64,000 bases of DNA, taken from IMG/VR virus record IMGVR_UViG_3300023184_000038, positions 32,001 through 96,000 of that record. The stretch is one strand, 5' to 3'. Under the pieces are notes generated by a model. The model was not told the DNA's origin. It was given only the letters and a program-made list of their open reading frames with translations, and made no database searches. Made by a program: the position numbers and the translations under genes. This document shows positions 1-64,000 of this stretch, in pieces (positions within the stretch are counted from its first letter, which is position 1; every line of letters begins with the position of its first letter). Origin of the DNA: a virus.

Positions 1-3000
1 TCTCTAGGAGATATATCTAATGTTCAAATTGACGGCGGTGCAATTGGATATATTATGGAAACCGATGGTGCCGGTAATTTAGCCTGGACACCAAAAGGAA
101 CATTATACACTGCTATAACTAATTTTTACCCAACTACATTTACTGGATCAATAGCAGAGACTACAATTAATGCCGGCTCATTTGTAATAGGGAGAACTTA
201 TCAAATTAAAACTGTCGGCACTACTAACTTTGTGACGATCGGTGCTTCAGCAAGTACAGTAGATGTAGTATTTACAGCAACAGGGGTTGGGGATCCCACT
301 ACGACAGGAACTGCCTACTCAACCACGTTAACTGTTACCGCAGTCAGTTCAGGTTATATAGGAGTAAATAGTGCTATTCAAACTAGCGGGATGACTATAA
401 CTTCCGGTACATATGTTGTTTCTCAAATTACAGGTACTGTTGGACTAGTAGGTACATATTATCTAAACAAACATCATACACTTTCATCTACTACTATATA
501 CGGTCCACTATTAATGCAAGTTGCAAATACGGTGCCGTATACTAATGGAACTGAAATTTCTATTTCAGGTGTACAGGGAGTTTCTAATGCTACTGTTAAT
601 GGGTTAACATTTTATCTTTCAATTACGGCTAATTATGCTTCGTCTGGTAATGTTGCCCTATACACTGATTTTGCAAGAATTCTGCCAACTAACGGCACTG
701 CTGTAACTTATACAAATGCTCCAAATGCAATTGCAACTGCTCAAATAGGAAGCGGAAGCGGAGGGGCCGGAGCAATTGGCGGTTCTAATGGCATGGTGCA
801 ATTTAATAGTTCAGGTATCTTTAATGGAGATTCTGGATTTACTTTTAATTTAACTGCTCCCAAAACATTAACAGTAGACGGCAATTTTAATATTAGTAAT
901 GTGCAAGCATCCAATACTATTTCGGCTACACAATTTATTTCTAATATAGCAATTGGAACTCCACCCCTAGTAATTACGTCTACCACACTCGTTCCTAATT
1001 TATATGTTGCAAGAGCAAATGTAAGTGATAATGATGTCGTTACAACACAAACTACTGGAACGTTTTTTCCTACATTTGTTAATTCTTCTAGTACTGGTAA
1101 TTTAGCAATGGGAAGTAATGCTAACTTGTCATTTAATGCTGCAACTGGAAATCTATCTACTACTTTATTAAATGTTACAAGTAATGCTAACGTTGGTAAC
1201 TTAGGCACTGCTGGATTGATTGTTGCAACAGGTAATATAACCGGCGGGAATTTAATCACTGCTGGATTTGCTAATATAGGTACAACTTTATCTGTAACAG
1301 GTAACGCTAATGTTGGTAACTTAGGCACTGCTGGGCGTATAGTTGCAACAGGTAATATAACCGGGGGTAATTTAATCACTGCTGGATTTGCTAATGTTGG
1401 TGCTAATGCGAATATAGGTACTACTTTATCTGTAACAGGTAATGCTAATGTTGGTAATCTTGGTACTGCTGGATTGATTGTTGCAACTGGAAATATAACT
1501 GGTGGAAATTTAATCACTGCTGGATTTGCTAATGTTGGCACTACTTTATCTGTAACAGGTAATGCTAATGTTGGTAACTTAGGCACAGCTGGTGTTATCA
1601 TTGCTACTGGAAACATAACCGGTGGGAATTTAATCACTGCCGGATTTGCTAATGTTGGTACTACTTTGTCTGTAACAGGTAATGCTAATGTTGGTAATCT
1701 TGGTACTGCTGGTGTTATCATTGCAACAGGAAACATAACCGGTGGAAATTTAATTACTGCCGGGTTTGCTAATATAGGCACTACTTTATCTGTAGTTGGT
1801 AATGCTAATGTTGGTAATCTTGGTACTGCCGGGGTAATTGTTGCTACAGGTAACATAACCGGTGGAAATTTAATCACTGCTGGATTTGCCAACGTTGGCA
1901 CTACTTTGTCTGTAACAGGTAACGCTAATGTTGGTAACTTAGGCACTGCCGGATTGATTGTTGCTACTGGAAATATAACCGGGGGTAATTTAATTACTGC
2001 TGGATTGATTGTTGCAACAGGTAATATAACCGGCGGGAATTTAATCACTGCTGGATTTGCTAATGTTGGCACTACTTTATCCGTGGTTGGTAATGCTAAT
2101 GTTGGTAACTTGGGTACTGCTGGATTGATTGTTGTAACAGGTAATATAACCGGCGGGAATTTAATCACTGCTGGATTTGCTAATGTAGGCACTACTTTAT
2201 CCGTGGTTGGTAATGCTAATGTTGGTAACTTAGGTACAGCTGGATTGATTGTTGCAACTGGAAATATAACCGGCGGAAATTTAATCACTGCTGGATTTGC
2301 TAACGTTGGCACTACTTTATCTGTAACAGGTAATGCTGATGTTGGTAACTTAGGCACTGCGGGATTGGTTGTTGCAACTGGTAACATAACCGGTGGAAAT
2401 TTAATCACTGCTGGATTTGCTAACGTTGGCACTACTTTATCTGTAACAGGTAACGCTAATGTAGGTAATTTAGGAACTGCGGGATTGATTGTTGCTACCG
2501 GAAACATAACCGGTGGAAATTTAATCACTGCTGGATTTGCTAATGTTGGCACTACTTTATCTGTAACAGGTAACGCTAATGTTGGTAACTTAGGCACTGC
2601 GGGATTGATTGTTGCTACCGGAAACATAACCGGTGGAAATTTAATCACTGCTGGATTTGCTAACGTTGGCACTACTTTATCTGTGACAGGTAATGCTAAT
2701 GTTAATAATCTTGGTACAAATACGGCCATAATCACTACAGGTAATATCTCTACAATCAATAGTGGATTAATGCAAAATGGTAATAGCAATATAACTCTTA
2801 CTGCTAATAGTAATGTTACTATATATGTCGCTGGTAATGCTAATGCTAGACTAACTGCCACATCAACTGGAATAGTTGCAAATGGTACTTTGTCGGTGTC
2901 AGGGAATATATCTGCTCCGTTTTTTAATGGCAATGTTCAAGGTAATATTTCGGGAAACTTTGCGGTAGCAGGTAGTAATACAGCGGTAATATTTAATTAT

Positions 3001-4683
3001 TCAGGAAATGCTAATGCTAGTGATGCTTTTAAATTTGATTATGCAGCAAATGTATTAACAGTAATAGGTAATATAGTTAGCAGCGGGGCTGGTAACGTTT
3101 TTTCTGGTAATGGTAGTGCATTAACTGCATTAAATGCTACTAATGTTTCTTCTGGTACTTTGGCTCAAGCAAGACTGGCTAATGCCAATGTAATATTAGG
3201 TAGTACCGCATTAACCTTGGGATCAACTGTTGTAAATGTTGCCGGATTAACTAGTGTTACTAGCACCACATTTACTAGTGATGTAGCAGTAGGTACTGCT
3301 CCGTTTATAGTAACAAGTACAACCCAAGTAGCAAACTTGAATGTAGCAACGGCGGGCTTAGCTACTTACGCATCTACAGCAAACGCAGTTGCCGGTGGTA
3401 ATGTATCCGGCGCGGTATCATACGCAACAACAGCAAACGCAGTTGCTGGTGCTAATGTATCCGGCACTGTCGCTAATGCAACTTTTGCTGTTAGTTCCGG
3501 AACTGCTGCGACTGTAACAGCCGCAGCACAACCAAATATCACTTCAACCGGTAATTTGAATAATGTAACTGTTATTAATAATGCAATTGGATATAATATT
3601 CAATTACCGGGTATTGTTGGAAGTGCTGCCACATATAGTAAACTAAAATCACTATCATCACGTGGCACATTAGCTGTACCAACACAGATACAGTCAGGCG
3701 ATATAGTATTAATTATAGCTGCTGAATCATATACAGGTTCAGCATTTACTGGTACCGGCACAATTCAAATTACAACCACTGACAATATTACCTCTGCAAA
3801 TAGGGGGTCTAAAATTGAATTTATTGGTATTCGATCAGGTAATGCTATTGGATATATAGCATCGTGGGATGGTGCTACATTACAAGTTGACGGCAACGTT
3901 GCCGCAAATGGAGTTTTTTCAGGTAACGGTAGTTCATTAACTGCACTAAATGCTAGTAATGTTTCTTCGGGTACTTTGCCTCAACCAAGACTTGCTAATG
4001 CCAATGTAATATTAGGTAACACAACATTAACTTTAGGTTCAACTGTTACTACAGTTGCCGGACTTACTAGTGTTACTAGTAACTCATTCGTAGGTACATT
4101 AACCGGCGCAGCAACCACAGCAGGTACTGTCACAGCTGCGGCACAAACAAATATCACAAGTGTAAGTTCATCATTTACTAGTCTTACATTTGCTAATGCA
4201 CAAACAATTAGTGGCAACAACATGACACTTACTGCTGGATCAAATGTACTACTTGGAACAATTACAGGTAACTGGTCATTAAGTGCCGGCTCAAGACTTA
4301 ATGCAACATATGCTGACTTAGCAGAATACTATGAAGCAGATGCTGTGTATGAGCCAGGAACTGTATTAGAGTTTGGCGGAGATAAAGAAGTTACTATTGC
4401 TGAAGATGGCACTATAAAAGTTGCAGGTGTAGTATCAACTAATCCTGCATACATAATGAATTCACTTTGCTTGGGAACGCATACTGTTGCAATTGCATTA
4501 CAGGGTCGTGTGCCAACTAAAGTTCGTGGAAAAATAAGTAAAGGTGATATGTTAATAAGTGGAGGAAATGGATTTGCTAGACCAACAAAAACATCTCCTA
4601 TGATGGGAACAGTTATCGGCAAAGCATTAGAAAACTTTGATGACGGTGAAGGTGTCATTGAAGTGGCAATCAGTAGAATGTAA
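1..4683 (+). CDS. Long tail fibre / virion fibre protein with internal 40-aa repeats and a C-terminal intramolecular-chaperone (peptidase G2/S74-like) domain; 5'-truncated
   Basis: The frame is open from base 1 (first ATG at 55). G/N/T/A-rich beta-repeat composition. The C-terminus ADLAEYYEAD..YEPGTVLEFGG..GVVST.PAY.MN..IALQGRVP.KV.G...GD.L..IGKALE is typical of phage fibre chaperone domains. Confidence 0.8.
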   Translation, partial: SLGDISNVQIDGGAIGYIMETDGAGNLAWTPKGTLYTAITNFYPTTFTGSIAETTINAGSFVIGRTYQIKTVGTTNFVTIGASASTVDVVFTATGVGDPTTTGTAYSTTLTVTAVSSGYIGVNSAIQTSGMTITSGTYVVSQITGTVGLVGTYYLNKHHTLSSTTIYGPLLMQVANTVPYTNGTEISISGVQGVSNATVNGLTFYLSITANYASSGNVALYTDFARILPTNGTAVTYTNAPNAIATAQIGSGSGGAGAIGGSNGMVQFNSSGIFNGDSGFTFNLTAPKTLTVDGNFNISNVQASNTISATQFISNIAIGTPPLVITSTTLVPNLYVARANVSDNDVVTTQTTGTFFPTFVNSSSTGNLAMGSNANLSFNAATGNLSTTLLNVTSNANVGNLGTAGLIVATGNITGGNLITAGFANIGTTLSVTGNANVGNLGTAGRIVATGNITGGNLITAGFANVGANANIGTTLSVTGNANVGNLGTAGLIVATGNITGGNLITAGFANVGTTLSVTGNANVGNLGTAGVIIATGNITGGNLITAGFANVGTTLSVTGNANVGNLGTAGVIIATGNITGGNLITAGFANIGTTLSVVGNANVGNLGTAGVIVATGNITGGNLITAGFANVGTTLSVTGNANVGNLGTAGLIVATGNITGGNLITAGLIVATGNITGGNLITAGFANVGTTLSVVGNANVGNLGTAGLIVVTGNITGGNLITAGFANVGTTLSVVGNANVGNLGTAGLIVATGNITGGNLITAGFANVGTTLSVTGNADVGNLGTAGLVVATGNITGGNLITAGFANVGTTLSVTGNANVGNLGTAGLIVATGNITGGNLITAGFANVGTTLSVTGNANVGNLGTAGLIVATGNITGGNLITAGFANVGTTLSVTGNANVNNLGTNTAIITTGNISTINSGLMQNGNSNITLTANSNVTIYVAGNANARLTATSTGIVANGTLSVSGNISAPFFNGNVQGNISGNFAVAGSNTAVIFNYSGNANASDAFKFDYAANVLTVIGNIVSSGAGNVFSGNGSALTALNATNVSSGTLAQARLANANVILGSTALTLGSTVVNVAGLTSVTSTTFTSDVAVGTAPFIVTSTTQVANLNVATAGLATYASTANAVAGGNVSGAVSYATTANAVAGANVSGTVANATFAVSSGTAATVTAAAQPNITSTGNLNNVTVINNAIGYNIQLPGIVGSAATYSKLKSLSSRGTLAVPTQIQSGDIVLIIAAESYTGSAFTGTGTIQITTTDNITSANRGSKIEFIGIRSGNAIGYIASWDGATLQVDGNVAANGVFSGNGSSLTALNASNVSSGTLPQPRLANANVILGNTTLTLGSTVTTVAGLTSVTSNSFVGTLTGAATTAGTVTAAAQTNITSVSSSFTSLTFANAQTISGNNMTLTAGSNVLLGTITGNWSLSAGSRLNATYADLAEYYEADAVYEPGTVLEFGGDKEVTIAEDGTIKVAGVVSTNPAYIMNSLCLGTHTVAIALQGRVPTKVRGKISKGDMLISGGNGFARPTKTSPMMGTVIGKALENFDDGEGVIEVAISRM
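1186..2720 (+). repeat. Tandem ~120-bp (40-aa) coding repeat, about 12-13 copies: ANVGNLGTAGLIVATGNITGGNLITAGFANVGTTLSVTGN
   Basis: Lines starting at 2041, 2161, 2281, 2401, 2521 and 2641 all begin ttaatcactgctggatttgc, giving a period of 120. Confidence 0.95.
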
Positions 4684-4708
4684 TAAATATAATAATAGGA
4701 ATAATAAA

Positions 4709-5263
4709 ATGGCATCATACGCATACACAGCAAATAGCGCAACAGCAGCAGCATCAGCAAATATTGCAACAGATAAAGCAAGAATCAGTACCTCTAATGT
4801 AGCAATACAATTTACTACTAGTTTTCCCAATGTAGCAGTAACCGGTACAGTAACCGCAGCAACCACTAGTGCTACTATTACAGGCTCTGGCACAACATTT
4901 AATACTCAATTAGGTGTTGGCTATTGGGTAGGAAACACAACTGGGGCTACAGTAGGTATTGTTTCTGCAATTGCAAACAATACTAGTTTAACTTTGGTTG
5001 CAAATGCTGCTGTGGCAATTTCTGCTGCCAGTCTTAGATACAATCCATATGGTGTAGCATATACTATTGCAACTGCTAATAGTACTCAAATTCCACAAGG
5101 CACGTCAGTTGATGTTATAGTTGGGCAAGGTAATATAGTATCTTATTTAAGTTTAGCAAGTGCAAATACTTTATTTACCATTACTGAACTTGGTATGCCA
5201 CATGCAAACTCGGGTACTAGCGGAATTAATCCTACTCCTGCCCTTGGCGGGCCAACCGTATAA
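4709..5263 (+). CDS. Putative virion structural protein (A/T-rich beta protein)
   Basis: ORF; ATG 4709 follows AGGA and a TAAATA late-promoter-like box; lies in the fibre-gene neighbourhood. Confidence 0.6.
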   Translation: MASYAYTANSATAAASANIATDKARISTSNVAIQFTTSFPNVAVTGTVTAATTSATITGSGTTFNTQLGVGYWVGNTTGATVGIVSAIANNTSLTLVANAAVAISAASLRYNPYGVAYTIATANSTQIPQGTSVDVIVGQGNIVSYLSLASANTLFTITELGMPHANSGTSGINPTPALGGPTV

Positions 5264-5274
5264 CCTCATAAATT
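5251..5274 (+). repeat. 24-bp direct repeat, copy 1 (gccaaccgtataacctcataaatt)
   Basis: Matches 6340-6363 with 1 mismatch; the two copies flank the beta-propeller gene. Confidence 0.9.
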
Positions 5275-5359
5275 AACTATTACAGTATTAAAAAACACTG
5301 CGGTATTTAACTGCGGTGTTGATATAAAATGTTAAATATCACATAACAAGGATTATACT

Positions 5360-6286
5360 ATGCCGGGTGGAATTACATTAAACGGTGGGGTTTCTTTTTC
5401 AGGTGGATTTACTTTTACAGAGGCACCCTCAGAAAACACAGCGGCTTGGTTTGGCGGTGGCTACAATGTTAGTAATGTCACTGTTTCAACAGTAGACCGA
5501 ATAACATTTGCAACCGATACCGCAACCGCTACTACACGTGGTCCACTTAGTTCAGTAAGGAAATCCTTGGCTGCTGCAGGTAATACAACTGATGGCTGGT
5601 TTGGCGGCTCATATGGAGGTGGATCAAGAGTAGACCGAATTACATATGCAACTGATACCGATACCGCTTCAGTGCGTGGTCCACTTAGCCAAGGTAGATA
5701 TATGTTGGCTGCTGCAGCTAATACGACTGATGGCTGGTTTGGTGGTGGGCAAGGACCCCAGTCATCAGTACAACGAATCATATTTGCAACTGATACTGCA
5801 ACCGCTTCGTTACGTGGCCCACTTAGTCAGGCTAGATATATGTTGACTGCGGCAGGTAATAGTGATTATGGCTGGTTTGGTGGCGGGGCAACGCCGGGCG
5901 ACAGTTCAAGAGTAGACCGAATCACATATGCAACCGATACCGATACCGCTAGTGTTCGTGGTCCCCTAAGTGTGGCTAGATATCGTCTAGCTGCGGCAGG
6001 TAATACTACTGATGGCTGGTTTGCAGCTGGAATTGGCATGTCAACTGTAGACCGAATAACATATGCAACCGATACTGCAACAGCCAGTGTACGTGGTCCA
6101 CTTAGTGCAGGAAAACAGTATTTAGCTGCTGCAGGTAATTCTACTAATGGCTGGTTTGGCGGTAGTTATCCCCCAAATTCAACCGTAGACCGAATAACAT
6201 ATGCAACCGATACTAATACCGCTTCAGTTCGTGGTCCACTTAGTGGCCCAAGAAACCAGATGGGCGCCGCCGGCGGTATACAATAA
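5360..6286 (+). CDS. Six-bladed beta-propeller (Kelch-like) repeat protein, probably virion-associated
   Basis: Six ~47-aa repeats GWFGGG..S.VDRITYATDT.TASVRGPLS..R..LAAAGN. Confidence 0.75.
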   Translation: MPGGITLNGGVSFSGGFTFTEAPSENTAAWFGGGYNVSNVTVSTVDRITFATDTATATTRGPLSSVRKSLAAAGNTTDGWFGGSYGGGSRVDRITYATDTDTASVRGPLSQGRYMLAAAANTTDGWFGGGQGPQSSVQRIIFATDTATASLRGPLSQARYMLTAAGNSDYGWFGGGATPGDSSRVDRITYATDTDTASVRGPLSVARYRLAAAGNTTDGWFAAGIGMSTVDRITYATDTATASVRGPLSAGKQYLAAAGNSTNGWFGGSYPPNSTVDRITYATDTNTASVRGPLSGPRNQMGAAGGIQ

Positions 6287-6339
6287 TAACTATAACATAA
6301 CATGCAGTGGTAAATTTACCAGACGGTAGCCTGTATTGA

Positions 6340-6363
6340 GCCAACCGTATAACCCCATAAATT
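6340..6363 (+). repeat. 24-bp direct repeat, copy 2 (gccaaccgtataaccccataaatt)
   Basis: Matches 5251-5274. Confidence 0.9.
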
Positions 6364-6372
6364 TTAGTAATT

Positions 6373-6441
6373 GATAAATAGTTAATACATTCTCATACTG
6401 AGAATTTATGCTGTAACCCACAGCGTAGGCCTAGAACGCCT
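6373..6441 (+). promoter_or_regulatory. Late promoter GATAAATA followed by a three-hairpin structured 5' leader
   Basis: GATAAATA at 6373-6380; stems attctc/gagaat, tatgctgt/acagcgta and aggc/gcct. Confidence 0.55.
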
Positions 6442-6462
6442 TATAAACATAAAGGAAAAAAA

Positions 6463-7680
6463 ATGGGACGCCCTCTAAAAATAGCAAAAGCACAAGCAGT
6501 ATTAACATTAACTGACACCGTGGCGGCAACTGATGTAATAACAGTTTCTGGAAGTTTAACAACAGCCGGAGTAATTGCCGGTATGCCTTTTATACCAGCA
6601 ACTACTGTAGGTGGTTTAACAGGCGGTACTACTTATTATGTACTAACTGTATTATCAGCAACCACATTTACCGCATCGGCTACTGAATTAAGTGCTAACA
6701 CTTCACAAACAGTAGTACCATTATCTGATACAACAGCACAAACCGTTAAATTAACAGTTGGTTTAGTTGACTCAGGATTTAATAATCCACTTGGAGCTTC
6801 ATATGGCGTTGTGGGCGGAAATACAAATCTATACGGAAAACAAATTTTATGTAATGTTGCAATAGGTCAATCTGGTACAGGCACTATCTATACTTCCAAT
6901 GCAGATTCTAATATCTACGGTGTTGGAACAGATTTTGCAAACACCCTAGCTTCAGGGTCTGCTATTCAAGTATTGACTGCAAATGTCAATGGCTCAACTA
7001 ATGCTACTACTATTGGATTTACTAATAGTACAGGTGGATATGTAACTGTAACAACTGCTAACGTAAAAGCAACTGGCGACTTTATTAGAACAAGTGCAGG
7101 AAACTGTTCTAATCTAGTATCTGGAGCACCAATTGTATTTTCTGCAAGTGTGGGTCCGTTAGTTGCCGGTACAGTATATTTTGCTAAAACATTAACTAAT
7201 GCTACTGCGTTTACAGTATCTACTACATCAGGTGGTGCAAATATTGATATTTCAGCAGACGCAGCCTTTATTGGTAGTGGCACACAAGATATTGCTACCA
7301 TGGTAAGTGTTACCGCTGATTATGCAAATGTGTCTTATGTATTTTCTACTGCTGAGCCAGGATATATCACTCGTCAAAAGGGTAAAACAAAATATCTTGT
7401 GACAGGAAATACCACATCAATAACAAATGCATGTTACACTGCAAATGTGGCAAATGCTGCATTAACTGCTAATACATTTAATATATTATCTACAAATGCG
7501 GCCTCTGGAACAAAATTCGTTCAATCCGTAAATGATTATCAATCTATTGTATTTGGTGTTGATATGGCTGCTAATGGTCTTGCTACCGGAAATCCTGGCA
7601 TTATTGGCACATTTAATACAGCATATGCGGCTAATACAGAAATAGGTGATAAGCCAGTTGTAGTAATCAGTAACACCTAA
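6463..7680 (+). CDS. Virion structural protein (MGRPLK N-terminus; two internal 'G.L..GT.Y' beta domains)
   Basis: ORF with AAGGA SD; T/A/G-rich; late-promoter context. Confidence 0.6.
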   Translation: MGRPLKIAKAQAVLTLTDTVAATDVITVSGSLTTAGVIAGMPFIPATTVGGLTGGTTYYVLTVLSATTFTASATELSANTSQTVVPLSDTTAQTVKLTVGLVDSGFNNPLGASYGVVGGNTNLYGKQILCNVAIGQSGTGTIYTSNADSNIYGVGTDFANTLASGSAIQVLTANVNGSTNATTIGFTNSTGGYVTVTTANVKATGDFIRTSAGNCSNLVSGAPIVFSASVGPLVAGTVYFAKTLTNATAFTVSTTSGGANIDISADAAFIGSGTQDIATMVSVTADYANVSYVFSTAEPGYITRQKGKTKYLVTGNTTSITNACYTANVANAALTANTFNILSTNAASGTKFVQSVNDYQSIVFGVDMAANGLATGNPGIIGTFNTAYAANTEIGDKPVVVISNT

Positions 7681-7690
7681 TAGGTAAATT

Positions 7691-7993
7691 ATGGCTGCTG
7701 CACAATTAAATACCACTGAAAAAGATGTTGCTGTATTACAAACAGAAATTAAGTATATCAATGACAGCATTGATGAACTTAAAATCAGCGTAAAAGAAGT
7801 ACATGATTGTATACATAAAAATTCAGTAGAAACTCATCTTATGCTAAAAGAACTGCATGAGGCTGGAGATAGGGCTCATCTAGCCCTATCTTCTAAAATT
7901 TCCAGTTTAGAAAAATGGCGATGGACAATGATGGGAGCGGGTCTGGTAGTAGGGTCTTTAGGATTTGATGCGATAGCAAAACTACTAAAATAA
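7691..7993 (+). CDS. Coiled-coil protein with C-terminal transmembrane helix (XhlA/holin-like)
   Basis: Heptad pattern followed by LEKWRWTMMGAGLVVGSLGF. Confidence 0.55.
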   Translation: MAAAQLNTTEKDVAVLQTEIKYINDSIDELKISVKEVHDCIHKNSVETHLMLKELHEAGDRAHLALSSKISSLEKWRWTMMGAGLVVGSLGFDAIAKLLK

Positions 7994-8021
7994 AAAAAGA
8001 GAGACTTAGGTCTCTTTTTTT
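7992..8021. terminator. Bidirectional rho-independent terminator
   Basis: aaaaaaagagagac-ttag-gtctcttttttt between convergent genes. Confidence 0.8.
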
Positions 8022-8422
8022 GTTAATGCCATTAATTTAGATTGTACTACATCAAAGTTTACTGTACTGAATAATCCCGGATGAAGTGGCTTTGGATATT
8101 GATTATCACCCACCCAAGCATATCCACAATGTTCATCATTTAATAACGGGACAAATTCTTCAACAACTTCGCAAAAAAATGTATGATATATAAATGTTTT
8201 ATTAACAAATTTTTGTATAGGGATTAATTTTGCAGCCTTAGGAAAAAATCCAATTTCTTCAAGACATTCTCTTTCAATGCCTTGCAGCAAAGTTTCATGT
8301 TTTTCTATTCTACCTCCGGGTATTCCCCAATTGCCCGGATTCCTAGAATCGGTTCGTAATAAATATAGATGACGATTTGTTTTATTGCTATAAAAAAACA
8401 CTCCGGCTGAAGTATTGCTCAT
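8006..8422 (-). CDS. NUDIX hydrolase
   Basis: Nudix box WGIPGGRIEKHETLLQGIERECLEEIG; probable ATG at 8422. Confidence 0.9.
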   Translation of the reverse strand: MSNTSAGVFFYSNKTNRHLYLLRTDSRNPGNWGIPGGRIEKHETLLQGIERECLEEIGFFPKAAKLIPIQKFVNKTFIYHTFFCEVVEEFVPLLNDEHCGYAWVGDNQYPKPLHPGLFSTVNFDVVQSKLMALTKKET

Positions 8423-8454
8423 ACTATAATTTATCAATAGTATTCGCTTACTAA

Positions 8455-9831
8455 TTAAATAACTATAGAATAGTCACCCTGGTCGTACCAGCCTTCAAAA
8501 CTTTTCATCCAAACAGTATCATCAACATTATAACGATATTGTACATTAGTTGTAAGATTGGTTACATATTGCACTGTGGTGGCAGCACTACTATCAAATG
8601 ATACTGTCCATAAATTAGTTGAAGAGGAATATTGAATTATATCATTTGCATTGGCAATTAAATTACCCCATGCTACTGTCGTGTTATTTGCATGTCCAAT
8701 ATTTTCTACAATCAAATATCTTCTACCATTAATTGCGCCCGGTAAACCTGAATTTGGTCCGGTTAATAACGGATTAATTACACTATCAACTGGATTTAAT
8801 GTATTTTGTGGCAAGGTATCAGTATCAATATTATAAATTAATAGTCTATCATCTACTGGATCAGGTACAATTGTCCCGATAATTTCAGTATCCATATATG
8901 GATTTTGTAACCAAATTTGACTTATACCCGGGCGTATAGTACCATATACATTTAATAAACTTGACCAATATAATGATGTATTGGGATTTGGAGGTAAGTC
9001 TAAATCAATATTACTAGGATAAAAATCTTGATTAGCCGGTAATAATTGTAAAGAATTTCCAATTAATAATAATTTATATCCATATGGTGTTATTTTTTGT
9101 CTAGTTCCTAATAATAAGTCATCATCTTGTATATCACTAAGAGCATTACCTTTAAAAATAGATGCAATTATTTTTTCAACTACTCCTAGTTTTTTCAATT
9201 TAGAAGCAGTGCTTATCCAAATTGGTATATAAAATTTCCAACTCAATACATCAATGGGATTTCCTGAACCTTGGGGAATACTGCGACTACTAAAAGTTAA
9301 TCCATCTTGATATACTACACTTAAACTGGTCCAATCAATAAAATTGTCAGTACTTTGAATTTCTAATGAGGGATTAAACAAAGTACCCAATTGCTCTATT
9401 AATTCTAATTTTTGATTGTAATTTGTAGTCCACATATCTACTGTAATACGTAAAGTATACGGCACTGGCATTAATCTTTCAACAGTAAATGCTTGTCCTT
9501 GCGTTTGTTCATATGCCAATGTTTCACTATTGTATGTTCTTTGTCTAACATTAATTCTATCTACAAATGTAGGATCCTGTGTTCTTCGTTGATCATATTC
9601 TAATCCTGTAATATAATATGTAATTAACGGAGCACTTGGTAAATTACTAGCACTATTGTTAGCAATAATAGTAGCAGCTTGCCGACTACTATCACCATAC
9701 ATAACCGGTACTCGTACTAATATTGGATGTCCGGCAGGGTCTTTACCTTTAGTAACTTGCCAATTTGAAAATATTTTAGCAAATTGAATTAAAAATCTGC
9801 GTATCTGATTATCAGAAAAGTATTGTGCCAT
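8455..9831 (-). CDS. gp15: Tail sheath stabiliser / tail terminator (T4 gp15-like) with C-terminal extension
   Basis: YF...QIRRFLIQFAKIFSN, VPVMYG and MPVPY.L...VD.WT.N..QKLELIEQ motifs; adjacent to the gp14-like gene. Confidence 0.75.
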   Translation of the reverse strand: MAQYFSDNQIRRFLIQFAKIFSNWQVTKGKDPAGHPILVRVPVMYGDSSRQAATIIANNSASNLPSAPLITYYITGLEYDQRRTQDPTFVDRINVRQRTYNSETLAYEQTQGQAFTVERLMPVPYTLRITVDMWTTNYNQKLELIEQLGTLFNPSLEIQSTDNFIDWTSLSVVYQDGLTFSSRSIPQGSGNPIDVLSWKFYIPIWISTASKLKKLGVVEKIIASIFKGNALSDIQDDDLLLGTRQKITPYGYKLLLIGNSLQLLPANQDFYPSNIDLDLPPNPNTSLYWSSLLNVYGTIRPGISQIWLQNPYMDTEIIGTIVPDPVDDRLLIYNIDTDTLPQNTLNPVDSVINPLLTGPNSGLPGAINGRRYLIVENIGHANNTTVAWGNLIANANDIIQYSSSTNLWTVSFDSSAATTVQYVTNLTTNVQYRYNVDDTVWMKSFEGWYDQGDYSIVI

Positions 9832-9834
9832 AAA

Positions 9835-11544
9835 TTAGTAGATAGGTAAAATAGGATCTGGCGAAAGTTGCAAAATAGATGACAAAGGTTGACTTTGAGA
9901 AACAAATGTACCGTCTGTTAATTGCGTCTGTGCCGTGTTATTAATAAATTGTGATTGCAATGATTGATCAGCATCTGTATATCCAGTTTGTGTTCTAACA
10001 TTTGCTGAGATTCGTATCCACAATGCGCCGTCCCATCTGTAAAGTAATTGCGGAAGATAGTCAATTCGCAAAAAGTAATCACCCACTTGCGGATTTGCAG
10101 GAAAACTTATACCAGCACCTGTTGGAAATCCATTTGGCGCCTCACCTGAGCCTGACATATATCCTGCACTATAACCAAATGACCTAGGACTTGCTCTAGA
10201 TATATATTGATATGCTGGGTCACAGTCTGCTCTAAAATTCATTTGAGTAGATATTGTTCCTGTAAATCCCGTCAATGTTGGGTTTTGGTCTGCTGTTGCG
10301 TAAGTATTGTCAGCAGTGCCATATGGTCCAGTTATTACTCCCTGAGACCTAGCAACAAGAATTTTATCTCCGGAAATTGGACCGGATCCACTACCTATTA
10401 CTTCGGCAGGTAATTCCATACTTTCTAAACTCATCGTAACAAAGGCATCAATCGCATCACAATTCATATCAGCCGTCATATCCCATATACTTTTTAATGA
10501 TGTTTTTGATATTCTAATTACGGGACTAGCATTTTTATAGTTTGGATTTCTTCGCATTTGAATAGTTCCGGACACTACGACCGGTGCACCGGCTGAAGTA
10601 GTATTAACATTAATGGGCGGAGCAGGTTGTCTAAGTTTGCGAGAAAATATACCATTTTCTGAAAATTCACCATACGTTGGCACAATATATAAATCACTTG
10701 TGTCATATCCCGTCTTAGGTAAAATCCTTGCTGCTTCATTTAATGCAGCGTTGTTGACATTAATATTTTTATTATATGTTGCAAGTATATCTTTTAAATT
10801 ATCTGCGGTATCTAATTCCCAATATAATGCGTTTGGTGGAGCAATTCCGATAGGAACATCTATTTTTGAAAGATAATTTTTATCACCATATGAAATCACA
10901 TAGCCAGCAGCATACACTTTTGTACTATCCCAAATTCCAAGATAATTATCCATATTAATTGGAGCATCAAGAATCTGACTAAATTCTTCACTATCAACCA
11001 ATGGTTCACATTTAATACGCCATAGATGGGGGAACCAAGTTGGACTAAATCCTTCACTAGCATAATTACCATCAGTAACTTGCATAAATCGTTTTAACGC
11101 AACCGGAATAGTTTCTTCCAGAGGATTATAATCTAACATATGCGGCAATTCAATAACATCACCTACCATTAATTTCCTACCCAATAAATCAATCATATCA
11201 TTATAATGTATTGTAATGAATACAATATCATTATTTAAAAATAATCCAAATTGACTTAAATCAAAATCTAAATTTTGTACATTATAATGTCCACGCAATC
11301 TATATATATCAGGGTCATATGAACGGTCTCTATTTTCTAAAAATAGTAAATCTTGAATATTATTGGGATTTAGTGAATTATATTCCGGTTGAGTATAATC
11401 AGTAGAGGCACCCTGATTAGTAGGACCCAAATATTTATGAACATATAAATCAGTTGATCCAACCGTAAACATTTCTGATATTGTTTTATCAAAAAATTTA
11501 TAATCATTAGATTTGGTAGGACGATATAGACTTAAGCGAGGAAT
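9835..11544 (-). CDS. gp14: Neck / head-closure protein (T4 gp14-like), probably initiating at ATT (11544)
   Basis: IQDLLFLENRDR, LSQFGLFL.ND and GDVIELPH motifs. The frame stays open 24 codons upstream of ATG 11472 (IPRLSLYRPTKSNDYKFFDK), with GGAG 7 nt before the ATT. Confidence 0.7.
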   Translation of the reverse strand: MPRLSLYRPTKSNDYKFFDKTISEMFTVGSTDLYVHKYLGPTNQGASTDYTQPEYNSLNPNNIQDLLFLENRDRSYDPDIYRLRGHYNVQNLDFDLSQFGLFLNNDIVFITIHYNDMIDLLGRKLMVGDVIELPHMLDYNPLEETIPVALKRFMQVTDGNYASEGFSPTWFPHLWRIKCEPLVDSEEFSQILDAPINMDNYLGIWDSTKVYAAGYVISYGDKNYLSKIDVPIGIAPPNALYWELDTADNLKDILATYNKNINVNNAALNEAARILPKTGYDTSDLYIVPTYGEFSENGIFSRKLRQPAPPINVNTTSAGAPVVVSGTIQMRRNPNYKNASPVIRISKTSLKSIWDMTADMNCDAIDAFVTMSLESMELPAEVIGSGSGPISGDKILVARSQGVITGPYGTADNTYATADQNPTLTGFTGTISTQMNFRADCDPAYQYISRASPRSFGYSAGYMSGSGEAPNGFPTGAGISFPANPQVGDYFLRIDYLPQLLYRWDGALWIRISANVRTQTGYTDADQSLQSQFINNTAQTQLTDGTFVSQSQPLSSILQLSPDPILPIY

Positions 11545-11597
11545 TTTAGTTCTCCCTGTGCAAGTTTATTCTGAAGGAATTTAAATAAAGGTAGCAT
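11532..11597 (-). CDS. Putative 21-aa leader uORF (MLPLFKFLQNKLAQGELKFLA)
   Basis: ATG lies 5 nt after GATAAATA (11603-11610, minus strand); the uORF overlaps the SD and ATT of the neck gene. Confidence 0.3.
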   Translation of the reverse strand: MLPLFKFLQNKLAQGELKFLA

Positions 11598-11642
11598 ATT
11601 GTTATTTATCGTTTTATGAATAACCGTTGTTAGTTTATAAGG

Positions 11643-11671
11643 TTGACATTAAATACAGTATATGTTATAAT
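11643..11671 (+). promoter_or_regulatory. Consensus sigma70 (early) promoter
   Basis: TTGACA-17 nt-TATAAT. Confidence 0.9.
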
Positions 11672-11700
11672 TACATGTAAATTTAACAGTAGGATATAAT

Positions 11701-12906
11701 ATGGCCACTCGTAAAGTAAAGAAAATTGAAGTCCACTCTTTAGTAAAAGCACTAAATCCGCGTGATGCTGATACTAAATATCTGGGAGAAGAACCGTTGT
11801 TTGCTGAACAACCAATTAACGAATATCGTAATTCAGCATTAGCCCGGGCGTTGTCTTGGTATAATAGATTTTATAACCGAAAAGATGCCAGAGACATGAT
11901 GGCAACATACTTAGATATGCATGAGCGAACTGCTGATGCCAAGATCCTGCGTAAAGTGGCTGACCAAGAATTTGTATTACCTACATTTGCATGGTTATCC
12001 CGAATGAAATTGCGTGGATTAGAATTGACCGAGCATGAGTCAATGACTATGGAAAACGAAATAACTAGGTTGATTGCAACTGTCAATAAACCGGAAGTTA
12101 AAACACATAGTCAAATTGGTGGTCCTGCAAAACAGACCAAAGAAGAAGTTGAATCCACTAAGAAAAATGTTCAAGAAATAATGCGTGAAAAAGCCCGAGA
12201 GGCTGCAGGTGAATTAGAAGGAATGCTAGATGAATTTCATTTAGCAGGGTCGCCAACTAAACACCTCTATCGCCCAATAGATGAAGTTTCTAAAAAGAAT
12301 GTACTACCTCAGCATATTAGTATGCTTACTGAAGTTTGGAATAAAAAACTAAACGAAATGGAAAACGTTCTATTGGGAAAAGATAGTCAATTGGTTGATG
12401 GATATTCGCATTACAGTAAACATCAACTTAAAAACACTGTAAAATTTATTGAATTAGTATTAAGTGACCTTAACAGTTATATTTCTATTAAGAAAAGTGC
12501 TAAGGCACCTAGGGCTCGTAAAGCAATTCCAGTAGAAAAAATTGTATCTAAACTTAAATATTTAAAAGTATTTAAAGATGCTGCAACCAAACTTGATCTA
12601 ATCAGTATTAGTCCTGTAAAATTACACGGGAGTTCAGAAGCTTGGGTATATGATACTGCAAAACGCAAACTACATCATTTTGTAGCAGATGAGTATTCTA
12701 AAACTTTTACTGTCAAAGGTAATACTTTGCTAGGGTTTGATACCGCACAAAGTGAAGTTAAGACATTACGCAAACCTGCTGAACAACTTAACGAAATTAC
12801 CGGAAGTAAGCCAATTGCTCGTAAATTTTTCAAAGATATTAAAGCAGTTTCTACGGTGCCAAATGGCAGATTTAATTTAAGTATGATTATTTTGAAAGCA
12901 TTTTAA
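11701..12906 (+). CDS. Conserved phage protein of unknown function (early-expressed, basic)
   Basis: 401-aa ORF with AGGA SD, downstream of a perfect sigma70 promoter. Confidence 0.7.
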   Translation: MATRKVKKIEVHSLVKALNPRDADTKYLGEEPLFAEQPINEYRNSALARALSWYNRFYNRKDARDMMATYLDMHERTADAKILRKVADQEFVLPTFAWLSRMKLRGLELTEHESMTMENEITRLIATVNKPEVKTHSQIGGPAKQTKEEVESTKKNVQEIMREKAREAAGELEGMLDEFHLAGSPTKHLYRPIDEVSKKNVLPQHISMLTEVWNKKLNEMENVLLGKDSQLVDGYSHYSKHQLKNTVKFIELVLSDLNSYISIKKSAKAPRARKAIPVEKIVSKLKYLKVFKDAATKLDLISISPVKLHGSSEAWVYDTAKRKLHHFVADEYSKTFTVKGNTLLGFDTAQSEVKTLRKPAEQLNEITGSKPIARKFFKDIKAVSTVPNGRFNLSMIILKAF

Positions 12907-13338
12907 ATGAGTAACATAGATTTAAACAAATATAGCGACTTTGTAGAAGCCGTAACTAGCCAAGCCAGTAATGATTTTACTACATTTATTAGCCGTCTTG
13001 ATTGGATAGACGGAGATTTAGATAACGAAAAGTTTGATCCAAAAATCAATGTTTCATTGTTACTAACAGCAGCACTAGGGATGGCCGCAGAAACCGGCGA
13101 GTTTTGTGAGATACCTAAAAAGGTTTTCTTTCAAGGTAAACCATTAAATGATGAAGCCATATTCCATATGAAGAGAGAACTCGGAGATGTAATATGGTAT
13201 TGGATGAATGCATGTAGGGCACTTGGATTAAATCCCAATGATGTAATTGCTGAAAATGTAAATAAACTTAAATCTAGGTATCCAGGGGGCGCATTTGACG
13301 CACATTACTCAGAACATCGTAAGGATGGCGATATTTAA
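12907..13338 (+). CDS. MazG-like nucleotide pyrophosphohydrolase
   Basis: LGMAAETGEFCE..KK...ELGDVIWY..N..KL..RYP. Confidence 0.85.
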   Translation: MSNIDLNKYSDFVEAVTSQASNDFTTFISRLDWIDGDLDNEKFDPKINVSLLLTAALGMAAETGEFCEIPKKVFFQGKPLNDEAIFHMKRELGDVIWYWMNACRALGLNPNDVIAENVNKLKSRYPGGAFDAHYSEHRKDGDI

Positions 13339-13407
13339 GCTTTTAGATAAATCCTAAGTATCTAATACAGTGTAGTCTGATAAATACATTATATATCAGG
13401 AACACAT

Positions 13408-14205
13408 ATGAGCATAGGCACACTAGCAAACGTACTAAGCACCCCATCCGGTCTAACACTAGATGAATTAAAAGAATCTCTTTTTGCAAATTTGCAGTAT
13501 AGACTTGGTGCCGGAATAATTGATCTAGAATTAGATCCTGAGCATTTACAAGCGGCATATAACTATGCCATAAAAATATATCGTCAGCGGGCGCAAAATG
13601 CAACTGCGGAATCCTACATTTTAATGACAGTAGTTAAGAATGTTGACACTTATACATTACCGCAACAATTTATTAATGTTAGAAGTATTTTTAGAAGGAC
13701 AGTAGGACTTGAAACTGGCCCAGGTTCTAGTTCGTTTGATCCATTTAGCAGTGCAATTTTAAATACATATTTGCTCAATTACAATTATGCAGGTGGAATG
13801 GCAACTTATGATTTATATGCTGGATATGTTGAATTAGCCGCTAGAATGTTTGGCGGATATGTCATATACACATTTGATCCTGTTAGTAAAGTGTTAAGAA
13901 TTGTTCGTGATCCAAAAGGAGATGGTGAAAAAGTTTTGATTTGGGCTGATGTTCAACGAACTGAAGAAATATTATTACAAGACCCGGGCGCCGGTGTATG
14001 GATTGGTGATTTTATACTAGCAATACTCAAGGGTATTATAGGAGAAGCCCGAGAAAAATTTGGAACTATTGCCGGCCCCGGAGGCGGAACAAGTTTGAAT
14101 GGTGCTGCTATGAAAGCAGAAAGTAAAGCTATGCAAGAACAATTAATTGAAGAATTAAAGAAGTATGTAGACTATTCTCAGCCCTTAACTTGGGTCCAAG
14201 GCTAA
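13408..14205 (+). CDS. gp13: Neck protein (T4 gp13-like head-tail adaptor)
   Basis: RLG..IIDLELD.E...K.IIGEAREKF..I.GPGGG..LNG...K.E; late promoter GATAAATA at about 13379. Confidence 0.8.
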   Translation: MSIGTLANVLSTPSGLTLDELKESLFANLQYRLGAGIIDLELDPEHLQAAYNYAIKIYRQRAQNATAESYILMTVVKNVDTYTLPQQFINVRSIFRRTVGLETGPGSSSFDPFSSAILNTYLLNYNYAGGMATYDLYAGYVELAARMFGGYVIYTFDPVSKVLRIVRDPKGDGEKVLIWADVQRTEEILLQDPGAGVWIGDFILAILKGIIGEAREKFGTIAGPGGGTSLNGAAMKAESKAMQEQLIEELKKYVDYSQPLTWVQG

Positions 14206-14309
14206 TTCTCATTTGGATTAGTGGGTGAGGACTAGAAACAAGGCTTACCTAAATGCTTTATATTGCCTTGTTTCTGTAATATAATAAGTAATTCAGGAGC
14301 ATTTCAAAT

Positions 14310-14942
14310 ATGATTATTGGAATTACGGGATTAATTTCAAGCGGCAAAGACACAATTGCTGACTATCTTACCACTTATCAAGGATTCAAACGAATTAGTT
14401 TTGCTGCTAGTCTTAAAGATTCAGTAGCAGCAATCTTTGATTGGGATCGAGAATCACTAGAAGGTACAACAAAAGCCAGTAGAGTATGGCGTGAGCAAAA
14501 AGACGAGTGGTGGAGTAATCGTTTAAAAATGGATATTACTCCAAGATGGATTCTACAGTACTGGGGCACAGATGTATGTCGTAACCACTTTCATAATGAT
14601 ATTTGGGTAGCAAGTGTTGAACATAGACTATTGAATTCCAAAGAAGATATTGTAATTACAGATTGCAGATTTTCTAATGAAGTTGCTGCTATCAAAAATG
14701 CAGGCGGGATAGCGATTAGAGTGCAACGTGGCTTAAATCCTGAATGGTATGATTCAGCAATAGCATATAATAGAGGTCCAAATGGTAATTCATCTTGGGC
14801 ATTAAGCAAGATGAAATTAGATAATATGAAAATTCATGCTAGTGAATACAGTAGCGTTGGATTAAAATATGACCATGTTATAGAGAATAACGGTACTATA
14901 GATAGTTTACATGAGAAAATAAAAAATTTAATCAACAATTAA
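14310..14942 (+). CDS. Deoxynucleoside monophosphate kinase (T4 gp1-like)
   Basis: IIGITGLISSGKDT, FAASLKD, TPRWILQYWGTD, ITDCRFSNE, HASE. Confidence 0.9.
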   Translation: MIIGITGLISSGKDTIADYLTTYQGFKRISFAASLKDSVAAIFDWDRESLEGTTKASRVWREQKDEWWSNRLKMDITPRWILQYWGTDVCRNHFHNDIWVASVEHRLLNSKEDIVITDCRFSNEVAAIKNAGGIAIRVQRGLNPEWYDSAIAYNRGPNGNSSWALSKMKLDNMKIHASEYSSVGLKYDHVIENNGTIDSLHEKIKNLINN

Positions 14943-15278
14943 ATCTCCTCTTTTCCAAGTTACTTCTGTTTTTTTAACTATTTCTACACAATTCAAGCAT
15001 ATAGTTCTAAGATTAGATAACTCAATATTTTCAAGTTTTCCGTCAATATGAAACACAGTTAGTTGAGAAGGATACTTACTATGAAAGCCACATAAATCAC
15101 ATGTGGCTTTTTTTTTGTATCCACTTTTTTGCCAACTAGGCTGTCTTGGTTTCAACTTATTCTTTTTTCTACCACATTCATCACATGTACTTCTGTAATG
15201 TGTAACACCATTGCGTATATAATTTATAGCAGTGTGATTTTTGTTACATTTTTTGCATATTGGACGTTGTAGTAGCAT
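14928..15278 (-). CDS. Zn-binding HNH-family protein
   Basis: CxxC pairs plus HIDG...N...NLRTICLNC. Confidence 0.75.
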   Translation of the reverse strand: MLLQRPICKKCNKNHTAINYIRNGVTHYRSTCDECGRKKNKLKPRQPSWQKSGYKKKATCDLCGFHSKYPSQLTVFHIDGKLENIELSNLRTICLNCVEIVKKTEVTWKRGDLIVD

Positions 15279-15350
15279 ATTATATTTATTACTAAGACCT
15301 TTAAAGGTACGGTTATACCAACTTTTTTAGATTTATGTATAAATAATAGT

Positions 15351-15395
15351 ATGCAAACAGGTTGTAAACCTCATAATCTTACTAAAGGAAAATAA
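15351..15395 (+). CDS. Putative 14-aa leader uORF (MQTGCKPHNLTKGK)
   Basis: ATG lies 5 nt after TATAAATA (15338-15345); the stop is 1 nt before the sheath ATG. Confidence 0.3.
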   Translation: MQTGCKPHNLTKGK

Positions 15396-15396
15396 A

Positions 15397-18300
15397 ATGG
15401 CATTAACATCACCCGGCGTAGAAGTCACCATCATTGACCAAAGTCAATATTTACCAGCACCAGGCAGTTCTGTTCCCCTTATCGTATTAGCAACTGCTCA
15501 AAATAAAGCTGATGCATCCGGTACCGGCGTTGCACAAGCAACTACGCTTGCTAATGCTAATAAATTGTATCAAATAACAAGTCAGCGTGATTTAGTTAAT
15601 TTATACGGCACACCATTTTTCTATTCTACTACTGCAGGTACGCCAATTCAAGGATATGAACTTAATGAATATGGATTATTAGCAGCATATTCAACTTTGG
15701 GTGTTACCAATCGTGCTTACATTTTACGCTGTGCCATTGATTTAGCCAGCTTAGTCGGTCAAACAGGTAGACCTACTGCCAACCCAGACGACGGAACCTA
15801 CTGGTTAGATAGCACTACATCAACTTGGGGTATATTTGAATTTAATGCAACAACTGCTAAATTCGTAGAGCAAATTCCAATTGTTATTACTGATGCTACT
15901 GAGTTAACGTCAGGTGCTCCAATTCAAAGTATAGGTAATATCGGAGATTATGCGGTAAATGCAATTCAAATGACAACTAGTCCTTCGTATGTAGAACAGT
16001 ATTTTTATAAATCTCCATCTAATACTTGGGTTGGAGTAGGAAAAGTTGGATGGAGAGAATCATGGCCTACGGTCCAAGGAACAAACTCTCCAAGTTCACT
16101 TACTGCCGGAAACACTTTTACATTAAGTATGAATGGGACTTACACAATTACTGTAACGGTACCGGCATCTGCTAGTAACACCGTTTCAGGTGTGGCGGCT
16201 GCAATTAATGCATTGGGCTATTTTAATTTATCTGCAAGTGTAGCAAGTGGAAAACTTAACATTTATTCTATGCAGAATCGTATATTTTCACAATCTAATG
16301 TGTCTATAACCGTGGCCGCTGCGACTGGTACAGTTTTGACTGACTTGGGAATTACCGCAGGAACATATTATCAACCGGGACTAGTGTGGGGAACTTCATC
16401 TGAAATGCCGTTGTGGGCAGCAGGGCAAACATACCCTCATCCAACCGGATCCCTCTGGTTAAAAGGAAGTTCTTCCGGTAATGGATTAAATCCGGCGGTA
16501 TCTAAATTTAATTCTACTACTGCGTCATGGGTAACTAAAACAGTAACTACCGCTACATCAGATTGGGATACCGCGTATGATATAGATTCAACTGGCGGGC
16601 AAGCAATTCCGGCAGGAAGTGTATATGCACAATACGATTTTAACGATGTATATGCATCTGGGCCTGTGTATTTATGGGAGCGACTTGCTACTGGACCAAC
16701 CGTGGTAACTAGTTCATTAACTTCATATTCATTTGCCGCACAAACGTACACCTTGTATGTTCAAACTAGTGTGCCTGGCTCAAGTGCGTTATCAAGTACT
16801 TATACGGTCACCGTTCCAGTTTCTGCTACTGCTGCTACTTTTGTTACTGCTTGGGCAGCCCAAGCAATATTATACACTCAAGCATCAGTAAATGCGGCAG
16901 GATCTATTGTATTAACTCATACTGAGGGCGGAGAAATTATATTAAATGATTTTAGCACAAGTACTGGAGTTAGTAACGGTGTAATTGCTTTAGCCGGATT
17001 TGCAATAGGCACAAATGATAGTTGCAAATATGGGCCGTCAGCAGTTACCAATTTTAGTGTTGTGCCAACCGGCGGAACCGGATCCGGTATAGGTACTATT
17101 GCAGTAAGATTAGCGTATGCGTCATATCTTATAAACCAAAATACTTTTGGTAATGCTGGTACAGGATACACTGTAGGTGATATTCTTACTGTGGTGGGTG
17201 CAAATTTAGGAGGAGTTACTACTACTAATAATTTAACGGTAAAAGTTACTCAAGTGAGTGGTGCCGGCGCAGTTCAAGGAATTACGTATGCTAGTGGCAC
17301 GGCGGTTAGCACATATACAACACAATTAAGTAATTGGGTAGAATTTACATATGAAACCAATGAAGGTCAACCAAATGTAGCACCTGCTAATAATACTAAT
17401 TGGTTCTATAGCGTTACTGATCAAGTTGATATTATGGTAAATTACAACGGCGCGTGGAAAGGATATAAAAATCAAAACTATGACGCTAATGGATTTCCAA
17501 CCCCAACAGGATCAAATACAACTGACCCGGCGGGTCCATTAGTAAGTGCTACTGCACCTACTTTACAAAGTGATAGCACTGCATTAGTATACGGAGATTT
17601 ATGGATTGACACTTCAGATTTAGAAATGTATCCTGTAATTAAACGTTGGCAATTGGTGGATGGAGTTGCTCAGTGGGTATTAATAGATTCTACTGACCAA
17701 GTATCATCTGACGGTGTATTATTTGCTGATGCTCGTTGGGCATTGAATGGTACCACAAATCCATATAATGATCCTATTCCAACAATCGTATCATTATTAA
17801 CAAGTAATTACTTAGATTTAGATGCTCCAAATGATGCTAATTATCCAGTTGGAATGTTGTTATTCAATACACGCCGCAGCGGATATAATGTAAAACAATT
17901 TAAAGTAGATTATTTTAACAATACTGATTTTGCAGGTGAAACTCTTCCAACAGAAACAGATGCATGGGTAACAGTAAGCGGGTTGCGTTCTGACGGTAGT
18001 CCGTATATGGGTCGTTCTGCTCAACGGGCAATGGTTGTTCAATCATTACGTTCAGCAATAGACACTAATACTGATATACGTGATGAAGATAATTTCTTTA
18101 ACTTAATGGCTACTCCTAATTACCCAGAATTACAACCAAATATGGTTGTATTAAATGCTGACCGAGGCGAAACTGGATATATTTTAGGTGATACTCCATT
18201 GGGATTAGCCGACAGTGCTACTGAGATTCAAGCATGGGCAACAAACGCCGCGGGTGCTACTTCTACCGGAGAAGCAGGTTGTGTTACCCGTAACACATAC

Positions 18301-18951
18301 TTAGGATTGTTCTATCCAAGTGGCATAGCAAATGATTTATCAGGTAATGAAGTTGTAGTTCCAGCATCACATATGATGATGCGTACATTCTTACGTAATG
18401 ATACTAATGCTTATCCTTGGTTAGCGGCAGCAGGCACTCGTAGGGGTACTATTGATAATGCATTAAACATTGGATATTTAAATCGTGATACTGGTGAATT
18501 CCAAACAATTAAAACACGGCTTGGTATTCGTGATGTATTATATATTAATTTTATTAATCCAATGGTATTCTTTACCGGAGTTGGACTATTGAATTATGGT
18601 AATAAGACCTCCTTCAATTCTTCAAGTGCATTAGACAGAACTAACGTTGCTAGATTGGTTGCTTATATTCGTAGACAACTAACATTAGCAGCTAGACCGT
18701 TTGTGTTTGAACCCAATGATGCATTAACAAGACAGCAAATTGCTGGAGTTGTTGAATCATTAATGATAGACTTAGTTGCTAAACGCGGCTTATATGACTA
18801 TCTTGTTGTATGTGATGATTCAAATAATACACCGGCTAGAATTGATAGAAACGAACTTTGGATTGATGTTGCAGTAGAACCAGTTAAAGCTGCTGAATTT
18901 ATATATATCCCGGTTCGTATTCTAAATACCGGAGAATTATCTGGAGCATAA
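15397..18951 (+). CDS. gp18: Contractile tail sheath protein (gp18-like) with a large inserted domain
   Basis: MALTSPGVEVTIID N-terminus; C-terminal PWLAAAG..RG, INP, ALDRTNVARL, FEPND..TR, CDDSNNT...IDRNEL.....EPVKAAEFI. Confidence 0.95.
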   Translation: MALTSPGVEVTIIDQSQYLPAPGSSVPLIVLATAQNKADASGTGVAQATTLANANKLYQITSQRDLVNLYGTPFFYSTTAGTPIQGYELNEYGLLAAYSTLGVTNRAYILRCAIDLASLVGQTGRPTANPDDGTYWLDSTTSTWGIFEFNATTAKFVEQIPIVITDATELTSGAPIQSIGNIGDYAVNAIQMTTSPSYVEQYFYKSPSNTWVGVGKVGWRESWPTVQGTNSPSSLTAGNTFTLSMNGTYTITVTVPASASNTVSGVAAAINALGYFNLSASVASGKLNIYSMQNRIFSQSNVSITVAAATGTVLTDLGITAGTYYQPGLVWGTSSEMPLWAAGQTYPHPTGSLWLKGSSSGNGLNPAVSKFNSTTASWVTKTVTTATSDWDTAYDIDSTGGQAIPAGSVYAQYDFNDVYASGPVYLWERLATGPTVVTSSLTSYSFAAQTYTLYVQTSVPGSSALSSTYTVTVPVSATAATFVTAWAAQAILYTQASVNAAGSIVLTHTEGGEIILNDFSTSTGVSNGVIALAGFAIGTNDSCKYGPSAVTNFSVVPTGGTGSGIGTIAVRLAYASYLINQNTFGNAGTGYTVGDILTVVGANLGGVTTTNNLTVKVTQVSGAGAVQGITYASGTAVSTYTTQLSNWVEFTYETNEGQPNVAPANNTNWFYSVTDQVDIMVNYNGAWKGYKNQNYDANGFPTPTGSNTTDPAGPLVSATAPTLQSDSTALVYGDLWIDTSDLEMYPVIKRWQLVDGVAQWVLIDSTDQVSSDGVLFADARWALNGTTNPYNDPIPTIVSLLTSNYLDLDAPNDANYPVGMLLFNTRRSGYNVKQFKVDYFNNTDFAGETLPTETDAWVTVSGLRSDGSPYMGRSAQRAMVVQSLRSAIDTNTDIRDEDNFFNLMATPNYPELQPNMVVLNADRGETGYILGDTPLGLADSATEIQAWATNAAGATSTGEAGCVTRNTYLGLFYPSGIANDLSGNEVVVPASHMMMRTFLRNDTNAYPWLAAAGTRRGTIDNALNIGYLNRDTGEFQTIKTRLGIRDVLYINFINPMVFFTGVGLLNYGNKTSFNSSSALDRTNVARLVAYIRRQLTLAARPFVFEPNDALTRQQIAGVVESLMIDLVAKRGLYDYLVVCDDSNNTPARIDRNELWIDVAVEPVKAAEFIYIPVRILNTGELSGA

Positions 18952-18991
18952 TATAAATGTCCTTTGGGACATTTATATTCTAAGATAAATA
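18950..18991 (+). promoter_or_regulatory. 13-bp-stem hairpin (terminator or processing site) followed by late promoter GATAAATA
   Basis: aatataaatgtcc-tttg-ggacatttatatt; GATAAATA at 18984-18991. Confidence 0.6.
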
Positions 18992-19013
18992 CTATTAATA
19001 GGAGAAATTAAAA

Positions 19014-19640
19014 ATGGCATCAGCATCATTAACAAACATGTCCGTGGCAGCAGACGGGTCACCAGCAAATCAGGGCTTGTTAATGCCCAAACTGCAATAT
19101 AGATTTAGAGTTATATTCTCAAATTTTGGAGTGGATAAGGCATCAACAGTATTAACACAACAAGTAGTAGATTGCTCACGCCCTACTGTTAGTTTTGGTG
19201 AAATTACATTGCCTATTTATAATTCAACTTTGTATTTGGCTGGTAAAGCAACTTGGTCTGCTATGTCTATTAATCTTAGAGATGATGCAGGAGGTGCAGT
19301 ATCTAAATTAGTAGGGCAACAATTGCAAAAGCAAATGGATTTTATGGAACAAGCCAGTGCTGCAACTGGGCAAGATTATAAATTTCAAACTAATATTCAA
19401 ATATTAGATGGTGGTAACGGTACCGCAGCAGTTGGTATATTAGAAACATGGCAATTGTATGGCTGCTTTTTAGTATCTGCTAATTACAATACTTTAAATT
19501 ATTCAGCAAACGAGGCAGTCACAATAGCGTTATCTATTAGATATGACAACGCTGCTCTTACCCCAGATGATAAAAATGTTGGTGGAACATTTGCTCGTCA
19601 ATTAGGCGGTGCATTGGTAAGTGGTGTAGGCGCCGGCTAA
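19014..19640 (+). CDS. gp19: Tail tube protein (gp19-like)
   Basis: Follows the sheath gene; PKLQYRFRV, YLAGK.TW, W.LYGCF, L.IRYD. Confidence 0.85.
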   Translation: MASASLTNMSVAADGSPANQGLLMPKLQYRFRVIFSNFGVDKASTVLTQQVVDCSRPTVSFGEITLPIYNSTLYLAGKATWSAMSINLRDDAGGAVSKLVGQQLQKQMDFMEQASAATGQDYKFQTNIQILDGGNGTAAVGILETWQLYGCFLVSANYNTLNYSANEAVTIALSIRYDNAALTPDDKNVGGTFARQLGGALVSGVGAG

Positions 19641-19655
19641 TTAATCGTAAATTAG

Positions 19656-20879
19656 ATGGCTGGATTTTTTCAAGACTTATTAAAAGGTGCGACTGATTCA
19701 ATAGGCAGTCGCACTTTTTTGCGTGATTATACCCATGCTTCTAAAACATTTAGGACCAACGGATATCAGTATGCACCAAAATTAAAATTCTTATTTCATG
19801 TGTATTTTGATATTAATAAATCAGCATATGTTCAAAATGTAAATACCACTGTTAATTTTGGATTGCTAGTAAAATCAGTGAGCCTGCCAAGTTTTACTTT
19901 TGCAACACATGAGTTAAATCAATATAATCGTAAAAGAATTGTTCAAACAAAAATTAAATACGAGCCGGTTTCAATTAAGTTTCACGATGATAATGGAACT
20001 GCTGATGGAAGTGCTGCCGGAGGTATTATACACCAGCTTTGGAAAGCATATTACACTTATTACTACAAAGATGGAACTAAACCCAATGTCATTTTAAGTG
20101 GAAAAAGGGGAGCATCTGCTTTTGCTAACAATGGTCAACCCGCCGGTGCAGCTAGTTATAATCAACGAACAACTTATACTCCGTCAATAACCGGAAACGA
20201 TGATTGGGGTTATATAGGTGAAACTACATCATCAGTAGCACCTAAGCAACCATTTTTTAATAATATTACTATTTTTGGATTTAATCAACATAATTATACA
20301 GCATATACTTTAATTAATCCGCTGCTTACTAAAATGGGACAAGATACATATAGTTATTCAGAGGGTAACGGTACTATGGAAATGTCAATGGATGTTAATT
20401 ATGAAACCGTGGTATATAATGAAGGTGCAATGGATGGAAATGCCCCCGGTAATATTGTTACTGGGTTTGGTGATAACGCTAATTATGACAGAACACTAAG
20501 CCCTATTGCTCGATTGGGTTCTAATAGTAATGTTATGGGAAAAGGCGGATTGATAGAAAGTGCAGGAGGATTTGTTTCAGCACTTAAAGAAGGTAGATTA
20601 CTTGATGCAGCAAAGGTAGCAACCGGAATTTATAATAATGCTAAAAATGGTCAATTGCAAAAGAATATTATTTTAGAAGCACAGGGTGCAATTACTGCTG
20701 CCATCAGCGGTGCTGCAAACCCTTTAAATAATAATCCTTTTAACTTTCCAACAAAGGCTTCATCTCCTAGTGTTATCAATACTAACGGCGTCAGAAATTC
20801 AGGAAGTGCGGGACCGTCAAATGTTGATTCTCCGCCGAATGCAGGACAACAACTTGGCGGGGGCGGCGGCGCACAATAA
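19656..20879 (+). CDS. Tail-tube-fold baseplate/tube junction protein (gp48/gp54-like)
   Basis: VKSVSLPSF, NQYNRKR, YEPVSIKFHDD tube-family motifs; gene position. Confidence 0.6.
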   Translation: MAGFFQDLLKGATDSIGSRTFLRDYTHASKTFRTNGYQYAPKLKFLFHVYFDINKSAYVQNVNTTVNFGLLVKSVSLPSFTFATHELNQYNRKRIVQTKIKYEPVSIKFHDDNGTADGSAAGGIIHQLWKAYYTYYYKDGTKPNVILSGKRGASAFANNGQPAGAASYNQRTTYTPSITGNDDWGYIGETTSSVAPKQPFFNNITIFGFNQHNYTAYTLINPLLTKMGQDTYSYSEGNGTMEMSMDVNYETVVYNEGAMDGNAPGNIVTGFGDNANYDRTLSPIARLGSNSNVMGKGGLIESAGGFVSALKEGRLLDAAKVATGIYNNAKNGQLQKNIILEAQGAITAAISGAANPLNNNPFNFPTKASSPSVINTNGVRNSGSAGPSNVDSPPNAGQQLGGGGGAQ

Positions 20880-20880
20880 T

Positions 20881-21243
20881 ATGAGTAAAATTTTTGACGC
20901 TCGCAGCCAAATGGATCAAACAGTTAGAATTTTTGATTCGTTTTATGCCTTCAATGTTAAAGTAAATGCTAGTGAATATGACATTGTAAATGGATATTTT
21001 ACATCAGTGTGCGCTACTAGGAATATTGCAGGAAATTTTACAGCAGTATTATTTAGAATAGCACAAGAAGAAAATATTAGTGTATTAGATTTGTTAGGTT
21101 ACATACAAGGAACCAACAATAATTTAGAAATGAATCAAATTATAGCATATTATTTAAATGGATTAAAATCTAAAACTTCACTATACGGTATAAGCAATAC
21201 TCCAGCACCTAATCAAACTATAGCAAGAAATATAGTTCAGTAA
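20881..21243 (+). CDS. Hypothetical protein (tail/baseplate region)
   Basis: ORF; probable ATG 20881 immediately after the upstream stop. Confidence 0.55.
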   Translation: MSKIFDARSQMDQTVRIFDSFYAFNVKVNASEYDIVNGYFTSVCATRNIAGNFTAVLFRIAQEENISVLDLLGYIQGTNNNLEMNQIIAYYLNGLKSKTSLYGISNTPAPNQTIARNIVQ

Positions 21244-21247
21244 TAAT

Positions 21248-21685
21248 ATGGCATCATATGCTCAGGGTTTATTTACGCCAATTAATAAACAAAAATATAT
21301 AGGAAAGAATATCCCTAAATATCGTAGTGGTTGGGAATTAACATTTATGACGTTTTGTGATTCAAATAAAAACGTATTGTATTGGGCAAGTGAATCTATA
21401 TCAATTCCATACCGACATCCTTTTAAAGGAAAAGTGGTTAATTATATTCCTGATTTTTTTGTAGTATATCAAAATAAATACGGAAAACAAATTGCTGAGA
21501 TGGTTGAAATTAAACCTAAAAAACAAAGTTTAATTGAAAGTAAAGTTGCAAGTGCAAGAGATAAAATAATTGTTGCAATAAATCATGCTAAATGGGCTAG
21601 TGCAGTAGCATATTGCAAGCATCACGGTTACACATTTAGAGTAATAACTGAAAATGAACTTTTCCACAACGGTAGAAACAAGTAA
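21248..21685 (+). CDS. gp4: Head completion nuclease (T4 gp4-like, TnsA-N fold)
   Basis: YRSGWE, WASE.I.IPY, YIPDF, EIKP..Q, N.AKW..A...C, F.VITE. Confidence 0.9.
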   Translation: MASYAQGLFTPINKQKYIGKNIPKYRSGWELTFMTFCDSNKNVLYWASESISIPYRHPFKGKVVNYIPDFFVVYQNKYGKQIAEMVEIKPKKQSLIESKVASARDKIIVAINHAKWASAVAYCKHHGYTFRVITENELFHNGRNK

Positions 21686-21697
21686 CTAAATACTTGT

Positions 21698-22180
21698 ATG
21701 ACAAAAAAATTGCAAGCATTATTTGAGTTACCTGAAGATGAAATACAATCTCTTAGTGTTCCTATTCCAGACGGTGCAGAAGATATAACTATAGATGCGT
21801 TAAATACGTTAGAAAAGATAGACCAATCATTACCGCAGGTACGCGGATTAGATGCAAGTGACACTGAATTAGATGAATTAGCACGAATGGCAGTAGATAG
21901 TTTTAAAGATTTAAGTGATTTGGGTATGCAAGTTGATAGTAGATTTAGTAGTGAAATCTTTAATGTAGCAGGCACGATGTTAGGACATGCAATTACAGCA
22001 AAAACGGCTAAATTAAATAAAAAATTAAAAATGATTGAATTGCAGTTAAAAAAGGCGCATTTAGATCATAAAATTACTTCAAAAGTAGAAGAAGTGGAAT
22101 CAACTCCACTTGGTACTGGACATGCATTGGATCGAAATGAATTATTGAAAATGTTGAGTGGAAAAACAAACAACGAATGA
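21698..22180 (+). CDS. Helical protein, possibly terminase small subunit
   Basis: Helical, acidic/basic ORF next to the gp4-like gene; the functional call is weak. Confidence 0.4.
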   Translation: MTKKLQALFELPEDEIQSLSVPIPDGAEDITIDALNTLEKIDQSLPQVRGLDASDTELDELARMAVDSFKDLSDLGMQVDSRFSSEIFNVAGTMLGHAITAKTAKLNKKLKMIELQLKKAHLDHKITSKVEEVESTPLGTGHALDRNELLKMLSGKTNNE

Positions 22181-22205
22181 TAAATACACTATACAGGAAT
22201 ACGAA

Positions 22206-22829
22206 ATGAAAAGCCTAAAATATTATATAACCGAAAGTGTAAAGACATATGATTACACTATCAAAATTGCGGGTGACGTTGATAAAAACTTTTTAGACAT
22301 GTTTATATACAATCTAAACAAGTTTGATCCGATTAGAATTAGCGACCCTATTAAGACACCTATTCAAAAAGATCCGTATGGGTTTCCTAATGAAAGCAAT
22401 CAATCAGTAACGATAATTAAAGCAGATTTTAGATATCCAGCCACAGAGCCAATGATACAACAAATTGCTCAATTATTGGGATATAATGTTAATATGGTAA
22501 GAGTAGTGTGTACTTCTTTCAATGATAGTATTAATGGTGAAACCGATGAGTACGCAAATCAAATGAAAAATAGTCCGGTACTTACGCATGAAGAAATGGA
22601 AGATCAATCAGGATCTAGAGAAGCAAGTAAAGCATATGGAGATTCATATTTAAGTTCAATTAAAGACCAAGCAAAAGGTTCAAAAATTGATATACCGTAT
22701 GCAGGTAAAAGGACCCCAGATAGTTTTGATCCATTTAAGCCAAATTTAGATGATAAAAAGTTAGGTAATAAAAGTCCAATGACAAAAATAATTCGTCCTA
22801 AAAACCCAGCGACTGGTGCAAGAGCATAA
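22206..22829 (+). CDS. Head-core-associated protein with capsid-targeting-like N-terminus (MKSLKYYITE)
   Basis: ATG 22206 after AGGA and late promoter GATAAATA (about 22179). Confidence 0.55.
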   Translation: MKSLKYYITESVKTYDYTIKIAGDVDKNFLDMFIYNLNKFDPIRISDPIKTPIQKDPYGFPNESNQSVTIIKADFRYPATEPMIQQIAQLLGYNVNMVRVVCTSFNDSINGETDEYANQMKNSPVLTHEEMEDQSGSREASKAYGDSYLSSIKDQAKGSKIDIPYAGKRTPDSFDPFKPNLDDKKLGNKSPMTKIIRPKNPATGARA

Positions 22830-22847
22830 CCCTTAAGGAATATTAAA

Positions 22848-25800
22848 ATGAACATGTTAGATTTAATGAACAAGATGACTGAACTTAGTGAAGCCAAGTC
22901 TACTAATAATGCGTTTACTGGAAATTGGAAAGATCCGGACGATGCTAAAGGCAAATCTATAATTCATAAAGGTAAGTATGGTACTGCGTATCAAGGTGAA
23001 CCTGATGACTTATCCACTGATGACACTAAAAAAACTAAAAAAGTTGCACCAGCAGACGGCGAGAAACGTGGCCGTGGACGACCAGCAAAAGGGTCAGATA
23101 GTTCAGGCAAAACAACATCACATGATACACAATCGTTATCTAATTTTATGATTGGTAATAAACCAAGTAAAGCAGTTGACAAATTACCAAAAACAAAAAG
23201 TAAAACGTTGAAAGATTGGTTTGAAAGATTAGATACTGCATTGAATGAAGATGGTCAATTTACTGTGAAACCGGCTGCACCCGGCGCATCAGATATTATG
23301 GGACCAGATGGTAAAAAAATAGGAACAGCATCGACCCCGGCTGCAGCTCAAGCAGTAAAAAACGGAGAAGTAAATTTTGATAAAGAACAAGGTATGGCGG
23401 AAGGCGACATTGGAAAACATAACAATGCTACAACAGGGTTTGCGGCGTTAGTTAAAAAACTTACACCTAAATATGGTGTAAAAGGTGCAATGCGTATTGC
23501 TGGTAGTCAAATGAAAAAAATTAAAGAAGCGGATATGCCACGCAATGATAGTGACATGGGTGCAGGTTTAGGCGCTGGTCGTAGTCAACAATTTGAAGGC
23601 ACAGAAGAAGATCCTGCTGGACCCGCAAGCCAAGCGGCCGATGAGTTAGCATATAAACTTCGCAATCCAAAATTTGATGCTGCATTGAAAAAAATAGAAG
23701 ACAAGTATAAAAATGATTCTATGGTTGTAAGAATGAATTCTCAAGGTGGCAAACAAGATCCAACAAGAATAGCGGGTATTCTGCAAGATCTTGCTCTGCA
23801 ACATAAAAGGGATCTAGAAGTGTTAGTGAATTACTACCAAAAATACGGCGGGCCAACTCCAGCATTAGAAAGCAAAAAAGGAGTAAATCCTTTTGCTAAG
23901 AAAAAACCAGACGATGACAAAGATGGAGTTCCTAATTGGGCCGACAAGAAGCCCGGTAAAGATGATAACGAAGGCAAAAAGAAAGGTGCAGCACCTATGA
24001 GTGAGGGTGGCAACCCTTTTGCCCCTATAGTGAATCCTATAATGAATTTAGTTAAAGGTGGTACTAAAGTCCTACCCAAACCTACTGGTCGACCGGGGAT
24101 GCCGCCTGCTCAAGCTGCAAGGACAGATGCTGTATCCCAAGCAAGACTTGCTAAAAGAAATGCTGATGACGAAATGTGGGCAGCAAGACAAGGCACCCAA
24201 CCTTCGGCCGCAAGTACAGATGCTGTATCCAAAGCAAGAAATGCTAAAAGAAATGCTGATGACGAAATGTGGGCAGCAAGACAAGGCACCCAACAACCAG
24301 CATTAGAAAGCAAAAAAGGAGTAAATCCTTTTGCTAAGAAAAAACCAGACGATGACAAAGATGGAGTTCCTAATTGGGCCGACAAGAAGCCCGGTAAAGA
24401 TGATAACGAAGGCAAAAAGAAAGGTGCAGCACCTAAGAAAGGTGTAAATCCTTTTGCTAAAAAGAAAATTTCTGAAGGTAAGGTAAAGGACATTGCAATA
24501 GATTTAGAAGAAATGACGCCGGCGGAATTTAAAAAGAAATATAAAATGACAAAGGCTGAAATGGAAAAAAATATGAATACTGACACCAACGCTAAGAAGA
24601 AAGATGTGACGGAAAACTCACATAATGTCACGGAGAAAATTATTGGACAACCTAAAATTGATAATATGGATAATGCTGGGCGCGGTGTATACAGTGGTGC
24701 CGAAAAAACAGCAACAACTAAACATCGTTTGGGGTCACATGTGTATGAAGTAACCACTGAGCAAGACGGTGATGGCGATCTTTATTATTTCATTTATGTG
24801 AATGGCAAACAAGTGTTTTACGCCACTAGTTCGGGAGTGTATGAGAACAAGTTAGGTAGCAGGATTAGTTCCGCTTTGTTGGATGAGCATAAAAAAGCCA
24901 CTGCACAGATGTTTGATTCGGATGAGGATGAAGATGAGGATGATTTTAGGGAAGGTGTGGCGGAAAGGCATCAAGCAGCTGGAAAACTTAAAAAGCAGAT
25001 GAGCAAAAGTATGATGGAAGGTGTTCGTCATTCAGATGCTGCACATTTACGAGGTAAGGCACATGCAATGGGCGGTGAAAATTATAACTGCCGATATACA
25101 CCGGGCACCAATGAAGCCAATATGTACCATATGGGATTCAAAGAAGGGCTTGATGAGTGCTATGGTCAAAGTCCAATGGAGAGTTATGTCGAGGAAGAAT
25201 TTACTCCGGAAGGAGAAGTTGAAAATATGCCACTAATGACTGATGAAAACTATATGATGGATGAAAGTCCTTTTAGTTGGGCTGCTAAAAATACTCCAAC
25301 AGGAAAACACTTTACATTAGCCGGACATGATTTTACAAAAACAGCGGCAGAAAGTATGAATCCGTTTATGGAATCTTTAAATAACCAATTAAATGCTTTA
25401 CTTAATGATGATATTAATGAAGGAATGACTGTATCAATTTCTAAAGGTCAACAAGGTACGCCGGATTCAGTTAGTGTGTCTGCTCAAGATTCTGAAGCAG
25501 AACAATTACTTTCTATTATTAAATCAGCGGGCTTAAGCTTGTTTGGTAGCGATAATGATTCAGGTGATGAACATTCTTCTGCTATGTCTATGCCGGGCGT
25601 TTCTATTGCTGACGGTGGTGCTGAACTTGATAGTAATATCAACGTGGTAAACGATCATGATGGCATGTTGGATTTAATTCGCAAAATGACAGGACAAGGT
25701 CCTGCTCAATCAGATGACAACGATTATGAAAGTGAAGAACACGAACACAGTCATGATGATGAAGAAGAGTGCGGCGATTGTGGTAATAGTCCATGTGATT

Positions 25801-26204
25801 GCGAGTCAATTGATGAAGCTGAAACACCTGATCAAGCAGAATTTATGGCTACTGAAGATAATGCGCCGGATTCTGGTGCTCAGGAAACAACCGCTGATGT
25901 AAATGCAGGGGCGGCTGAAGATGCAGCAATAGCAAAATCAGACCAACAAAATCCAACAGTAACAACAAATGAAGATGAAATGGAAGAAGACTTAAATGAA
26001 TCATATGCTAATAGTGCTGAAAATACATTTGAGGCTGATATAGAATTTATGACTAAGGTTATAACAGGTGGTTTGAATAAACAAAAATCAACCGGTCAAT
26101 CTACTATCCCAGTCGTGGCAAGTCAAAAAAATCGTTTGGGTGAGCCAATGCAAGAATCTACTGCATTACTACATGATTGGAAAAAATTAAGTGGTATTAC
26201 ATAA
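22848..26204 (+). CDS. Large modular prohead-core / internal polyprotein
   Basis: 1118 aa, low-complexity and charged; many (L/I/V/M)xE sites; EQGMAEG and EGVAER junctions; internal DNA duplications. Confidence 0.65.
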   Translation: MNMLDLMNKMTELSEAKSTNNAFTGNWKDPDDAKGKSIIHKGKYGTAYQGEPDDLSTDDTKKTKKVAPADGEKRGRGRPAKGSDSSGKTTSHDTQSLSNFMIGNKPSKAVDKLPKTKSKTLKDWFERLDTALNEDGQFTVKPAAPGASDIMGPDGKKIGTASTPAAAQAVKNGEVNFDKEQGMAEGDIGKHNNATTGFAALVKKLTPKYGVKGAMRIAGSQMKKIKEADMPRNDSDMGAGLGAGRSQQFEGTEEDPAGPASQAADELAYKLRNPKFDAALKKIEDKYKNDSMVVRMNSQGGKQDPTRIAGILQDLALQHKRDLEVLVNYYQKYGGPTPALESKKGVNPFAKKKPDDDKDGVPNWADKKPGKDDNEGKKKGAAPMSEGGNPFAPIVNPIMNLVKGGTKVLPKPTGRPGMPPAQAARTDAVSQARLAKRNADDEMWAARQGTQPSAASTDAVSKARNAKRNADDEMWAARQGTQQPALESKKGVNPFAKKKPDDDKDGVPNWADKKPGKDDNEGKKKGAAPKKGVNPFAKKKISEGKVKDIAIDLEEMTPAEFKKKYKMTKAEMEKNMNTDTNAKKKDVTENSHNVTEKIIGQPKIDNMDNAGRGVYSGAEKTATTKHRLGSHVYEVTTEQDGDGDLYYFIYVNGKQVFYATSSGVYENKLGSRISSALLDEHKKATAQMFDSDEDEDEDDFREGVAERHQAAGKLKKQMSKSMMEGVRHSDAAHLRGKAHAMGGENYNCRYTPGTNEANMYHMGFKEGLDECYGQSPMESYVEEEFTPEGEVENMPLMTDENYMMDESPFSWAAKNTPTGKHFTLAGHDFTKTAAESMNPFMESLNNQLNALLNDDINEGMTVSISKGQQGTPDSVSVSAQDSEAEQLLSIIKSAGLSLFGSDNDSGDEHSSAMSMPGVSIADGGAELDSNINVVNDHDGMLDLIRKMTGQGPAQSDDNDYESEEHEHSHDDEEECGDCGNSPCDCESIDEAETPDQAEFMATEDNAPDSGAQETTADVNAGAAEDAAIAKSDQQNPTVTTNEDEMEEDLNESYANSAENTFEADIEFMTKVITGGLNKQKSTGQSTIPVVASQKNRLGEPMQESTALLHDWKKLSGIT
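23859..24435 (+). repeat. 139-bp exact direct repeat (23859-23997 and 24297-24435) enclosing a 79-bp near-repeat pair (24123-24201 and 24216-24294)
   Basis: Direct comparison; the 139-bp repeat encodes PALESKKGVNPFAKKKPDDDKDGVPNWADKKPGKDDNEGKKKGAAP twice. Confidence 0.95.
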
Positions 26205-26216
26205 GTAATATACCTT

Positions 26217-26249
26217 AAAAAAATACCCGAGTTAATCGGGTATTTTTTT
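26217..26249. terminator. Bidirectional rho-independent terminator
   Basis: aaaaaaatacccga-gttaa-tcgggtattttttt between convergent genes. Confidence 0.85.
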
Positions 26250-26275
26250 GGAATTAGTAATTGTACTACTAAAAA

Positions 26276-27070
26276 TTACACATGATACATTTTTAATATA
26301 TCTCCTATGATTTTATGTCTGCGTATATCAGATGCATTAAATGTACATGACTGCATACCAGCAACAGGAGAGTTGGCTAACTTCTTCTGTAAGTCTATCA
26401 ACCCATTATCAGACTGCCGTCTATCTGCTTGATCGGTGTCACCTGTAACCACAATTTTGCTACCTTCGCCTATGCGAGTTAACAACATACACGCTTGCGA
26501 AATGGAGCAATTTTGTGCCTCATCCAGCACTATCCAACTGTGTTTAAAGTTCCTTCCTCGGCAAAAAGCCAATGGCGCAATTTCTATAATTTGTTCCTCC
26601 AACATGTGAGCAATTTCTTTAGTTGAATAATATTCCCGTAACACATCTAATAATGGTCTAGTCCAAGGTTCCATTTTTTGATTTAAATCGCCGGGCAAAA
26701 ATCCATGCTTTTCATCATCTACTGCAACAGCGGGTCTAGTTAAAATTATTTTATCACATTGTCTAGTTCTAAGTGATTTAATTGCTGCTTGCATTGCTAA
26801 ATATGTTTTTCCGGTTCCTGCAGGTCCGGAAACAACTACAATGTCTATATTATCATCTAATAATGCAATTATATATTTTTCTTGATTTATTGATTTTGGT
26901 ATCAATTCTATTACCTTAGTACTAAGTTTAGGTACTTTTTGCCCAGTGGCCTGGGTAAAATCTATAGTTTTAGATTCGTTTAAGTAGTAAGTATTAGTAT
27001 TTGACATTTTTTTTGTGTGAGAAAAGCGTGAATCATAATCACGAACAGCGCCAGTTTTTCGTTTGCTCAA
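26276..27070 (-). CDS. phoH: PhoH-family ATPase
   Basis: GPAGTGKT, LTRPAV, GFLPGDL..KM.PW, PLAFCRGR, LDEAQN, LTRIG, TGD..Q. Confidence 0.95.
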   Translation of the reverse strand: MSKRKTGAVRDYDSRFSHTKKMSNTNTYYLNESKTIDFTQATGQKVPKLSTKVIELIPKSINQEKYIIALLDDNIDIVVVSGPAGTGKTYLAMQAAIKSLRTRQCDKIILTRPAVAVDDEKHGFLPGDLNQKMEPWTRPLLDVLREYYSTKEIAHMLEEQIIEIAPLAFCRGRNFKHSWIVLDEAQNCSISQACMLLTRIGEGSKIVVTGDTDQADRRQSDNGLIDLQKKLANSPVAGMQSCTFNASDIRRHKIIGDILKMYHV

Positions 27071-27239
27071 TATATATTCTCCTTAAAAAGAGCGTGAATA
27101 CTCATAATATTCAATAGTATTTACAAATATTACCAATGTGTATAGTATTGCAGTATTTACTGCATACTTTATGATAAATATTATACTGGCTGGGATTACT
27201 TGATATTGTCACCTATATATAATTAATGATAAATACATA

Positions 27240-27851
27240 ATGAAACACGAAACCGCAGATAATTTTTTTGATGATATAAATTTTGTAAGTATAGTTGATA
27301 CTGTAAAGGGAATATTTACTAGTGATGGATCTATGGCAATATTATTAGATTACGAAAGAGTATTAGATGAATCAGATTTATATGCTTATAAAAATTGGCA
27401 AATAGGTGAATTAGTTCAAGGCCCAACAAAAAGCAAATATACTGTAAAATGTATTTTTATGTGGCCATACAAATTAATGCCAGATCCTAGCGGCGCTAAA
27501 CGATTAATGACAATTGGATGTAAACTTAAGTTTGCTAAATCTAAAATAACAGTTCCTGTAGAAGTTCATAATTATGATGATTTTATACCGGGAACTAGGT
27601 ATCCAAAATCAACAAAAAAAGAAGTATGGTTTGTTCAAATTGAAATTCCAAATGAATTGATGAATGAAATACGAGAGGGTACAATAGATTTAGCGGGTCA
27701 AGAAATTGACTTAGATGAACTTGATGATTCCTATGATGATGATTTAGAAAAATCACAGACGCAAGATGAAGAACCTGTAGCCGGAGGTGCAATGCCAGCC
27801 GGTCCAATGCCGGCCCCAGCAAAAGCCCCGGCGCCAGCTCCAGCAAGATAA
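27240..27851 (+). CDS. Conserved phage protein with acidic, Pro/Ala-rich C-terminal tail
   Basis: ORF; ATG 4 nt after GATAAATA. Confidence 0.7.
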   Translation: MKHETADNFFDDINFVSIVDTVKGIFTSDGSMAILLDYERVLDESDLYAYKNWQIGELVQGPTKSKYTVKCIFMWPYKLMPDPSGAKRLMTIGCKLKFAKSKITVPVEVHNYDDFIPGTRYPKSTKKEVWFVQIEIPNELMNEIREGTIDLAGQEIDLDELDDSYDDDLEKSQTQDEEPVAGGAMPAGPMPAPAKAPAPAPAR

Positions 27852-27854
27852 ATT

Positions 27855-28415
27855 ATGAATAATACTCAACTTATTAATGAAGGCTTAGATTATCATGACA
27901 TGGAGGGTCAATTTGAACCCAAATTAAGTGTGGATGAATACTCGGCTAAAATGGGAGAAGATAGCGATGTAGTTACTTTAGCATTTATTATCCATAGTGA
28001 ACAAGCCGGCAATGATATAGTAGATTGGTTTGAACGTGGATATGATTGGGTATTAGATGCTAGTGTAAGTGAGGGTGAAATTGTTCCGGGAAAATATTTA
28101 GTATTCGTAGAAATGAATCGTAGAAGCACTGTACCCAACAGAATTATTACATTGTTATCTGATTTGACAACTTTAACAAATATTCCAGTTAATGATTGGA
28201 CCATTACAATTGATGATGAAGAATATGAACCAGATATTGAGGTTTTAAAACAAGTTATAACTATTAGTCCACATGAATATCGTAAAGAAGAAGAACAAGA
28301 AGAACAAGAAGAAGGATTAAATGAAATGAGAATTCGTGCAGGATTAGAACCAAAGAGGATAGTTGGTGAACAAGATGCTGAATTAAAAAACTTTAAGGCT
28401 ATGGCAGGATTATAA
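27855..28415 (+). CDS. Conserved acidic phage protein
   Basis: 186-aa ORF in the same operon. Confidence 0.7.
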   Translation: MNNTQLINEGLDYHDMEGQFEPKLSVDEYSAKMGEDSDVVTLAFIIHSEQAGNDIVDWFERGYDWVLDASVSEGEIVPGKYLVFVEMNRRSTVPNRIITLLSDLTTLTNIPVNDWTITIDDEEYEPDIEVLKQVITISPHEYRKEEEQEEQEEGLNEMRIRAGLEPKRIVGEQDAELKNFKAMAGL

Positions 28416-28417
28416 GT

Positions 28418-28987
28418 ATGGCTACACTATTACCAAAAAAAACAATTATTGAAGTTCCAATTGCAACTGATGATGATGTACAGGCTCAACTAATTGCCGA
28501 TCCGACTATAAAACAATTTCCAGGAAACAATGACCACCCCTACTTATCAACCGGGTCTACAACATTTGGCTCACCTTCGCCAGGAGGATTCTCTCCATCC
28601 AGTTCGTATAACCCATCAGCATCATCTGGCTTTGGCGGAAGCAGCACTGGAGGCACATATACAAATCAGTCAACGACTAATCTTACCCAAGGAGGTAGTA
28701 ACGCCGCTCAGGGGGCCGACGTATTAGTAGCAAACGACAATACTGACTTCATAAACAAAAAATGGCGTCCATTAATGGCGTTTGTTTATATGTTTACATG
28801 TTTATGTGACTTTGTTTTATTCCCTGTATTATGGAGTTTATTACAAGCAATGAGTAAAGGAACGGTAACAGTTCAATGGCAACCACTAACATTACAAGGT
28901 GCCGGTCTTTATCATATCGCTATGGGCGCTGTATTGGGTGTGGCAGCATACGGCAGAACAAAAGAAAAGATCTCCGGAACTGCTTGA
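28418..28987 (+). CDS. Holin-like membrane protein (GTA 3TM holin family)
   Basis: KKWRPLMAFVYM..C..DF..FP, WQPLTL...GLYHIAMGAVLGVAAYGRTKEK. Confidence 0.7.
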   Translation: MATLLPKKTIIEVPIATDDDVQAQLIADPTIKQFPGNNDHPYLSTGSTTFGSPSPGGFSPSSSYNPSASSGFGGSSTGGTYTNQSTTNLTQGGSNAAQGADVLVANDNTDFINKKWRPLMAFVYMFTCLCDFVLFPVLWSLLQAMSKGTVTVQWQPLTLQGAGLYHIAMGAVLGVAAYGRTKEKISGTA

Positions 28988-28993
28988 TAAATA

Positions 28994-29022
28994 TTGACTT
29001 ATAGCAATTTTTCTGCTATAAT
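28994..29022 (+). promoter_or_regulatory. sigma70 promoter with extended -10
   Basis: TTGACT-17 nt-TATAAT with TG at the extended position. Confidence 0.75.
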
Positions 29023-29030
29023 TATTTACC

Positions 29031-29819
29031 ATGGATCATTACACAACATTAGGGGTAACTAAAAATGCCAACTCTACAGACATTAAAAAAGCCTATAGAA
29101 AATTAGCAAATCAATTTCACCCAGATAAAGGCGGAGATACTGCCCAATTTCAAAAAATTCAAGTAGCGTATGATACGTTAAGCGACTCTTTAAAAAGACA
29201 AGAGTATGATAATCCTCAACCCGCAGGGTTTGGTGGATTCCCTGGAGGATTTAGTTTTACTACTGGTTCTGGATTCCCCGATATATTTGGTGATTTGTTT
29301 AGGCATCATGCTCAGGCTGCTCAACGACAAGCACAAATATATAGAACCATAATGGAAATTACATTGGAACAAGTATACTTTGGTGGGCAACAAGCATTAA
29401 AACTTCAATCACCAACAGGCGTTCATATGGTAAATATAAATATACCAAAAGGAGTGACTGATGGTGCTCAAATGCGAGTAGAAAATGTAATTAAAGATGT
29501 TGTTCTTATTGTTGAATTTAGAATTCACAAACATTTAAAATTTGATAGAAATGGCAATGACTTAATATGTAATTACCCTATTTCAGTGTTAGATTTGATT
29601 GTAGGAACTGTATTTCAATTTACAACTATTGCCAACATTACACTTGAAGTTACTATACAACCCAAAACACAACCTCATATGCAATTAAGAATGGCAGGGC
29701 ATGGATTGCCAATTTTAAATTCAAATCAAGTAGGAGACCAAATACTATTGTTAAAACCATTTATACCAGATATAATTAACGATACGATTATCAATAGCAT
29801 TTTGCAACATAAAATATAG
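29031..29819 (+). CDS. dnaJ: DnaJ-class co-chaperone (J domain, G/F region, C-terminal domain; no Zn finger)
   Basis: DHYTTLGV...IKKAYRKLA..FHPDKGG. Confidence 0.92.
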   Translation: MDHYTTLGVTKNANSTDIKKAYRKLANQFHPDKGGDTAQFQKIQVAYDTLSDSLKRQEYDNPQPAGFGGFPGGFSFTTGSGFPDIFGDLFRHHAQAAQRQAQIYRTIMEITLEQVYFGGQQALKLQSPTGVHMVNINIPKGVTDGAQMRVENVIKDVVLIVEFRIHKHLKFDRNGNDLICNYPISVLDLIVGTVFQFTTIANITLEVTIQPKTQPHMQLRMAGHGLPILNSNQVGDQILLLKPFIPDIINDTIINSILQHKI

Positions 29820-29826
29820 GAACCTG

Positions 29827-32091
29827 ATGAATAATTCGCCCGAAATTGAAAATATTATTGAACAAGCAATTGAATTTGCTAAAGAAAAAAAGCATCAATA
29901 TTGTACAATAGAACATTTACTTTTATCTTTAATTAAACATACTCCATTTAAAAAATGCCTAATTAGTTTTGGTATTGATTATGATATGTTTTTTAATGAA
30001 CTAAATGCATATGTAGATGGATTGCAATCAATTGTAACTACTGAAGACCCAGTGGTTCCAAGGAGAACAAATTCATTAGAACGGGTAATGAATCGTAGTG
30101 TAACTCAAGTGTTGTTTACTGGTCGTCGTCAAGTTACAACTATTGATTTATATTTGAGTATTGCCTCAGAGGGTAATAGTCATGCTCATTATTTCTTATT
30201 AAAGTATGGAGTCAATAAAAATGAATTTATTCAACATTGGCAAAAAACTTATAAAGGTGCGGAATATACTTCTAAATTATCTGAAAATCAAGCTGATGAA
30301 ATTTTAGAAGAATATACAATTAATCTTACTGCTATAGCAAAACAAGGTAAATTAGAACCTCTAATCGGTCGTACTAAAGAAATTGATGATATTATTAATG
30401 TCTTGGCTAAACGATTTAAATCTAATGTTCTTATGGTTGGAGATCCGGGCGTTGGTAAAACTGCAATAGTTGAAGGTATTGCTCAAGCAATTATTAATTT
30501 AGAAGTACCTGAATTTTTACAAGGACATGAATTATATTCTTTAGAAATTGGATCTTTACTCGCTGGAAGTAAATATCGTGGAGATTTTGAAGAAAAGGTA
30601 AAACATGTTATTGATGCCCTTAATACAAAAAAGAAAGCAATTCTTTTTATTGATGAGGCTCATACAATGCAAAGTGGCGGAGGATCTAATAACGGAAGTG
30701 TAGATTTTGCTAATATGATTAAACCTGCAATTACTAAAGGAACATTAAAAGTAATCGCAAGCACTACTTGGGAAGAATATTACGAATCTTTTGAAAAAGA
30801 TCGTGCCCTAATGCGTAGATTCTATAGAGTTTCAATTGATGAACCTTCACATGACTCTACTATTCGTATCCTTAAAGGATTGAGTGCAAGATTAAATGAT
30901 TTTCATACAGTTGAAATTACTGATGACGCAATTAATACTGCTGTAGATACTGCTGATAGGTATATACATGATAGAAAAAATCCAGATAAATCAATTGATT
31001 TATTGGATGCGGCTTGCGCTAAACAACGGGTATTGGAAAACAAAGGCGCTCTTATTACTAAAGAATTGATTTATGAGCAAGTAGAAAAATTTACAGGTGT
31101 TCCTGCTGATAAATTAAGTGGCGACAATTTTAGTAGAATTAGTACACTAGAAGTTAATGTAAAAAGTAAACTATACGGTCAAAATGAAACTGTTGATAAA
31201 GTACTTGAACGTGTATATGTTAGTTTTGCTGGAATCAATAACGATACTAAACCTATTGCTAGTTTCTTATTCTTAGGACCAACTGGAACAGGTAAAACTG
31301 AACTTGCTAAACTATTAAGTAAAAATCTAGAAATGCCATTACTTAAGTATGATATGTCAGAATATAGTGAAAAACATTCTGTATCAAGTTTAATTGGTCC
31401 TCCTCCTGGCTATGTTGGATTTGGTGATAGTCAAGTGGGCGGTGGCAGACTTATATCTGATTTAAGTAAAAATCCACATAGTGTTATGTTATTTGATGAA
31501 GTTGAAAAAGCACATCCGGATATATTTAATATCTTTTTACAATTACTAGATGAAGGAAGAATTACCGGCAGCAATGGTAAAATGGTAAGTTGTAAAAATA
31601 CCATTATTATTATGACTAGTAATTTGGGATCTAGTGATGGTGAAAAGAATAATATTGGATTTGGCTCACAAGAAAAAACAGGCGAAGATGATAGAGCCTT
31701 AAAGGAATTCTTTAAACCAGAATTTAGAAATCGGTTAGATATGGTTTGTAAATTTAATAAACTTGACCAACTTTCTATTAAGAAAATTGTTATTAAATTT
31801 ACTGAAGAGTTGAAGAAAAGTTTAATAGATAAGCATAACATTTCATTAACTTTATCTGAATCTGCAATTGAGCATTTGGCTGATAAAGGGTATGATAATA
31901 AATTAGGTGCTAGACCGTTAGCAAGAAAAATTGATGAACTTATTAGAGTTCCGCTTAGTAAAAGGATTTTATTTGACAAAATTAAAAATTCTAATATAAC
32001 CGCAATTTGCGAAAATGATGAAATTACATTTAATGTGGTTCAAAAATCAACAGCCAGGGTAAATGAAAATGGGATTATTGAAATTAGTTAA
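29827..32091 (+). CDS. clpA: ClpA-like AAA+ chaperone/protease ATPase subunit
   Basis: Clp N-domain; GDPGVGKT and GPTGTGKT Walker A motifs; FIDEAH; PPGYVG; IGF ClpP-docking loop; GARPL. Confidence 0.93.
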   Translation: MNNSPEIENIIEQAIEFAKEKKHQYCTIEHLLLSLIKHTPFKKCLISFGIDYDMFFNELNAYVDGLQSIVTTEDPVVPRRTNSLERVMNRSVTQVLFTGRRQVTTIDLYLSIASEGNSHAHYFLLKYGVNKNEFIQHWQKTYKGAEYTSKLSENQADEILEEYTINLTAIAKQGKLEPLIGRTKEIDDIINVLAKRFKSNVLMVGDPGVGKTAIVEGIAQAIINLEVPEFLQGHELYSLEIGSLLAGSKYRGDFEEKVKHVIDALNTKKKAILFIDEAHTMQSGGGSNNGSVDFANMIKPAITKGTLKVIASTTWEEYYESFEKDRALMRRFYRVSIDEPSHDSTIRILKGLSARLNDFHTVEITDDAINTAVDTADRYIHDRKNPDKSIDLLDAACAKQRVLENKGALITKELIYEQVEKFTGVPADKLSGDNFSRISTLEVNVKSKLYGQNETVDKVLERVYVSFAGINNDTKPIASFLFLGPTGTGKTELAKLLSKNLEMPLLKYDMSEYSEKHSVSSLIGPPPGYVGFGDSQVGGGRLISDLSKNPHSVMLFDEVEKAHPDIFNIFLQLLDEGRITGSNGKMVSCKNTIIIMTSNLGSSDGEKNNIGFGSQEKTGEDDRALKEFFKPEFRNRLDMVCKFNKLDQLSIKKIVIKFTEELKKSLIDKHNISLTLSESAIEHLADKGYDNKLGARPLARKIDELIRVPLSKRILFDKIKNSNITAICENDEITFNVVQKSTARVNENGIIEIS

Positions 32092-32815
32092 AAATCATAC
32101 GGAGTCGCCGGGCATTGATTTTCATGAGTTTAGGGATATATTGTATTATGACAAATATAAATATCGAGCTCGGATATCTATTTCCGGTGTACGATTTACT
32201 ATGTATACAAAAACGATACAGTCTTTTGTTAGGCTGATTAATCGTAGTCATGAATATAAATCTTATTCCACTATACAGCCAAAACAACTAGAGGAAATTA
32301 GAAAAAATATAGATTCTATTTCAAATTATATTACCTATAGGAATGATATACAAAAAAACAAATTAGGTAGTATTAGAATTGAAGGGAATCGTGTAAGTGT
32401 TTTCAGCAATGAGTTATCAGTATTACAACGGTTAACTGAACTGGGCAATATTGAAGTTGAGTATACCGAAGTTATTATGAGTGAGTTTGCAGGAGTAAAA
32501 TATTTTGCAAATACGCCTAAATATAATTTTAGAGTGTATTTGAAGCGTAAACGGATAGAACCTACCACGATTAAGGATTTTTCTAATGTTATAAATAAAA
32601 CAAAAGATTTATATCCTAGTTCCTCGCTTTCGGCATGGCTAATGGCAACAACCGTCGGTTCTGCAAGGTTTAAGTACTACAGTTGGCAATATAGCCATTC
32701 ATCTGCTACGCATTTTATTGATTTTAATAATGAAAGTACTTTAAGTTATTTAGCATTAATGTACGGTGAATATTTGGGTCATAGGTACAAACTGGAAAAA
32801 CGAATTGTAGAATGA
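32063..32815 (+). CDS. Hypothetical protein
   Basis: Long ORF; start uncertain. Confidence 0.6.
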   Translation: MKMGLLKLVKNHTESPGIDFHEFRDILYYDKYKYRARISISGVRFTMYTKTIQSFVRLINRSHEYKSYSTIQPKQLEEIRKNIDSISNYITYRNDIQKNKLGSIRIEGNRVSVFSNELSVLQRLTELGNIEVEYTEVIMSEFAGVKYFANTPKYNFRVYLKRKRIEPTTIKDFSNVINKTKDLYPSSSLSAWLMATTVGSARFKYYSWQYSHSSATHFIDFNNESTLSYLALMYGEYLGHRYKLEKRIVE

Positions 32816-32841
32816 TAAATACTCTACAATGGAGTATTTAT

Positions 32842-33021
32842 ATGGCAAAAATAGTTACAGAATCAGTAGTACTTACTTTTAGTAAGATTGCCAAAGATTC
32901 AGACCCGGATAATTTTACAGATGATGATGTAAAATCATTATCTGAAGTTCAATCTGCTCTTATGCAAGTAGCACAAGAATTAATGGGTGATAACATTGTA
33001 GTTGAAGTAATGAGGGCATAA
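32842..33021 (+). CDS. Small hypothetical protein
   Basis: GGAG SD; late promoter GATAAATA at about 32815. Confidence 0.6.
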   Translation: MAKIVTESVVLTFSKIAKDSDPDNFTDDDVKSLSEVQSALMQVAQELMGDNIVVEVMRA

Positions 33022-33023
33022 TA

Positions 33024-33410
33024 ATGAGTCAAACTACCACTCTTATTTTATTACCACAAACAACATATGACGGGGGCGGGAATGCTAACGTATATACTGT
33101 TGTTGGAAATTCTCAGCCGGCCGCAGCGTATTATTTAGGTAATCGTGATTTACAAACAGTTAATATTAATTTGACACAAGTAACTGGTAACATAGTTATT
33201 GAAGCAAGTTTAGCAACTACACCAACATCTACTGATTGGTTTAAAGTATATGAATTAGAAGCTAATATTAATGCCGCAGCCAATTCAGCACCATTAATAG
33301 CATCTAATGCATCAGTATATACAAATATTAACGGTAACTTTGTTGCAATGAGGGCAAAAGTAGTAAATTTTGCACACGGGGTTGTAAATTTTACAAAACT
33401 AAGTTATTAA
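33024..33410 (+). CDS. Hypothetical (possibly virion) protein
   Basis: 128-aa ORF. Confidence 0.6.
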   Translation: MSQTTTLILLPQTTYDGGGNANVYTVVGNSQPAAAYYLGNRDLQTVNINLTQVTGNIVIEASLATTPTSTDWFKVYELEANINAAANSAPLIASNASVYTNINGNFVAMRAKVVNFAHGVVNFTKLSY

Positions 33411-33412
33411 GC

Positions 33413-34354
33413 ATGAGTAAAACAATTGTAATTATGCCGGGGGGTTTTCATCCCTTCCATGCAGGACACGCTGATTTATATCAGCAAACTAAAAAAGCAT
33501 TTCCCGGCGCCGATGTCTATGTGGCTGCAACTAATGACCAAAGTGAAAGACCTTTTCCCTTTTCTATAAAAGAGAAACTAGCAAAAGTAGCCGGCGTAGA
33601 GTCGGGACATTTTATTCAGGTAAAGAGCCCTTTTCAAGCAAAAGAGATTACACAGAACTATAATCCAGAACAAGATATATTAATTTTTGTTCGGAGTGAG
33701 AAAGATAAAACAGTACCACCATTAGCAGGTGGAACAAAGAAAGACGGAAGTCCTGCTTACTTCCAACCATGGACAGGAAAGAATTTACAACCATTTGGTA
33801 AACATGCTTATCTGGTATACTTAGATACAGTTCAATTTAGCGGAGGACTAACCAGTGCTTCACAGATTCGTGCTGAATGGCCAACGTTAGATATTACTGA
33901 AAAAAGTAACAGGGTAATGTCATTATATCCAGCCGCGCACAAGAATAAAAAGTTACAAAACAATATTATACGTATGCTAGATTTAGCAATGAACAGCCAA
34001 CAAGTTGTAGCAAAGCCCTCTGCTGTTAGTTTGAAACCAGTTGGAATACGTGAATCTAATGTGTTTACCAATGCACGAATGAATGCAATTAAAGCAGGTA
34101 AAAAAACGTTTAATGTACATAACAAAATATATACTGTAACAGGTGATATCAAAGACGAATTAGAAGCAAATAATTCAAAAATAGATAATATTACTGAATG
34201 TTTATATAAAATTAAGCCATTTATTGCAAATGCAACAAGCAAACAAAAAATTAAATTATTGAATTTAATGGTTGAGGCAAAAAACCTTAATAGTAAATCA
34301 ACTACGATACTATCTAATGTGTCCGATTCTGTAGATTATTTGCAGGAAAAATAA
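33413..34354 (+). CDS. HxGH cytidylyltransferase-like domain with (I/L)xE-delimited C-terminal modules
   Basis: PGGFHPFHAGH, SASQIR. Confidence 0.7.
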   Translation: MSKTIVIMPGGFHPFHAGHADLYQQTKKAFPGADVYVAATNDQSERPFPFSIKEKLAKVAGVESGHFIQVKSPFQAKEITQNYNPEQDILIFVRSEKDKTVPPLAGGTKKDGSPAYFQPWTGKNLQPFGKHAYLVYLDTVQFSGGLTSASQIRAEWPTLDITEKSNRVMSLYPAAHKNKKLQNNIIRMLDLAMNSQQVVAKPSAVSLKPVGIRESNVFTNARMNAIKAGKKTFNVHNKIYTVTGDIKDELEANNSKIDNITECLYKIKPFIANATSKQKIKLLNLMVEAKNLNSKSTTILSNVSDSVDYLQEK

Positions 34355-34407
34355 TTCGGTAGTCCTTGTTTGATGTAAATAGTTATATCAAACTTAAAGA
34401 GGACTTC

Positions 34408-35355
34408 ATGGTAACACGAAAAAAGAAAACAGATAATACGGAATCTAACACTATTCCAGTAGAGCAATTGCAAGAAATTGTAGAATCTATTGCTGCTGTC
34501 CCAGTGGCACCGGCCGAACCACCTGCACCGGCCGCACCACAACAAGGGCAAGTACAAGTAAACGTAGACTTTTTAAAAACTACAAGAGTTCATATCTCAA
34601 TGCCATGTTACGGCGGGATGTTAACGGAATCTACATTTATGAGTTTTATTAAATGGGCAAATACTGCTAGACAACTTGGTATTGATTGGACATTAGAAAC
34701 AATGGTCAATGAATCATTAATTAGTCGTGCTAGAAATACACTAACTGCAAAGTTTTTAGATATGCCTGAGGCAACACATTTATTTTTTGTAGATGCTGAC
34801 ATTGGATGGGAGCCATGGCATTTGTTAGTATTACTCAATCGTGACAAAGATGTTATCGGTGGATTATATCCAATGAAAACAATGCCTATTAAATGGGTAG
34901 TTAATGGATTTGAAGGTGCTGAAGAAGGACCAGATGGATTACAAGAAGTAAGTAAAGCGGGAACAGGGTTCTTATTAATGAAGAAAAATGTATTTGAAAA
35001 ATTAAAATCACATCCTGCAGTTAAACAATACAAAAATGATATTGGTCTAGACCCTAAATACGATCAACATTTAAAAACTTACTTTGATACTGCGGTACGT
35101 CAAAATCGTTATTATTCTGAAGATTGGACCTTTTGTGAAAATTACAGAGACATTGGCGGTAAAATTTGGGTAGATAAACGTGTTTTATTACGTCACAGTG
35201 GTTCTTATGTATTTTGTATGGAAAATCAAGAACATTTGATGAACACAGTTGGGCCTATGTACTTAGAACAGGAAAAACAAAAAGCAATAGTTGCTGCAAC
35301 AGCGGCTGCAGTACCCGGGACTGCCCCTTCAGGCATAGTTACATTAGCAACTTAA
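34408..35355 (+). CDS. GT-A fold glycosyltransferase-like protein
   Basis: PCYGG, ESLISRARN, FFVDADIGW, GTGFLL, SEDWTFC, H.G. Confidence 0.75.
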   Translation: MVTRKKKTDNTESNTIPVEQLQEIVESIAAVPVAPAEPPAPAAPQQGQVQVNVDFLKTTRVHISMPCYGGMLTESTFMSFIKWANTARQLGIDWTLETMVNESLISRARNTLTAKFLDMPEATHLFFVDADIGWEPWHLLVLLNRDKDVIGGLYPMKTMPIKWVVNGFEGAEEGPDGLQEVSKAGTGFLLMKKNVFEKLKSHPAVKQYKNDIGLDPKYDQHLKTYFDTAVRQNRYYSEDWTFCENYRDIGGKIWVDKRVLLRHSGSYVFCMENQEHLMNTVGPMYLEQEKQKAIVAATAAAVPGTAPSGIVTLAT

Positions 35356-35373
35356 ATTATATATTCTAAGTAA

Positions 35374-35395
35374 GAAAGGCTCTTAGGAGCCTTTC
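35374..35395 (+). terminator. Stem-loop / probable terminator
   Basis: gaaaggctc-ttag-gagcctttc. Confidence 0.55.
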
Positions 35396-35412
35396 CCATT
35401 GATAAATATAGT

Positions 35413-37218
35413 ATGGATATTAAAGAATTAAATTCGTTTAAAGTGTCAGATGCTATTACATTTCATGACCATCTTAATCCTAGGCTGTTTCACGGGAATA
35501 GATTACAACCGGCCGTTGAAAAACAATTAAAAATTATTGCCCAAGATTTTTTACAAGAATTGGGAGTATATGATATTAATGTTAAAGATATAACAGTATC
35601 TGGCTCAAATGCAGCATATAGTTATACTAAGCATAGTGATTTAGATTTACATATATTAGTTGATTTATCTGAACAGCCAAATGATGAAGTATATAAAGAA
35701 TTATTTCATGCGAAAAAAACACTGTATAATGATAGCCATGACATTAAAGTTAATGGAATTCCAGTTGAATTGTATGTTCAAGATGTTGCATTTCCAGTAA
35801 TAAGTTTAGGTGAATATAGTGTATTAAACAATAAATGGATTAAAATTCCAAATAAGCGTAGAAGTAATTTTGACCATACCGATGCTAAAGCAAAGTATGA
35901 AAAATTAGCAAAATTAATAGAATATGCGTTACATGCTAACGATTTAAAACAAGTAAAAAATGTTTTAGAAACTATTAAAAGATACCGACAAACTGGATTA
36001 GAAAAGGGCGGAGAATTTGGCCCTGAAAATATTGTTTTCAAAGCATTGCGTAGCCAAGGCTTAATTACAAAATTATACGATTTAAGAGATAAATTACATA
36101 GTAAAAAATTAAGTTTAAGCGGGATGTATCAAGAAATTGATGAGGGTTTTGATCAACCATATCCAATAATATGGGAAAAGGGTTACCATGGAGATGTTGA
36201 TGCACTTGCTAAATTACCTGATGGTACTTATTTAAGCATTATGTTTAATAAGCAAGATAATGTTAAACCTGATGACAAGACATGGATGGTTGAATTTCAT
36301 AGAAACAACAGCCAAGAAGTAACAGGGGAGGGTGATGCACAAAAAGTATTTGCTACTGTATTGTCTGCCATTCAACAATTTATTATAAAATACAAACCAC
36401 TAAAAATATATTTCTCAGCAAGCAAAGAACCAGCGCCACTGAAACTCAGTAGCCCTGCTGGTGCTAAAGCAAACCCTGAAAGTCGTGCCAAGTTATATGA
36501 TAGATTAGTACTCCGTTATGCTAAATCTTGGGGATATAAGTTTTTCCGCGCTGACAATGGTTCTGATGTTATGTATCAATTTTCAAGAATACCAAAGCAA
36601 AAGACTGTGGGTGAAGATTACACTGGGCAATATGCTGCTGAAAAAACTCCAGTTGTAAGTCCTTATGCCGGCATCAAGGATAATCAATATCGTGGTGGGA
36701 TAAGTGAAGCAGCAGACATGGATTTTGAAGAAGGTGATTGTCCTATATTTGCCATTGCGTTACATCGTCTATCTAAGTTGCCATTAATGGCATTAGTTGA
36801 ATATGATGAAGAACTAGGTAGTACAGTATTAATCCATGCGTATGTAAAACTTGATGATAGATGGCGTCTGGATATCACTGGTGAAACAGATGTAGATTGG
36901 ATGTTACAAAAATATCCAAACAATGGTAACGCCGAAGAAATTGAGATTGGTGAGAAAGATTTGTTAGAATTGGGGTATGGAAAAAGCAAATGTCCTACTT
37001 TGCAACAGGTTCTACCCCATGCTAAAGAAGTTTTACAAAATATAAATGAAGCAAGTGGGTATATTCCAAGCGAAAAACAAAAGAATGATCCACGATTTAA
37101 GACGGCACTAACCGTAGATATTAGGCCAGATGCTATCAAAAAGAATGCAAAAGCATTTTATTGGAACACTAGTCGTGCCGGAATCCCTCCAACGGCAAAA
37201 GCAAACGGCAAAATATAA
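35413..37218 (+). CDS. Modular protein: N-terminal Pol-beta-superfamily nucleotidyltransferase plus several xxE-delimited modules
   Basis: SGSNA.Y.Y...SDLDLH, VELYVQD; junctions EIDE, TVGE, ISEA, INEA. Confidence 0.7.
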   Translation: MDIKELNSFKVSDAITFHDHLNPRLFHGNRLQPAVEKQLKIIAQDFLQELGVYDINVKDITVSGSNAAYSYTKHSDLDLHILVDLSEQPNDEVYKELFHAKKTLYNDSHDIKVNGIPVELYVQDVAFPVISLGEYSVLNNKWIKIPNKRRSNFDHTDAKAKYEKLAKLIEYALHANDLKQVKNVLETIKRYRQTGLEKGGEFGPENIVFKALRSQGLITKLYDLRDKLHSKKLSLSGMYQEIDEGFDQPYPIIWEKGYHGDVDALAKLPDGTYLSIMFNKQDNVKPDDKTWMVEFHRNNSQEVTGEGDAQKVFATVLSAIQQFIIKYKPLKIYFSASKEPAPLKLSSPAGAKANPESRAKLYDRLVLRYAKSWGYKFFRADNGSDVMYQFSRIPKQKTVGEDYTGQYAAEKTPVVSPYAGIKDNQYRGGISEAADMDFEEGDCPIFAIALHRLSKLPLMALVEYDEELGSTVLIHAYVKLDDRWRLDITGETDVDWMLQKYPNNGNAEEIEIGEKDLLELGYGKSKCPTLQQVLPHAKEVLQNINEASGYIPSEKQKNDPRFKTALTVDIRPDAIKKNAKAFYWNTSRAGIPPTAKANGKI

Positions 37219-37273
37219 CTAACTTCAGTTACATGGGGTTTTTGATAAATACATTATCAGTACGGAACCTTAT

Positions 37274-37960
37274 ATGAAAATAACACAAATCACAGAAACT
37301 ACTACTAGCGGAAGTATTTCCCCGGTCGCCACTGTATTAGGGGCAACTCATACACGAGGAAATCCTAGTATATATGGCGGAAAAAAAGTTAAAAGTATGT
37401 TTTCTGGTAAAAAAACTAAAGAACCATATGGTAATAGCCTTCATGAAGGCGTTGAAATTAGTGAACAAGATTTGATTATGATGCCGGGACTAGGTAATAA
37501 AATAAATCCCGGCTTTATTAGTAAGCAAGATGATAGAACAGATAATGAAATTGCAATGGCTATAAATGATTTGTTTCAATCTGGTAGAAATGCTGAAAAA
37601 ATTTATAAAATGATTGAAGGCCGTAGTGAAGAAGTTGGTCTTGAGGGTTGGGTACAAGAAAAGATTATTAAAGCAAGTGACTATTTAAATACTGTTCGTG
37701 AATATTTAGAAGGACAAGAAATGTCAACTGTAGATGAAGGGCGACCGTTTAGGGGAGTTGATGGTGCATTTGACAGGGGAGATGATGAACGGCATGACTT
37801 AGACAGACCAAGAAAATGGCATGTAGTTATTGATGGAGATATTCAACCCCAAGGATTTAGTGACAGAGAAGATGCAAATATAGCCGGGCACAAAACACTT
37901 GCTGCCAATCCTAATTCTAGAGTAACTCTTAAACAAAAATGGGCGGATGACTATGAGTAA
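37274..37960 (+). CDS. Modular head-cargo-like protein (MKITQITE N-terminus)
   Basis: ORF; late promoter GATAAATA at about 37244; LHE and VDE junctions. Confidence 0.6.
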   Translation: MKITQITETTTSGSISPVATVLGATHTRGNPSIYGGKKVKSMFSGKKTKEPYGNSLHEGVEISEQDLIMMPGLGNKINPGFISKQDDRTDNEIAMAINDLFQSGRNAEKIYKMIEGRSEEVGLEGWVQEKIIKASDYLNTVREYLEGQEMSTVDEGRPFRGVDGAFDRGDDERHDLDRPRKWHVVIDGDIQPQGFSDREDANIAGHKTLAANPNSRVTLKQKWADDYE

Positions 37961-39599
37961 TATCTTTGCAGGAATTTTGCTTAATGAATTATCAACTGAT
38001 AAATTAGCAAAATATAAAACAGCAGCCAGTGCGGATGCTACTAAATCTGATCAAGAAGGTAACTTCAAGCGCGGAGATAAAAGATTTAGTGGTATTGTAA
38101 AAGCAACTAATAAACAATTTGCAAATGATGCTAAAAAAGTTAAATTACCGGAAACAGTAACCGATGATGAAGATGATGATTATGTAGAACCGCCGAAGTC
38201 CGGAATTGATAAATTCCGCACTGCAGCTAGTATGGCCAATCTTGCTTTGACTCCGGCAATGTTAGCACAAACGGTTAGTACTGGAGCAAATGCATTAAGT
38301 AAACCCGCTGCTGCAGCAAGCGCCGCAAAGGTAGCGGCAAATCTAGGAGGTAGATTGCTCCCGGCGGCCGGCGCGGCACTTAGCGCGGCCTCAGCCGCAC
38401 ATAGAGCAAGTTTGGGTGATTATACTGGATCCGCGATTGATGCAGCCTCAGGCGCTGCATCTTTTGCCCCGGGCTGGGGAACAGCTGGTTCAATAGCTGG
38501 TATAGGTACTAACTTATTACGAGACCGGTGGAACACTGGTAATTGGTTCCCGACGGATGAACAACTGAAGGCAGCATACGGTAAAAAACCAGATGCACAA
38601 GTAGCACAAGGAGCAAAATCTGCCGCACCTGCACAAGCAGCAAAATCTGCCACTCCTGCACAAGCTGCAGCGCCGGTTGCAAAAACTACAGCCCCAGCCG
38701 CAAACACCAAGGGCTCTTGGCAAGAAATTTACAATTTAAATAAAACAATCATTGGGGCTAATCCCAATCTAATTAAACCGGGACAAAAATTAACATTGCC
38801 AAATGGCACAGTATACACAGTTAAACCCGGGGACTCTCTTAGTAAAATTGCAGCACAATCGGTACAAGAATCAATTTATATGCAATATGATAAAGTACCG
38901 TCTTCCATTATGTATGGTTTACTTGAAGCTAGTCAACAGTCAGCATCAATTAATATACCAAGCGGTCGTGGAATGAGTCCACTAGAGTGGCTGGCATCAT
39001 TAAGTAATAATCCTGACGCAGCAGTTGCCGGCGCTTCCCCTTCAAGGATTAAACCGGCTGGTGCTGCCTCTTCAAGGATTAAGCCGGAAGTTGGTGCTGA
39101 CCATGTAGATAGCACTGTCACTAGCAATACAGGTGACAATATGAGTAAAGCAAAACAATCTGCTGAACAATTCTTAGGTCGTAGAATTAGCAATGATGAA
39201 TGGGACCTTTTACTACGAGCAGTTACTGCTGAAGCAAGCGGCAACACAAAAGAGCAAGCCTGGGTAATGGGTGTTATATTAAATAGAGCTAGGTCAGGCC
39301 GTTGGGGAAGTAGTATCAATAAAGTATTATATGCACCAAACCAATTTCAAGCAGTGACTGGTACTAAGTATAATAGCAATCCAAGTTCTAACTTTACTAG
39401 AGGCCCAAATGCATCTCAACTAGCATCTATTGTAAAAGGTGCTATAGAAGTATTGCCAAATGTAGATCCATCAGTAATGAATTTTACAGCGGCTAATAGT
39501 GCTGCTTATGGAAGAGGCACTAATATTAATTTTAGAAATAAGTTAGCCGCAAGATCAGGCAGTCAACAAATTGGCCAAACTATATTTGGCACCGCATAA
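37947..39599 (+). CDS. Modular protein with LysM domain and C-terminal SleB/Hydrolase_2 cell-wall hydrolase
   Basis: NPNLIKPGQKL, YTVKPGDSLSKIA; AEA.G..EQAWV..VILNR, V.YAPNQFQAV. Confidence 0.8.
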   Translation: MTMSNIFAGILLNELSTDKLAKYKTAASADATKSDQEGNFKRGDKRFSGIVKATNKQFANDAKKVKLPETVTDDEDDDYVEPPKSGIDKFRTAASMANLALTPAMLAQTVSTGANALSKPAAAASAAKVAANLGGRLLPAAGAALSAASAAHRASLGDYTGSAIDAASGAASFAPGWGTAGSIAGIGTNLLRDRWNTGNWFPTDEQLKAAYGKKPDAQVAQGAKSAAPAQAAKSATPAQAAAPVAKTTAPAANTKGSWQEIYNLNKTIIGANPNLIKPGQKLTLPNGTVYTVKPGDSLSKIAAQSVQESIYMQYDKVPSSIMYGLLEASQQSASINIPSGRGMSPLEWLASLSNNPDAAVAGASPSRIKPAGAASSRIKPEVGADHVDSTVTSNTGDNMSKAKQSAEQFLGRRISNDEWDLLLRAVTAEASGNTKEQAWVMGVILNRARSGRWGSSINKVLYAPNQFQAVTGTKYNSNPSSNFTRGPNASQLASIVKGAIEVLPNVDPSVMNFTAANSAAYGRGTNINFRNKLAARSGSQQIGQTIFGTA

Positions 39600-39609
39600 G
39601 GAATTATAA

Positions 39610-40050
39610 ATGTTAGCAGAAAATTTAAAAGTATTATTGGCAAGTGTTAACTCATTGTCTATCAAAGCACAAAACTTTCACTGGAACGTGGAGGGAGATA
39701 ACTTCCCTCAATATCACGAATATCTTGGTAATTTCTATGAAGAAGTATACAGTGCAGTAGATAAAATTGCTGAATACATTCGTACATTAGATAGTTATAG
39801 TCCAGGAAGCTTAACACGCTATACTGAATTAACAATCATTCAAGATCAACTTAAAATCCCTCGTGCCGAATTAATGTTTGTTGAATTGTTTGAAGATAAT
39901 GGCAAGATGATTGAATTACTTAATCATTGCTTTAGTTCTGCTACAGAAGAAAATAAACAAGGTATTGCTAACTTTATCGCTGAAAGATTAGATGCTCACG
40001 AAAAACATCAATGGCAGCTTAGAAGTATATTAAAAACTACAAGAGCATAA
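39610..40050 (+). CDS. dps: Dps / ferritin-like DNA-protection protein
   Basis: HWNVEG..F..YH.....YEE....D.IAE.IR, HEKHQWQL. Confidence 0.92.
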   Translation: MLAENLKVLLASVNSLSIKAQNFHWNVEGDNFPQYHEYLGNFYEEVYSAVDKIAEYIRTLDSYSPGSLTRYTELTIIQDQLKIPRAELMFVELFEDNGKMIELLNHCFSSATEENKQGIANFIAERLDAHEKHQWQLRSILKTTRA

Positions 40051-40075
40051 TATATATTTACCATAAGGAATTATA

Positions 40076-40495
40076 ATGCGATTATATGAAATAGAACCTA
40101 GACCTAGTATAGAGAAACAATTTGACCTTATTGAGAGTATGGTTGAAAGTTTTGCAAAACATCATAATGTTGACAGTGAGATAATATGGGAAGATTTAGA
40201 ATCAGTTGATGATTATGAATTATTGGTTGAAGCCGCTGCCTGGAGAACCAGTAAAGGAAAAAGTAAAAAAGGTGGATTAAACGCTAAAGGTGTAGCAAGT
40301 TATCGTAGAGAAAATCCTGGCAGCAAGTTGCAAATGGCAGTTACCACTAAGCCAAGCAAATTAAAGCCAGGCTCAAAAGCAGCCAAACGTCGGAAATCAT
40401 TTTGTGCAAGAATGGGCGGCGTTAAAGGACCAATGAAGAAACCTAACGGTGATCCCACACGCAAAGCATTGGCTTTACGCAAATGGAACTGTTAA
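40076..40495 (+). CDS. Acidic leader plus basic C-terminal module (GGLNAKG..RRKSFCARM)
   Basis: MRLYEIE N-terminus; LVE junction before the basic module. Confidence 0.65.
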   Translation: MRLYEIEPRPSIEKQFDLIESMVESFAKHHNVDSEIIWEDLESVDDYELLVEAAAWRTSKGKSKKGGLNAKGVASYRRENPGSKLQMAVTTKPSKLKPGSKAAKRRKSFCARMGGVKGPMKKPNGDPTRKALALRKWNC

Positions 40496-41130
40496 TGAGA
40501 GCAAATGAAATAACAATAGATGACTCACAATCTCTTGTTGAATTTAGCAAGACTGATGCGGGTATACACAAAGAATTAATAGCCAAAGGATATAAACCTA
40601 TAGGCAAGCCGGGTGTGGATCAAACTGCATATATTGAACCGCGCAGCGGCATGATTCTCAAAATATTTGGGACTCGTCCAGGAAGTAAAACTTTTACAAA
40701 AGATCAAAAAATGTTTTTTATCTGGGCTAAATTTTGTATGGATAATTCATCTAACTTATTTTTACCACGATATTATGGGCATGAAAGTTTTAATTATAAC
40801 AATTCATTATATTTACAAATTCGTACTGAGAGATTGCAACACAATCCTAAATTAGGTCGTGCGGTTTCTAGTCTAGGCGAATATGCCAGTATTGGTTCTA
40901 TGGATGCACGTGGCACCTTGGATTATTTTGTAAAAAATCAACCTCAGCGAAGTTATTATGAAACAATAAAACAAACAATTGGCGAAGAAAATGTGATACC
41001 GTTGTTAAATACACTAGGCAACTTGTATAAAATTGCTAGTAAAAAGGGATATATGTGGGACCTGCACTCAGAAAATGTCATGACCAGAACCAATGGATGG
41101 CCAGTGATCAATGATCCTTGGACTATATAA
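40495..41130 (+). CDS. Protein-kinase-like domain with capsid-targeting-like N-terminus
   Basis: MRANEI; G.DQTAY, ILKIF, WDLHSENVM, PVINDPW; TAATG-coupled start at 40495. Confidence 0.7.
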   Translation: MRANEITIDDSQSLVEFSKTDAGIHKELIAKGYKPIGKPGVDQTAYIEPRSGMILKIFGTRPGSKTFTKDQKMFFIWAKFCMDNSSNLFLPRYYGHESFNYNNSLYLQIRTERLQHNPKLGRAVSSLGEYASIGSMDARGTLDYFVKNQPQRSYYETIKQTIGEENVIPLLNTLGNLYKIASKKGYMWDLHSENVMTRTNGWPVINDPWTI

Positions 41131-41133
41131 TAT

Positions 41134-42522
41134 ATGAGAGCAAAAGAATTTATTGTTGAAGCATTGACTCCAGAACAAACATCAAAACTGTTCCAACAGT
41201 TGGGTGTGAAATGGGATACTAATATTCATAACGCTATTTTTAACGGTAAATCACGAATATATATTCCAATGCCATCACAAATAGCAAACACTACTGTATC
41301 CCCAACACAACATAAAATTGAAAATACATTGTCTGACATTGGTTATCAAATAGCAGACTATGCTGCAGGGATAGCACAAAAGAAAAATGATCCAACTAGA
41401 AAAATTAAAATTGGTAAACTACTTACAGATAAATCATTACTACAAACATTTGCCAATGATCCGTACCGAGCCGCATCTACACAATCTAATGAGTTAGAGG
41501 TAGTGATATCTCGTGACCCAGTAGATATTGCTGGTATGAGTACTGACCGAGGTTGGACTAGTTGTATGAATCTAGACGGTGGAGAGAATAATAGATATGT
41601 ACCAACAGAAATACGGAACGGGGCAATTATTGCGTATTTAATTAGAAAGACTGATAAGAACATTGATAAGCCATTGGCACGAATATTGTTAAAACCTTAC
41701 TATTTTAAAAATCATATAATTTTAAATCCAGACAAAGTATACGGCACTGCTCCTGCATCATTTAACGAAGTAGTGAATGATTTTTGCAATAACGTTAATA
41801 GTAATAGTCCAGAAGGAGATTATAGACTACCCGGCGGTTGTTATCGAGATAGCGCAGAATATGTCATGCATCTTAAAGACTACAGTGATTTTAGTGGATT
41901 TACTGTTGCCAACCGAAAGATTATTGCCAACAACCCCAATAGCCCAATACAAGCATTAGTTAAGTTGGCCAAGGATGAAGATCCCGGGGTAAGAGAGATT
42001 GTAGCCAGTCGTGCAGCTTGTCCACTTGAAGTGTTAATTGAGTTGTCGACGGATAGCAACAGTACTGTAAGGTGGAGGGTGGGGTTGAATCAAAAAACAC
42101 CAAAAGACATATTAGTTAATTTAGCCAAGGATCAGGAGCCGGAGGTACGAGTAGGTGTAGCCGCTAACCGCCGAGCTTCAGATGAAGTGTTAGTTAGTTT
42201 AGCCAATGATCCAGAGGAAAATATTCGAGGAGAAGTGGCAAAAAATATCAATACTCCAATCAAAGTTTTGGTCCAGTTGAGCAAGGACCAAAACGTTTTG
42301 GTAAGATATGTGTTGGCTCGTAGTCCTAGTTGTCCAAGCAATATATTGTCTGAGTTGGCTAATGATGAAGTAGGAATGGTAAGAGCTGCTGTAGCCGGGA
42401 ACCGCAGTGCTCCGGGTGAAGTGTTAGCTAGGTTAGCAAACGATGCTTCTTGGAAGGTGAACGGCGTTGCAAAAGAAACGATTCACTGGATCACAACACA
42501 AGAGAAAAATAACAATTTATGA
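41134..42522 (+). CDS. MRAKEFIVE protein with conserved central domain and C-terminal LRV/HEAT-like repeats
   Basis: MSTDRGWTSCM domain; 24-aa repeats L..LA.D....VR..VA.N...P. Confidence 0.7.
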   Translation: MRAKEFIVEALTPEQTSKLFQQLGVKWDTNIHNAIFNGKSRIYIPMPSQIANTTVSPTQHKIENTLSDIGYQIADYAAGIAQKKNDPTRKIKIGKLLTDKSLLQTFANDPYRAASTQSNELEVVISRDPVDIAGMSTDRGWTSCMNLDGGENNRYVPTEIRNGAIIAYLIRKTDKNIDKPLARILLKPYYFKNHIILNPDKVYGTAPASFNEVVNDFCNNVNSNSPEGDYRLPGGCYRDSAEYVMHLKDYSDFSGFTVANRKIIANNPNSPIQALVKLAKDEDPGVREIVASRAACPLEVLIELSTDSNSTVRWRVGLNQKTPKDILVNLAKDQEPEVRVGVAANRRASDEVLVSLANDPEENIRGEVAKNINTPIKVLVQLSKDQNVLVRYVLARSPSCPSNILSELANDEVGMVRAAVAGNRSAPGEVLARLANDASWKVNGVAKETIHWITTQEKNNNL

Positions 42523-43679
42523 GAGCAAAAGAATTTATTGTTGAAACTGCTATGATGGGCAAGATTGCAGACTCGGGCAAAATTATTCGCATCTTGAAGA
42601 AAGCACACACCGTGCCATTCAGTGATGAAAAAAACTGGTTGCTGGTAGATACTGATCCTGGCAAAGGCAACAGTGGACTGGGTATCAAATGGATTCCGGC
42701 CGACACAAGATTTGAATGGGTAAGACCTTATAAAGATAGTGTAGATGAAAACTTGTCTCCGCAGACCATACACAAATTGGCAGACCACAAAGGTGTAAAA
42801 TGGGATGACGAACCCAGTTTCCTTCAACTTACCAAACGATTAACAGGCAAAGAACATTTGGATGACTTAGATCAAGCAGGGTTGAACAAAGTTAAAAAAC
42901 ATTTGGATGGGTTGCAAGGGGTGGCGGAAGGCGGTGCCGAAACAAGTTGGTCCAATGACACCGATACAATTACACTACAGGATATTTTAGAATTAACCAA
43001 ACATATTAAACAAATAAATTTACCAATTAACGATAATCTAAAGAGTAAACTACTTCATTGGGAAGGTAACCCAGAAGAAATAGAAAGAGTTAATCAAGTA
43101 ACGGTGTCTAACCAATTTCCTATTTTAATTATGGTGGATGAGCAAGGTCAAATAGCCTGGATACTCGATGGCAACCATAGACTACACAAGGCAATACAAT
43201 CACAAGCAAAAACAATACCTGCTAAACTTATTAGACCCAGCAACCTTGATGATAAAGCAAAGAAAATATTTAATATAAAAGAGCAAGGTGTGGCGGAAGG
43301 CTCCGAGAACAATAATACAACAGCACAAAAAATATTCTTTGCTCGTAGTAATAAAACACCCAAAGGATGGAGTTATGACCATGTTGGATTTATAACTCAA
43401 GATGGAAAACAAATTCAAATGAGTGGGCATAAAGGCAATGATGTATATGTCACTAACGATGTGACTGATGATCCGGAGTTTCCTAAACAAAATATCAAAA
43501 TTGTATCATTATCAAAACCAGTATCGGTGCCTACAACTAACTCAGTAGGAGCAGAAAATTGTGGAACATTTGTGGCAAATGTATTACAAGCCAATGGTAT
43601 AAAAGGTATTGATACACAAAAAATATATAGTGTGTTCAAAAAACCTCAAGAGCAAGGTGTGGCGGAAGGCTTAAAATAA
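42519..43679 (+). CDS. MRAKEFIVE polyprotein: small modules, ParB/Srx-like module and permuted papain-like (H..C) module, joined by QGVAEG
   Basis: ILDGNHRL; DHVGF...NCGTFV; three QGVAEG linkers. Confidence 0.7.
   Translation: MRAKEFIVETAMMGKIADSGKIIRILKKAHTVPFSDEKNWLLVDTDPGKGNSGLGIKWIPADTRFEWVRPYKDSVDENLSPQTIHKLADHKGVKWDDEPSFLQLTKRLTGKEHLDDLDQAGLNKVKKHLDGLQGVAEGGAETSWSNDTDTITLQDILELTKHIKQINLPINDNLKSKLLHWEGNPEEIERVNQVTVSNQFPILIMVDEQGQIAWILDGNHRLHKAIQSQAKTIPAKLIRPSNLDDKAKKIFNIKEQGVAEGSENNNTTAQKIFFARSNKTPKGWSYDHVGFITQDGKQIQMSGHKGNDVYVTNDVTDDPEFPKQNIKIVSLSKPVSVPTTNSVGAENCGTFVANVLQANGIKGIDTQKIYSVFKKPQEQGVAEGLK
42915..43670 (+). repeat. Three copies of the module-junction word (GAG)CAAGGTGTGGCGGAAGGC at 42915-42932, 43281-43301 and 43650-43670
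   Basis: Direct reading; 43281-43301 and 43650-43670 are identical 21-mers. Confidence 0.95.
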
Positions 43680-43680
43680 A

Positions 43681-44574
43681 ATGAGAGCAACTGAATTTAT
43701 TACCGAGGAACACGAGCCAACCCGAATCAAACTTGGTAACAACGATGCCGCTAAGGCTTGGATTGACCGAGTCTACACAAAATATCCACATACCATGCAA
43801 AACAACCATGTCATGGTTTGGGGGTCAGGCGATGACCAACAGTTTGCTATGTTTGAACTGATACCTAGTTTTAGTAAACGCGGTGCAGTTGAAGTCAAAT
43901 GGTTTCAAGCATATCCTTTACGACAAGGCGTTGGATCACGTGCCATGCAAGAATTGCAGGCTATGGCCCGCGAAGATGGCATTGCTCTTACTTTATTCCC
44001 CTGGGACAAAGGACAAGTAAGTCAAAGTAAACTAACCAAGTTCTATCGAGGTCAAGGGTTTAAGCCCACCGTGAAGGGCAGCAAAAGCATGGCATGGACA
44101 CCAGAACTAAATGAAGCCGAACTCAGCATAGATGTACCTAACGAAGAATGGTTACAGGAAAAGATAGACTATGCCAAACGCAAAGGCCGCAATAGTTTTG
44201 GCGTGCCTTATATGGGCAGCACCACTGCTTATGTTCAAGGAACACCGTTAAAAGCTCGTGTGATGAGATTGGCTTCTTTGCCGGGCATGAGGAACGAACA
44301 AACCAATGTGCGTCAAAATGACCTAAAGTGGTTAATGGATTACATGGACCGAACAGGTAAGTTACCACCTATGAAAACCAGTTCCGACGATGAGTACATG
44401 CCCTACATCATGGTAGCCTACAATGGTGAAGCATGGGTCAACGAAGGTAATCACCGTATCATGGCCGCATATAGATTAAACTGGCAGACCATGCCCATAC
44501 AACTTGCTTACTTTGATGGCGGAGAACGTGTGGAAAGTGGTGCCATGTATCCAGGCAAGATTGGACTAGCATGA
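43681..44574 (+). CDS. MRATEFITE polyprotein: GNAT acetyltransferase plus ParB/Srx-like module
   Basis: RQGVGSRAM and LTKFYRGQGF (GNAT motifs); LNE junction; NEGNHRI. Confidence 0.72.
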   Translation: MRATEFITEEHEPTRIKLGNNDAAKAWIDRVYTKYPHTMQNNHVMVWGSGDDQQFAMFELIPSFSKRGAVEVKWFQAYPLRQGVGSRAMQELQAMAREDGIALTLFPWDKGQVSQSKLTKFYRGQGFKPTVKGSKSMAWTPELNEAELSIDVPNEEWLQEKIDYAKRKGRNSFGVPYMGSTTAYVQGTPLKARVMRLASLPGMRNEQTNVRQNDLKWLMDYMDRTGKLPPMKTSSDDEYMPYIMVAYNGEAWVNEGNHRIMAAYRLNWQTMPIQLAYFDGGERVESGAMYPGKIGLA

Positions 44575-46070
44575 GAGCAAACGAATTCATAACCGAAATA
44601 TTTCAACCTGGTAAGAAAAACTGGGAATGGATACGCAGAGATAACACATACGCCAGTGCTCGTTTTAGTGTTGGCGATAGAACTTATACTTGGCAGGCGC
44701 ATGGTGCGGAATCCGATAATGATGGCCCTACTCATTGGATTCTTGAATTTAGAATTGAACGAGAATTAGCCGATCCTGACAGGTTAGATGTTTGGGGTAA
44801 GACTGGTACAGGTAACTCAGCAGAAGTAATGTCAACCGCAGTTGATATTACCCGTGAATTCATTAAAGAGTATGGTGATAAAATATCAGAATTAACTTTT
44901 GATGCCAAAGAAGATTCTCGTATTGGATTGTATGCTAAGATGATTGCACGTTTACTACCTGGGTGGGAATTGAATCAAACATACAATAAAAACTTTGGTA
45001 TGGAGTTTCGTTTAACTAACCCTAAATCAAATGAATTTATCACAGAGAGTTCGCAACAAACTACCTTACGACAACTGTACGGTGGTAACTATCCAGATCG
45101 TGATGAAGAATTTTGGGACTATGTGTCATCTAGTGAATTTGATCAACCATTGACAGTTGAAACAATGGCAAAACATAAAGTATTGATTATGTTACTCAGT
45201 CAATATCGTGCAGAACATATTGATGACATAACTGATATGTTAGATGATGATCAACAAGCAATTGTACAATCATATGTTAATGATCCGGCACTAGCAAGCA
45301 AAATAATAGTTGTTGCTAACAATAGAATCATTGATGGTAATCATCGTGCATTAGCTGCTGCAATCAAAGGTGTACCTATTAATTATGTTGATTTATCTGA
45401 ATTAGAAGAAGAACCGATAGATGAAGCAGAAACAGACACACCAAACGCTAGAGAGATATCAAAACAACTAAGAGCGGTAGGTTATTCACATGTAGGGTCT
45501 GGTGCTGATGCTACTGTTTGGGCAAAAGATGATAGTCATGTAATTAAGATATTGATGCCAGAAGATGCAGGTAGTAAAGCAGAACAAGTATTTCGTAAGT
45601 TTTATGAATTTTCAATGAGCCGGCAAGATTTGGCGTGTGTTCCTAGATTCAATGAAGTAACCACGATTGATATTAACGGTAAAGATTATACTCAGATTGA
45701 GATGGAGAAATTATCTTCTATTCCCAAAGGTTCGTTTGTTGAGGGTTTAATTTGGTTCCTGAGTGATTACACTAGTTCTCCTGAATCATGGGAAACAATA
45801 GAGCGTGAACTAGCAGACCCAAACACATGGAAAAATTACATCCCACAATATGCTAATGCATTTGCTAAAGTTTGGCAAAGTCTACTAGAAAATCCTGCAA
45901 GTAAAAAAACATATGCTATGTACAAACAGCTATATACTGTAATGCAAATATTATATAACACAGGCAGAATCAACAAATTTGGATGGGATTTGCATACAGC
46001 AAATGTCATGCTAAGACAGAACGGACAACCGGTAATAATTGATCCGTGGTTTAGTGAAGGTACATCCTAA
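44571..46070 (+). CDS. MRANEFITE polyprotein: unknown module, ParB/Srx-like module and protein-kinase-like module
   Basis: Internal SNEFITE; IIDGNHRA; GSGADATVW, VIKI, WDLHTANVM, PVIIDPW. Confidence 0.72.
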   Translation: MRANEFITEIFQPGKKNWEWIRRDNTYASARFSVGDRTYTWQAHGAESDNDGPTHWILEFRIERELADPDRLDVWGKTGTGNSAEVMSTAVDITREFIKEYGDKISELTFDAKEDSRIGLYAKMIARLLPGWELNQTYNKNFGMEFRLTNPKSNEFITESSQQTTLRQLYGGNYPDRDEEFWDYVSSSEFDQPLTVETMAKHKVLIMLLSQYRAEHIDDITDMLDDDQQAIVQSYVNDPALASKIIVVANNRIIDGNHRALAAAIKGVPINYVDLSELEEEPIDEAETDTPNAREISKQLRAVGYSHVGSGADATVWAKDDSHVIKILMPEDAGSKAEQVFRKFYEFSMSRQDLACVPRFNEVTTIDINGKDYTQIEMEKLSSIPKGSFVEGLIWFLSDYTSSPESWETIERELADPNTWKNYIPQYANAFAKVWQSLLENPASKKTYAMYKQLYTVMQILYNTGRINKFGWDLHTANVMLRQNGQPVIIDPWFSEGTS

Positions 46071-46088
46071 TATATATGACTTATAAGA

Positions 46089-46179
46089 ACACCCTTAGGA
46101 CCAGTACTAGTTACTGTAAGTGTGAGGCGGCTGCTGCCTATATAACCCAATTCGCTACTGGGAAGTATAAAGTGAGCAT
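46089..46179 (+). ncRNA. Candidate structured intergenic RNA (multi-stem, possible pseudoknot)
   Basis: GC-enriched intergenic stretch; stems cagta/tactg, aggcgg/ctgcct and ccca/tggg; loop tcgct is complementary to downstream agtga. Strand not established. Confidence 0.45.
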
Positions 46180-46197
46180 TAATTTGATAAATACATA

Positions 46198-46770
46198 ATG
46201 CGTTATACTGAGTTTATTATTGAATCTCCTGCAACTGAATTGGCTAAAAAATTGCCATCTTTGGATAAACATGATTATGATACTATTGATAGATTAATGT
46301 CAACTATAGCAAAAAGACATCGTATTACTGGTAAAGCATTGCACGATTTGTTTATTAAAAAATATCATCGGTCACCGGATGATTGGATTAAAAGCAAATT
46401 GGATGAAAATACATCATTGGATATTCAAGACGAAGTGGATAAGTTTTGTAATTGGGCTTGTCAAAAATTAAAAATTAAAACTAAACCGTACATAGAATTA
46501 AGTATGGATACTGAAGAAGCACAAAATAATCATCATACCGGAGGTCATGTCCCCGGTGAAAATAATATATGGGTTTATGCAAAAAATCGTAATTTAGTAG
46601 ATATTTTACGCACGGTGTTTCATGAATTGGTTCACGTACGGCAAGGTGAATTAAATATGATTACCCCAGGATCTAGTTATCCGGGTAGCCCAATTGAAGC
46701 CTTAGCAGATTTAATGGCCGGAAAATATATTAAAATTTACGGCAAACAACATCATAATATTTTTCAATAA
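46198..46770 (+). CDS. MRYTEFIIE protein with HEXXH zincin metallopeptidase-like module
   Basis: LRTVFHELVHVRQ...E..A; LDE junction. Confidence 0.7.
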   Translation: MRYTEFIIESPATELAKKLPSLDKHDYDTIDRLMSTIAKRHRITGKALHDLFIKKYHRSPDDWIKSKLDENTSLDIQDEVDKFCNWACQKLKIKTKPYIELSMDTEEAQNNHHTGGHVPGENNIWVYAKNRNLVDILRTVFHELVHVRQGELNMITPGSSYPGSPIEALADLMAGKYIKIYGKQHHNIFQ

Positions 46771-46821
46771 ATTGAAATAATATACTACGCCCGTTTTTAT
46801 CATAAAAGGTAAACAAACTTA

Positions 46822-46850
46822 TTGACTTTAAGATCCTACTACTGTATAAT
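46822..46850 (+). promoter_or_regulatory. sigma70 promoter for the replication operon
   Basis: TTGACT-17 nt-TATAAT. Confidence 0.8.
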
Positions 46851-46873
46851 CTATCATTAACAAGGAGATTGCA

Positions 46874-47134
46874 ATGAGTGATAGAATTTTTAGTGGCGCA
46901 GAAAAAATTAAACTTACCCAGTTGGTAAATGAGGGCATGAATGTATTGAATGAAATTGAAACACTCAACGGAGGTTTGTCCGATACAGTCAAAGCAGTTG
47001 CTGAAGAAATGGAAATTAAAGCAAGTACTTTGAAAAAAGCAATCAAAATTGCCCATAAAGCAAGTTTAGGGCAAACTAATAAAGACCATGACGAACTTAA
47101 CCACATTCTTGAACTAGTAGGCAAAACACTTTGA
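46874..47134 (+). CDS. Small dsDNA-binding protein (T4 DsbA/GapR-like)
   Basis: Helical 86 aa, L.DTVKAVAEE..IK...LKKAI.IAHK; directly upstream of the polymerase. Confidence 0.6.
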   Translation: MSDRIFSGAEKIKLTQLVNEGMNVLNEIETLNGGLSDTVKAVAEEMEIKASTLKKAIKIAHKASLGQTNKDHDELNHILELVGKTL

Positions 47135-49845
47135 GTTATGTAGATGCTGTATTAGATAAAAATACAGATAAAATAATTGTAATTGAAAGAGATGGCAAGG
47201 GTGTACGCCAGTACAATGAATTCCCTGCCAATTATGTACTTTACTTTACTGACCCTAAAGGCAAACATCGTAGTTTATATGGTGATCCGGTAACTAGGTT
47301 CTCAACACGAAGTCGCGGCGAATTTGAAAAAGAACGTAGAATTCTTGCTAATAAAAAAATCTTTGAAAGCGATATTAACCCTATTTTTCGTTGTTTGAGC
47401 GAAAACTATTTAAACGTTGACGCACCAAAATTACATACTTGCTTTTTTGACATCGAAGTTGATTTCAATTCAGAAAAAGGATTTAGTCCAACTAGCGATC
47501 CCTTCAATCCGGTTACTGCTATCTCACTTTACTTAGATTGGTTAGGTCAATTAGTTACATTAGTAATTGCTCCCACACATATGAGTAGTGAGACCGCACA
47601 ACAGATTACTAGTGAAATTGAAAATACAATGTTATTCACTAATGAAATAGAAATGTTTGAAACATTTTTTACATTGATTGAAGATGCTGATGTATTAACT
47701 GGATGGAACTCTGAGGGATACGATATACCATATATGGTTAATCGTGTTACTAGGATAATGAGTAAAAATGATACTAGAAAATTTTGTTTATTGGGACAAC
47801 TTCCCAAACCTAGAGTATATGAAAGATATGGTAAAGAGGAAACTACATATGACTTAGTTGGACGAGTACATTTAGACTATTTACAACTTTACAAAAAATA
47901 TAACTATGAATCTAGACATAGTTATAAACTTGATGCCATTGGTGAAATGGAAGTAGGGGAAAATAAAACTCAATACGAAGGTACACTTGATCAATTATAT
48001 AACAAAGACTTTAAAAAGTTTATTGAATATAATAGGCAAGATACAATGTTATTAGTTAAAATTCATAATAAACTACAGTTTTTAGAACTTGCTAATCAAA
48101 TAGCACATGAAAATACTGTGTTGTTACCAACGGTTATGGGCTCGGTTGCTATGATTGAAATGGCAATTATGAATGAGGCTCATGCCCGCGGAGTAGTTAT
48201 TCCAGATAAAAAACGAAAGGTCGAAAATGCAGAAGAAACACAACCAGCGGCAGGTGCCTATGTTGCTACTCCCAAAACGGGAATTCATGAATGGGTCGGC
48301 GCAGTGGACATCAATTCGCTCTACCCCTCAGCAATCCGCGCTCTTAACATGTCCCCGGAAACCATTGTTGCTCAGGTCAGACAAACTTTAACTGATCAGT
48401 ACATGCTTGATAAAAGTCAACGCTTGGCACGTGAGAAAAAACGACATAAAGAAGGTGATGATGATGTTACTGGCAGTGTGCTTTGGGAAGGGCTATTTGG
48501 TAGTTTGGAATATACCTCAATTTTAAATCAAGATAGAGGTATGATGCTAACATTGGACTATGCTGACGGAACTGAAGTTGAAATGAGTGCGGCCGAAATA
48601 TGGAAATTACTATTTGATAGTAATAATCCATATATGATTAGTGCTAATGGTACTATCTTTACTCACGCAAATGAAGGTGTTATTCCAGGATTATTATCTA
48701 GGTGGTACTCGGATAGAAAAGTAATGCAGAAAAAACTTAAAGAAGCCACAACTACTGAAGATAAAGATTATTGGGATAAACGTCAACTTGTTCGTAAGAT
48801 TTTGTTGAACTCTGCATATGGTGCATTGTTGAATGAACATTGCAGATTCTATGACAAACGTATTGGTCAAAGTGTAACATTATGTGGTAGGCAAATTGTA
48901 AAACACATGAGTGCTCACATTAATGAAATTATCACAGGTAACTACGATTTCACAGGTCAAGGAATAGTGTATGGTGATACTGACTCTTGTTATTTTAGTG
49001 CATGGCCTGCAGTAAAAACAGAAGTTGAAGAAGGTAAAATGGAATGGTCAAAGGAAACTTGTATCGGATTGTATGATGGTATTGCCGAGCAAATTAACAT
49101 AGAGTTTCCTGTTTTTATGGAAAAAGCATTTCATTGTCCAAGAAAAAACGGATCTATTATTCGTGCTGGAAGAGAACTAGTAGCAGACCGTAGTTTGTTT
49201 ATTACTAAAAAAAGGTATGCAGTAAACATTTATGATAAAGAAGGTAAACGTTTAGATAAAGATGGTAAAATGGGATATATTAAAGCCATGGGTCTTGATT
49301 TAAAACGTGCTGATACCCCTAAATATGTACAAGAATTTTTAATGTCGGTATTAACACTGGTTTTATCTGGCAAGCAACGTGATGATGTTATAGAAATTAT
49401 TAAAACCTTTAAGCATGAAATGAGCCTGCAGGAAAGTTGGACTAAAGGTAGTCCGAAATCAGTTAACAAACTTACTGCATATGGCAATAAAGAAGAAAAT
49501 AGTAAAACAGGTAAGGCAAATATGCCAGGACATGTACGTGCTGCACTAAACTGGAATACTTTACGTAGAGTGCATAATGATAACTATTCAATGAAAATAA
49601 TGGATGGTATGAAAGTAGTTGTATGTAAATTAAAACAAAATCCAATGGGATATACTTCTATAGCATATCCTACTGATGAATTAAGATTACCGGTCTGGTT
49701 CAAAGAATTACCATTTAATGATGATGGAATGGAACGCACATTGATTGATGAAAAAATAGAAAATTTATTGGGCGTATTGTCTTGGGATTTACGTAGTAGC
49801 ACTGATACTAAATCAACTTTTGATGATTTATTTTCATTTGGTTAA
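47131..49845 (+). CDS. gp43: Family B DNA polymerase (gp43-like)
   Basis: Exo motifs FFDIEV, GWNS.GYD, YN.QD; Pol motifs DINSLYPS, KILLNSAYG, YGDTDS, KKRY; TTG start. Confidence 0.97.
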   Translation: MSYVDAVLDKNTDKIIVIERDGKGVRQYNEFPANYVLYFTDPKGKHRSLYGDPVTRFSTRSRGEFEKERRILANKKIFESDINPIFRCLSENYLNVDAPKLHTCFFDIEVDFNSEKGFSPTSDPFNPVTAISLYLDWLGQLVTLVIAPTHMSSETAQQITSEIENTMLFTNEIEMFETFFTLIEDADVLTGWNSEGYDIPYMVNRVTRIMSKNDTRKFCLLGQLPKPRVYERYGKEETTYDLVGRVHLDYLQLYKKYNYESRHSYKLDAIGEMEVGENKTQYEGTLDQLYNKDFKKFIEYNRQDTMLLVKIHNKLQFLELANQIAHENTVLLPTVMGSVAMIEMAIMNEAHARGVVIPDKKRKVENAEETQPAAGAYVATPKTGIHEWVGAVDINSLYPSAIRALNMSPETIVAQVRQTLTDQYMLDKSQRLAREKKRHKEGDDDVTGSVLWEGLFGSLEYTSILNQDRGMMLTLDYADGTEVEMSAAEIWKLLFDSNNPYMISANGTIFTHANEGVIPGLLSRWYSDRKVMQKKLKEATTTEDKDYWDKRQLVRKILLNSAYGALLNEHCRFYDKRIGQSVTLCGRQIVKHMSAHINEIITGNYDFTGQGIVYGDTDSCYFSAWPAVKTEVEEGKMEWSKETCIGLYDGIAEQINIEFPVFMEKAFHCPRKNGSIIRAGRELVADRSLFITKKRYAVNIYDKEGKRLDKDGKMGYIKAMGLDLKRADTPKYVQEFLMSVLTLVLSGKQRDDVIEIIKTFKHEMSLQESWTKGSPKSVNKLTAYGNKEENSKTGKANMPGHVRAALNWNTLRRVHNDNYSMKIMDGMKVVVCKLKQNPMGYTSIAYPTDELRLPVWFKELPFNDDGMERTLIDEKIENLLGVLSWDLRSSTDTKSTFDDLFSFG

Positions 49846-49852
49846 ACTGGTG

Positions 49853-49881
49853 TTGACTTGTGCAAAAAAATCCACTATAAT
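49853..49881 (+). promoter_or_regulatory. sigma70 promoter
   Basis: TTGACT-17 nt-TATAAT; a TAAATA box also follows. Confidence 0.75.
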
Positions 49882-49931
49882 ACACATAGAAAATACCTAA
49901 ATAGTATTACAATTTTTAATAAAGGAAAAAC

Positions 49932-50657
49932 ATGAAAGATAATTTAAAAGATTTAGTTGCTTATACACATGGCATTGAAGGAATAGATACTGTAAAAATT
50001 ACTGGTACAGATACATCAACTATTATTAATGCAGCCGCCGAAGATAAAACCGTTATAATTATCGGGGAATTTAAAAATCCTATCGCTGATTTTATTGGTA
50101 CGTTTGGTATGCCTAATTTATCTAAATTAAAGACAATACTTGGATTTGATAATTATGATGAAAATGCTAAGATCAATGTTACGCAAAGTACAACTGCTCC
50201 GGGAACTCCTGTAGGAATTCACTTTGAATCTAAAGACGGCGACTTTATTAATGATTATCGGTTTATGAGTAAAGCCTTAGCAGAAGAAAAAGTGCGTGTA
50301 ATGAAATTTAGAGGTACTACTTGGGACGTAAGTTTTGAACCCACTATCGCAGGAATAATGCGTTTAACAAAACAACAACAATCTGCCGACGATGTAAATT
50401 TTACATTGAAAGTTGAAAAGGGAGATTTAAAAATGTACTTTGGTGATTTAGGAACTCACTCAGGTAATTGTCTATTTCATCCCATGGTTACAGGCACGTT
50501 GACTAATGTATGGAAATTTCCTGTTAAACAATTTCTTGCTATTATAAATTTAGCAGGAGATAAAATGATTCGCATTGCAGATGCCGGAGCATTAGAAATA
50601 GTAATTGACAGTGGAATTGCAAAATACACATATCTATTACCAGCAGTTATTAAATAA
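49932..50657 (+). CDS. Sliding clamp (gp45-like)
   Basis: 241 aa, directly after the polymerase; clamp-like beta pattern ending Y.YLLPA. Confidence 0.6.
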   Translation: MKDNLKDLVAYTHGIEGIDTVKITGTDTSTIINAAAEDKTVIIIGEFKNPIADFIGTFGMPNLSKLKTILGFDNYDENAKINVTQSTTAPGTPVGIHFESKDGDFINDYRFMSKALAEEKVRVMKFRGTTWDVSFEPTIAGIMRLTKQQQSADDVNFTLKVEKGDLKMYFGDLGTHSGNCLFHPMVTGTLTNVWKFPVKQFLAIINLAGDKMIRIADAGALEIVIDSGIAKYTYLLPAVIK

Positions 50658-50693
50658 CATGATTTTTGAGCAAGATAATCTAGCAAATAAAAA

Positions 50694-51062
50694 ATGATAA
50701 AGAACATTAATCGTCACGGTAAGTATATGGATGTAATTGGCGTTAATACTAACAATCACATTGTTACCTACGGTGGAGCACAAGGTGTAGGCAATCTAAG
50801 ATTCAATACTAATAATCAAAATATGGAAATATATGACGGTAATAGTTGGGCTGCACTCCATATGGGATATGTTACGGTAGGACTAACTCCTGACGCAGAA
50901 TCATTACTTGATTGGGCTAGAAAAAAGCGTGATGAAGAAATGGAATTAGAAGCACTAGCCGAAACTAATTCTACTATCAAAGACTTGATGGATACTATTA
51001 AGCAAAAGCAAGAACAATTAGAAATAGTTAAAATCTTGATTGAGAAAGAAGTAACAGTTTGA
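50694..51062 (+). CDS. Hypothetical protein
   Basis: ORF with G.LRFN....MEIYDG..W motif and C-terminal coiled coil. Confidence 0.6.
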   Translation: MIKNINRHGKYMDVIGVNTNNHIVTYGGAQGVGNLRFNTNNQNMEIYDGNSWAALHMGYVTVGLTPDAESLLDWARKKRDEEMELEALAETNSTIKDLMDTIKQKQEQLEIVKILIEKEVTV

Positions 51063-52675
51063 AACAAGACAATCTTTCAGCAAAGCATAACCCAGAGTGG
51101 GCATTGTTCTTACCCGCAGTCAGTAGTTTTTACATTGCTGGTTTGGGTAAGCAACGCAAGGGCCAGAATTATTTTGACCAAGCACGAATCCCTGCAAGTT
51201 TTAATGGTGATGTAGAGAAACTAAACTTTCTTAACAGTAAAGAAGGTCTTTACTATTACAAGTGGGGACTATACAGTGCTGGTCACGCTAATTTAGATAC
51301 AACCGTTGATGATCCTAATGAATCTGTCATACGTGAACGTGAAGCAGGTACTTTCATGTTGGGAGATAGTGGTGGATTTCAAATTTTAAAAGGTCAATGG
51401 CCAGCAGATTGGAAAGATCCTAACTGTCCTCGTGCTATGAAAAAACGTAAAGCAGTATTGAAATGGATGGATACATACATGGATTACGGTATGTGTTTAG
51501 ATATCCCAAGTCAATCTGAATTTACTTATCATTTACAAGATAAGAACGGGGTTTCATTGCATGGTATAAAAAAGATTGAGGAAGCTATTACTGCCACTCA
51601 CATTAATAATGAATATTTCATTGCAAATCGTTCGGGCAAATGTAAGTTTTTAAATGTATTACAGGGGCGTGATCATACTGCTAGTGGCACTTGGTATGCT
51701 GAAATGAAAAAGTATTGCGACCCAACTATATATCCAGAAAATCATTTTAATGGATGGGCGTTTGGTGGTCAGGTAAAAATTGACCCGCATTTGATGTTAA
51801 CAAGGATGGTAGATATTATCCATGACGGATTGCTACAAGAAGGTAAACACGATTTGATTCATTGTTTGGGTACAAGTATATTGGAATATGCAGTATTGTT
51901 TACTGATATACAAAAGGCAATTCGTAAATATCACAATCCAAAACTTCAAATTACATTTGATTGTGCAAGCCCATTCTTTGCCGCTGCTAAAGGGTTGGCA
52001 TATTTCAATACTAATATTGAACATAATAAAAAATGGTCCTATAGCATGGAAAAGACAGCAGAGAAAAAGTCTTATGCTAATGATACTCGCAAGTTTAGGG
52101 ACGCTGTATTATCTGAAAACATCCATAAAGTGTTTACAGATAGTCCAGTAACTGATATACTTACACTTAAGGATTTGTGCTATCGTGGTCAGGGGTTTAT
52201 AGGTCAACATGGTAAAGAAACTAAAACAAGTTGGGATACATTGAGTTATACATTGCTTCAAAGTCATAATGTTTGGATGCATATGAATGCAGTTCAAGAA
52301 GCCAATCGTAAATATGAAATAGGTTTAATTCCAAAAATGTTGTCTCATCAGTTTGAGGGTGGTAGATTTTTTACAGAATTGGTTGATGAAATCTTTTCAA
52401 AAAGTACAAAGCAAGAAGCGGTAGATTTAATTGATAAACATGATAGTTATTGGAAACAATTTCAATCAGGTAGTCAGGGCATCAGTGGTAAGAAAACTGA
52501 TAATTCTAGGACTAAGCATAAGCAATTGTATGAGGAAACGGATGATAGTTATTATCAACAATTTCAATCAGGTAGTCAGAGCAGCAGTGGTAAAAAAACT
52601 GATAATTCTAGGTCGATGTATGATGAATTGTTTGAGGAAGTTAGTAACGATATAAATGAAGTAATAGGAAAATAA
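51059..52675 (+). CDS. tRNA-guanine-transglycosylase-fold enzyme, probable DNA 7-deazaguanine insertase (DpdA-like)
   Basis: LGDSGGFQ, CLDIP, LNVLQG, GWAFGG, IHCLG, FDCAS are TGT-fold motifs; clustered with folE, queD and queE. Confidence 0.75.
   Translation: MKQDNLSAKHNPEWALFLPAVSSFYIAGLGKQRKGQNYFDQARIPASFNGDVEKLNFLNSKEGLYYYKWGLYSAGHANLDTTVDDPNESVIREREAGTFMLGDSGGFQILKGQWPADWKDPNCPRAMKKRKAVLKWMDTYMDYGMCLDIPSQSEFTYHLQDKNGVSLHGIKKIEEAITATHINNEYFIANRSGKCKFLNVLQGRDHTASGTWYAEMKKYCDPTIYPENHFNGWAFGGQVKIDPHLMLTRMVDIIHDGLLQEGKHDLIHCLGTSILEYAVLFTDIQKAIRKYHNPKLQITFDCASPFFAAAKGLAYFNTNIEHNKKWSYSMEKTAEKKSYANDTRKFRDAVLSENIHKVFTDSPVTDILTLKDLCYRGQGFIGQHGKETKTSWDTLSYTLLQSHNVWMHMNAVQEANRKYEIGLIPKMLSHQFEGGRFFTELVDEIFSKSTKQEAVDLIDKHDSYWKQFQSGSQGISGKKTDNSRTKHKQLYEETDDSYYQQFQSGSQSSSGKKTDNSRSMYDELFEEVSNDINEVIGK
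52440..52612 (+). repeat. 102-bp-period imperfect tandem duplication in the C-terminus of the TGT-like gene
   Basis: DSYWKQFQSGSQGISGKKTDNSR versus DSYYQQFQSGSQSSSGKKTDNSR. Confidence 0.9.
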
Positions 52676-52676
52676 T

Positions 52677-52886
52677 ATGCCATATAAAAATCATATAACA
52701 CATTTACATGAAATATGTAGAGCATCTGAAGATAAAATTAGAAGATTAGAAAGTTCTAAAGCGGATGAAAACTACATAGAAACTGAAAAAAATCAACTAG
52801 ATAAGTATTATGCTGAACTTTCTAAGTTAGATAAACTTCAGTGGATAGAAGATCATGAACGTATTAACTTTGAGGATGATAGATAA
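52677..52886 (+). CDS. Small coiled-coil hypothetical protein
   Basis: ORF in the operon. Confidence 0.6.
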   Translation: MPYKNHITHLHEICRASEDKIRRLESSKADENYIETEKNQLDKYYAELSKLDKLQWIEDHERINFEDDR

Positions 52887-53338
52887 TGGATCCTGTAGAA
52901 ATGGCACTGTTTGAAAAACGTGTACGAATTAGCTCTCAGGCTAAACGTATGATATATGTAACCTTTCAAAAAGAAGGGATACATTGCTATCCGGCAGCAG
53001 CAACTGATATTAATTTAAAAACAGAAAATGAATATGATGTTTCATTTTTATCTAATCCGCATAGGCATATATTTCACTTTAATGTATCAATACAAATATT
53101 TCATAATGACCGCGATATTGAATTTATTCAATTTAAACGCTGGCTTGAAAATTTGTATAAAGAAGGTACTTTGGAATTGAATCATAAAAGTTGTGAGATG
53201 ATGTCAGATGATTTGTACGAACAAATATCTCGGCGCTATCCCAATCGTGATATTGTAATAACTGTCTCAGAAGATAATGAGAACGGAGCTACAATTTATT
53301 ATAATGTAAGTAGACCAGTGCATTATGTTAGTATTTAA
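52886..53338 (+). CDS. T-fold QueD paralogue, probable CDG decarboxylase (DpdL-like)
   Basis: LSNPHRHIF fits the LxxxHRHxF signature I recall for DpdL; also DIEF, SCE and VSED.ENG; lies next to the TGT-like gene. Confidence 0.6.
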   Translation: MDPVEMALFEKRVRISSQAKRMIYVTFQKEGIHCYPAAATDINLKTENEYDVSFLSNPHRHIFHFNVSIQIFHNDRDIEFIQFKRWLENLYKEGTLELNHKSCEMMSDDLYEQISRRYPNRDIVITVSEDNENGATIYYNVSRPVHYVSI

Positions 53339-53350
53339 AGAAAGAACCCA

Positions 53351-53542
53351 ATGGCAAAATTAACTAAATTATTAAAAGTAAGTGAATCACTTAGTATCAA
53401 TCGGTATGATAACGGATGGATGCTTGAAATTAGCGGTAAGGATAAAGAAAATGATTGGAAAACTACCAAAACATTATGTAACAGTGAAGAAGAATTATTA
53501 GCAATTATTAAAGAGTGGAATTCAATCCAATTGGACAATTAA
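53351..53542 (+). CDS. Small hypothetical protein
   Basis: ORF. Confidence 0.6.
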   Translation: MAKLTKLLKVSESLSINRYDNGWMLEISGKDKENDWKTTKTLCNSEEELLAIIKEWNSIQLDN

Positions 53543-53568
53543 ATTTTATTAAACAGAAAGAAATTAAT

Positions 53569-53775
53569 ATGGCAAAACTAACTTTTCAACCTAATCCCCG
53601 CGTTCAACAACTATTTGAGGATCTTGATAAATTTAAAGAATTTTGTGTCAATTTTGGATACAAATATGATGAGTCAGAATTATATGACATGCGTAGTTAT
53701 GCATGTAGACAATTTAATAAATTCATTACCGGTAAGGTTCCTAAAGACCAATGGCAGGAAAACGCTCGTCCATGA
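53569..53775 (+). CDS. Small hypothetical protein
   Basis: ORF; probable ATG 53569. Confidence 0.6.
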   Translation: MAKLTFQPNPRVQQLFEDLDKFKEFCVNFGYKYDESELYDMRSYACRQFNKFITGKVPKDQWQENARP

Positions 53776-54209
53776 AAATAGTGTTGGTCACTGGTGGATT
53801 TGATCCTCTGCACAGTGGTCACATTGAGTACTTTAGGTCTGCCAAGAGTCTAGGTGATCAACTAATTGTGGGTTTGAACAGTGACGAATGGTTGGCTCGT
53901 AAAAAGGGTCAACCTTTTATGCCGCTAAGTGAACGCAGAATTATAGTTGGCAATCTTAAAGACGTTACTGCAACAATCGTGTACAATGATGACAATGGTT
54001 CTAGTTGCAAAGCAATAGAACAATTACTACTACATTGTAGTCCAGATGATGAATTAATTTTTGCAAACGGCGGTGATAGAACTAAAGAAAATATACCCGA
54101 AATGAGTATAACTGATAGTAGAGTAAAATTTATGTTTGGGGTCGGTGGAGAAAACAAGATAAATTCCAGCAGCTGGATTTTACGCCAATGGGACAAATGG
54201 AAGAACTAA
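53772..54209 (+). CDS. Cytidylyltransferase family protein (RfaE-II/TagD-like)
   Basis: TGGFDPLHSGH, VGLNSD, FANGGDR, NSSS. Confidence 0.85.
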   Translation: MKIVLVTGGFDPLHSGHIEYFRSAKSLGDQLIVGLNSDEWLARKKGQPFMPLSERRIIVGNLKDVTATIVYNDDNGSSCKAIEQLLLHCSPDDELIFANGGDRTKENIPEMSITDSRVKFMFGVGGENKINSSSWILRQWDKWKN

Positions 54210-55384
54210 TGAGAAAACTATATTACATGGGGCTTGAGCCCTACAAAGCAAGATACACCCTGCAGTTACAAGACTGGAATGAAACTGTATTCAAGAAAAG
54301 AAAACTTGATTATGTAATTGTGCCCGGCGAAACTCTTAGCAATGATCAAGCAATTGTAACAGGTCAAGTATTAGATGCACATGGTCGTACATACTTTGGT
54401 ATGTCACAACTGATGAATTTAATCAAAATGATGAAGGCTGGAGAATTAACCAATGAAGATGTTATTTACTTTGAGGATATGTTTCAGCCTGGAATCGAAA
54501 GCCTCCCGTATATTCTTAAGCAAATCGGTTCTGCTCACCGGCCTAGGATTTATGTTCGCTGTCTTGCTCAGTCCATTGATCCTGATGATTTTGTTCATGT
54601 ATGGGGTATGCAACATTTCATGGGACATTATGAAAAAATGGTGGACTCGTTTGTAGATGGTGTACTTGCTACTAATGAAGAAATGGTAATGCACATGAAG
54701 ATTGCAGGTTGGAAGGCTCCGATCTACAATATCAGTGGATTAGCATTCGGCAAGGCAGAAGTACAAAGTCGTGTTACTGATATTAAACCATTTGCTGATC
54801 GTAAATACCGTGTAGTATTCTCTGCACGTTGGGATCAAGAGAAGCAGCCCGATTTTTATATGGATTTGATAGAAGCATGGCATGCTCAACCTGGATTGGA
54901 AGAAGTTGAATTTTGTGTATGTAGTGGTAGTTTGTTGAAATCAAATAACGAAAGTTATATGACTCGTACCCGTGAGTTGTTTCTTGCCGGCAAACTTAAA
55001 ATATATGAAAACTTAGAAAAAAATGATTACTATACTATCGTTAATGATAGTCGTGTTGTGTTTAATTGCGCCCTTCAAGATTGGGTTTCCAACACAGTCA
55101 GTGAAGCAGATAGTCTTGGGTGTAATGTTTTATACCCTGCTTATCGGTCTTTCCCTGAAACTTTTTCTAATGACCATACCAGACTTTATGTCCCTTGGAG
55201 TATAGAGGATGCTATGGATAAGTTGGAAGCGTTATTGGACTTCCCTCACCCAAGAATGGGAGAGATCAGTGACTACAATAATGGTACAATTGATCGTATC
55301 ATTGATATTTTAGAAGGTGGTGGACAGAGTATGTTGAGAATGTCCACTGATTATAGAAAACATACCCGCGAATCAAAATATTAA
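54209..55384 (+). CDS. GT-B fold glycosyltransferase
   Basis: VFSARWDQEKQP; EAD.LGC..LYP..RSFPE. Confidence 0.75.
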   Translation: MRKLYYMGLEPYKARYTLQLQDWNETVFKKRKLDYVIVPGETLSNDQAIVTGQVLDAHGRTYFGMSQLMNLIKMMKAGELTNEDVIYFEDMFQPGIESLPYILKQIGSAHRPRIYVRCLAQSIDPDDFVHVWGMQHFMGHYEKMVDSFVDGVLATNEEMVMHMKIAGWKAPIYNISGLAFGKAEVQSRVTDIKPFADRKYRVVFSARWDQEKQPDFYMDLIEAWHAQPGLEEVEFCVCSGSLLKSNNESYMTRTRELFLAGKLKIYENLEKNDYYTIVNDSRVVFNCALQDWVSNTVSEADSLGCNVLYPAYRSFPETFSNDHTRLYVPWSIEDAMDKLEALLDFPHPRMGEISDYNNGTIDRIIDILEGGGQSMLRMSTDYRKHTRESKY

Positions 55385-55394
55385 GGAGAAAATT

Positions 55395-55583
55395 ATGAAC
55401 GCACATACAGATATTAAAACACAATTGGCAGCATACGAAGCCGAACATGAAAAGTTTGAAAAAGGTAATGCAGCAGCTGGAACTCGTGCCCGTAAAGCAT
55501 TGGGTGAACTAGCAAAAGCAGTTAAGGCTCGTCGTAACGAAATCACCGCAGAAAAAACAGCAAGAAAAGAAGCCAAGTCTTAA
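55395..55583 (+). CDS. Histone H1-like (Hc1-type) nucleoid protein
   Basis: EKFEKGNAAAGTRARKAL.EL.K..K..R.EI. Confidence 0.8.
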   Translation: MNAHTDIKTQLAAYEAEHEKFEKGNAAAGTRARKALGELAKAVKARRNEITAEKTARKEAKS

Positions 55584-55585
55584 TA

Positions 55586-55801
55586 ATGGCAACTCGTAAA
55601 AAGAAATCAGAAGTAACTATTGATGCGTCCGGTCCGGATGTTGTACAGATAGTTAAAGGTAATCACTTAACAGTTACTACATTTCCAAATGGCAAAACTA
55701 AATTAGTTTGGGATTGGGATGCCCTATTACAAGAAGTCAAAGAGGCTATTGCTAATGTTGAGGGAAAACCAGCAAAAAAGTCAAAGTCAACTGTAAAGTG
55801 A
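55586..55801 (+). CDS. Small hypothetical protein
   Basis: ORF. Confidence 0.6.
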   Translation: MATRKKKSEVTIDASGPDVVQIVKGNHLTVTTFPNGKTKLVWDWDALLQEVKEAIANVEGKPAKKSKSTVK

Positions 55802-55983
55802 AAACACAACAGGAAATTTGGGAATCATTTGCAAAACCCGTTTTCCCTCATCTCAATGAACATCAGTTGGCTGAATTAAAGATTGAGGCTGTAATGGATT
55901 GGGGCTTAGGCATTGACACTGAATTGAGTGTCATGTACGACAAGTACGTAATGATGAAGAATTTAATGGATGCAACGTACTAA
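55798..55983 (+). CDS. Small hypothetical protein
   Basis: GTG start overlapping the upstream stop. Confidence 0.5.
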
Positions 55984-55984
55984 A

Positions 55985-56024
55985 GATAAATAATAATGTA
56001 AGATACACAACGGTATCTTACATT
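55985..56024 (+). promoter_or_regulatory. Late promoter followed by a 12-bp hairpin in the folE leader
   Basis: GATAAATA at 55985-55992; aatgtaagatac-acaacg-gtatcttacatt. Confidence 0.55.
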
Positions 56025-56057
56025 TCAAAAACAAACCATCACAAAGGAAGGTTATCT

Positions 56058-56735
56058 ATGAGTTATAATAAAACAAAAACAGATCCAGAGTTGGGTCAAA
56101 AAGTTCATCAACACTTAGTTAAAATGGGAGTTGAAACTCCTACAAAAAAATCACCGATTTCAGATCGTAAAGACAAGATTGCAGTAATTGAACCATTGTT
56201 TGCTGAAATTATGAAAACATTAGGTCTTGACTTGAGTGACGATAGTTTATGCGATACTCCAAAGCGTGTTGCCCGAATGTATGTCAACGAAATCTTTTGG
56301 GGATTAGACTACGATGCATTCCCAAAATGTACCGCAGTTGATAACAAAATGAAATACAACGAAATGGTTTGCGAACGTAATATCAATGTACAAAGTAATT
56401 GTGAACATCACTTTGTAGTCATCGACGGGCTAGCAACTGTAGCATATGTTCCCAATCAAAAAGTGCTTGGATTGAGTAAAATCAATCGTATAGTAGAATA
56501 CTTTAGCAAGCGTCCACAAATACAAGAACGATTGACTGAACAAGTATTTCATGCATTGCAATATATCCTTGAAACAGAAGATGTTGCGGTTATGATAGAT
56601 GCACAACATTATTGTGTTAAAAGCAGGGGAGTTGAGGATACAGGTAGTTCAACCGTTACAAGTAAACTTGGTGGTGGATTCAAAAGTGACCCGGCTGCTA
56701 GAGCAGAATTTTATCAACTAGCAAGACAGAGATAA
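56058..56735 (+). CDS. folE: GTP cyclohydrolase I
   Basis: [31 protein letters not shown]...RG. Confidence 0.96.
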
Positions 56736-56740
56736 AATTA

Positions 56741-56857
56741 ATGGAAATTTTTATAATTATCGGTATCAGTGCATTGGCATTGATTTTAGTTTTTATGGAT
56801 AAATCATCTGATTGCAATAAAAATTGTTCTCAAGGCAGAAAGTGTGATTGTAAATAA
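56741..56857 (+). CDS. 38-aa membrane peptide with Cys cluster (MEIFIIIGISALALILVFMDKSSDCNKNCSQGRKCDCK)
   Basis: Read directly (below the ORF-track cutoff); fills the gap exactly and is TAATG-coupled to the next gene. Confidence 0.6.
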   Translation: MEIFIIIGISALALILVFMDKSSDCNKNCSQGRKCDCK

Positions 56858-57093
56858 TGGGATTTCGTAAACCAATGGACTACACCAATGTTCATCATCA
56901 AATTTATATGGCTGGTGTAGAATTGCATTCTGGTCATAATGACGGATACACTACTTGGGAAATCAAAAAAGATTTACATCGTATCAAATGGTTATTAGAT
57001 GAAATCATGGCTGATTCACCTACTTACGCCGACGAAAAAGAATTCTTAGATGAACATTCTAAAGTAAAGATGTGGAGAACATTAAAAAAATGA
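56857..57093 (+). CDS. Small hypothetical protein
   Basis: ORF. Confidence 0.6.
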   Translation: MGFRKPMDYTNVHHQIYMAGVELHSGHNDGYTTWEIKKDLHRIKWLLDEIMADSPTYADEKEFLDEHSKVKMWRTLKK

Positions 57094-57548
57094 TATTCAA
57101 CAAAATCAAAGAACTAAAAGAGCAAGGGCTTAGAATTGGAATCACTTTTAGCCAGTTTGATTTACTTCACGCTGGACATATTGCTATGCTTAGCCAAGCT
57201 AAAAATCACTGTGACTATCTTATTGCTGGATTACAAAACAATGCACAGTGGGATCGTCCTGAAAAGAATGCACCCATTCAAAGTATTGTTGAAAGACAGA
57301 TTAGTTTAAGTGCAGTGAGATTCGTAGATGAAATTGTAGTTTACAATACAGAAAAAGATTTGGAAGATATTCTACTTACATTACCCATTGATGTACGAAT
57401 TTTAGGTGTAGAATACAAAGATAAAGATTTTACCGGTTATGGAATATGCCAACAGCGTAACATTGAATTAGTGTTCAATGGGCGTGATCACAGTTTTAGT
57501 AGTTCAAGTTTGCGTAAAAGAGTAGTTGAAGCAGCAAAGGATAAATAA
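57090..57548 (+). CDS. Cytidylyltransferase (TagD / glycerol-3-phosphate CT-like)
   Basis: FSQFDLLHAGH, ER...L.AVRFVDE, R.HSFSSS.LR. Confidence 0.85.
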   Translation: MIFNKIKELKEQGLRIGITFSQFDLLHAGHIAMLSQAKNHCDYLIAGLQNNAQWDRPEKNAPIQSIVERQISLSAVRFVDEIVVYNTEKDLEDILLTLPIDVRILGVEYKDKDFTGYGICQQRNIELVFNGRDHSFSSSSLRKRVVEAAKDK

Positions 57549-57552
57549 TATA

Positions 57553-57616
57553 ACCGGTCTCTTATGGGCTCATCCCGGTATAAAAATTCTGCGTCCTATG
57601 CTATAATAACATAGGA
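57553..57616 (+). promoter_or_regulatory. Candidate riboswitch-like leader of queD
   Basis: accgg/ccggt stem followed by ataaaaa; tcctatg can pair with the SD region (catagga) or with loop tatggg. Confidence 0.4.
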
Positions 57617-57623
57617 GAACAAC

Positions 57624-58100
57624 ATGGCAAAATATATTTCAACAAAGACCTATAATCAACTAGGTCCGGTTGCATATCGTCAATGGCGTGCAGACAGTCA
57701 TTGTAATTTAATACACGGATATGCATTAAGTTTTCATTTAGAATTTGAATGTGATACACTTGACGCACGTAATTGGTGCATGGACTTTGGTGGTTTAAAA
57801 CCGTTAAAAGGCTTATTAGAAGATTGGTTTGATCACACTCTATTAGTGGCACAAGATGATCCAATGCGTGAACATTTACTAAACTTGGGTAAGTTAAAAC
57901 TAGCAAAGATAACTGAAGTAGAAAAGACTGGATGTGAGGGAATTGCAGCCTTTTTGTACGAATATATTAATACCATCTTTTTACCTAATTACGGTGAGAA
58001 AGACCGAGTATGGTGTAGTAAAGTAGAAGTCAGAGAAACAGATAGTAATATGGCTATGCGAGTGGGTCATAGAGAAGATAATGAATATCTAAATGATTGA
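57624..58100 (+). CDS. queD: 6-carboxy-5,6,7,8-tetrahydropterin synthase
   Basis: HCNLIHGY, MDFGGLK, FDHTLL, GCE, EVRET; folE/queE context. Confidence 0.85.
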   Translation: MAKYISTKTYNQLGPVAYRQWRADSHCNLIHGYALSFHLEFECDTLDARNWCMDFGGLKPLKGLLEDWFDHTLLVAQDDPMREHLLNLGKLKLAKITEVEKTGCEGIAAFLYEYINTIFLPNYGEKDRVWCSKVEVRETDSNMAMRVGHREDNEYLND

Positions 58101-58770
58101 TATACAGTATATTAATAGCAATGTTGCAATGTCCGATATAGTTGCCGACATTGTTGAATATACTATTAAACATTCTATTGGCCCTTGCAAAATTGCATTT
58201 CCTACAGGTAATACACCCATAGAAATGTATGCCAACTTAGTATTACGTCCAATCAATTGGGAAAACACATATAGTTTTCAATTAGATGAATATGTGGGGC
58301 TACCTAACGGTCATCCCAAGCTGTATACTCAATTTATGTATGAACATTTATATTCTAAAGTAAATATTAATCAATTGCATATATTTTCTCCAATACTTAA
58401 TATTAACTATGATAACATTATTAATACTCACGGTGGATTAGATTTAGCAATATTGGGATTGGGGCACAACGGACATATAGCCTTTAATGAACCGGGTTCG
58501 GAATTTAATTCAGTTACTCGGCAAATTGTGTTGGAAGAATCCACTAGAGTAAACAATAGTAAATGGTTTAAATCGTTAAATGAAGTTCCAACTACTGCAA
58601 TGACAATGGGATTGTCTACTATAATGAGTGCCAGACATATTGTATTAATGGTACAAGGTATTAATAAATTTACAATGCTTAAACAAGCACTATGGGGCAA
58701 AAGAACTGAACATATTCCATGTAGTGTACTTCAAACTCATTCTAATATTAAAGTATTATATTGTGATTAA
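58093..58770 (+). CDS. nagB: Glucosamine-6-phosphate deaminase
   Basis: PTGNTP, LDEYVGL, LGLGHNGHIAFNEPG, A.TMG..TI. Confidence 0.92.
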   Translation: MIDIQYINSNVAMSDIVADIVEYTIKHSIGPCKIAFPTGNTPIEMYANLVLRPINWENTYSFQLDEYVGLPNGHPKLYTQFMYEHLYSKVNINQLHIFSPILNINYDNIINTHGGLDLAILGLGHNGHIAFNEPGSEFNSVTRQIVLEESTRVNNSKWFKSLNEVPTTAMTMGLSTIMSARHIVLMVQGINKFTMLKQALWGKRTEHIPCSVLQTHSNIKVLYCD

Positions 58771-58786
58771 TTTGGTAATCTTAGTA

Positions 58787-58815
58787 TTGAGTTTCTATTA
58801 AATCTGTGCTATAAT
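58787..58815 (+). promoter_or_regulatory. sigma70 promoter with extended -10 for queE
   Basis: TTGAGT-17 nt-TATAAT with TG at the extended position. Confidence 0.65.
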
Positions 58816-58851
58816 GTCAAAAAATGTTTATATCATTAAAGGAATAGTACA

Positions 58852-59700
58852 ATGGCAAAATTAAAAGTAGCAGAACTCTTCTATAGTATACAGGGAGAAG
58901 GTAGATATATGGGTGTCCCTTCAGTCTTTCTACGCACATTTGGATGTAACTTCAAATGTGCAGGATTTGGTATGCCTAAGGGTGAACTAAGTCGTGAAGT
59001 AGAAGATATTGCTGCCAATATACATTTATATAATCAGTATACGCAACTTCCATTAGTTAGTACTGGATGCGATAGTTATGCTAGTTGGGATCCAAGATTC
59101 AAAGACTTGAGTCCAGTACTTACTACTGATAGTATTGTTGACAGTATTATGTCTATGCTTCCACACAATCGTTGGATGGAAGAACATCTGGTTATCACAG
59201 GAGGTGAACCTTTACTAGGATGGCAGCGTAGTTATATTGATTTACTTTCACATGACAAGATGAAAGGGTTACAAGAACTAACTTTTGAAACAAATGGTAC
59301 TCAATCTCTACAACAAGAATTGAAAAGTTATTTGCAGCAGTGGGGAATTAATCGTTCTAGAGGTGCAATTACATTTAGTGTTAGTCCTAAACTTAGTATT
59401 AGTGGTGAGAAGTGGGAAGAAGCAATATGTCCTGACATCATTAATGAGTACTCACAAACGGGTCGTACATATTTAAAGTTTGTTGTTGCAACTAAACAAG
59501 ATGTAGAGGAAGCACAAACAGCCGTTAATCAATATCGTACTAATGGATTTAGAGGGCATGTGTATTTGATGCCATGTGGTGGCGTTGAAAGTGTGTATAA
59601 CTTGAATGCAAAAAATGTTGCACTTGAAGCAATGCGTTTAGGCTGGCGTTATAGTGATAGACTTCAAGTCCCACTGTTCAAAAACGAGTGGGGAACTTGA
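58852..59700 (+). CDS. queE: 7-carboxy-7-deazaguanine synthase (radical SAM)
   Basis: ELFYSIQGEG...G.PSVFLR..GCN, ITGGEP, ETNGT, SPKL, R.Q. Confidence 0.93.
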   Translation: MAKLKVAELFYSIQGEGRYMGVPSVFLRTFGCNFKCAGFGMPKGELSREVEDIAANIHLYNQYTQLPLVSTGCDSYASWDPRFKDLSPVLTTDSIVDSIMSMLPHNRWMEEHLVITGGEPLLGWQRSYIDLLSHDKMKGLQELTFETNGTQSLQQELKSYLQQWGINRSRGAITFSVSPKLSISGEKWEEAICPDIINEYSQTGRTYLKFVVATKQDVEEAQTAVNQYRTNGFRGHVYLMPCGGVESVYNLNAKNVALEAMRLGWRYSDRLQVPLFKNEWGT

Positions 59701-59945
59701 TGCCCTCAATTGATTGGACTACACAATCAGCTAGTGACTATCATTTCAAACAAAGAACTGTGGGTAAACAATTAAAGTTTACTCTAATACCTAGACTATG
59801 CCATATAACAAAGCGTAGAATATGGCTAGAGTATGCATATTGTGTTACTGCAATGTACAGAAGCGGTGATATTAACTTTGATTATGAAAATCGTTGGTAT
59901 AGTAAAGATGAATATTTAATAGCAAGATTAAGGGATTTAATATGA
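59700..59945 (+). CDS. Small hypothetical protein
   Basis: ORF; probable coupled ATG at 59700. Confidence 0.55.
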   Translation: MPSIDWTTQSASDYHFKQRTVGKQLKFTLIPRLCHITKRRIWLEYAYCVTAMYRSGDINFDYENRWYSKDEYLIARLRDLI

Positions 59946-60121
59946 AGTTTGAAATGCGTTGGCTTGTGGTTGAGGCGCCATCTGGCCCTGAAAAGATATT
60001 GCAATATCGTTATGAAAGAGAAATAACAGATTACAGTATAGAAAACCCAAGAACAGGATCCTTTGTTAAAAGAAATGAGTTAACTGATTGGATTACTGTT
60101 ACAACAGTAGATGAGGTATAA
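59942..60121 (+). CDS. 59-aa hypothetical protein (MKFEMRWLVVE...ILQYR...DWITV)
   Basis: Read directly; ATGA overlap with the upstream gene; fills the gap. Confidence 0.55.
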   Translation: MKFEMRWLVVEAPSGPEKILQYRYEREITDYSIENPRTGSFVKRNELTDWITVTTVDEV

Positions 60122-60122
60122 A

Positions 60123-61484
60123 ATGCGAACATATAATAAACGAATAGCATTTCTAATTAGTGACCAGCATTTTATTACGCATGGTGGGATAGGGCAGTTT
60201 GCTAAAGGTTTTACTGAATTAGGAGACCGCATCAATTGGAAAGTTGACATTATCTTAGACAAAGAACCAACAAACGATTTATCTATACTAGTTAAATCAT
60301 TGGGTGCAAATATCATATATACAGATTCTGGTCTACGCTATTCTGACCATACTGCTACGTTTGCTTTTAAAGATAGTATTAATTTTGAAAAAATGGTTAA
60401 TTTCAGAAAAAGCATTATGCTTGCGTTAGAAACTAATATTTATGATATGATTATTTGTAACACGCAAGAAGCAATGAGTGCAGCATATTCTATGGGGTTA
60501 GGAAAATATATTCCAGTAGTATTTTACACACATTCGTATAGTATGGTTTTTAGAGATGAGCAAGATTTTAGTGATGTTTGTATAGATGAATATCATAACT
60601 TTTTCAATAAGCATATGGAACTATCTCATAGTTTTGTTGGAACTCAAAGTCAAAAGAATGTTGATGAGATGACTAAGTATGGTGCAAAGAATGTATCACT
60701 ATTGCGTATGCCATTAAGTGAACGAGAATTGTTAGTACGCAATGATAATCCGCGCAAAGGTGTATTGTTTATTGGACGATGGGAAGAACGAAAAAATCCA
60801 GAAGCATATATTCGTGTTATGAAAGAATGTAAATTGCCTTGCAGAGTAATGACCAATAAAACAGGTGCTAAAAAATTTGAAAAAGCATTTGCTGATAATA
60901 ACATCACAGATTATGAAATCAAAATAAGTATTATTGGCAAAGAAAAAGTAGATTTTATTAAAAGTTGTAGTGTATTTTTTATGCCAGCATTAGGAGAAAA
61001 CTATCCGTTTGCGTTTAGTGAATGTTTGGGACATATGCCATGTGTTGTGTTAGATAATCAAGATTGGTCTAATAATTTTGACGAAAAATATTTTTATAAA
61101 GAAAAATTAAACAATGTATCAATGTTAATTCAACGATTATACAATACTACAAATTACTACGATACCGGAGCATTAGAATATATTAAATTACTAGATGACG
61201 ATACCGCTATAGGCTGGATAAAATTTTTAGATAAGTTTGTTTCTAAAAAAAGTAATACTAATTCAGCAAAAATAAATTCGACAGAAACAGTATGTTATCA
61301 AGACTATATTAAAGAATTAAACAGAGGGCATTTAGCCCGTGAAGATATTGAAAGTGTATTGGCAAATCGTCATAAATTTATTATCAATGTATATACAGAT
61401 GATAATACGTATTTAAGTAAAGATCCAAAATTTAAGCCAATAGAAGAACAGTCACCTAGTGTGTCATTATTTGAATGGGTATGA
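60123..61484 (+). CDS. GT-B (GT4-like) glycosyltransferase
   Basis: HGGIGQF, LFIGRWEERKNP, ENYPFAFSE. Confidence 0.8.
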   Translation: MRTYNKRIAFLISDQHFITHGGIGQFAKGFTELGDRINWKVDIILDKEPTNDLSILVKSLGANIIYTDSGLRYSDHTATFAFKDSINFEKMVNFRKSIMLALETNIYDMIICNTQEAMSAAYSMGLGKYIPVVFYTHSYSMVFRDEQDFSDVCIDEYHNFFNKHMELSHSFVGTQSQKNVDEMTKYGAKNVSLLRMPLSERELLVRNDNPRKGVLFIGRWEERKNPEAYIRVMKECKLPCRVMTNKTGAKKFEKAFADNNITDYEIKISIIGKEKVDFIKSCSVFFMPALGENYPFAFSECLGHMPCVVLDNQDWSNNFDEKYFYKEKLNNVSMLIQRLYNTTNYYDTGALEYIKLLDDDTAIGWIKFLDKFVSKKSNTNSAKINSTETVCYQDYIKELNRGHLAREDIESVLANRHKFIINVYTDDNTYLSKDPKFKPIEEQSPSVSLFEWV

Positions 61485-62317
61485 TGAAAAAAGTATTAAT
61501 AACAGGTAATTCAGGTTATATCGGTAGTCATCTTTCCAAGATGTTAGCAGATTCTTATGAAGTATATGGGTTAGATATTACCCTTCCACAGACAGATCGG
61601 CTTAAAGATTGGTATAATATTGATATTCGTAAATTATTTACTATTGACCAAGAATTTGATGCAGTAATACATTTAGCAGCCTTAGTTAATGTAGGTGAAA
61701 GTGAGCAGCAACCCATAAGTTATTATATTACCAATTTGAATGGGACGATGAATGTCATCAATAAGATTAAGACAAAGAATTTTATTTTTGCAAGTACTGG
61801 CGCAGCAGCGGGATGTGAGAGTGCATATGGTATTAGTAAACGTGCTGCGGAAGATGTGGTGCGTGAATATTGCACTATACATAATCCCAAAGATTACACA
61901 ATATTTAGGTTCTATAACGTAATTGGTAGTGATGGTTTTTTGCCAACTAATCCAGACGGGTTGATGTATAATTTAATGAAATCAAAAGAAAAGGGCGAAT
62001 TTACTATTTTTGGGAATGACTATGATACCCGAGATGGAACTTGCATACGTGATTATGTACATGTTAATGAGATATGTGAAGCATTAGGTAGTGCTATTGA
62101 GAGGCCAAGTAATCAAATAGAATGTTTAGGGCATGGAGTAGGTTATACTGTTGCCGAGATAGTTAATACGTTCAAAAAAGTAAACAATATACCTAATATT
62201 AATTTACTTACTAAGATAGGTCCAAGAAGAAAGGGTGACTTAGCAGTATCTGTATTAGATAATGTGTCACCCTATATGAAGAATCTTTATACTTTAGAGC
62301 AGTTACTTAAAGTTTAA
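61481..62317 (+). CDS. NAD-dependent epimerase (UDP-glucose 4-epimerase-like SDR)
   Basis: ITGNSGYIGSH, HLAA...VGES, YGISK, FRFYNV.G, DGTCIRDYVHV, RRKGD. Confidence 0.88.
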   Translation: MMKKVLITGNSGYIGSHLSKMLADSYEVYGLDITLPQTDRLKDWYNIDIRKLFTIDQEFDAVIHLAALVNVGESEQQPISYYITNLNGTMNVINKIKTKNFIFASTGAAAGCESAYGISKRAAEDVVREYCTIHNPKDYTIFRFYNVIGSDGFLPTNPDGLMYNLMKSKEKGEFTIFGNDYDTRDGTCIRDYVHVNEICEALGSAIERPSNQIECLGHGVGYTVAEIVNTFKKVNNIPNINLLTKIGPRRKGDLAVSVLDNVSPYMKNLYTLEQLLKV

Positions 62318-64000
62318 GAAGCCCATTTTTTATAGGGCTTTGGTAATTTATTTTCCGCCACACCTTGCTTTCTAATCTTAACATTACCCCTCATTCGGTC
62401 AACACTTTCAGGAGTAGGAATATTTAGGCTACGGAACTGAGCTGTGCCTTGTGCAGCAACTGGTCCTCCATGTAAACTATCACGCTCTTCACCTTTGCTG
62501 TTACGCCACTTACCGTCAGTGCCTTGTGTCAGTGGTTCTTTTGTTTGATAGTCTCGTGGAACAAACGGTGCATTTGCACTAGGCTCTGGACTTGGGCTAG
62601 GTGATGAAGTAGATGCTGCTTTCCAGCCAGCCGCGTTCATTGCGTCTACAGTTTGATCACCGGGCTGTTTGCCGTCAGCTTTTCCATTTACAATTCGCAA
62701 ATACGAAGCCATTCCATACTGTGTACCAGAGCCTGCTGGCTTTTCAATCCAGTATGTTTTGCTTTGTGTATCAAGAACAGCTGGATAATTCTGACCATTA
62801 TAGTTAGTAGTTGTTAAAGTAAATCCATTACCTAAATCTTTTTCATTTGCCGGCGGTCCTCCAGCAGTGGCACCAGTATTACTAAAATCATTTATATTAG
62901 CTCCTGGTGGCAATCGTGGACGAATTGGTGCTTCAGCAGAGGCACCAGTATTACTAAAATCATTTATATTAGCTCCTGGTGGCAATCGTGGACGAATTGG
63001 TGCTTCATCTTCTTCTGTCACACCTTGCTTCTTATATACATCCTTGAATGCTTTATTAAAAATGTCAGTAGCTTGCTTAGTTGTTTTTTTAGCAGTGGTT
63101 GGCGTGGCAGTATGTTGTGGGTCAGAGTCGCTATAGTGGTCTCTTGAACCATATGTGCTATGACTTCTTGTGCCATCAGATTTCATACGTCCTTTGGGTT
63201 CTTGACTATGCATTTCCGCCACATCAGATTCTGGTTTCTTCTGCCCGTACATGTCTTTTCCATCTTTATCATAATGAGTTGGGGGAAAATCATACGCTTT
63301 ATTATGAATATCTTGCCTGGCCCATCTATTCATCTCACGCGGCCGGGGAATTAATTTTACCGTAGGCGTATGCTTATCTTTCAATGCCCAGTTATTCATT
63401 CCTTCCGCCACACCTTGCTCTAAACGATTCTGCGCTTTAGCAAATCCTGCAACACTGCGGTTGGCTTTTTCTGGACTACGCTTTGTTGGGTCTGCTTTAT
63501 GTTTCATAGAGTCGGAACTTACTTTTTGTTGATAACTCTTTAGTGCATTATTGCTAACTTCCGCCACACCTTGCTCGGCCATTCCTAACTTACGCATTAC
63601 CGCCGGAGAAGCGATTTTGTTTTTTATACAATTGGGATATTTTTTCCCAAACATAGTTTTCATGCCTTCTTTGTGATATCCTTTCCAGCAAGCTTCGTCT
63701 AAACTTTTCTGTGAGTGATCTCCGTGTGTTTCACACATACCACAGTCTTCACAGACCATTTCCATCTCAATGCTTTCGTTGTGTTTCTTTTTACCAGCGC
63801 AATGAGCCTTTTGACTAAATCCTTTGGGATGTGAGCAATTGATACTGCTTTTATATTTTTGACTCCATCCCTCATTATAGTTATCATACTTATTACGAAC
63901 AGCATCTAACTTTTTTTCACTAGCACCTTCACGTCCTGCTTTGGCTAATGCCTTCATACCATTTTTGCCATACTTTTCATTGCCCTTGGCAGCACGACTC
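62314..64000 (-). CDS. Modular polyprotein with QGVAE junctions; 5'-truncated at the window end
   Basis: The frame is open to base 64000; EQGVAEV, EQGVAEG, SDVAEM, KQGVTEE and KQGVAEN junctions; small Cys modules WSQKYK..INC..PKGFSQKAHC and CWKGY...PNC. Confidence 0.75.
   Translation of the reverse strand, partial: SRAAKGNEKYGKNGMKALAKAGREGASEKKLDAVRNKYDNYNEGWSQKYKSSINCSHPKGFSQKAHCAGKKKHNESIEMEMVCEDCGMCETHGDHSQKSLDEACWKGYHKEGMKTMFGKKYPNCIKNKIASPAVMRKLGMAEQGVAEVSNNALKSYQQKVSSDSMKHKADPTKRSPEKANRSVAGFAKAQNRLEQGVAEGMNNWALKDKHTPTVKLIPRPREMNRWARQDIHNKAYDFPPTHYDKDGKDMYGQKKPESDVAEMHSQEPKGRMKSDGTRSHSTYGSRDHYSDSDPQHTATPTTAKKTTKQATDIFNKAFKDVYKKQGVTEEDEAPIRPRLPPGANINDFSNTGASAEAPIRPRLPPGANINDFSNTGATAGGPPANEKDLGNGFTLTTTNYNGQNYPAVLDTQSKTYWIEKPAGSGTQYGMASYLRIVNGKADGKQPGDQTVDAMNAAGWKAASTSSPSPSPEPSANAPFVPRDYQTKEPLTQGTDGKWRNSKGEERDSLHGGPVAAQGTAQFRSLNIPTPESVDRMRGNVKIRKQGVAENKLPKPYKKWAS
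62353..63576 (-). repeat. Five copies of the junction word on the minus strand (62353-62369, 63013-63029, 63214-63222, 63401-63420, 63559-63576)
   Basis: Seen on the plus strand as ttccgccacaccttgct and variants. Confidence 0.9.
62869..63007 (-). repeat. 67-bp exact repeat with 72-bp period
   Basis: 62869-62935 equals 62941-63007; encodes EAPIRPRLPPGANINDFSNTGA twice. Confidence 0.95.

Follow-up and report, generated by a model that had tools for sequence, protein, structure and literature searches.

The window analysed here, a stretch of 64,000 nt, comes from an uncultured jumbo myophage related to T4, of which the contig is a 41%-complete fragment. When compared with GenBank phages by Megablast, the locus gave no matches, and a tblastn search for cultured relatives with one of its proteins, P0001, gave only weak matches, to Ralstonia jumbo phages. 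Three genes in the window carry a short word at the junctions between the modules of their proteins, and a fourth lies elsewhere on the contig. The relevant features are listed here.

22848..26204, plus strand: gene for a word-bearing protein of 1118 aa with two junctions, directly downstream of head-completion and tail genes
23385..23405, plus strand: variant junction GAACAAGGTATGGCGGAAGGC (EQGMAEG), 2 mismatches
24954..24965, plus strand: exact 12-nt core GGTGTGGCGGAA (EGVAER)
40483..46770, plus strand: array of genes with capsid-targeting-like leaders (MRAKEFIVE twice, MRATEFITE, MRANEFITE, MRYTEFIIE, MRANEITID)
41134..42522, plus strand: whole-gene cassette, LRV/HEAT-repeat protein
42519..43679, plus strand: gene for P0001, 386 aa, with three junctions; leader, N-module, cassette B, cassette A
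42912..42932, plus strand: junction word 1 (LQGVAEG), exact core; left breakpoint of the L023 swap
42930..43298, plus strand: cassette B, 123 aa, putatively ParB/Srx-like
43281..43301, plus strand: junction word 2 (EQGVAEG), exact 21-mer
43299..43667, plus strand: cassette A, 123 aa, putatively permuted papain-like (His ahead of the ..NC.. motif)
43650..43670, plus strand: junction word 3, exact 21-mer, 3 codons ahead of the stop; right breakpoint of the L023 swap
62314..64000, minus strand: gene for a word-bearing protein of 581 aa with five junctions, running on to window-equivalent position 64059
62350..62370, minus strand: junction word (KQGVAEN), core at 62353-62361
63010..63030, minus strand: variant junction (KQGVTEE), GTGACAGAA at 63013-63021
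63211..63231, minus strand: junction with the exact 9-nt core only (SDVAEM), core at 63214-63222
63400..63420, minus strand: junction word (EQGVAEG), 1 mismatch
63556..63576, minus strand: junction word (EQGVAEV), 2 mismatches
Contig 99566-99577, outside the window, minus strand: ninth exact copy, in the fourth word gene

The eight exact copies of GTGGCGGAA first seen by eye (24957, 42921, 43290 and 43659; on the minus strand 62353, 63214, 63403 and 63559) are all present at these positions. Shuffled sequence gives an expectation of 0.21 copies in the window, and none of 100 shuffles reached eight. Both variants named in the preliminary description were also located, that at 23385-23405 (EQGMAEG) and QGVTEE, with its core at 63013-63021 on the minus strand; the 21-mer occurs with at most three mismatches at 23385, 42912, 43281, 43650, 63400 (minus) and 63556 (minus). 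The same description assigned all copies to three genes. This is correct within the window, but the 143.7-kb contig holds nine copies, and the ninth sits in a fourth gene. Every copy in the contig reads in frame as V-A-E. The copies in 42519-43679 are spaced exactly 369 bp apart, which makes the two blocks originally put at ~370 bp each 123 aa long, and the flanks of the word copies are indeed unrelated to one another. The word is purine-rich, and neither inspection nor folding of its sequence revealed a hairpin or palindrome.

Across many metagenomes, the synonymous positions of the junction word are conserved. Within the contig, V-A-E is spelled GTG GCG GAA at nine of nine junctions and at none of eight other VAE tripeptides, in agreement with the codon bias reported earlier; GTG makes up 13.9% of Val codons in this contig, and GCG 7.5% of Ala codons. 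We then used 25 relatives gathered through their module bodies, independently of the word, in which 62 of 75 GVAE sites are spelled GGTGTGGCGGAA. Across 72 unique contexts from these relatives, Val at the junction is GTG in 58/61 cases, compared with 19.8% in the bodies of the same genes, and Ala is GCG in 62/66, compared with 6.1%, so the proposed comparison of synonymous codons places conservation at the junctions far above codon usage. The 19-nt consensus is G-CAA-GGT-GTG-GCG-GAA-GGC (QGVAE/G). The codon preceding the word has G as its third base regardless of the amino acid, and first-position changes from Q to E or K are more frequent than synonymous third-position changes. Conservation varies with age: cassette copies with at least 93% body identity have 0–2 mismatches in the flanking 15-mers, and three copies at ~91–92.7% have 3–13, a trend based on 3–4 copies. 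In a distant clade, a different junction peptide, PLDxPMLxE, varies freely at synonymous sites, with only 2 copies. We found no publication describing the junction motif.

Two trivial sources of the word were rejected. Assembly chimeras do not account for it, since the same cassettes, bounded by the word, were recovered from 23 different metagenome assemblies and have different flanks there. A host or prophage signal was dismissed with a negative control: in 596 Gb of bacterial genomes the 17-mer occurs at about chance frequency, in single copies and mostly in GC-rich taxa (median 65% GC; a PheT-like motif is one example).

The prediction that module breakpoints in relatives would fall at the word is borne out by column identity within cassettes, by the ends of blastn matches and by a direct swap. 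We found cassettes A and B in no fewer than 12 different architectures, and each of the two retains ~95% DNA identity. Mean column identity is ~0.95 inside A (8 distinct copies) and B (4), and 0.2–0.4 just beyond the core at either end; on each side of both cassettes, the fall to random identity coincides exactly with the word. Similarly, blastn matches to the contig extend exactly from word to word. All 12 copies of cassette A have different neighbour contexts, and in multi-member module families each member has a context of its own. The wider set comprises 164 proteins and 594 modules in 415 families, with up to 10 junctions per protein, and a search of 1.84 billion representatives found 573 clusters that share single P0001 modules, at variable positions. 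Cassette DNA is 93–99.5% identical (93–99.7% for cassette B) between phages whose backbone genes are 64–73% identical, and cassette GC content stays at ~36% inside contigs of 44–49% GC. Relative L023 matches this phage at 94–98% identity on both flanks, with modules of 186 and 67 aa in place of B and A; the divergence starts and stops inside words 1 and 3. In another relative, L025, a different 258-aa gene replaces that at 41134..42522, with breakpoints at two ATGAGAGC...GAATTT leaders.

Some architectural differences do not end at words. Relatives' orthologue of the gene at 35413-37218 has ~300 extra residues that include word-cassette-word, with its outer boundaries off the words; this is therefore not a clean insertion, and we rejected it as an “empty site” comparison. 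Many boundaries in distant homologues also lack the motif. A whole-protein MAFFT alignment of the module-sharing proteins was poor because their architectures differ, and served only as AF2 input. These genome comparisons show the word to be the exact point of module swap between genes and between distantly related phages.

Could the nucleotide conservation instead serve the mRNA or its translation, as a ribosome pause at domain boundaries for co-translational folding or as the site of an RNA-binding regulator? The word lies on the coding strand and in frame, judged by the longest frame, in 271 of 276 cases; a viral-wide set examined was picked by the word itself and includes some chance matches (L103, for example). 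This orientation would fit a role in the transcript, as would the codons GTG GCG, which are rare for this genome, and the purine-rich Shine-Dalgarno-like runs (AGGTG/GGAAGG). However, the common codons CAA, GGT and GAA are equally conserved, and the same word occurs in contigs of 35–49% GC, in which codon rarity differs. Decay in place in diverged copies speaks against constant purifying selection on the transcript, and the homology breakpoints on the word would be left without explanation. Hence, we regard a function in the mRNA as very improbable. An internal start or ribosome-binding site was rejected because no in-frame start codon lies at a usable distance past AGGTG.

The labels first given to the two blocks of P0001, “ParB-like” and “H..C hydrolase”, hold up as leads from structure matches, but neither has a significant Pfam match. 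Matches in the ESM Atlas relate residues 138-260 to the ParB/Srx N-terminal fold (TM 0.65) and residues 268-383 to the permuted papain-like YaeF/LRAT/NlpC-P60 fold (TM 0.56–0.69), and we use ParB-like and permuted papain-like as tentative labels on this basis. Pfam searches gave nothing significant for the three word-bearing proteins or their single modules, and only DUFs for ten cargo families. A Foldseek search of the PDB with the whole multi-domain P0001 model gave nothing at E ≤ 0.001. The model contains at least three folded units, and the words are placed between folded domains, in segments 133-148 and 252-263 with pLDDT below 50. A neighbouring gene has a weak match to Kinase-PolyVal.

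The word-bearing proteins appear to be putative internal (ejection) proteins packed in the capsid. In T4, a leader targets proteins to the core and is taken off by gp21 (PMC10229621, PMC9026906). Among complete N-termini of carrier proteins, 81/111 have [LIVMF]-x-E within 16 residues, compared with 36/109 background proteins; the leaders, such as MRAKEFIVE, MRATEFITE and MKINDILE, are ~10 aa long and end in (L/I/V)-x-E. This contig, 41% complete, lacks genes for the gp21-type protease and the capsid, and two large relatives encode a Peptidase_S77 (gp21-type). The capsid protein of these two has a propeptide ending ...QLLAE/S, and in homologues of module B at 50–65% identity the same boundary reads L-N-E, V-N-E or L-D-E. 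Together, the protease of the relatives, the leaders, [LIVM]-x-E at diverged junctions and the position in linkers lend indirect support to the word being, most likely, a capsid-protease cut site. Cleavage, virion location and injection of the carrier proteins are predictions.

It follows to ask whether the word is a protease or linker site only, with DNA identity that reflects recent common descent with the cassette ends and no role in the joints. Cassettes with intact words are young (93–99.7% identity), the word decays in older copies, and the distant-clade PLDxPMLxE junction, in its two copies, is free at synonymous sites, all as this explanation would have it. Against it, one word flanks hundreds of unrelated module families and was therefore not inherited with any single cassette. 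Identity is random right at the core, with unrelated sequence beyond in 12 contexts, and joints at random positions would give variable linkers, not constant 369-bp units. Moreover, the protease evidently takes other sites (LAE, LNE, VNE), so cleavage alone does not demand QGVAEG or its codons. We consider descent alone quite improbable.

How, then, would cassettes be joined? The preliminary description proposed integron-like shuffling. The outcome, exchangeable arrays, is as proposed, but the mechanism is not: the word is not a hairpin site, and no match to tyrosine (PF00589) or serine (PF00239) recombinases was found in ~900 kb from four large incomplete contigs (G000-G003), nor any integrase or resolvase in the four. 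A RecA/UvsX-like gene is present in two of them. Crossover at short homology therefore fits better than an integron mechanism. A “domain integron” is unlikely; the word would then be the end of a true class of mobile element, whose in-frame protein-domain cassettes leave and enter at the word by means of a dedicated nuclease or recombinase, or by recombination that a structure initiates, and the site would be dual-coded for the protease, so that each insertion gives a free effector packaged in the capsid. Mobilisation by dedicated site-specific machinery (a homing-type endonuclease, a recombinase that escaped recognition, or initiation by a structure within the word), perhaps via excised circles, would account for an exact 19-nt consensus that includes a base free of amino-acid constraint and resembles a protein recognition site, and for a shared core that is short for homology-driven exchange. 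Related contigs contain genes for HNH and GIY-YIG endonucleases, one of which lies immediately upstream of a gene for a polyprotein, and the core fits (GG-N1-3)x4. However, besides the lack of a tyrosine or serine recombinase in the ~900 kb, we found no nuclease that accompanies the word, the scanned cargo families are DUFs rather than nucleases, and the word is not a palindrome. The predicted stability of a two-tetrad quadruplex is marginal (-1.4 kcal/mol), which leaves a G-quadruplex as a lead only. Such machinery is thus also unlikely.

We favour, with a probability of roughly 65%, a dual role for the word, as a protease site and as a short-homology joint for shuffling putative capsid modules via general recombination. 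The carriers would be internal (ejection) proteins with a T4-like capsid-targeting leader, many of them strings of autonomous modules. At the protein level, the word would provide a hydrophobic-x-Glu site in an exposed linker, and a gp21-type prohead protease cutting there would free each module inside the capsid. At the DNA level, the 12–15 nt core would be the short homology at which cassettes join, allowing their in-frame transfer to other positions, to other loci and from one co-infecting phage to another of very different backbone. The position of the joint is shown by comparison; for the joining mechanism, we infer general phage recombination or annealing, or template switching, rather than a site-specific recombinase. 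Homology patches of <50 bp have been cited for T4-type recombination (PMC2839356). We propose that the identity of the word is kept because each successful transfer regenerates a perfect word; in copies that leave the exchanging pool the DNA word would decay, while [VM]-x-E would mostly stay. The leader-coding sequence would play the same part for whole genes. By the standards of efficient homologous recombination in T4-type phages, the shared core of 12–21 nt is short, so a helper factor may take part.

Several known systems share parts of this arrangement. The T4 internal proteins (IPI-III and variants) have a short N-terminal leader ending in hydrophobic-x-Glu, as do the proteins described here, and a gp21-type protease, encoded here in relatives. 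The T4 IP loci are hyperplastic, with diverse cargo in few loci (Mullaney & Black 1996; Repoila et al. 1994, via PMC9026906, PMC3012670, PMC2839356). As far as these sources describe them, they resemble our locus in the clustering of very diverse cargo and in whole-gene replacement between relatives with leader breakpoints (here, L025). They differ, on the same accounts, in having a single cargo per gene rather than up to 10 in one reading frame with an internal DNA-conserved word, and in that promoter and stem-loop sequences plus the leader are implicated in shuffling, whereas here an internal word separates the cargos. PeSLs, mobile regulatory cassettes of T4-type phages, have short repeats flanking single cargo units (Arbiol et al. 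2010, PMC2839356). As here, related phages differ by indels and replacements whose ends coincide with the repeats, and general phage recombination is invoked, a dedicated recombinase not being known (PMC2839356). However, PeSLs consist of an intergenic early promoter and GC stem-loop, and mini-circles have been demonstrated (PMC2839356); our word is 12–21 nt long, lies inside a reading frame without promoter or hairpin, and doubles as a candidate peptide site.

Integrons (IntI, attI, attC) likewise hold exchangeable cassettes in arrays, with one function per cassette and a recurring site at the borders, but their cassettes are promoterless genes rather than in-frame protein modules; here, no IntI or other tyrosine recombinase was found and the site forms neither an imperfect palindrome nor a hairpin. 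Among polymorphic toxins, CdiA-CT begins after VENN and the variable part of Rhs after DPxGL, a motif that is also a cleavage site. In these toxins too, a conserved junction motif bounds a variable module, and recombination with cassettes exchanges that module (PMC3482391). They are bacterial, swap only the C-terminal tip and pair toxin with immunity gene, whereas the modules here are internal to polyproteins.

Polyvalent proteins of phages and conjugative elements combine 2–15 effector-type domains; the prediction is that they accompany the DNA into the host and undergo processing into separate units (Iyer et al. 2017, PMC5512222). The likeness lies in several unrelated effector-type domains (ParB-like, kinase, papain-like) in one phage polypeptide. 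Their processing is assigned to an embedded MPTase peptidase, and no DNA-level junction is described (PMC5512222). In contrast, Pfam gave no match to an MPTase (Zn-peptidase) domain in our three word-bearing proteins or their neighbours, and we propose a repeated prohead-protease-type site at every junction. Finally, inner-body and ejection proteins of phiKZ and SPN3US are cleaved at multiple S/A-X-E sites (PMC9026906, PMC10052503). In these head proteins of giant phages, a T4-related prohead protease makes several cuts, each following a Glu, as we suggest for the proteins here; their sites are degenerate tripeptides, without reported nucleotide-level conservation or role in module exchange (PMC9026906, PMC10052503).

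What does the word add to our understanding of phage internal proteins? Short-junction shuffling was known already from the T4 IP loci and PeSLs, where it concerns whole genes, and from toxin tips. The in-frame junction seen here, with its synonymous-site conservation across metagenomes and its joining of hundreds of unrelated modules, gives a concrete, testable rule for how giant phages may build and renew their arsenal of packaged proteins. A module between two words stays in frame and, if our reading of the protease site is correct, would be released in the capsid. The cassettes show very recent gene flow between phages with 64–73% identical backbones. The 415 module families, mostly without a Pfam match, are a pool of uncharacterised candidate anti-host effectors, and their arrangement suggests a design principle by which several cargo proteins may be loaded into T4-type capsids.

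The 9-mer GTGGCGGAA occurs eight times in the window, against 0.21 copies expected, and nine times in the whole contig. All nine copies are in frame and encode V-A-E, they are spread over four genes, and the sequence flanking them is unrelated on both sides, as the preliminary description had proposed for a word at the junctions of unrelated blocks. Its claim that the junction codons are unusual for this genome also holds: GTG makes up 13.9% of valine codons and GCG 7.5% of alanine codons contig-wide, and GTG GCG GAA is found at 9/9 junction VAE sites. The remaining eight VAE tripeptides of the contig use GTA or GTT followed by GCA, GCT or GCC, except for one GTG GCT. Three genes of the window are referred to below.

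22848-26204, plus strand: 1118-aa protein in which a block of ~40 aa (KKGVNPFAKKKPDDDKDGVPNWADKK...) is present twice and the C-terminal half is very acidic
42519-43679, plus strand: P0001, a 386-aa polyprotein of leader, N-module, cassette B (ParB/Srx-like) and cassette A (permuted papain-like), with three words as boundaries
62314-64000, minus strand: 581-aa protein, continuing past the window end, in which a 22-aa unit (EAPIRPRLPPGANINDFSNTGA) is present twice

A search for relatives with P0001 as query, seeded with peptide patterns of the module bodies, yielded 25 loci from 23 metagenomes (GC 35-49%). These loci hold 63 copies of the 9-mer, every one on the gene strand, and GGTGTGGCGGAA encodes GVAE in 62 of their 75 cases. 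The synonymous conservation that had been anticipated is evident when 72 unique junction contexts are compared with the bodies of the same genes: valine is GTG in 58/61 junctions versus 19.8% in bodies, and alanine is GCG in 62/66 versus 6.1%. Likewise, the glycine after the word is GGC in 38/46 junctions versus 25% in bodies; binomial tails for these biases, with kinship ignored, range from 1e-10 to 1e-70. The codon before the word ends in G regardless of the amino acid (GAG 24, AAG 12, CAG 7), and in the glutamine codon of the word first-position changes from Q to E or K (at least 43) are commoner than synonymous changes. The constraint on the word thus acts at the nucleotide level. The word consensus is G CAA GGT GTG GCG GAA GGC. 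A viral-wide 17-mer scan found at least 120 stretches, on contigs of up to 343 kb; in this set, which was chosen by the presence of the word itself, 271 of 276 cores lie in the longest frame among the matches listed. Across 596 Gb of bacterial genomes, hits to the 17-mer are single copies, mostly in GC-rich taxa and at about chance level. Full-text literature searches found no phage paper describing the motif.

When word-bearing proteins were cut at their junctions and the pieces clustered, both 123-aa blocks of P0001 proved to be discrete cassettes that recur in many architectures; examples are P/B/A (this contig), x/A/C381, C383/B/E159, N1068/A/x/x and G301/A/D727. As predicted, breakpoints fall at the word: in alignments of cassette DNA with 60-nt flanks, mean column identity is ~0.95 inside the cassette and drops to 0.2-0.4 immediately beyond the core at either end. 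This two-sided drop places the crossover zone in the 12-15 nt core. GAG-CAA moves with the upstream module and GGC with the downstream module. Matches to the contig in blastn extend exactly from word to word at 93-99.5% identity, and backbone genes of those phages (DNA polymerase, Clp-like ATPase) are 64-73% identical. Cassettes have a GC content of ~36% within contigs of 44-49% GC, which points to recent import. In the related locus L023, both flanks are 94-98% identical and unrelated modules of 186 and 67 aa replace cassettes B and A, with divergence beginning in word 1 and stopping in word 3. A larger set comprises, among the matches listed, 164 proteins, 594 modules and 415 families, with a median internal module of 80 aa, up to 10 junctions per protein and, in multi-member families, a different neighbour context for each member. 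A full HMMER search recovered 573 clusters of proteins with single P0001 modules in varying positions. Some architectural differences among relatives end elsewhere than at words.

Other loci carry related arrangements. Orthologues of the gene at 35413-37218 in L014 (7116-10568) and L003 (3229-5982) have ~300 extra residues at the same place, including word-cassette-word; the cassette is A in L014 and another 123-aa cassette in L003, and the window copy is without word or cassette. A Cys/His-rich module (..SINCSHPKGFSQKAHCAGKKK..; 63620-64002, minus strand) lies near the N-terminus of the 581-aa protein and adjoins cassette A or B in L003, L004, L009, L011, L016 and L022. In the window this module is 20 kb from the A/B locus and on the opposite strand, so modules are shuffled across loci. 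The functions of the cassettes (ParB-like, papain-like) are leads only. The nearest concepts to word-bounded cassettes are PeSLs (PMC2839356) and T4 IP/CTS loci, together with polyvalent proteins (PMC5512222) and the polymorphic toxins of PMC3482391.

Whole genes are also exchanged. In an array at 40483-46770, genes start with MRAKEFIVE, MRATEFITE and similar T4-like capsid-targeting leaders. Locus L025 (7170-8050), with a backbone 91-96% identical, has another gene in place of the body of 41134-42522, and the breakpoints are at two leader-coding sequences. The leader-coding sequence is a second junction type, for whole genes, and the swap resembles what PMC2839356 describes for T4 IP loci. 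Two neighbouring leaders of the array are identical over 27 bp. The gene at 44571-46070, which has such a leader, weakly matches a T7-type protein kinase PHROG (1.5e-9) as well as Pfam Kinase-PolyVal (0.069).

What does the word encode? In T4, leaders direct proteins to the scaffolding core and are taken off by gp21 (PMC10229621, PMC9026906). The source of the window is a 143,665-bp linear IMG/VR viral contig with 35.9% GC, of which the window covers bases 32001-96000. Jumbo myophages such as PA5oct and Atu_ph07 have tail sheaths ~47% identical to that of the contig, which also has T4-like genes for tube, head closure and family-B DNA polymerase; no close cultured phage was found. Neither a gp21 protease nor a gp23 capsid gene was found on this contig, a fragment that is 41% complete (CheckV). 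Two large relatives encode Peptidase_S77, and the propeptide of their capsid protein ends in QLLAE/S. At carrier N-termini, [LIVMF]-x-E is present in 81/111 proteins versus 36/109 background proteins. At the equivalent boundary, homologues that are 50-65% identical to module B have L-N-E, V-N-E or L-D-E, and intermediate copies have QDVAE, NSVTE, LRMAE and similar. Diverged boundaries thus keep hydrophobic-x-Glu, so the peptide feature outlives the word. An AF2 model of P0001 has pLDDT below 50 in the leader (1-9) and in segments 71-97, 133-148 and 252-263; the last two hold words 1 and 2 and separate confidently folded units, and the C-terminal block with word 3 averages pLDDT ~50. On these sequence patterns and this model, we infer that the word is a putative protease cleavage site of the form hydrophobic-x-Glu. 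Residues 71-97 (window 42730-42760) are an additional low-confidence linker containing V-D-E, and many database proteins match P0001 in residues 1-80 only, so the N-module is probably two units joined without a word.

How are the joints formed? Searches of ~900 kb from four large contigs turned up neither a tyrosine nor a serine recombinase; two of these contigs have a RecA/UvsX-like gene. The word lacks a hairpin and has marginal quadruplex potential. It may be that a dedicated factor acts on the word. As separate observations, a SegE-like GIY-YIG homing endonuclease gene lies directly upstream of a gene for a polyprotein with the ParB-like module (the ENA contig with protein P0121), and an HNH-type endonuclease-like ORF (...HHHILPRSLGG...; L028:8371-9126, minus strand) adjoins the major capsid gene of the large contig G001. 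The ParB-like module of another clade (L150:43-1350, protein P0131 and others) is bounded by (V)PLD(L/F/I)PM(L/V)(N/D)E; two copies in one gene have synonymous differences, unlike the QGVAEG word.

Where bodies are ~91-92.7% identical, words have decayed and [VM]-x-E is mostly retained. At the PLDxPMLxE junction of the distant clade, with 2 copies only, synonymous sites vary freely. We propose two layers. One would be a lasting requirement for the protease-site peptide. The other would be the DNA identity of the word, kept in the actively exchanging pool only, because crossovers would both need the word and regenerate it.

Follow-up and report, generated by a model that had tools for sequence, protein, structure and literature searches.

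The T4 prohead protease gp21 cuts after the glutamate of sites of the form [IL]-x-E. In T4, a short capsid targeting sequence (CTS) is present on the internal proteins IPI-III and on Alt and is removed by gp21 (Mullaney and Black 1996, as cited in PMC5694885; PMC3012670; 10.1101/2021.01.19.427310). The ip loci of T-even phages are hypervariable, with at least 10 Ips known by their signal sequence, of which Ip1-3 inhibit the GmrSD type IV restriction enzymes (PMC12373910). In giant phages of the phiKZ/SPN3US type, a prohead protease related to that of T4 processes many head-internal proteins, which are presumed to be injected (PMC5694885), and the polyvalent proteins of phages and conjugative elements combine 2-15 effector-type domains per polypeptide in variable order, among them Kinase-PolyVal, DdrB-like ParB and the MPTase zincin (Iyer et al. 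2017, PMC5512222).

Here we describe an array of tagged genes in a window of 64,000 nucleotides (the whole stretch of DNA analysed, to which all positions refer), part of a 143,665-bp contig from an uncultured jumbo myovirus that is kin of Atu_ph07 and GAP32. The array occupies a hotspot between a Dps-like gene and the DNA polymerase gene and consists of seven genes, A to G, on the plus strand (40076-46770; Table 1). All seven tagged starts listed in the original prediction were confirmed as described, and the starts of C and D, claimed there to be identical, are so over exactly 27 nt; the open reading frame of B opens at 40483, upstream of its tag methionine at 40495. Five genes, C to G (41134-46770), fit the strict consensus M-R-x-x-E-F-I-x-E. 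The tags of A and B are degenerate and, having decayed, may leave these two proteins without targeting; the full tag is found on relatives of the gene A family, e.g., MRANEIITEKWS in a protein with PF19846. When all six frames of the contig were searched with a regular expression for the tag, matches at ORF starts occurred only at B to G, and three further matches are internal, each over 100 codons into its frame. The genes at 22206 (MKSLKYYITE) and 37274 (MKITQITE), previously taken for similar starts, resemble the tag only loosely, having M-K and I-T-E in common and lacking E5 and F6; both are preceded by the same promoter-like word as G (TGATAAATA).

Table 1. Genes, linkers, tag relic and promoter-like words of the array (positions in the window; module names are predictions).
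Feature	Position	Strand	Length (aa)	Description	Cargo class
Gene A	40076..40495	+	139	degenerate tag MRLYEIE; C-terminal DUF6321 domain	DUF6321
Gene B	40495..41130	+	211	degenerate tag MRANEITID; stand-alone kinase-like protein	T7 gp0.7-like kinase
Gene C	41134..42522	+	462	tag MRAKEFIVE; C-terminal LRV/HEAT repeats	LRV/HEAT
Gene D	42519..43679	+	386	tag MRAKEFIVE, then three modules with QGVAEG linkers	probable ParB/Srx; papain/CHAP-like (motif level)
QGVAEG linker of D	42915-42932	+
QGVAEG linker of D	43284-43301	+
QGVAEG linker of D	43653-43670	+
Gene E	43681..44574	+	297	tag MRATEFITE; GNAT-like N-terminal half; EGNHR (ParB/Srx-like) motif in C-terminal half	GNAT-fold; probable ParB/Srx
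Gene F	44571..46070	+	499	tag MRANEFITE; GNAT-fold module, tag relic, DGNHR module, C-terminal protein-kinase-like domain	T7 gp0.7-like kinase; GNAT-fold; probable ParB/Srx
Tag relic NEFITE	45030..45047	+		aa 154-159 of F; junction of two fused cassettes
Gene G	46198..46770	+	190	tag MRYTEFIIE; helical N-terminal module; C-terminal HELVH (HExxH) module	HExxH (motif level)
TGATAAATA word	37243..37251	+		before gene 37274; candidate late promoter of unit running into array
TGATAAATA word	46185..46193	+		4 nt before gene G; candidate late promoter

In five large related genomes, a degenerate DNA pattern for the tag gave 20 matches vs. 0 for a reversed-pattern control. Among relatives, we identified 232 distinct tagged proteins, whose cargo falls into 42 groups that are not linked by BLAST. 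Conservation among these proteins collapses past residue 9; within the tag, M1, E5, F6 and E9 are near-invariant, and position 7 is I, L or V in 231 proteins and position 9 is E in 227, these two positions being partly fixed by the search pattern itself. The 232 genes contain 220 distinct 27-mers, with synonymous codons free at A3, E5, F6, I7 and E9, and this free codon choice indicates that selection acts on the peptide, i.e., that the tag is under peptide-level selection. In view of the synonymous codon variation, we reject the possibility that a signal in DNA or RNA alone keeps the start conserved. The strict tag is present on 70 of the 120 best homologues of F, and a variant of it on most of the others. 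Both the tag and the internal relic are predicted to be disordered in a structure model of F. The tag is most often found on a family of ~125-aa genes that form a tandem pair; in one of the genomes (G002), this pair adjoins a virion structural protein and the large terminase. The strict tag pattern was absent from five of five cultured relatives (Phosso, Atu_ph07, CBB, GAP32 and Vibrio phage 2.275.O).

The tag ends in [ILV]-x-E, i.e., by sequence, in a T4-type prohead-protease site. A scan of the T4 genome with M-x4-E-[FL]-x-x-E gave six matches (0 in the control), five of them at gene starts, namely those of ipII and ipIII (MKTYQEFIAE), alt (MELITELFDE), gene 24 (MAKINELLRE) and 61.1, and the sixth inside gene 16. 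The products of ipII, ipIII, alt and gene 24 are known head-targeted proteins that are cleaved by gp21. A gp21-type protease (Peptidase_S77) was found in all five large tag-bearing genomes (191-525 kb; E = 1e-25 to 1e-30), in each case within the portal-protease-scaffold-capsid module; one of these genomes (G004) has 77% DNA polymerase identity to the window. On the contig itself, which is 41% complete, there was no match to the prohead protease family PF03420, which the control genomes also lack. A comparison with the cleavage site of T4 gene 23 via locus L238 was dropped, as this locus starts inside the gene. The likeness to T4 capsid targeting drawn in the original prediction thus holds, given that the T4 scan recovers ipII, ipIII, alt and gene 24, and it gains further support from the 42 unrelated cargo groups, from the gp21-type protease in every large tagged genome, and from the position of the array behind late-promoter-like words, without enrichment of sigma-70 promoters.

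Within the cargo, a protein-kinase fold like that of T7 gp0.7 is well supported. The kinase domain of F matched phrog_15752 (T7 gp0.7-type kinase) with E = 1.5e-9, and B matched the same family with E = 0.0016; B is 30% identical to the F domain and keeps the WDLH..N and NDPW motifs. Searched with a structure model of the F kinase, Foldseek returned APH/FN3K from the PDB (2e-5), the VIA fold search returned kinases in all 50 matches listed (Z = 6.6-8.6), and BFVD returned kinases of T7-like phages (E about 1e-7). F keeps the Gly-rich loop, the VIK lysine, D-L-H-x-x-N and I-D-P, and in the family alignment G149, G151, D153 and the W-D-L-H run are invariant and K166, N318 and D331 nearly so. The match to Kinase-PolyVal (PF18762) fell below the cut-off (E = 0.008). 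Kinases of the T7 gp0.7 type are classically early cytoplasmic proteins and not virion proteins, which counts against reading the tag as a head-targeting signal. For residues 15-152 of F, all 50 VIA matches listed belong to the acetyltransferase superfamily (GNAT-fold; Z = 7.1-8.9, borderline by the tool's own note), PF00583 was found on fused homologues of F, and Pfam gave sub-threshold matches to DUF6934 for F (E = 0.0045) and to GNAT for E (E = 0.008); modelling thus supports a predicted GNAT fold in F.

The C-terminal half of C matched LRV (PF01816) with E = 1.4e-25 (88.3 bits vs. a cut-off of 21.6) and HEAT with E = 2.4e-11, and A matched PF19846 above the cut-off (E = 2.7e-22), which supports LRV/HEAT repeats in C and DUF6321 in A; PcfJ, the nearest named Atlas cluster for the N-terminal domain of C (0.83, one weak match), is a lead only. 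The modules of D (aa 1-132, 139-255 and 262-378, each followed by a QGVAEG linker) each recur singly in other proteins, with an identity of 80-99%. Module 2 contains a DGNHR motif, and its profile matched only sulfiredoxins in the PDB (E about 0.1); in MAFFT alignments of whole D with shuffled homologues, this module is misaligned. Module 3 had sub-threshold matches to CHAP (E = 0.045) and to TIGR02594 (E = 0.0015), the latter being the only NCBIfam match obtained with the module segments. In each of D, E and F, the motif (D/E)GNHR is preceded by a hydrophobic strand. E matched a ParB-like family (phrog_1033, E = 0.0048), the ParB/Srx module had no match in Pfam or NCBIfam, and the DGNHR domain of F was modelled with a pLDDT of about 90, GNAT and kinase matches having filled the fold-search lists of the F models. 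Judging from motifs and profiles, ParB/Srx modules are probable in D, E and F, and the papain/CHAP-like (D) and HExxH (G) modules are proposed at the motif level only. The N-terminal module of G recurs within a 724-aa composite protein of cyanophage S-SCSM2R, and its HExxH module is a stand-alone protein in S-SRM01; single-sequence PDB searches with D, E, F and G returned nothing significant. The domain calls made earlier therefore stand for the kinase, the GNAT fold and the LRV/HEAT repeats, and those of ParB/Srx, permuted papain-like and HExxH domains stay at the level of motifs or sub-threshold matches.

Compared among relatives, as had been proposed, the array proved to be hypervariable between phages with 98-100% identical polymerases. 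Of the breakpoints between the window and the loci L001 and L002, those at 44587 and 45028 fall within a tag and that at 43651 within the final QGVAEG word of D. In L002 (98% polymerase identity), to which the DNA homology of the window begins at 45028, the part of F downstream of the relic is a separate 349-aa gene starting MRAKEFITESSQQT; in F, the relic has a pLDDT below 50 and, as modelled, looks like a flexible linker. D, E and F contain 2-3 modules each, and the same modules occur elsewhere in hundreds of other orders and combinations. Modules linked by QGVAEG are also present in proteins that lack the tag, so that part of the module shuffling has no link to head targeting. When a collection of cultured phages was searched at the DNA and protein levels with the array and with E, F and G, no close relatives were found, the only matches being short ones to modules in pelagiphages and cyanophages.

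Of 21 occurrences of the word TGATAAATA, 11 are followed by an ORF start within 40 nt (0.87 expected by chance); the genes that it precedes include structural genes, 35413, 37274 and G. The word resembles the T4 late promoter, TATAAATA, and this resemblance makes it a candidate late promoter. No terminator-like sites were found on the plus strand between 35000 and 47300. Sigma-70-like promoters are not enriched in the array, and a strong one is found only past G, ahead of the replication genes. From these features we infer that the array is expressed late.

We propose, with a probability of roughly 0.7, that the array encodes an exchangeable set of injected enzymes under a T4-type capsid-targeting and cleavage tag. 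M-R-A-x-E-F-[ILV]-x-E would then be this phage clade's own version of the T4 CTS. Late in infection, the tag would dock each protein on the scaffolding core of the growing prohead, where a gp21-type protease would cut after the final Glu of the tag, in the T4-type [ILV]-x-E site; the mature cargo would be kept in the head, enter the next cell with the DNA and act on the host, perhaps against its defences, before any phage gene is transcribed. The cargo set would represent the module kinds of polyvalent phage proteins. The conserved tag DNA may double as a crossover point, with cassettes being swapped, fused and split between related phages. Tentatively, this reading may be extended to a two-signal cassette system, possible in our view though rather unlikely, in which the tag and the in-frame QGVAEG linker would both be DNA crossover points as well as prohead-protease sites, and a pool of enzyme modules would be reshuffled into tagged polyproteins, loaded into the head, cut there (including at internal relics such as that of F) and injected. 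If such a system exists, sequence data would suffice to list the injected proteome of a whole jumbo-phage clade, and a concrete delivery route could be assigned to the predicted polyvalent proteins.

The conserved start could instead be nothing but a recombination junction, in which gene starts and QGVAEG linkers share DNA and the peptide has no targeting role. The breakpoints in tags and in the QGVAEG word, the 27 nt common to C and D, and the fusion that gave F, with a tag relic at the joint, all agree with this, but a pure DNA site would keep its bases, whereas nearly every tagged gene has its own 27-mer and the amino acids are near-invariant; the match to head-targeted genes of T4 would also be left unexplained. 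Recombination is better seen as an additional use of the tag; as its sole use, it is very improbable. The tag could also direct another fate in the infected cell, being a degron or recognition tag for a cytoplasmic protease, or a translation-boosting initiation feature, on what would be ordinary early or middle effectors. A 754-aa ATP-dependent protease is encoded 8 kb upstream (29827-32091; phrog_4871, E = 4.5e-236), and in T7-like phages the kinases of the T7 gp0.7 type belong to the early proteins (PHROG description; BFVD matches). However, the tag ends in a gp21-type site, equals the T4 CTS minus one residue, and occurs on a core gene pair within the head and packaging module, the words upstream are late-promoter-like without sigma-70-type enrichment, and a translation signal would not fix amino acids across synonymous codons, all of which make such a fate improbable.

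A further explanation accepts loading into the prohead and has the tagged proteins act there, in assembly, scaffolding, or condensing or modifying DNA, and then be degraded or retained, rather than serve as effectors in the next host. The T4 vertex protein gp24 carries the same kind of N-terminus, an acidic protein just upstream of the protease in the five large genomes (G001-G005) starts with the tag-like M-x-KFE(Q/K)LI(E/D), and the family in which the tag is commonest, a pair of small genes, is conserved and not variable. For the array, we consider this account unlikely: its hypervariability at 98-100% polymerase identity is typical of conflict genes and not of assembly parts, and its kinase, GNAT, ParB/Srx-like and peptidase-like cargo matches the predicted injected repertoire of polyvalent proteins.

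The mechanism itself is already known from T4, and the tag described here would represent a new version of it. If the tag works as in T4, proteins injected ahead of any expression could be listed from sequence for a large uncultured jumbo clade. The list would be unusual in that, in place of small inhibitors, it holds a ready-made protein kinase together with acetyltransferase-like and ParB/Srx-like modules; it would provide a delivery route for polyvalent-protein modules that have so far only been predicted to be packaged, and would point to activities of host takeover or anti-defence in the first minute of infection. The nine-residue tag, being unlike that of T4, could offer another means, independent of the T4 sequence, of packing foreign proteins into phage heads.

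Like the T4 CTS, the tag is a short N-terminal peptide starting at Met, with a core E-F-I-x-E ending in Glu, is common to otherwise unrelated proteins (one of them, in T4, the enzyme Alt), and occurs in a phage lineage with a gp21-type protease; tandem small tagged genes are likewise found in both, the adjacent ipII and ipIII of T4 corresponding to the ~125-aa pair in the relatives. It differs in having nine residues instead of ten (one fewer between Met and the first Glu) and R-A at positions 2-3, in belonging to a distant jumbo lineage near Atu_ph07 and GAP32, and in its predicted cargo of mostly multi-domain enzymes of 190-500 aa, compared to small inhibitors in T4. As in the T-even ip loci, unrelated genes with only the packaging leader (here a putative one) in common occupy a hotspot and differ between close relatives, whereas here they are enzyme-module cassettes, for which the leader is also a site of fusion and splitting; the suggestion that the array is richer than the T4 IP locus applies to cargo size and enzyme content and not clearly to gene number. 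The propeptides of phiKZ/SPN3US ejection proteins are longer than 100 residues and protein-specific, in contrast to the one short shared tag found here. The family profile and predicted structures of T7-like phage kinases match the C-terminal domain of F (and, by profile, B), yet gp0.7 is made early from injected DNA, whereas the kinase here carries a putative head-targeting tag and, in F, is fused to GNAT-fold and DGNHR modules. With polyvalent proteins the array shares, as far as predicted, the kinds of modules (kinase, here a weak match to Pfam Kinase-PolyVal, ParB/Srx-like, zincin-like HExxH, papain/CHAP-like and acetyltransferase), their variable order and the predicted delivery with the DNA. 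Polyvalent proteins, however, are mostly single giant polypeptides, often in MuF/portal contexts and without a defined targeting peptide, whereas the array distributes its modules among several genes that each bear a T4-type tag of their own.

Rereading of the sequence recovered the seven consecutive plus-strand starts listed in the original prediction (genes A to G, 40076-46770), and the starts of C and D are indeed identical over 27 nucleotides. The starts of C to G fit a nine-residue pattern, M-R-x-x-E-F-I-x-E (hereafter, the tag), which has decayed at the starts of A (MRLYEIE) and B (MRANEITID). The similar starts claimed at 22206 and 37274 show a loose likeness and nothing closer, and no further copies of the motif at ORF starts were found beyond the array in the 143-kb contig.

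Among cultured phages, the polymerase encoded in the window best matches those of jumbo myoviruses (Phosso, Atu_ph07, CBB and GAP32; 42-50% identity). The 143,665-bp IMG/VR contig, of which the window is bases 32001-96000, has a CheckV completeness of 41%. We therefore take the source to be a T4-related, uncultured jumbo phage with a genome of about 350 kb. Polymerase relatives occur on more than 590 uncultured contigs (77-82% identity in most of the best 80). Among 80 loci around polymerase homologues, we identified 49 distinct tagged proteins in 16 unrelated groups, and a degenerate DNA pattern of the tag matched more than 120 additional viral contigs. The total over all loci examined was 232 distinct tagged proteins, with 42 groups of cargo (the part behind the tag) that are not linked by BLAST; residue 9 is the last conserved position. 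The strict tag is present in 70 of the 120 best F homologues and a variant in most of the remaining ones. Five large tag-bearing genomes (G001-G005, 191-525 kb) contain the pattern 2-6 times each, vs. 0 for the reversed control. The polymerases of G004 and G002 are 77% and 65% identical to that of the window, respectively. G004 (524,565 bp) has two full polymerase copies (18719-21433, plus strand, and 508479-511193, minus strand), each 77% identical to the window's, which could reflect either a true duplication or an error of assembly.

The predicted cargo is diverse (see table). Within F, residues 15-152 are modelled as a GNAT fold (acetyltransferase-superfamily proteins in all 50 VIA structure matches listed, Z 7.1-8.9), residues 161-280 as a confidently modelled DGNHR domain, and residues 290-470 as a protein-kinase-like fold (phrog_15752, the T7 gp0.7 family, E 1.5e-9; Foldseek PDB 2e-5; T7-like phage kinases in BFVD at about 1e-7; kinases in 50 of 50 VIA matches). 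The kinase call for F and the LRV/HEAT call for C held, the GNAT call for F is probable, with borderline Z scores, and the ParB/Srx, papain-like and HExxH calls stand at the motif or sub-threshold level: module 2 of D carries DGNHR, with sulfiredoxins as the sole PDB matches of its profile (E about 0.1), and for module 3 the matches to CHAP and TIGR02594 are below threshold. In C, 68 nt encoding residues 131-153 (41524-41591, ...DRGWTSCMNLDG) share 79% identity with hypothetical genes in the Dickeya and Erwinia jumbo phages JA29 and pEa_SNUABM_2/39; this stretch is a conserved motif of the domain for which PcfJ is a weak lead.

Features of the array, the window, its relatives and phage T4
Feature	Location	Description
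Gene A		DUF6321 (E 2.7e-22)
Gene B		kinase-like (phrog_15752, E 0.0016); motifs common with F kinase domain
Gene C		N-terminal domain (weak PcfJ lead); LRV/HEAT repeats (LRV E 1.4e-25)
Gene D		three modules, QGVAEG after each
Gene E		GNAT-like half (E 0.008); EGNHR module (phrog ParB-like, E 0.0048)
Gene F		three domains; two predicted models, mean pLDDT 71 and 83
Gene G		helical module and HELVH; both recur in cyanophage proteins
QGVAEG linker, in-frame	42915-42932, 43284-43301, 43653-43670	CAAGG(T/G)GTGGCGGAAGGC
QGVAEG linker, more sites	genes 22848-26204 (+), 62314-64059 (-); contig 98159-99748 (-)	
TGATAAATA(C)	13378, 18983, 22178, 27227, 35400, 37243, 46185 and others	mostly ahead of structural genes
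Structural genes	window	tail sheath (1184 aa), tail tube, virion structural proteins
Other genes	window	PhoH; ATP-dependent protease (754 aa); family-B DNA polymerase
Tandem tagged pair, ~125 aa	L227:8122-8879 (G002)	directly before virion structural protein, near large terminase
T4 ipII, ipIII		scan match, MKTYQEFIAE
T4 alt		scan match, MELITELFDE
T4 gene 24		scan match, MAKINELLRE; annotated as cleaved by gp21
T4 gene 61.1	NC_000866 18966-19130	scan match, MKTFKEFIKE
T4 gene 16	internal site	scan match

The T4 late promoter has the consensus TATAAATA, which the word TGATAAATA resembles. Of the 21 occurrences of this word, 11 fall no more than 40 nt ahead of an ORF start (0.87 expected by chance), including those before the genes at 35413 and 37274 and G, and the word is a candidate late promoter. 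From 35000 to 47300 there is no enrichment of sigma-70-like sites (41 vs. 43 expected), and no plus-strand terminator-like sites were seen; the first strong TTGACT-17-TATAAT site follows G, upstream of the replication genes. This pattern would be expected if the array is transcribed late. Two large composite proteins are encoded upstream of it, in what appears to be the same late unit: one of 601 aa (35413-37218), whose N-terminus recurs in linker-type composites such as P0195 (MNLKELNSFKLS), and one of 550 aa (37947-39599), separate segments of which match several endolysin-family PHROG profiles. A Dps/ferritin-like gene (39610-40050) sits between these and the array.

Comparison with relatives, suggested as a check of locus variability, showed that the array is a variable island, flanked by a conserved Dps-like gene on one side and by G and the polymerase on the other (L057). 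Relative to L001 and L002 (polymerase identity 100% and 98%), homology breaks at three points: 44587 and 45028 each lie within a tag, and 43651 is at the final QGVAEG word of D. L002 encodes the last 349 residues of F in a gene of its own, starting MRAKEFITESSQQT; the window's F is both genes fused, with NEFITE remaining at residues 154-159 in a low-confidence linker, and one 90%-identity cluster holds both forms. Modules separated by QGVAEG reappear (80-99% identity) in hundreds of proteins and orders, some of them tagged at the N-terminus and some not; those of D also occur singly in hundreds of other combinations. One relative starts with the tag followed at once by the linker (MRAVEFVTEQGVAEGS). 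Such breaks are what a pure recombination junction would leave. The tag is a clade-wide module. Among the 232 tagged genes there are 220 distinct 27-mers, and synonymous codons vary freely at Ala3, Glu5, Phe6, Ile7 and Glu9, so selection acts on the peptide rather than on a DNA or RNA signal; the junction is therefore the less likely account, and crossover would be a second role of the tag's DNA.

A gp21-type protease (Peptidase_S77) is encoded in 5/5 of the large tag-bearing genomes (E 1e-25 to 1e-30), and none was found on the window's own 41%-complete contig. The gene order in G002 is portal, acidic protein, protease, scaffold-like protein and major head protein. Throughout G001-G005, the acidic protein (~250-280 aa; L201-L205) has a loosely tag-like start, M-x(1-3)-KFE(Q/K)LI(E/D), and the scaffold-like gene that comes next starts M(L/F)DAIKPLL..(L/I)I(N/T)E. 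With 88 members, tandemly paired genes of ~125 aa ending in SPV..FKGY(K/P)(K/R) make up the largest tagged family, which is likewise found in all five. We consider it likely (probability roughly 0.7) that the tag is a T4-type capsid-targeting and cleavage signal, by which interchangeable enzymes are loaded into the head to be injected. A tag for some other cellular fate is less likely. The tagged proteins could also be head-internal without being injected effectors; this too is less likely, and the cargo overlaps the repertoire of polyvalent proteins, multi-domain proteins of phages and conjugative elements for which packaging and injection have been predicted (PMC5512222).

In published accounts, the T4 capsid targeting sequence, MKTYQEFIAE, brings internal proteins, or any fusion, to the scaffolding core and is later cut off (PMC5694885; PMC3012670; 10.1101/2021.01.19.427310). 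The predicted likeness to this sequence was borne out: scanning the T4 genome with the pattern M-x4-E-[FL]-x-x-E gave six matches (none in the control), among them ipII, ipIII, alt and gene 24. T4 gp61.1, a 54-aa hypothetical protein, has a look-alike start, and its record bears no internal-protein annotation. We found no published description of a tag like this on cargo of this kind, or in phages other than T4-like coliphages. The tandem tagged pair of G002 is reminiscent of T4, where ipII and ipIII are neighbours. In the window, the tag repeats the T4 word with one residue fewer ahead of the first Glu, and its [ILV]-x-Glu ending is identical.
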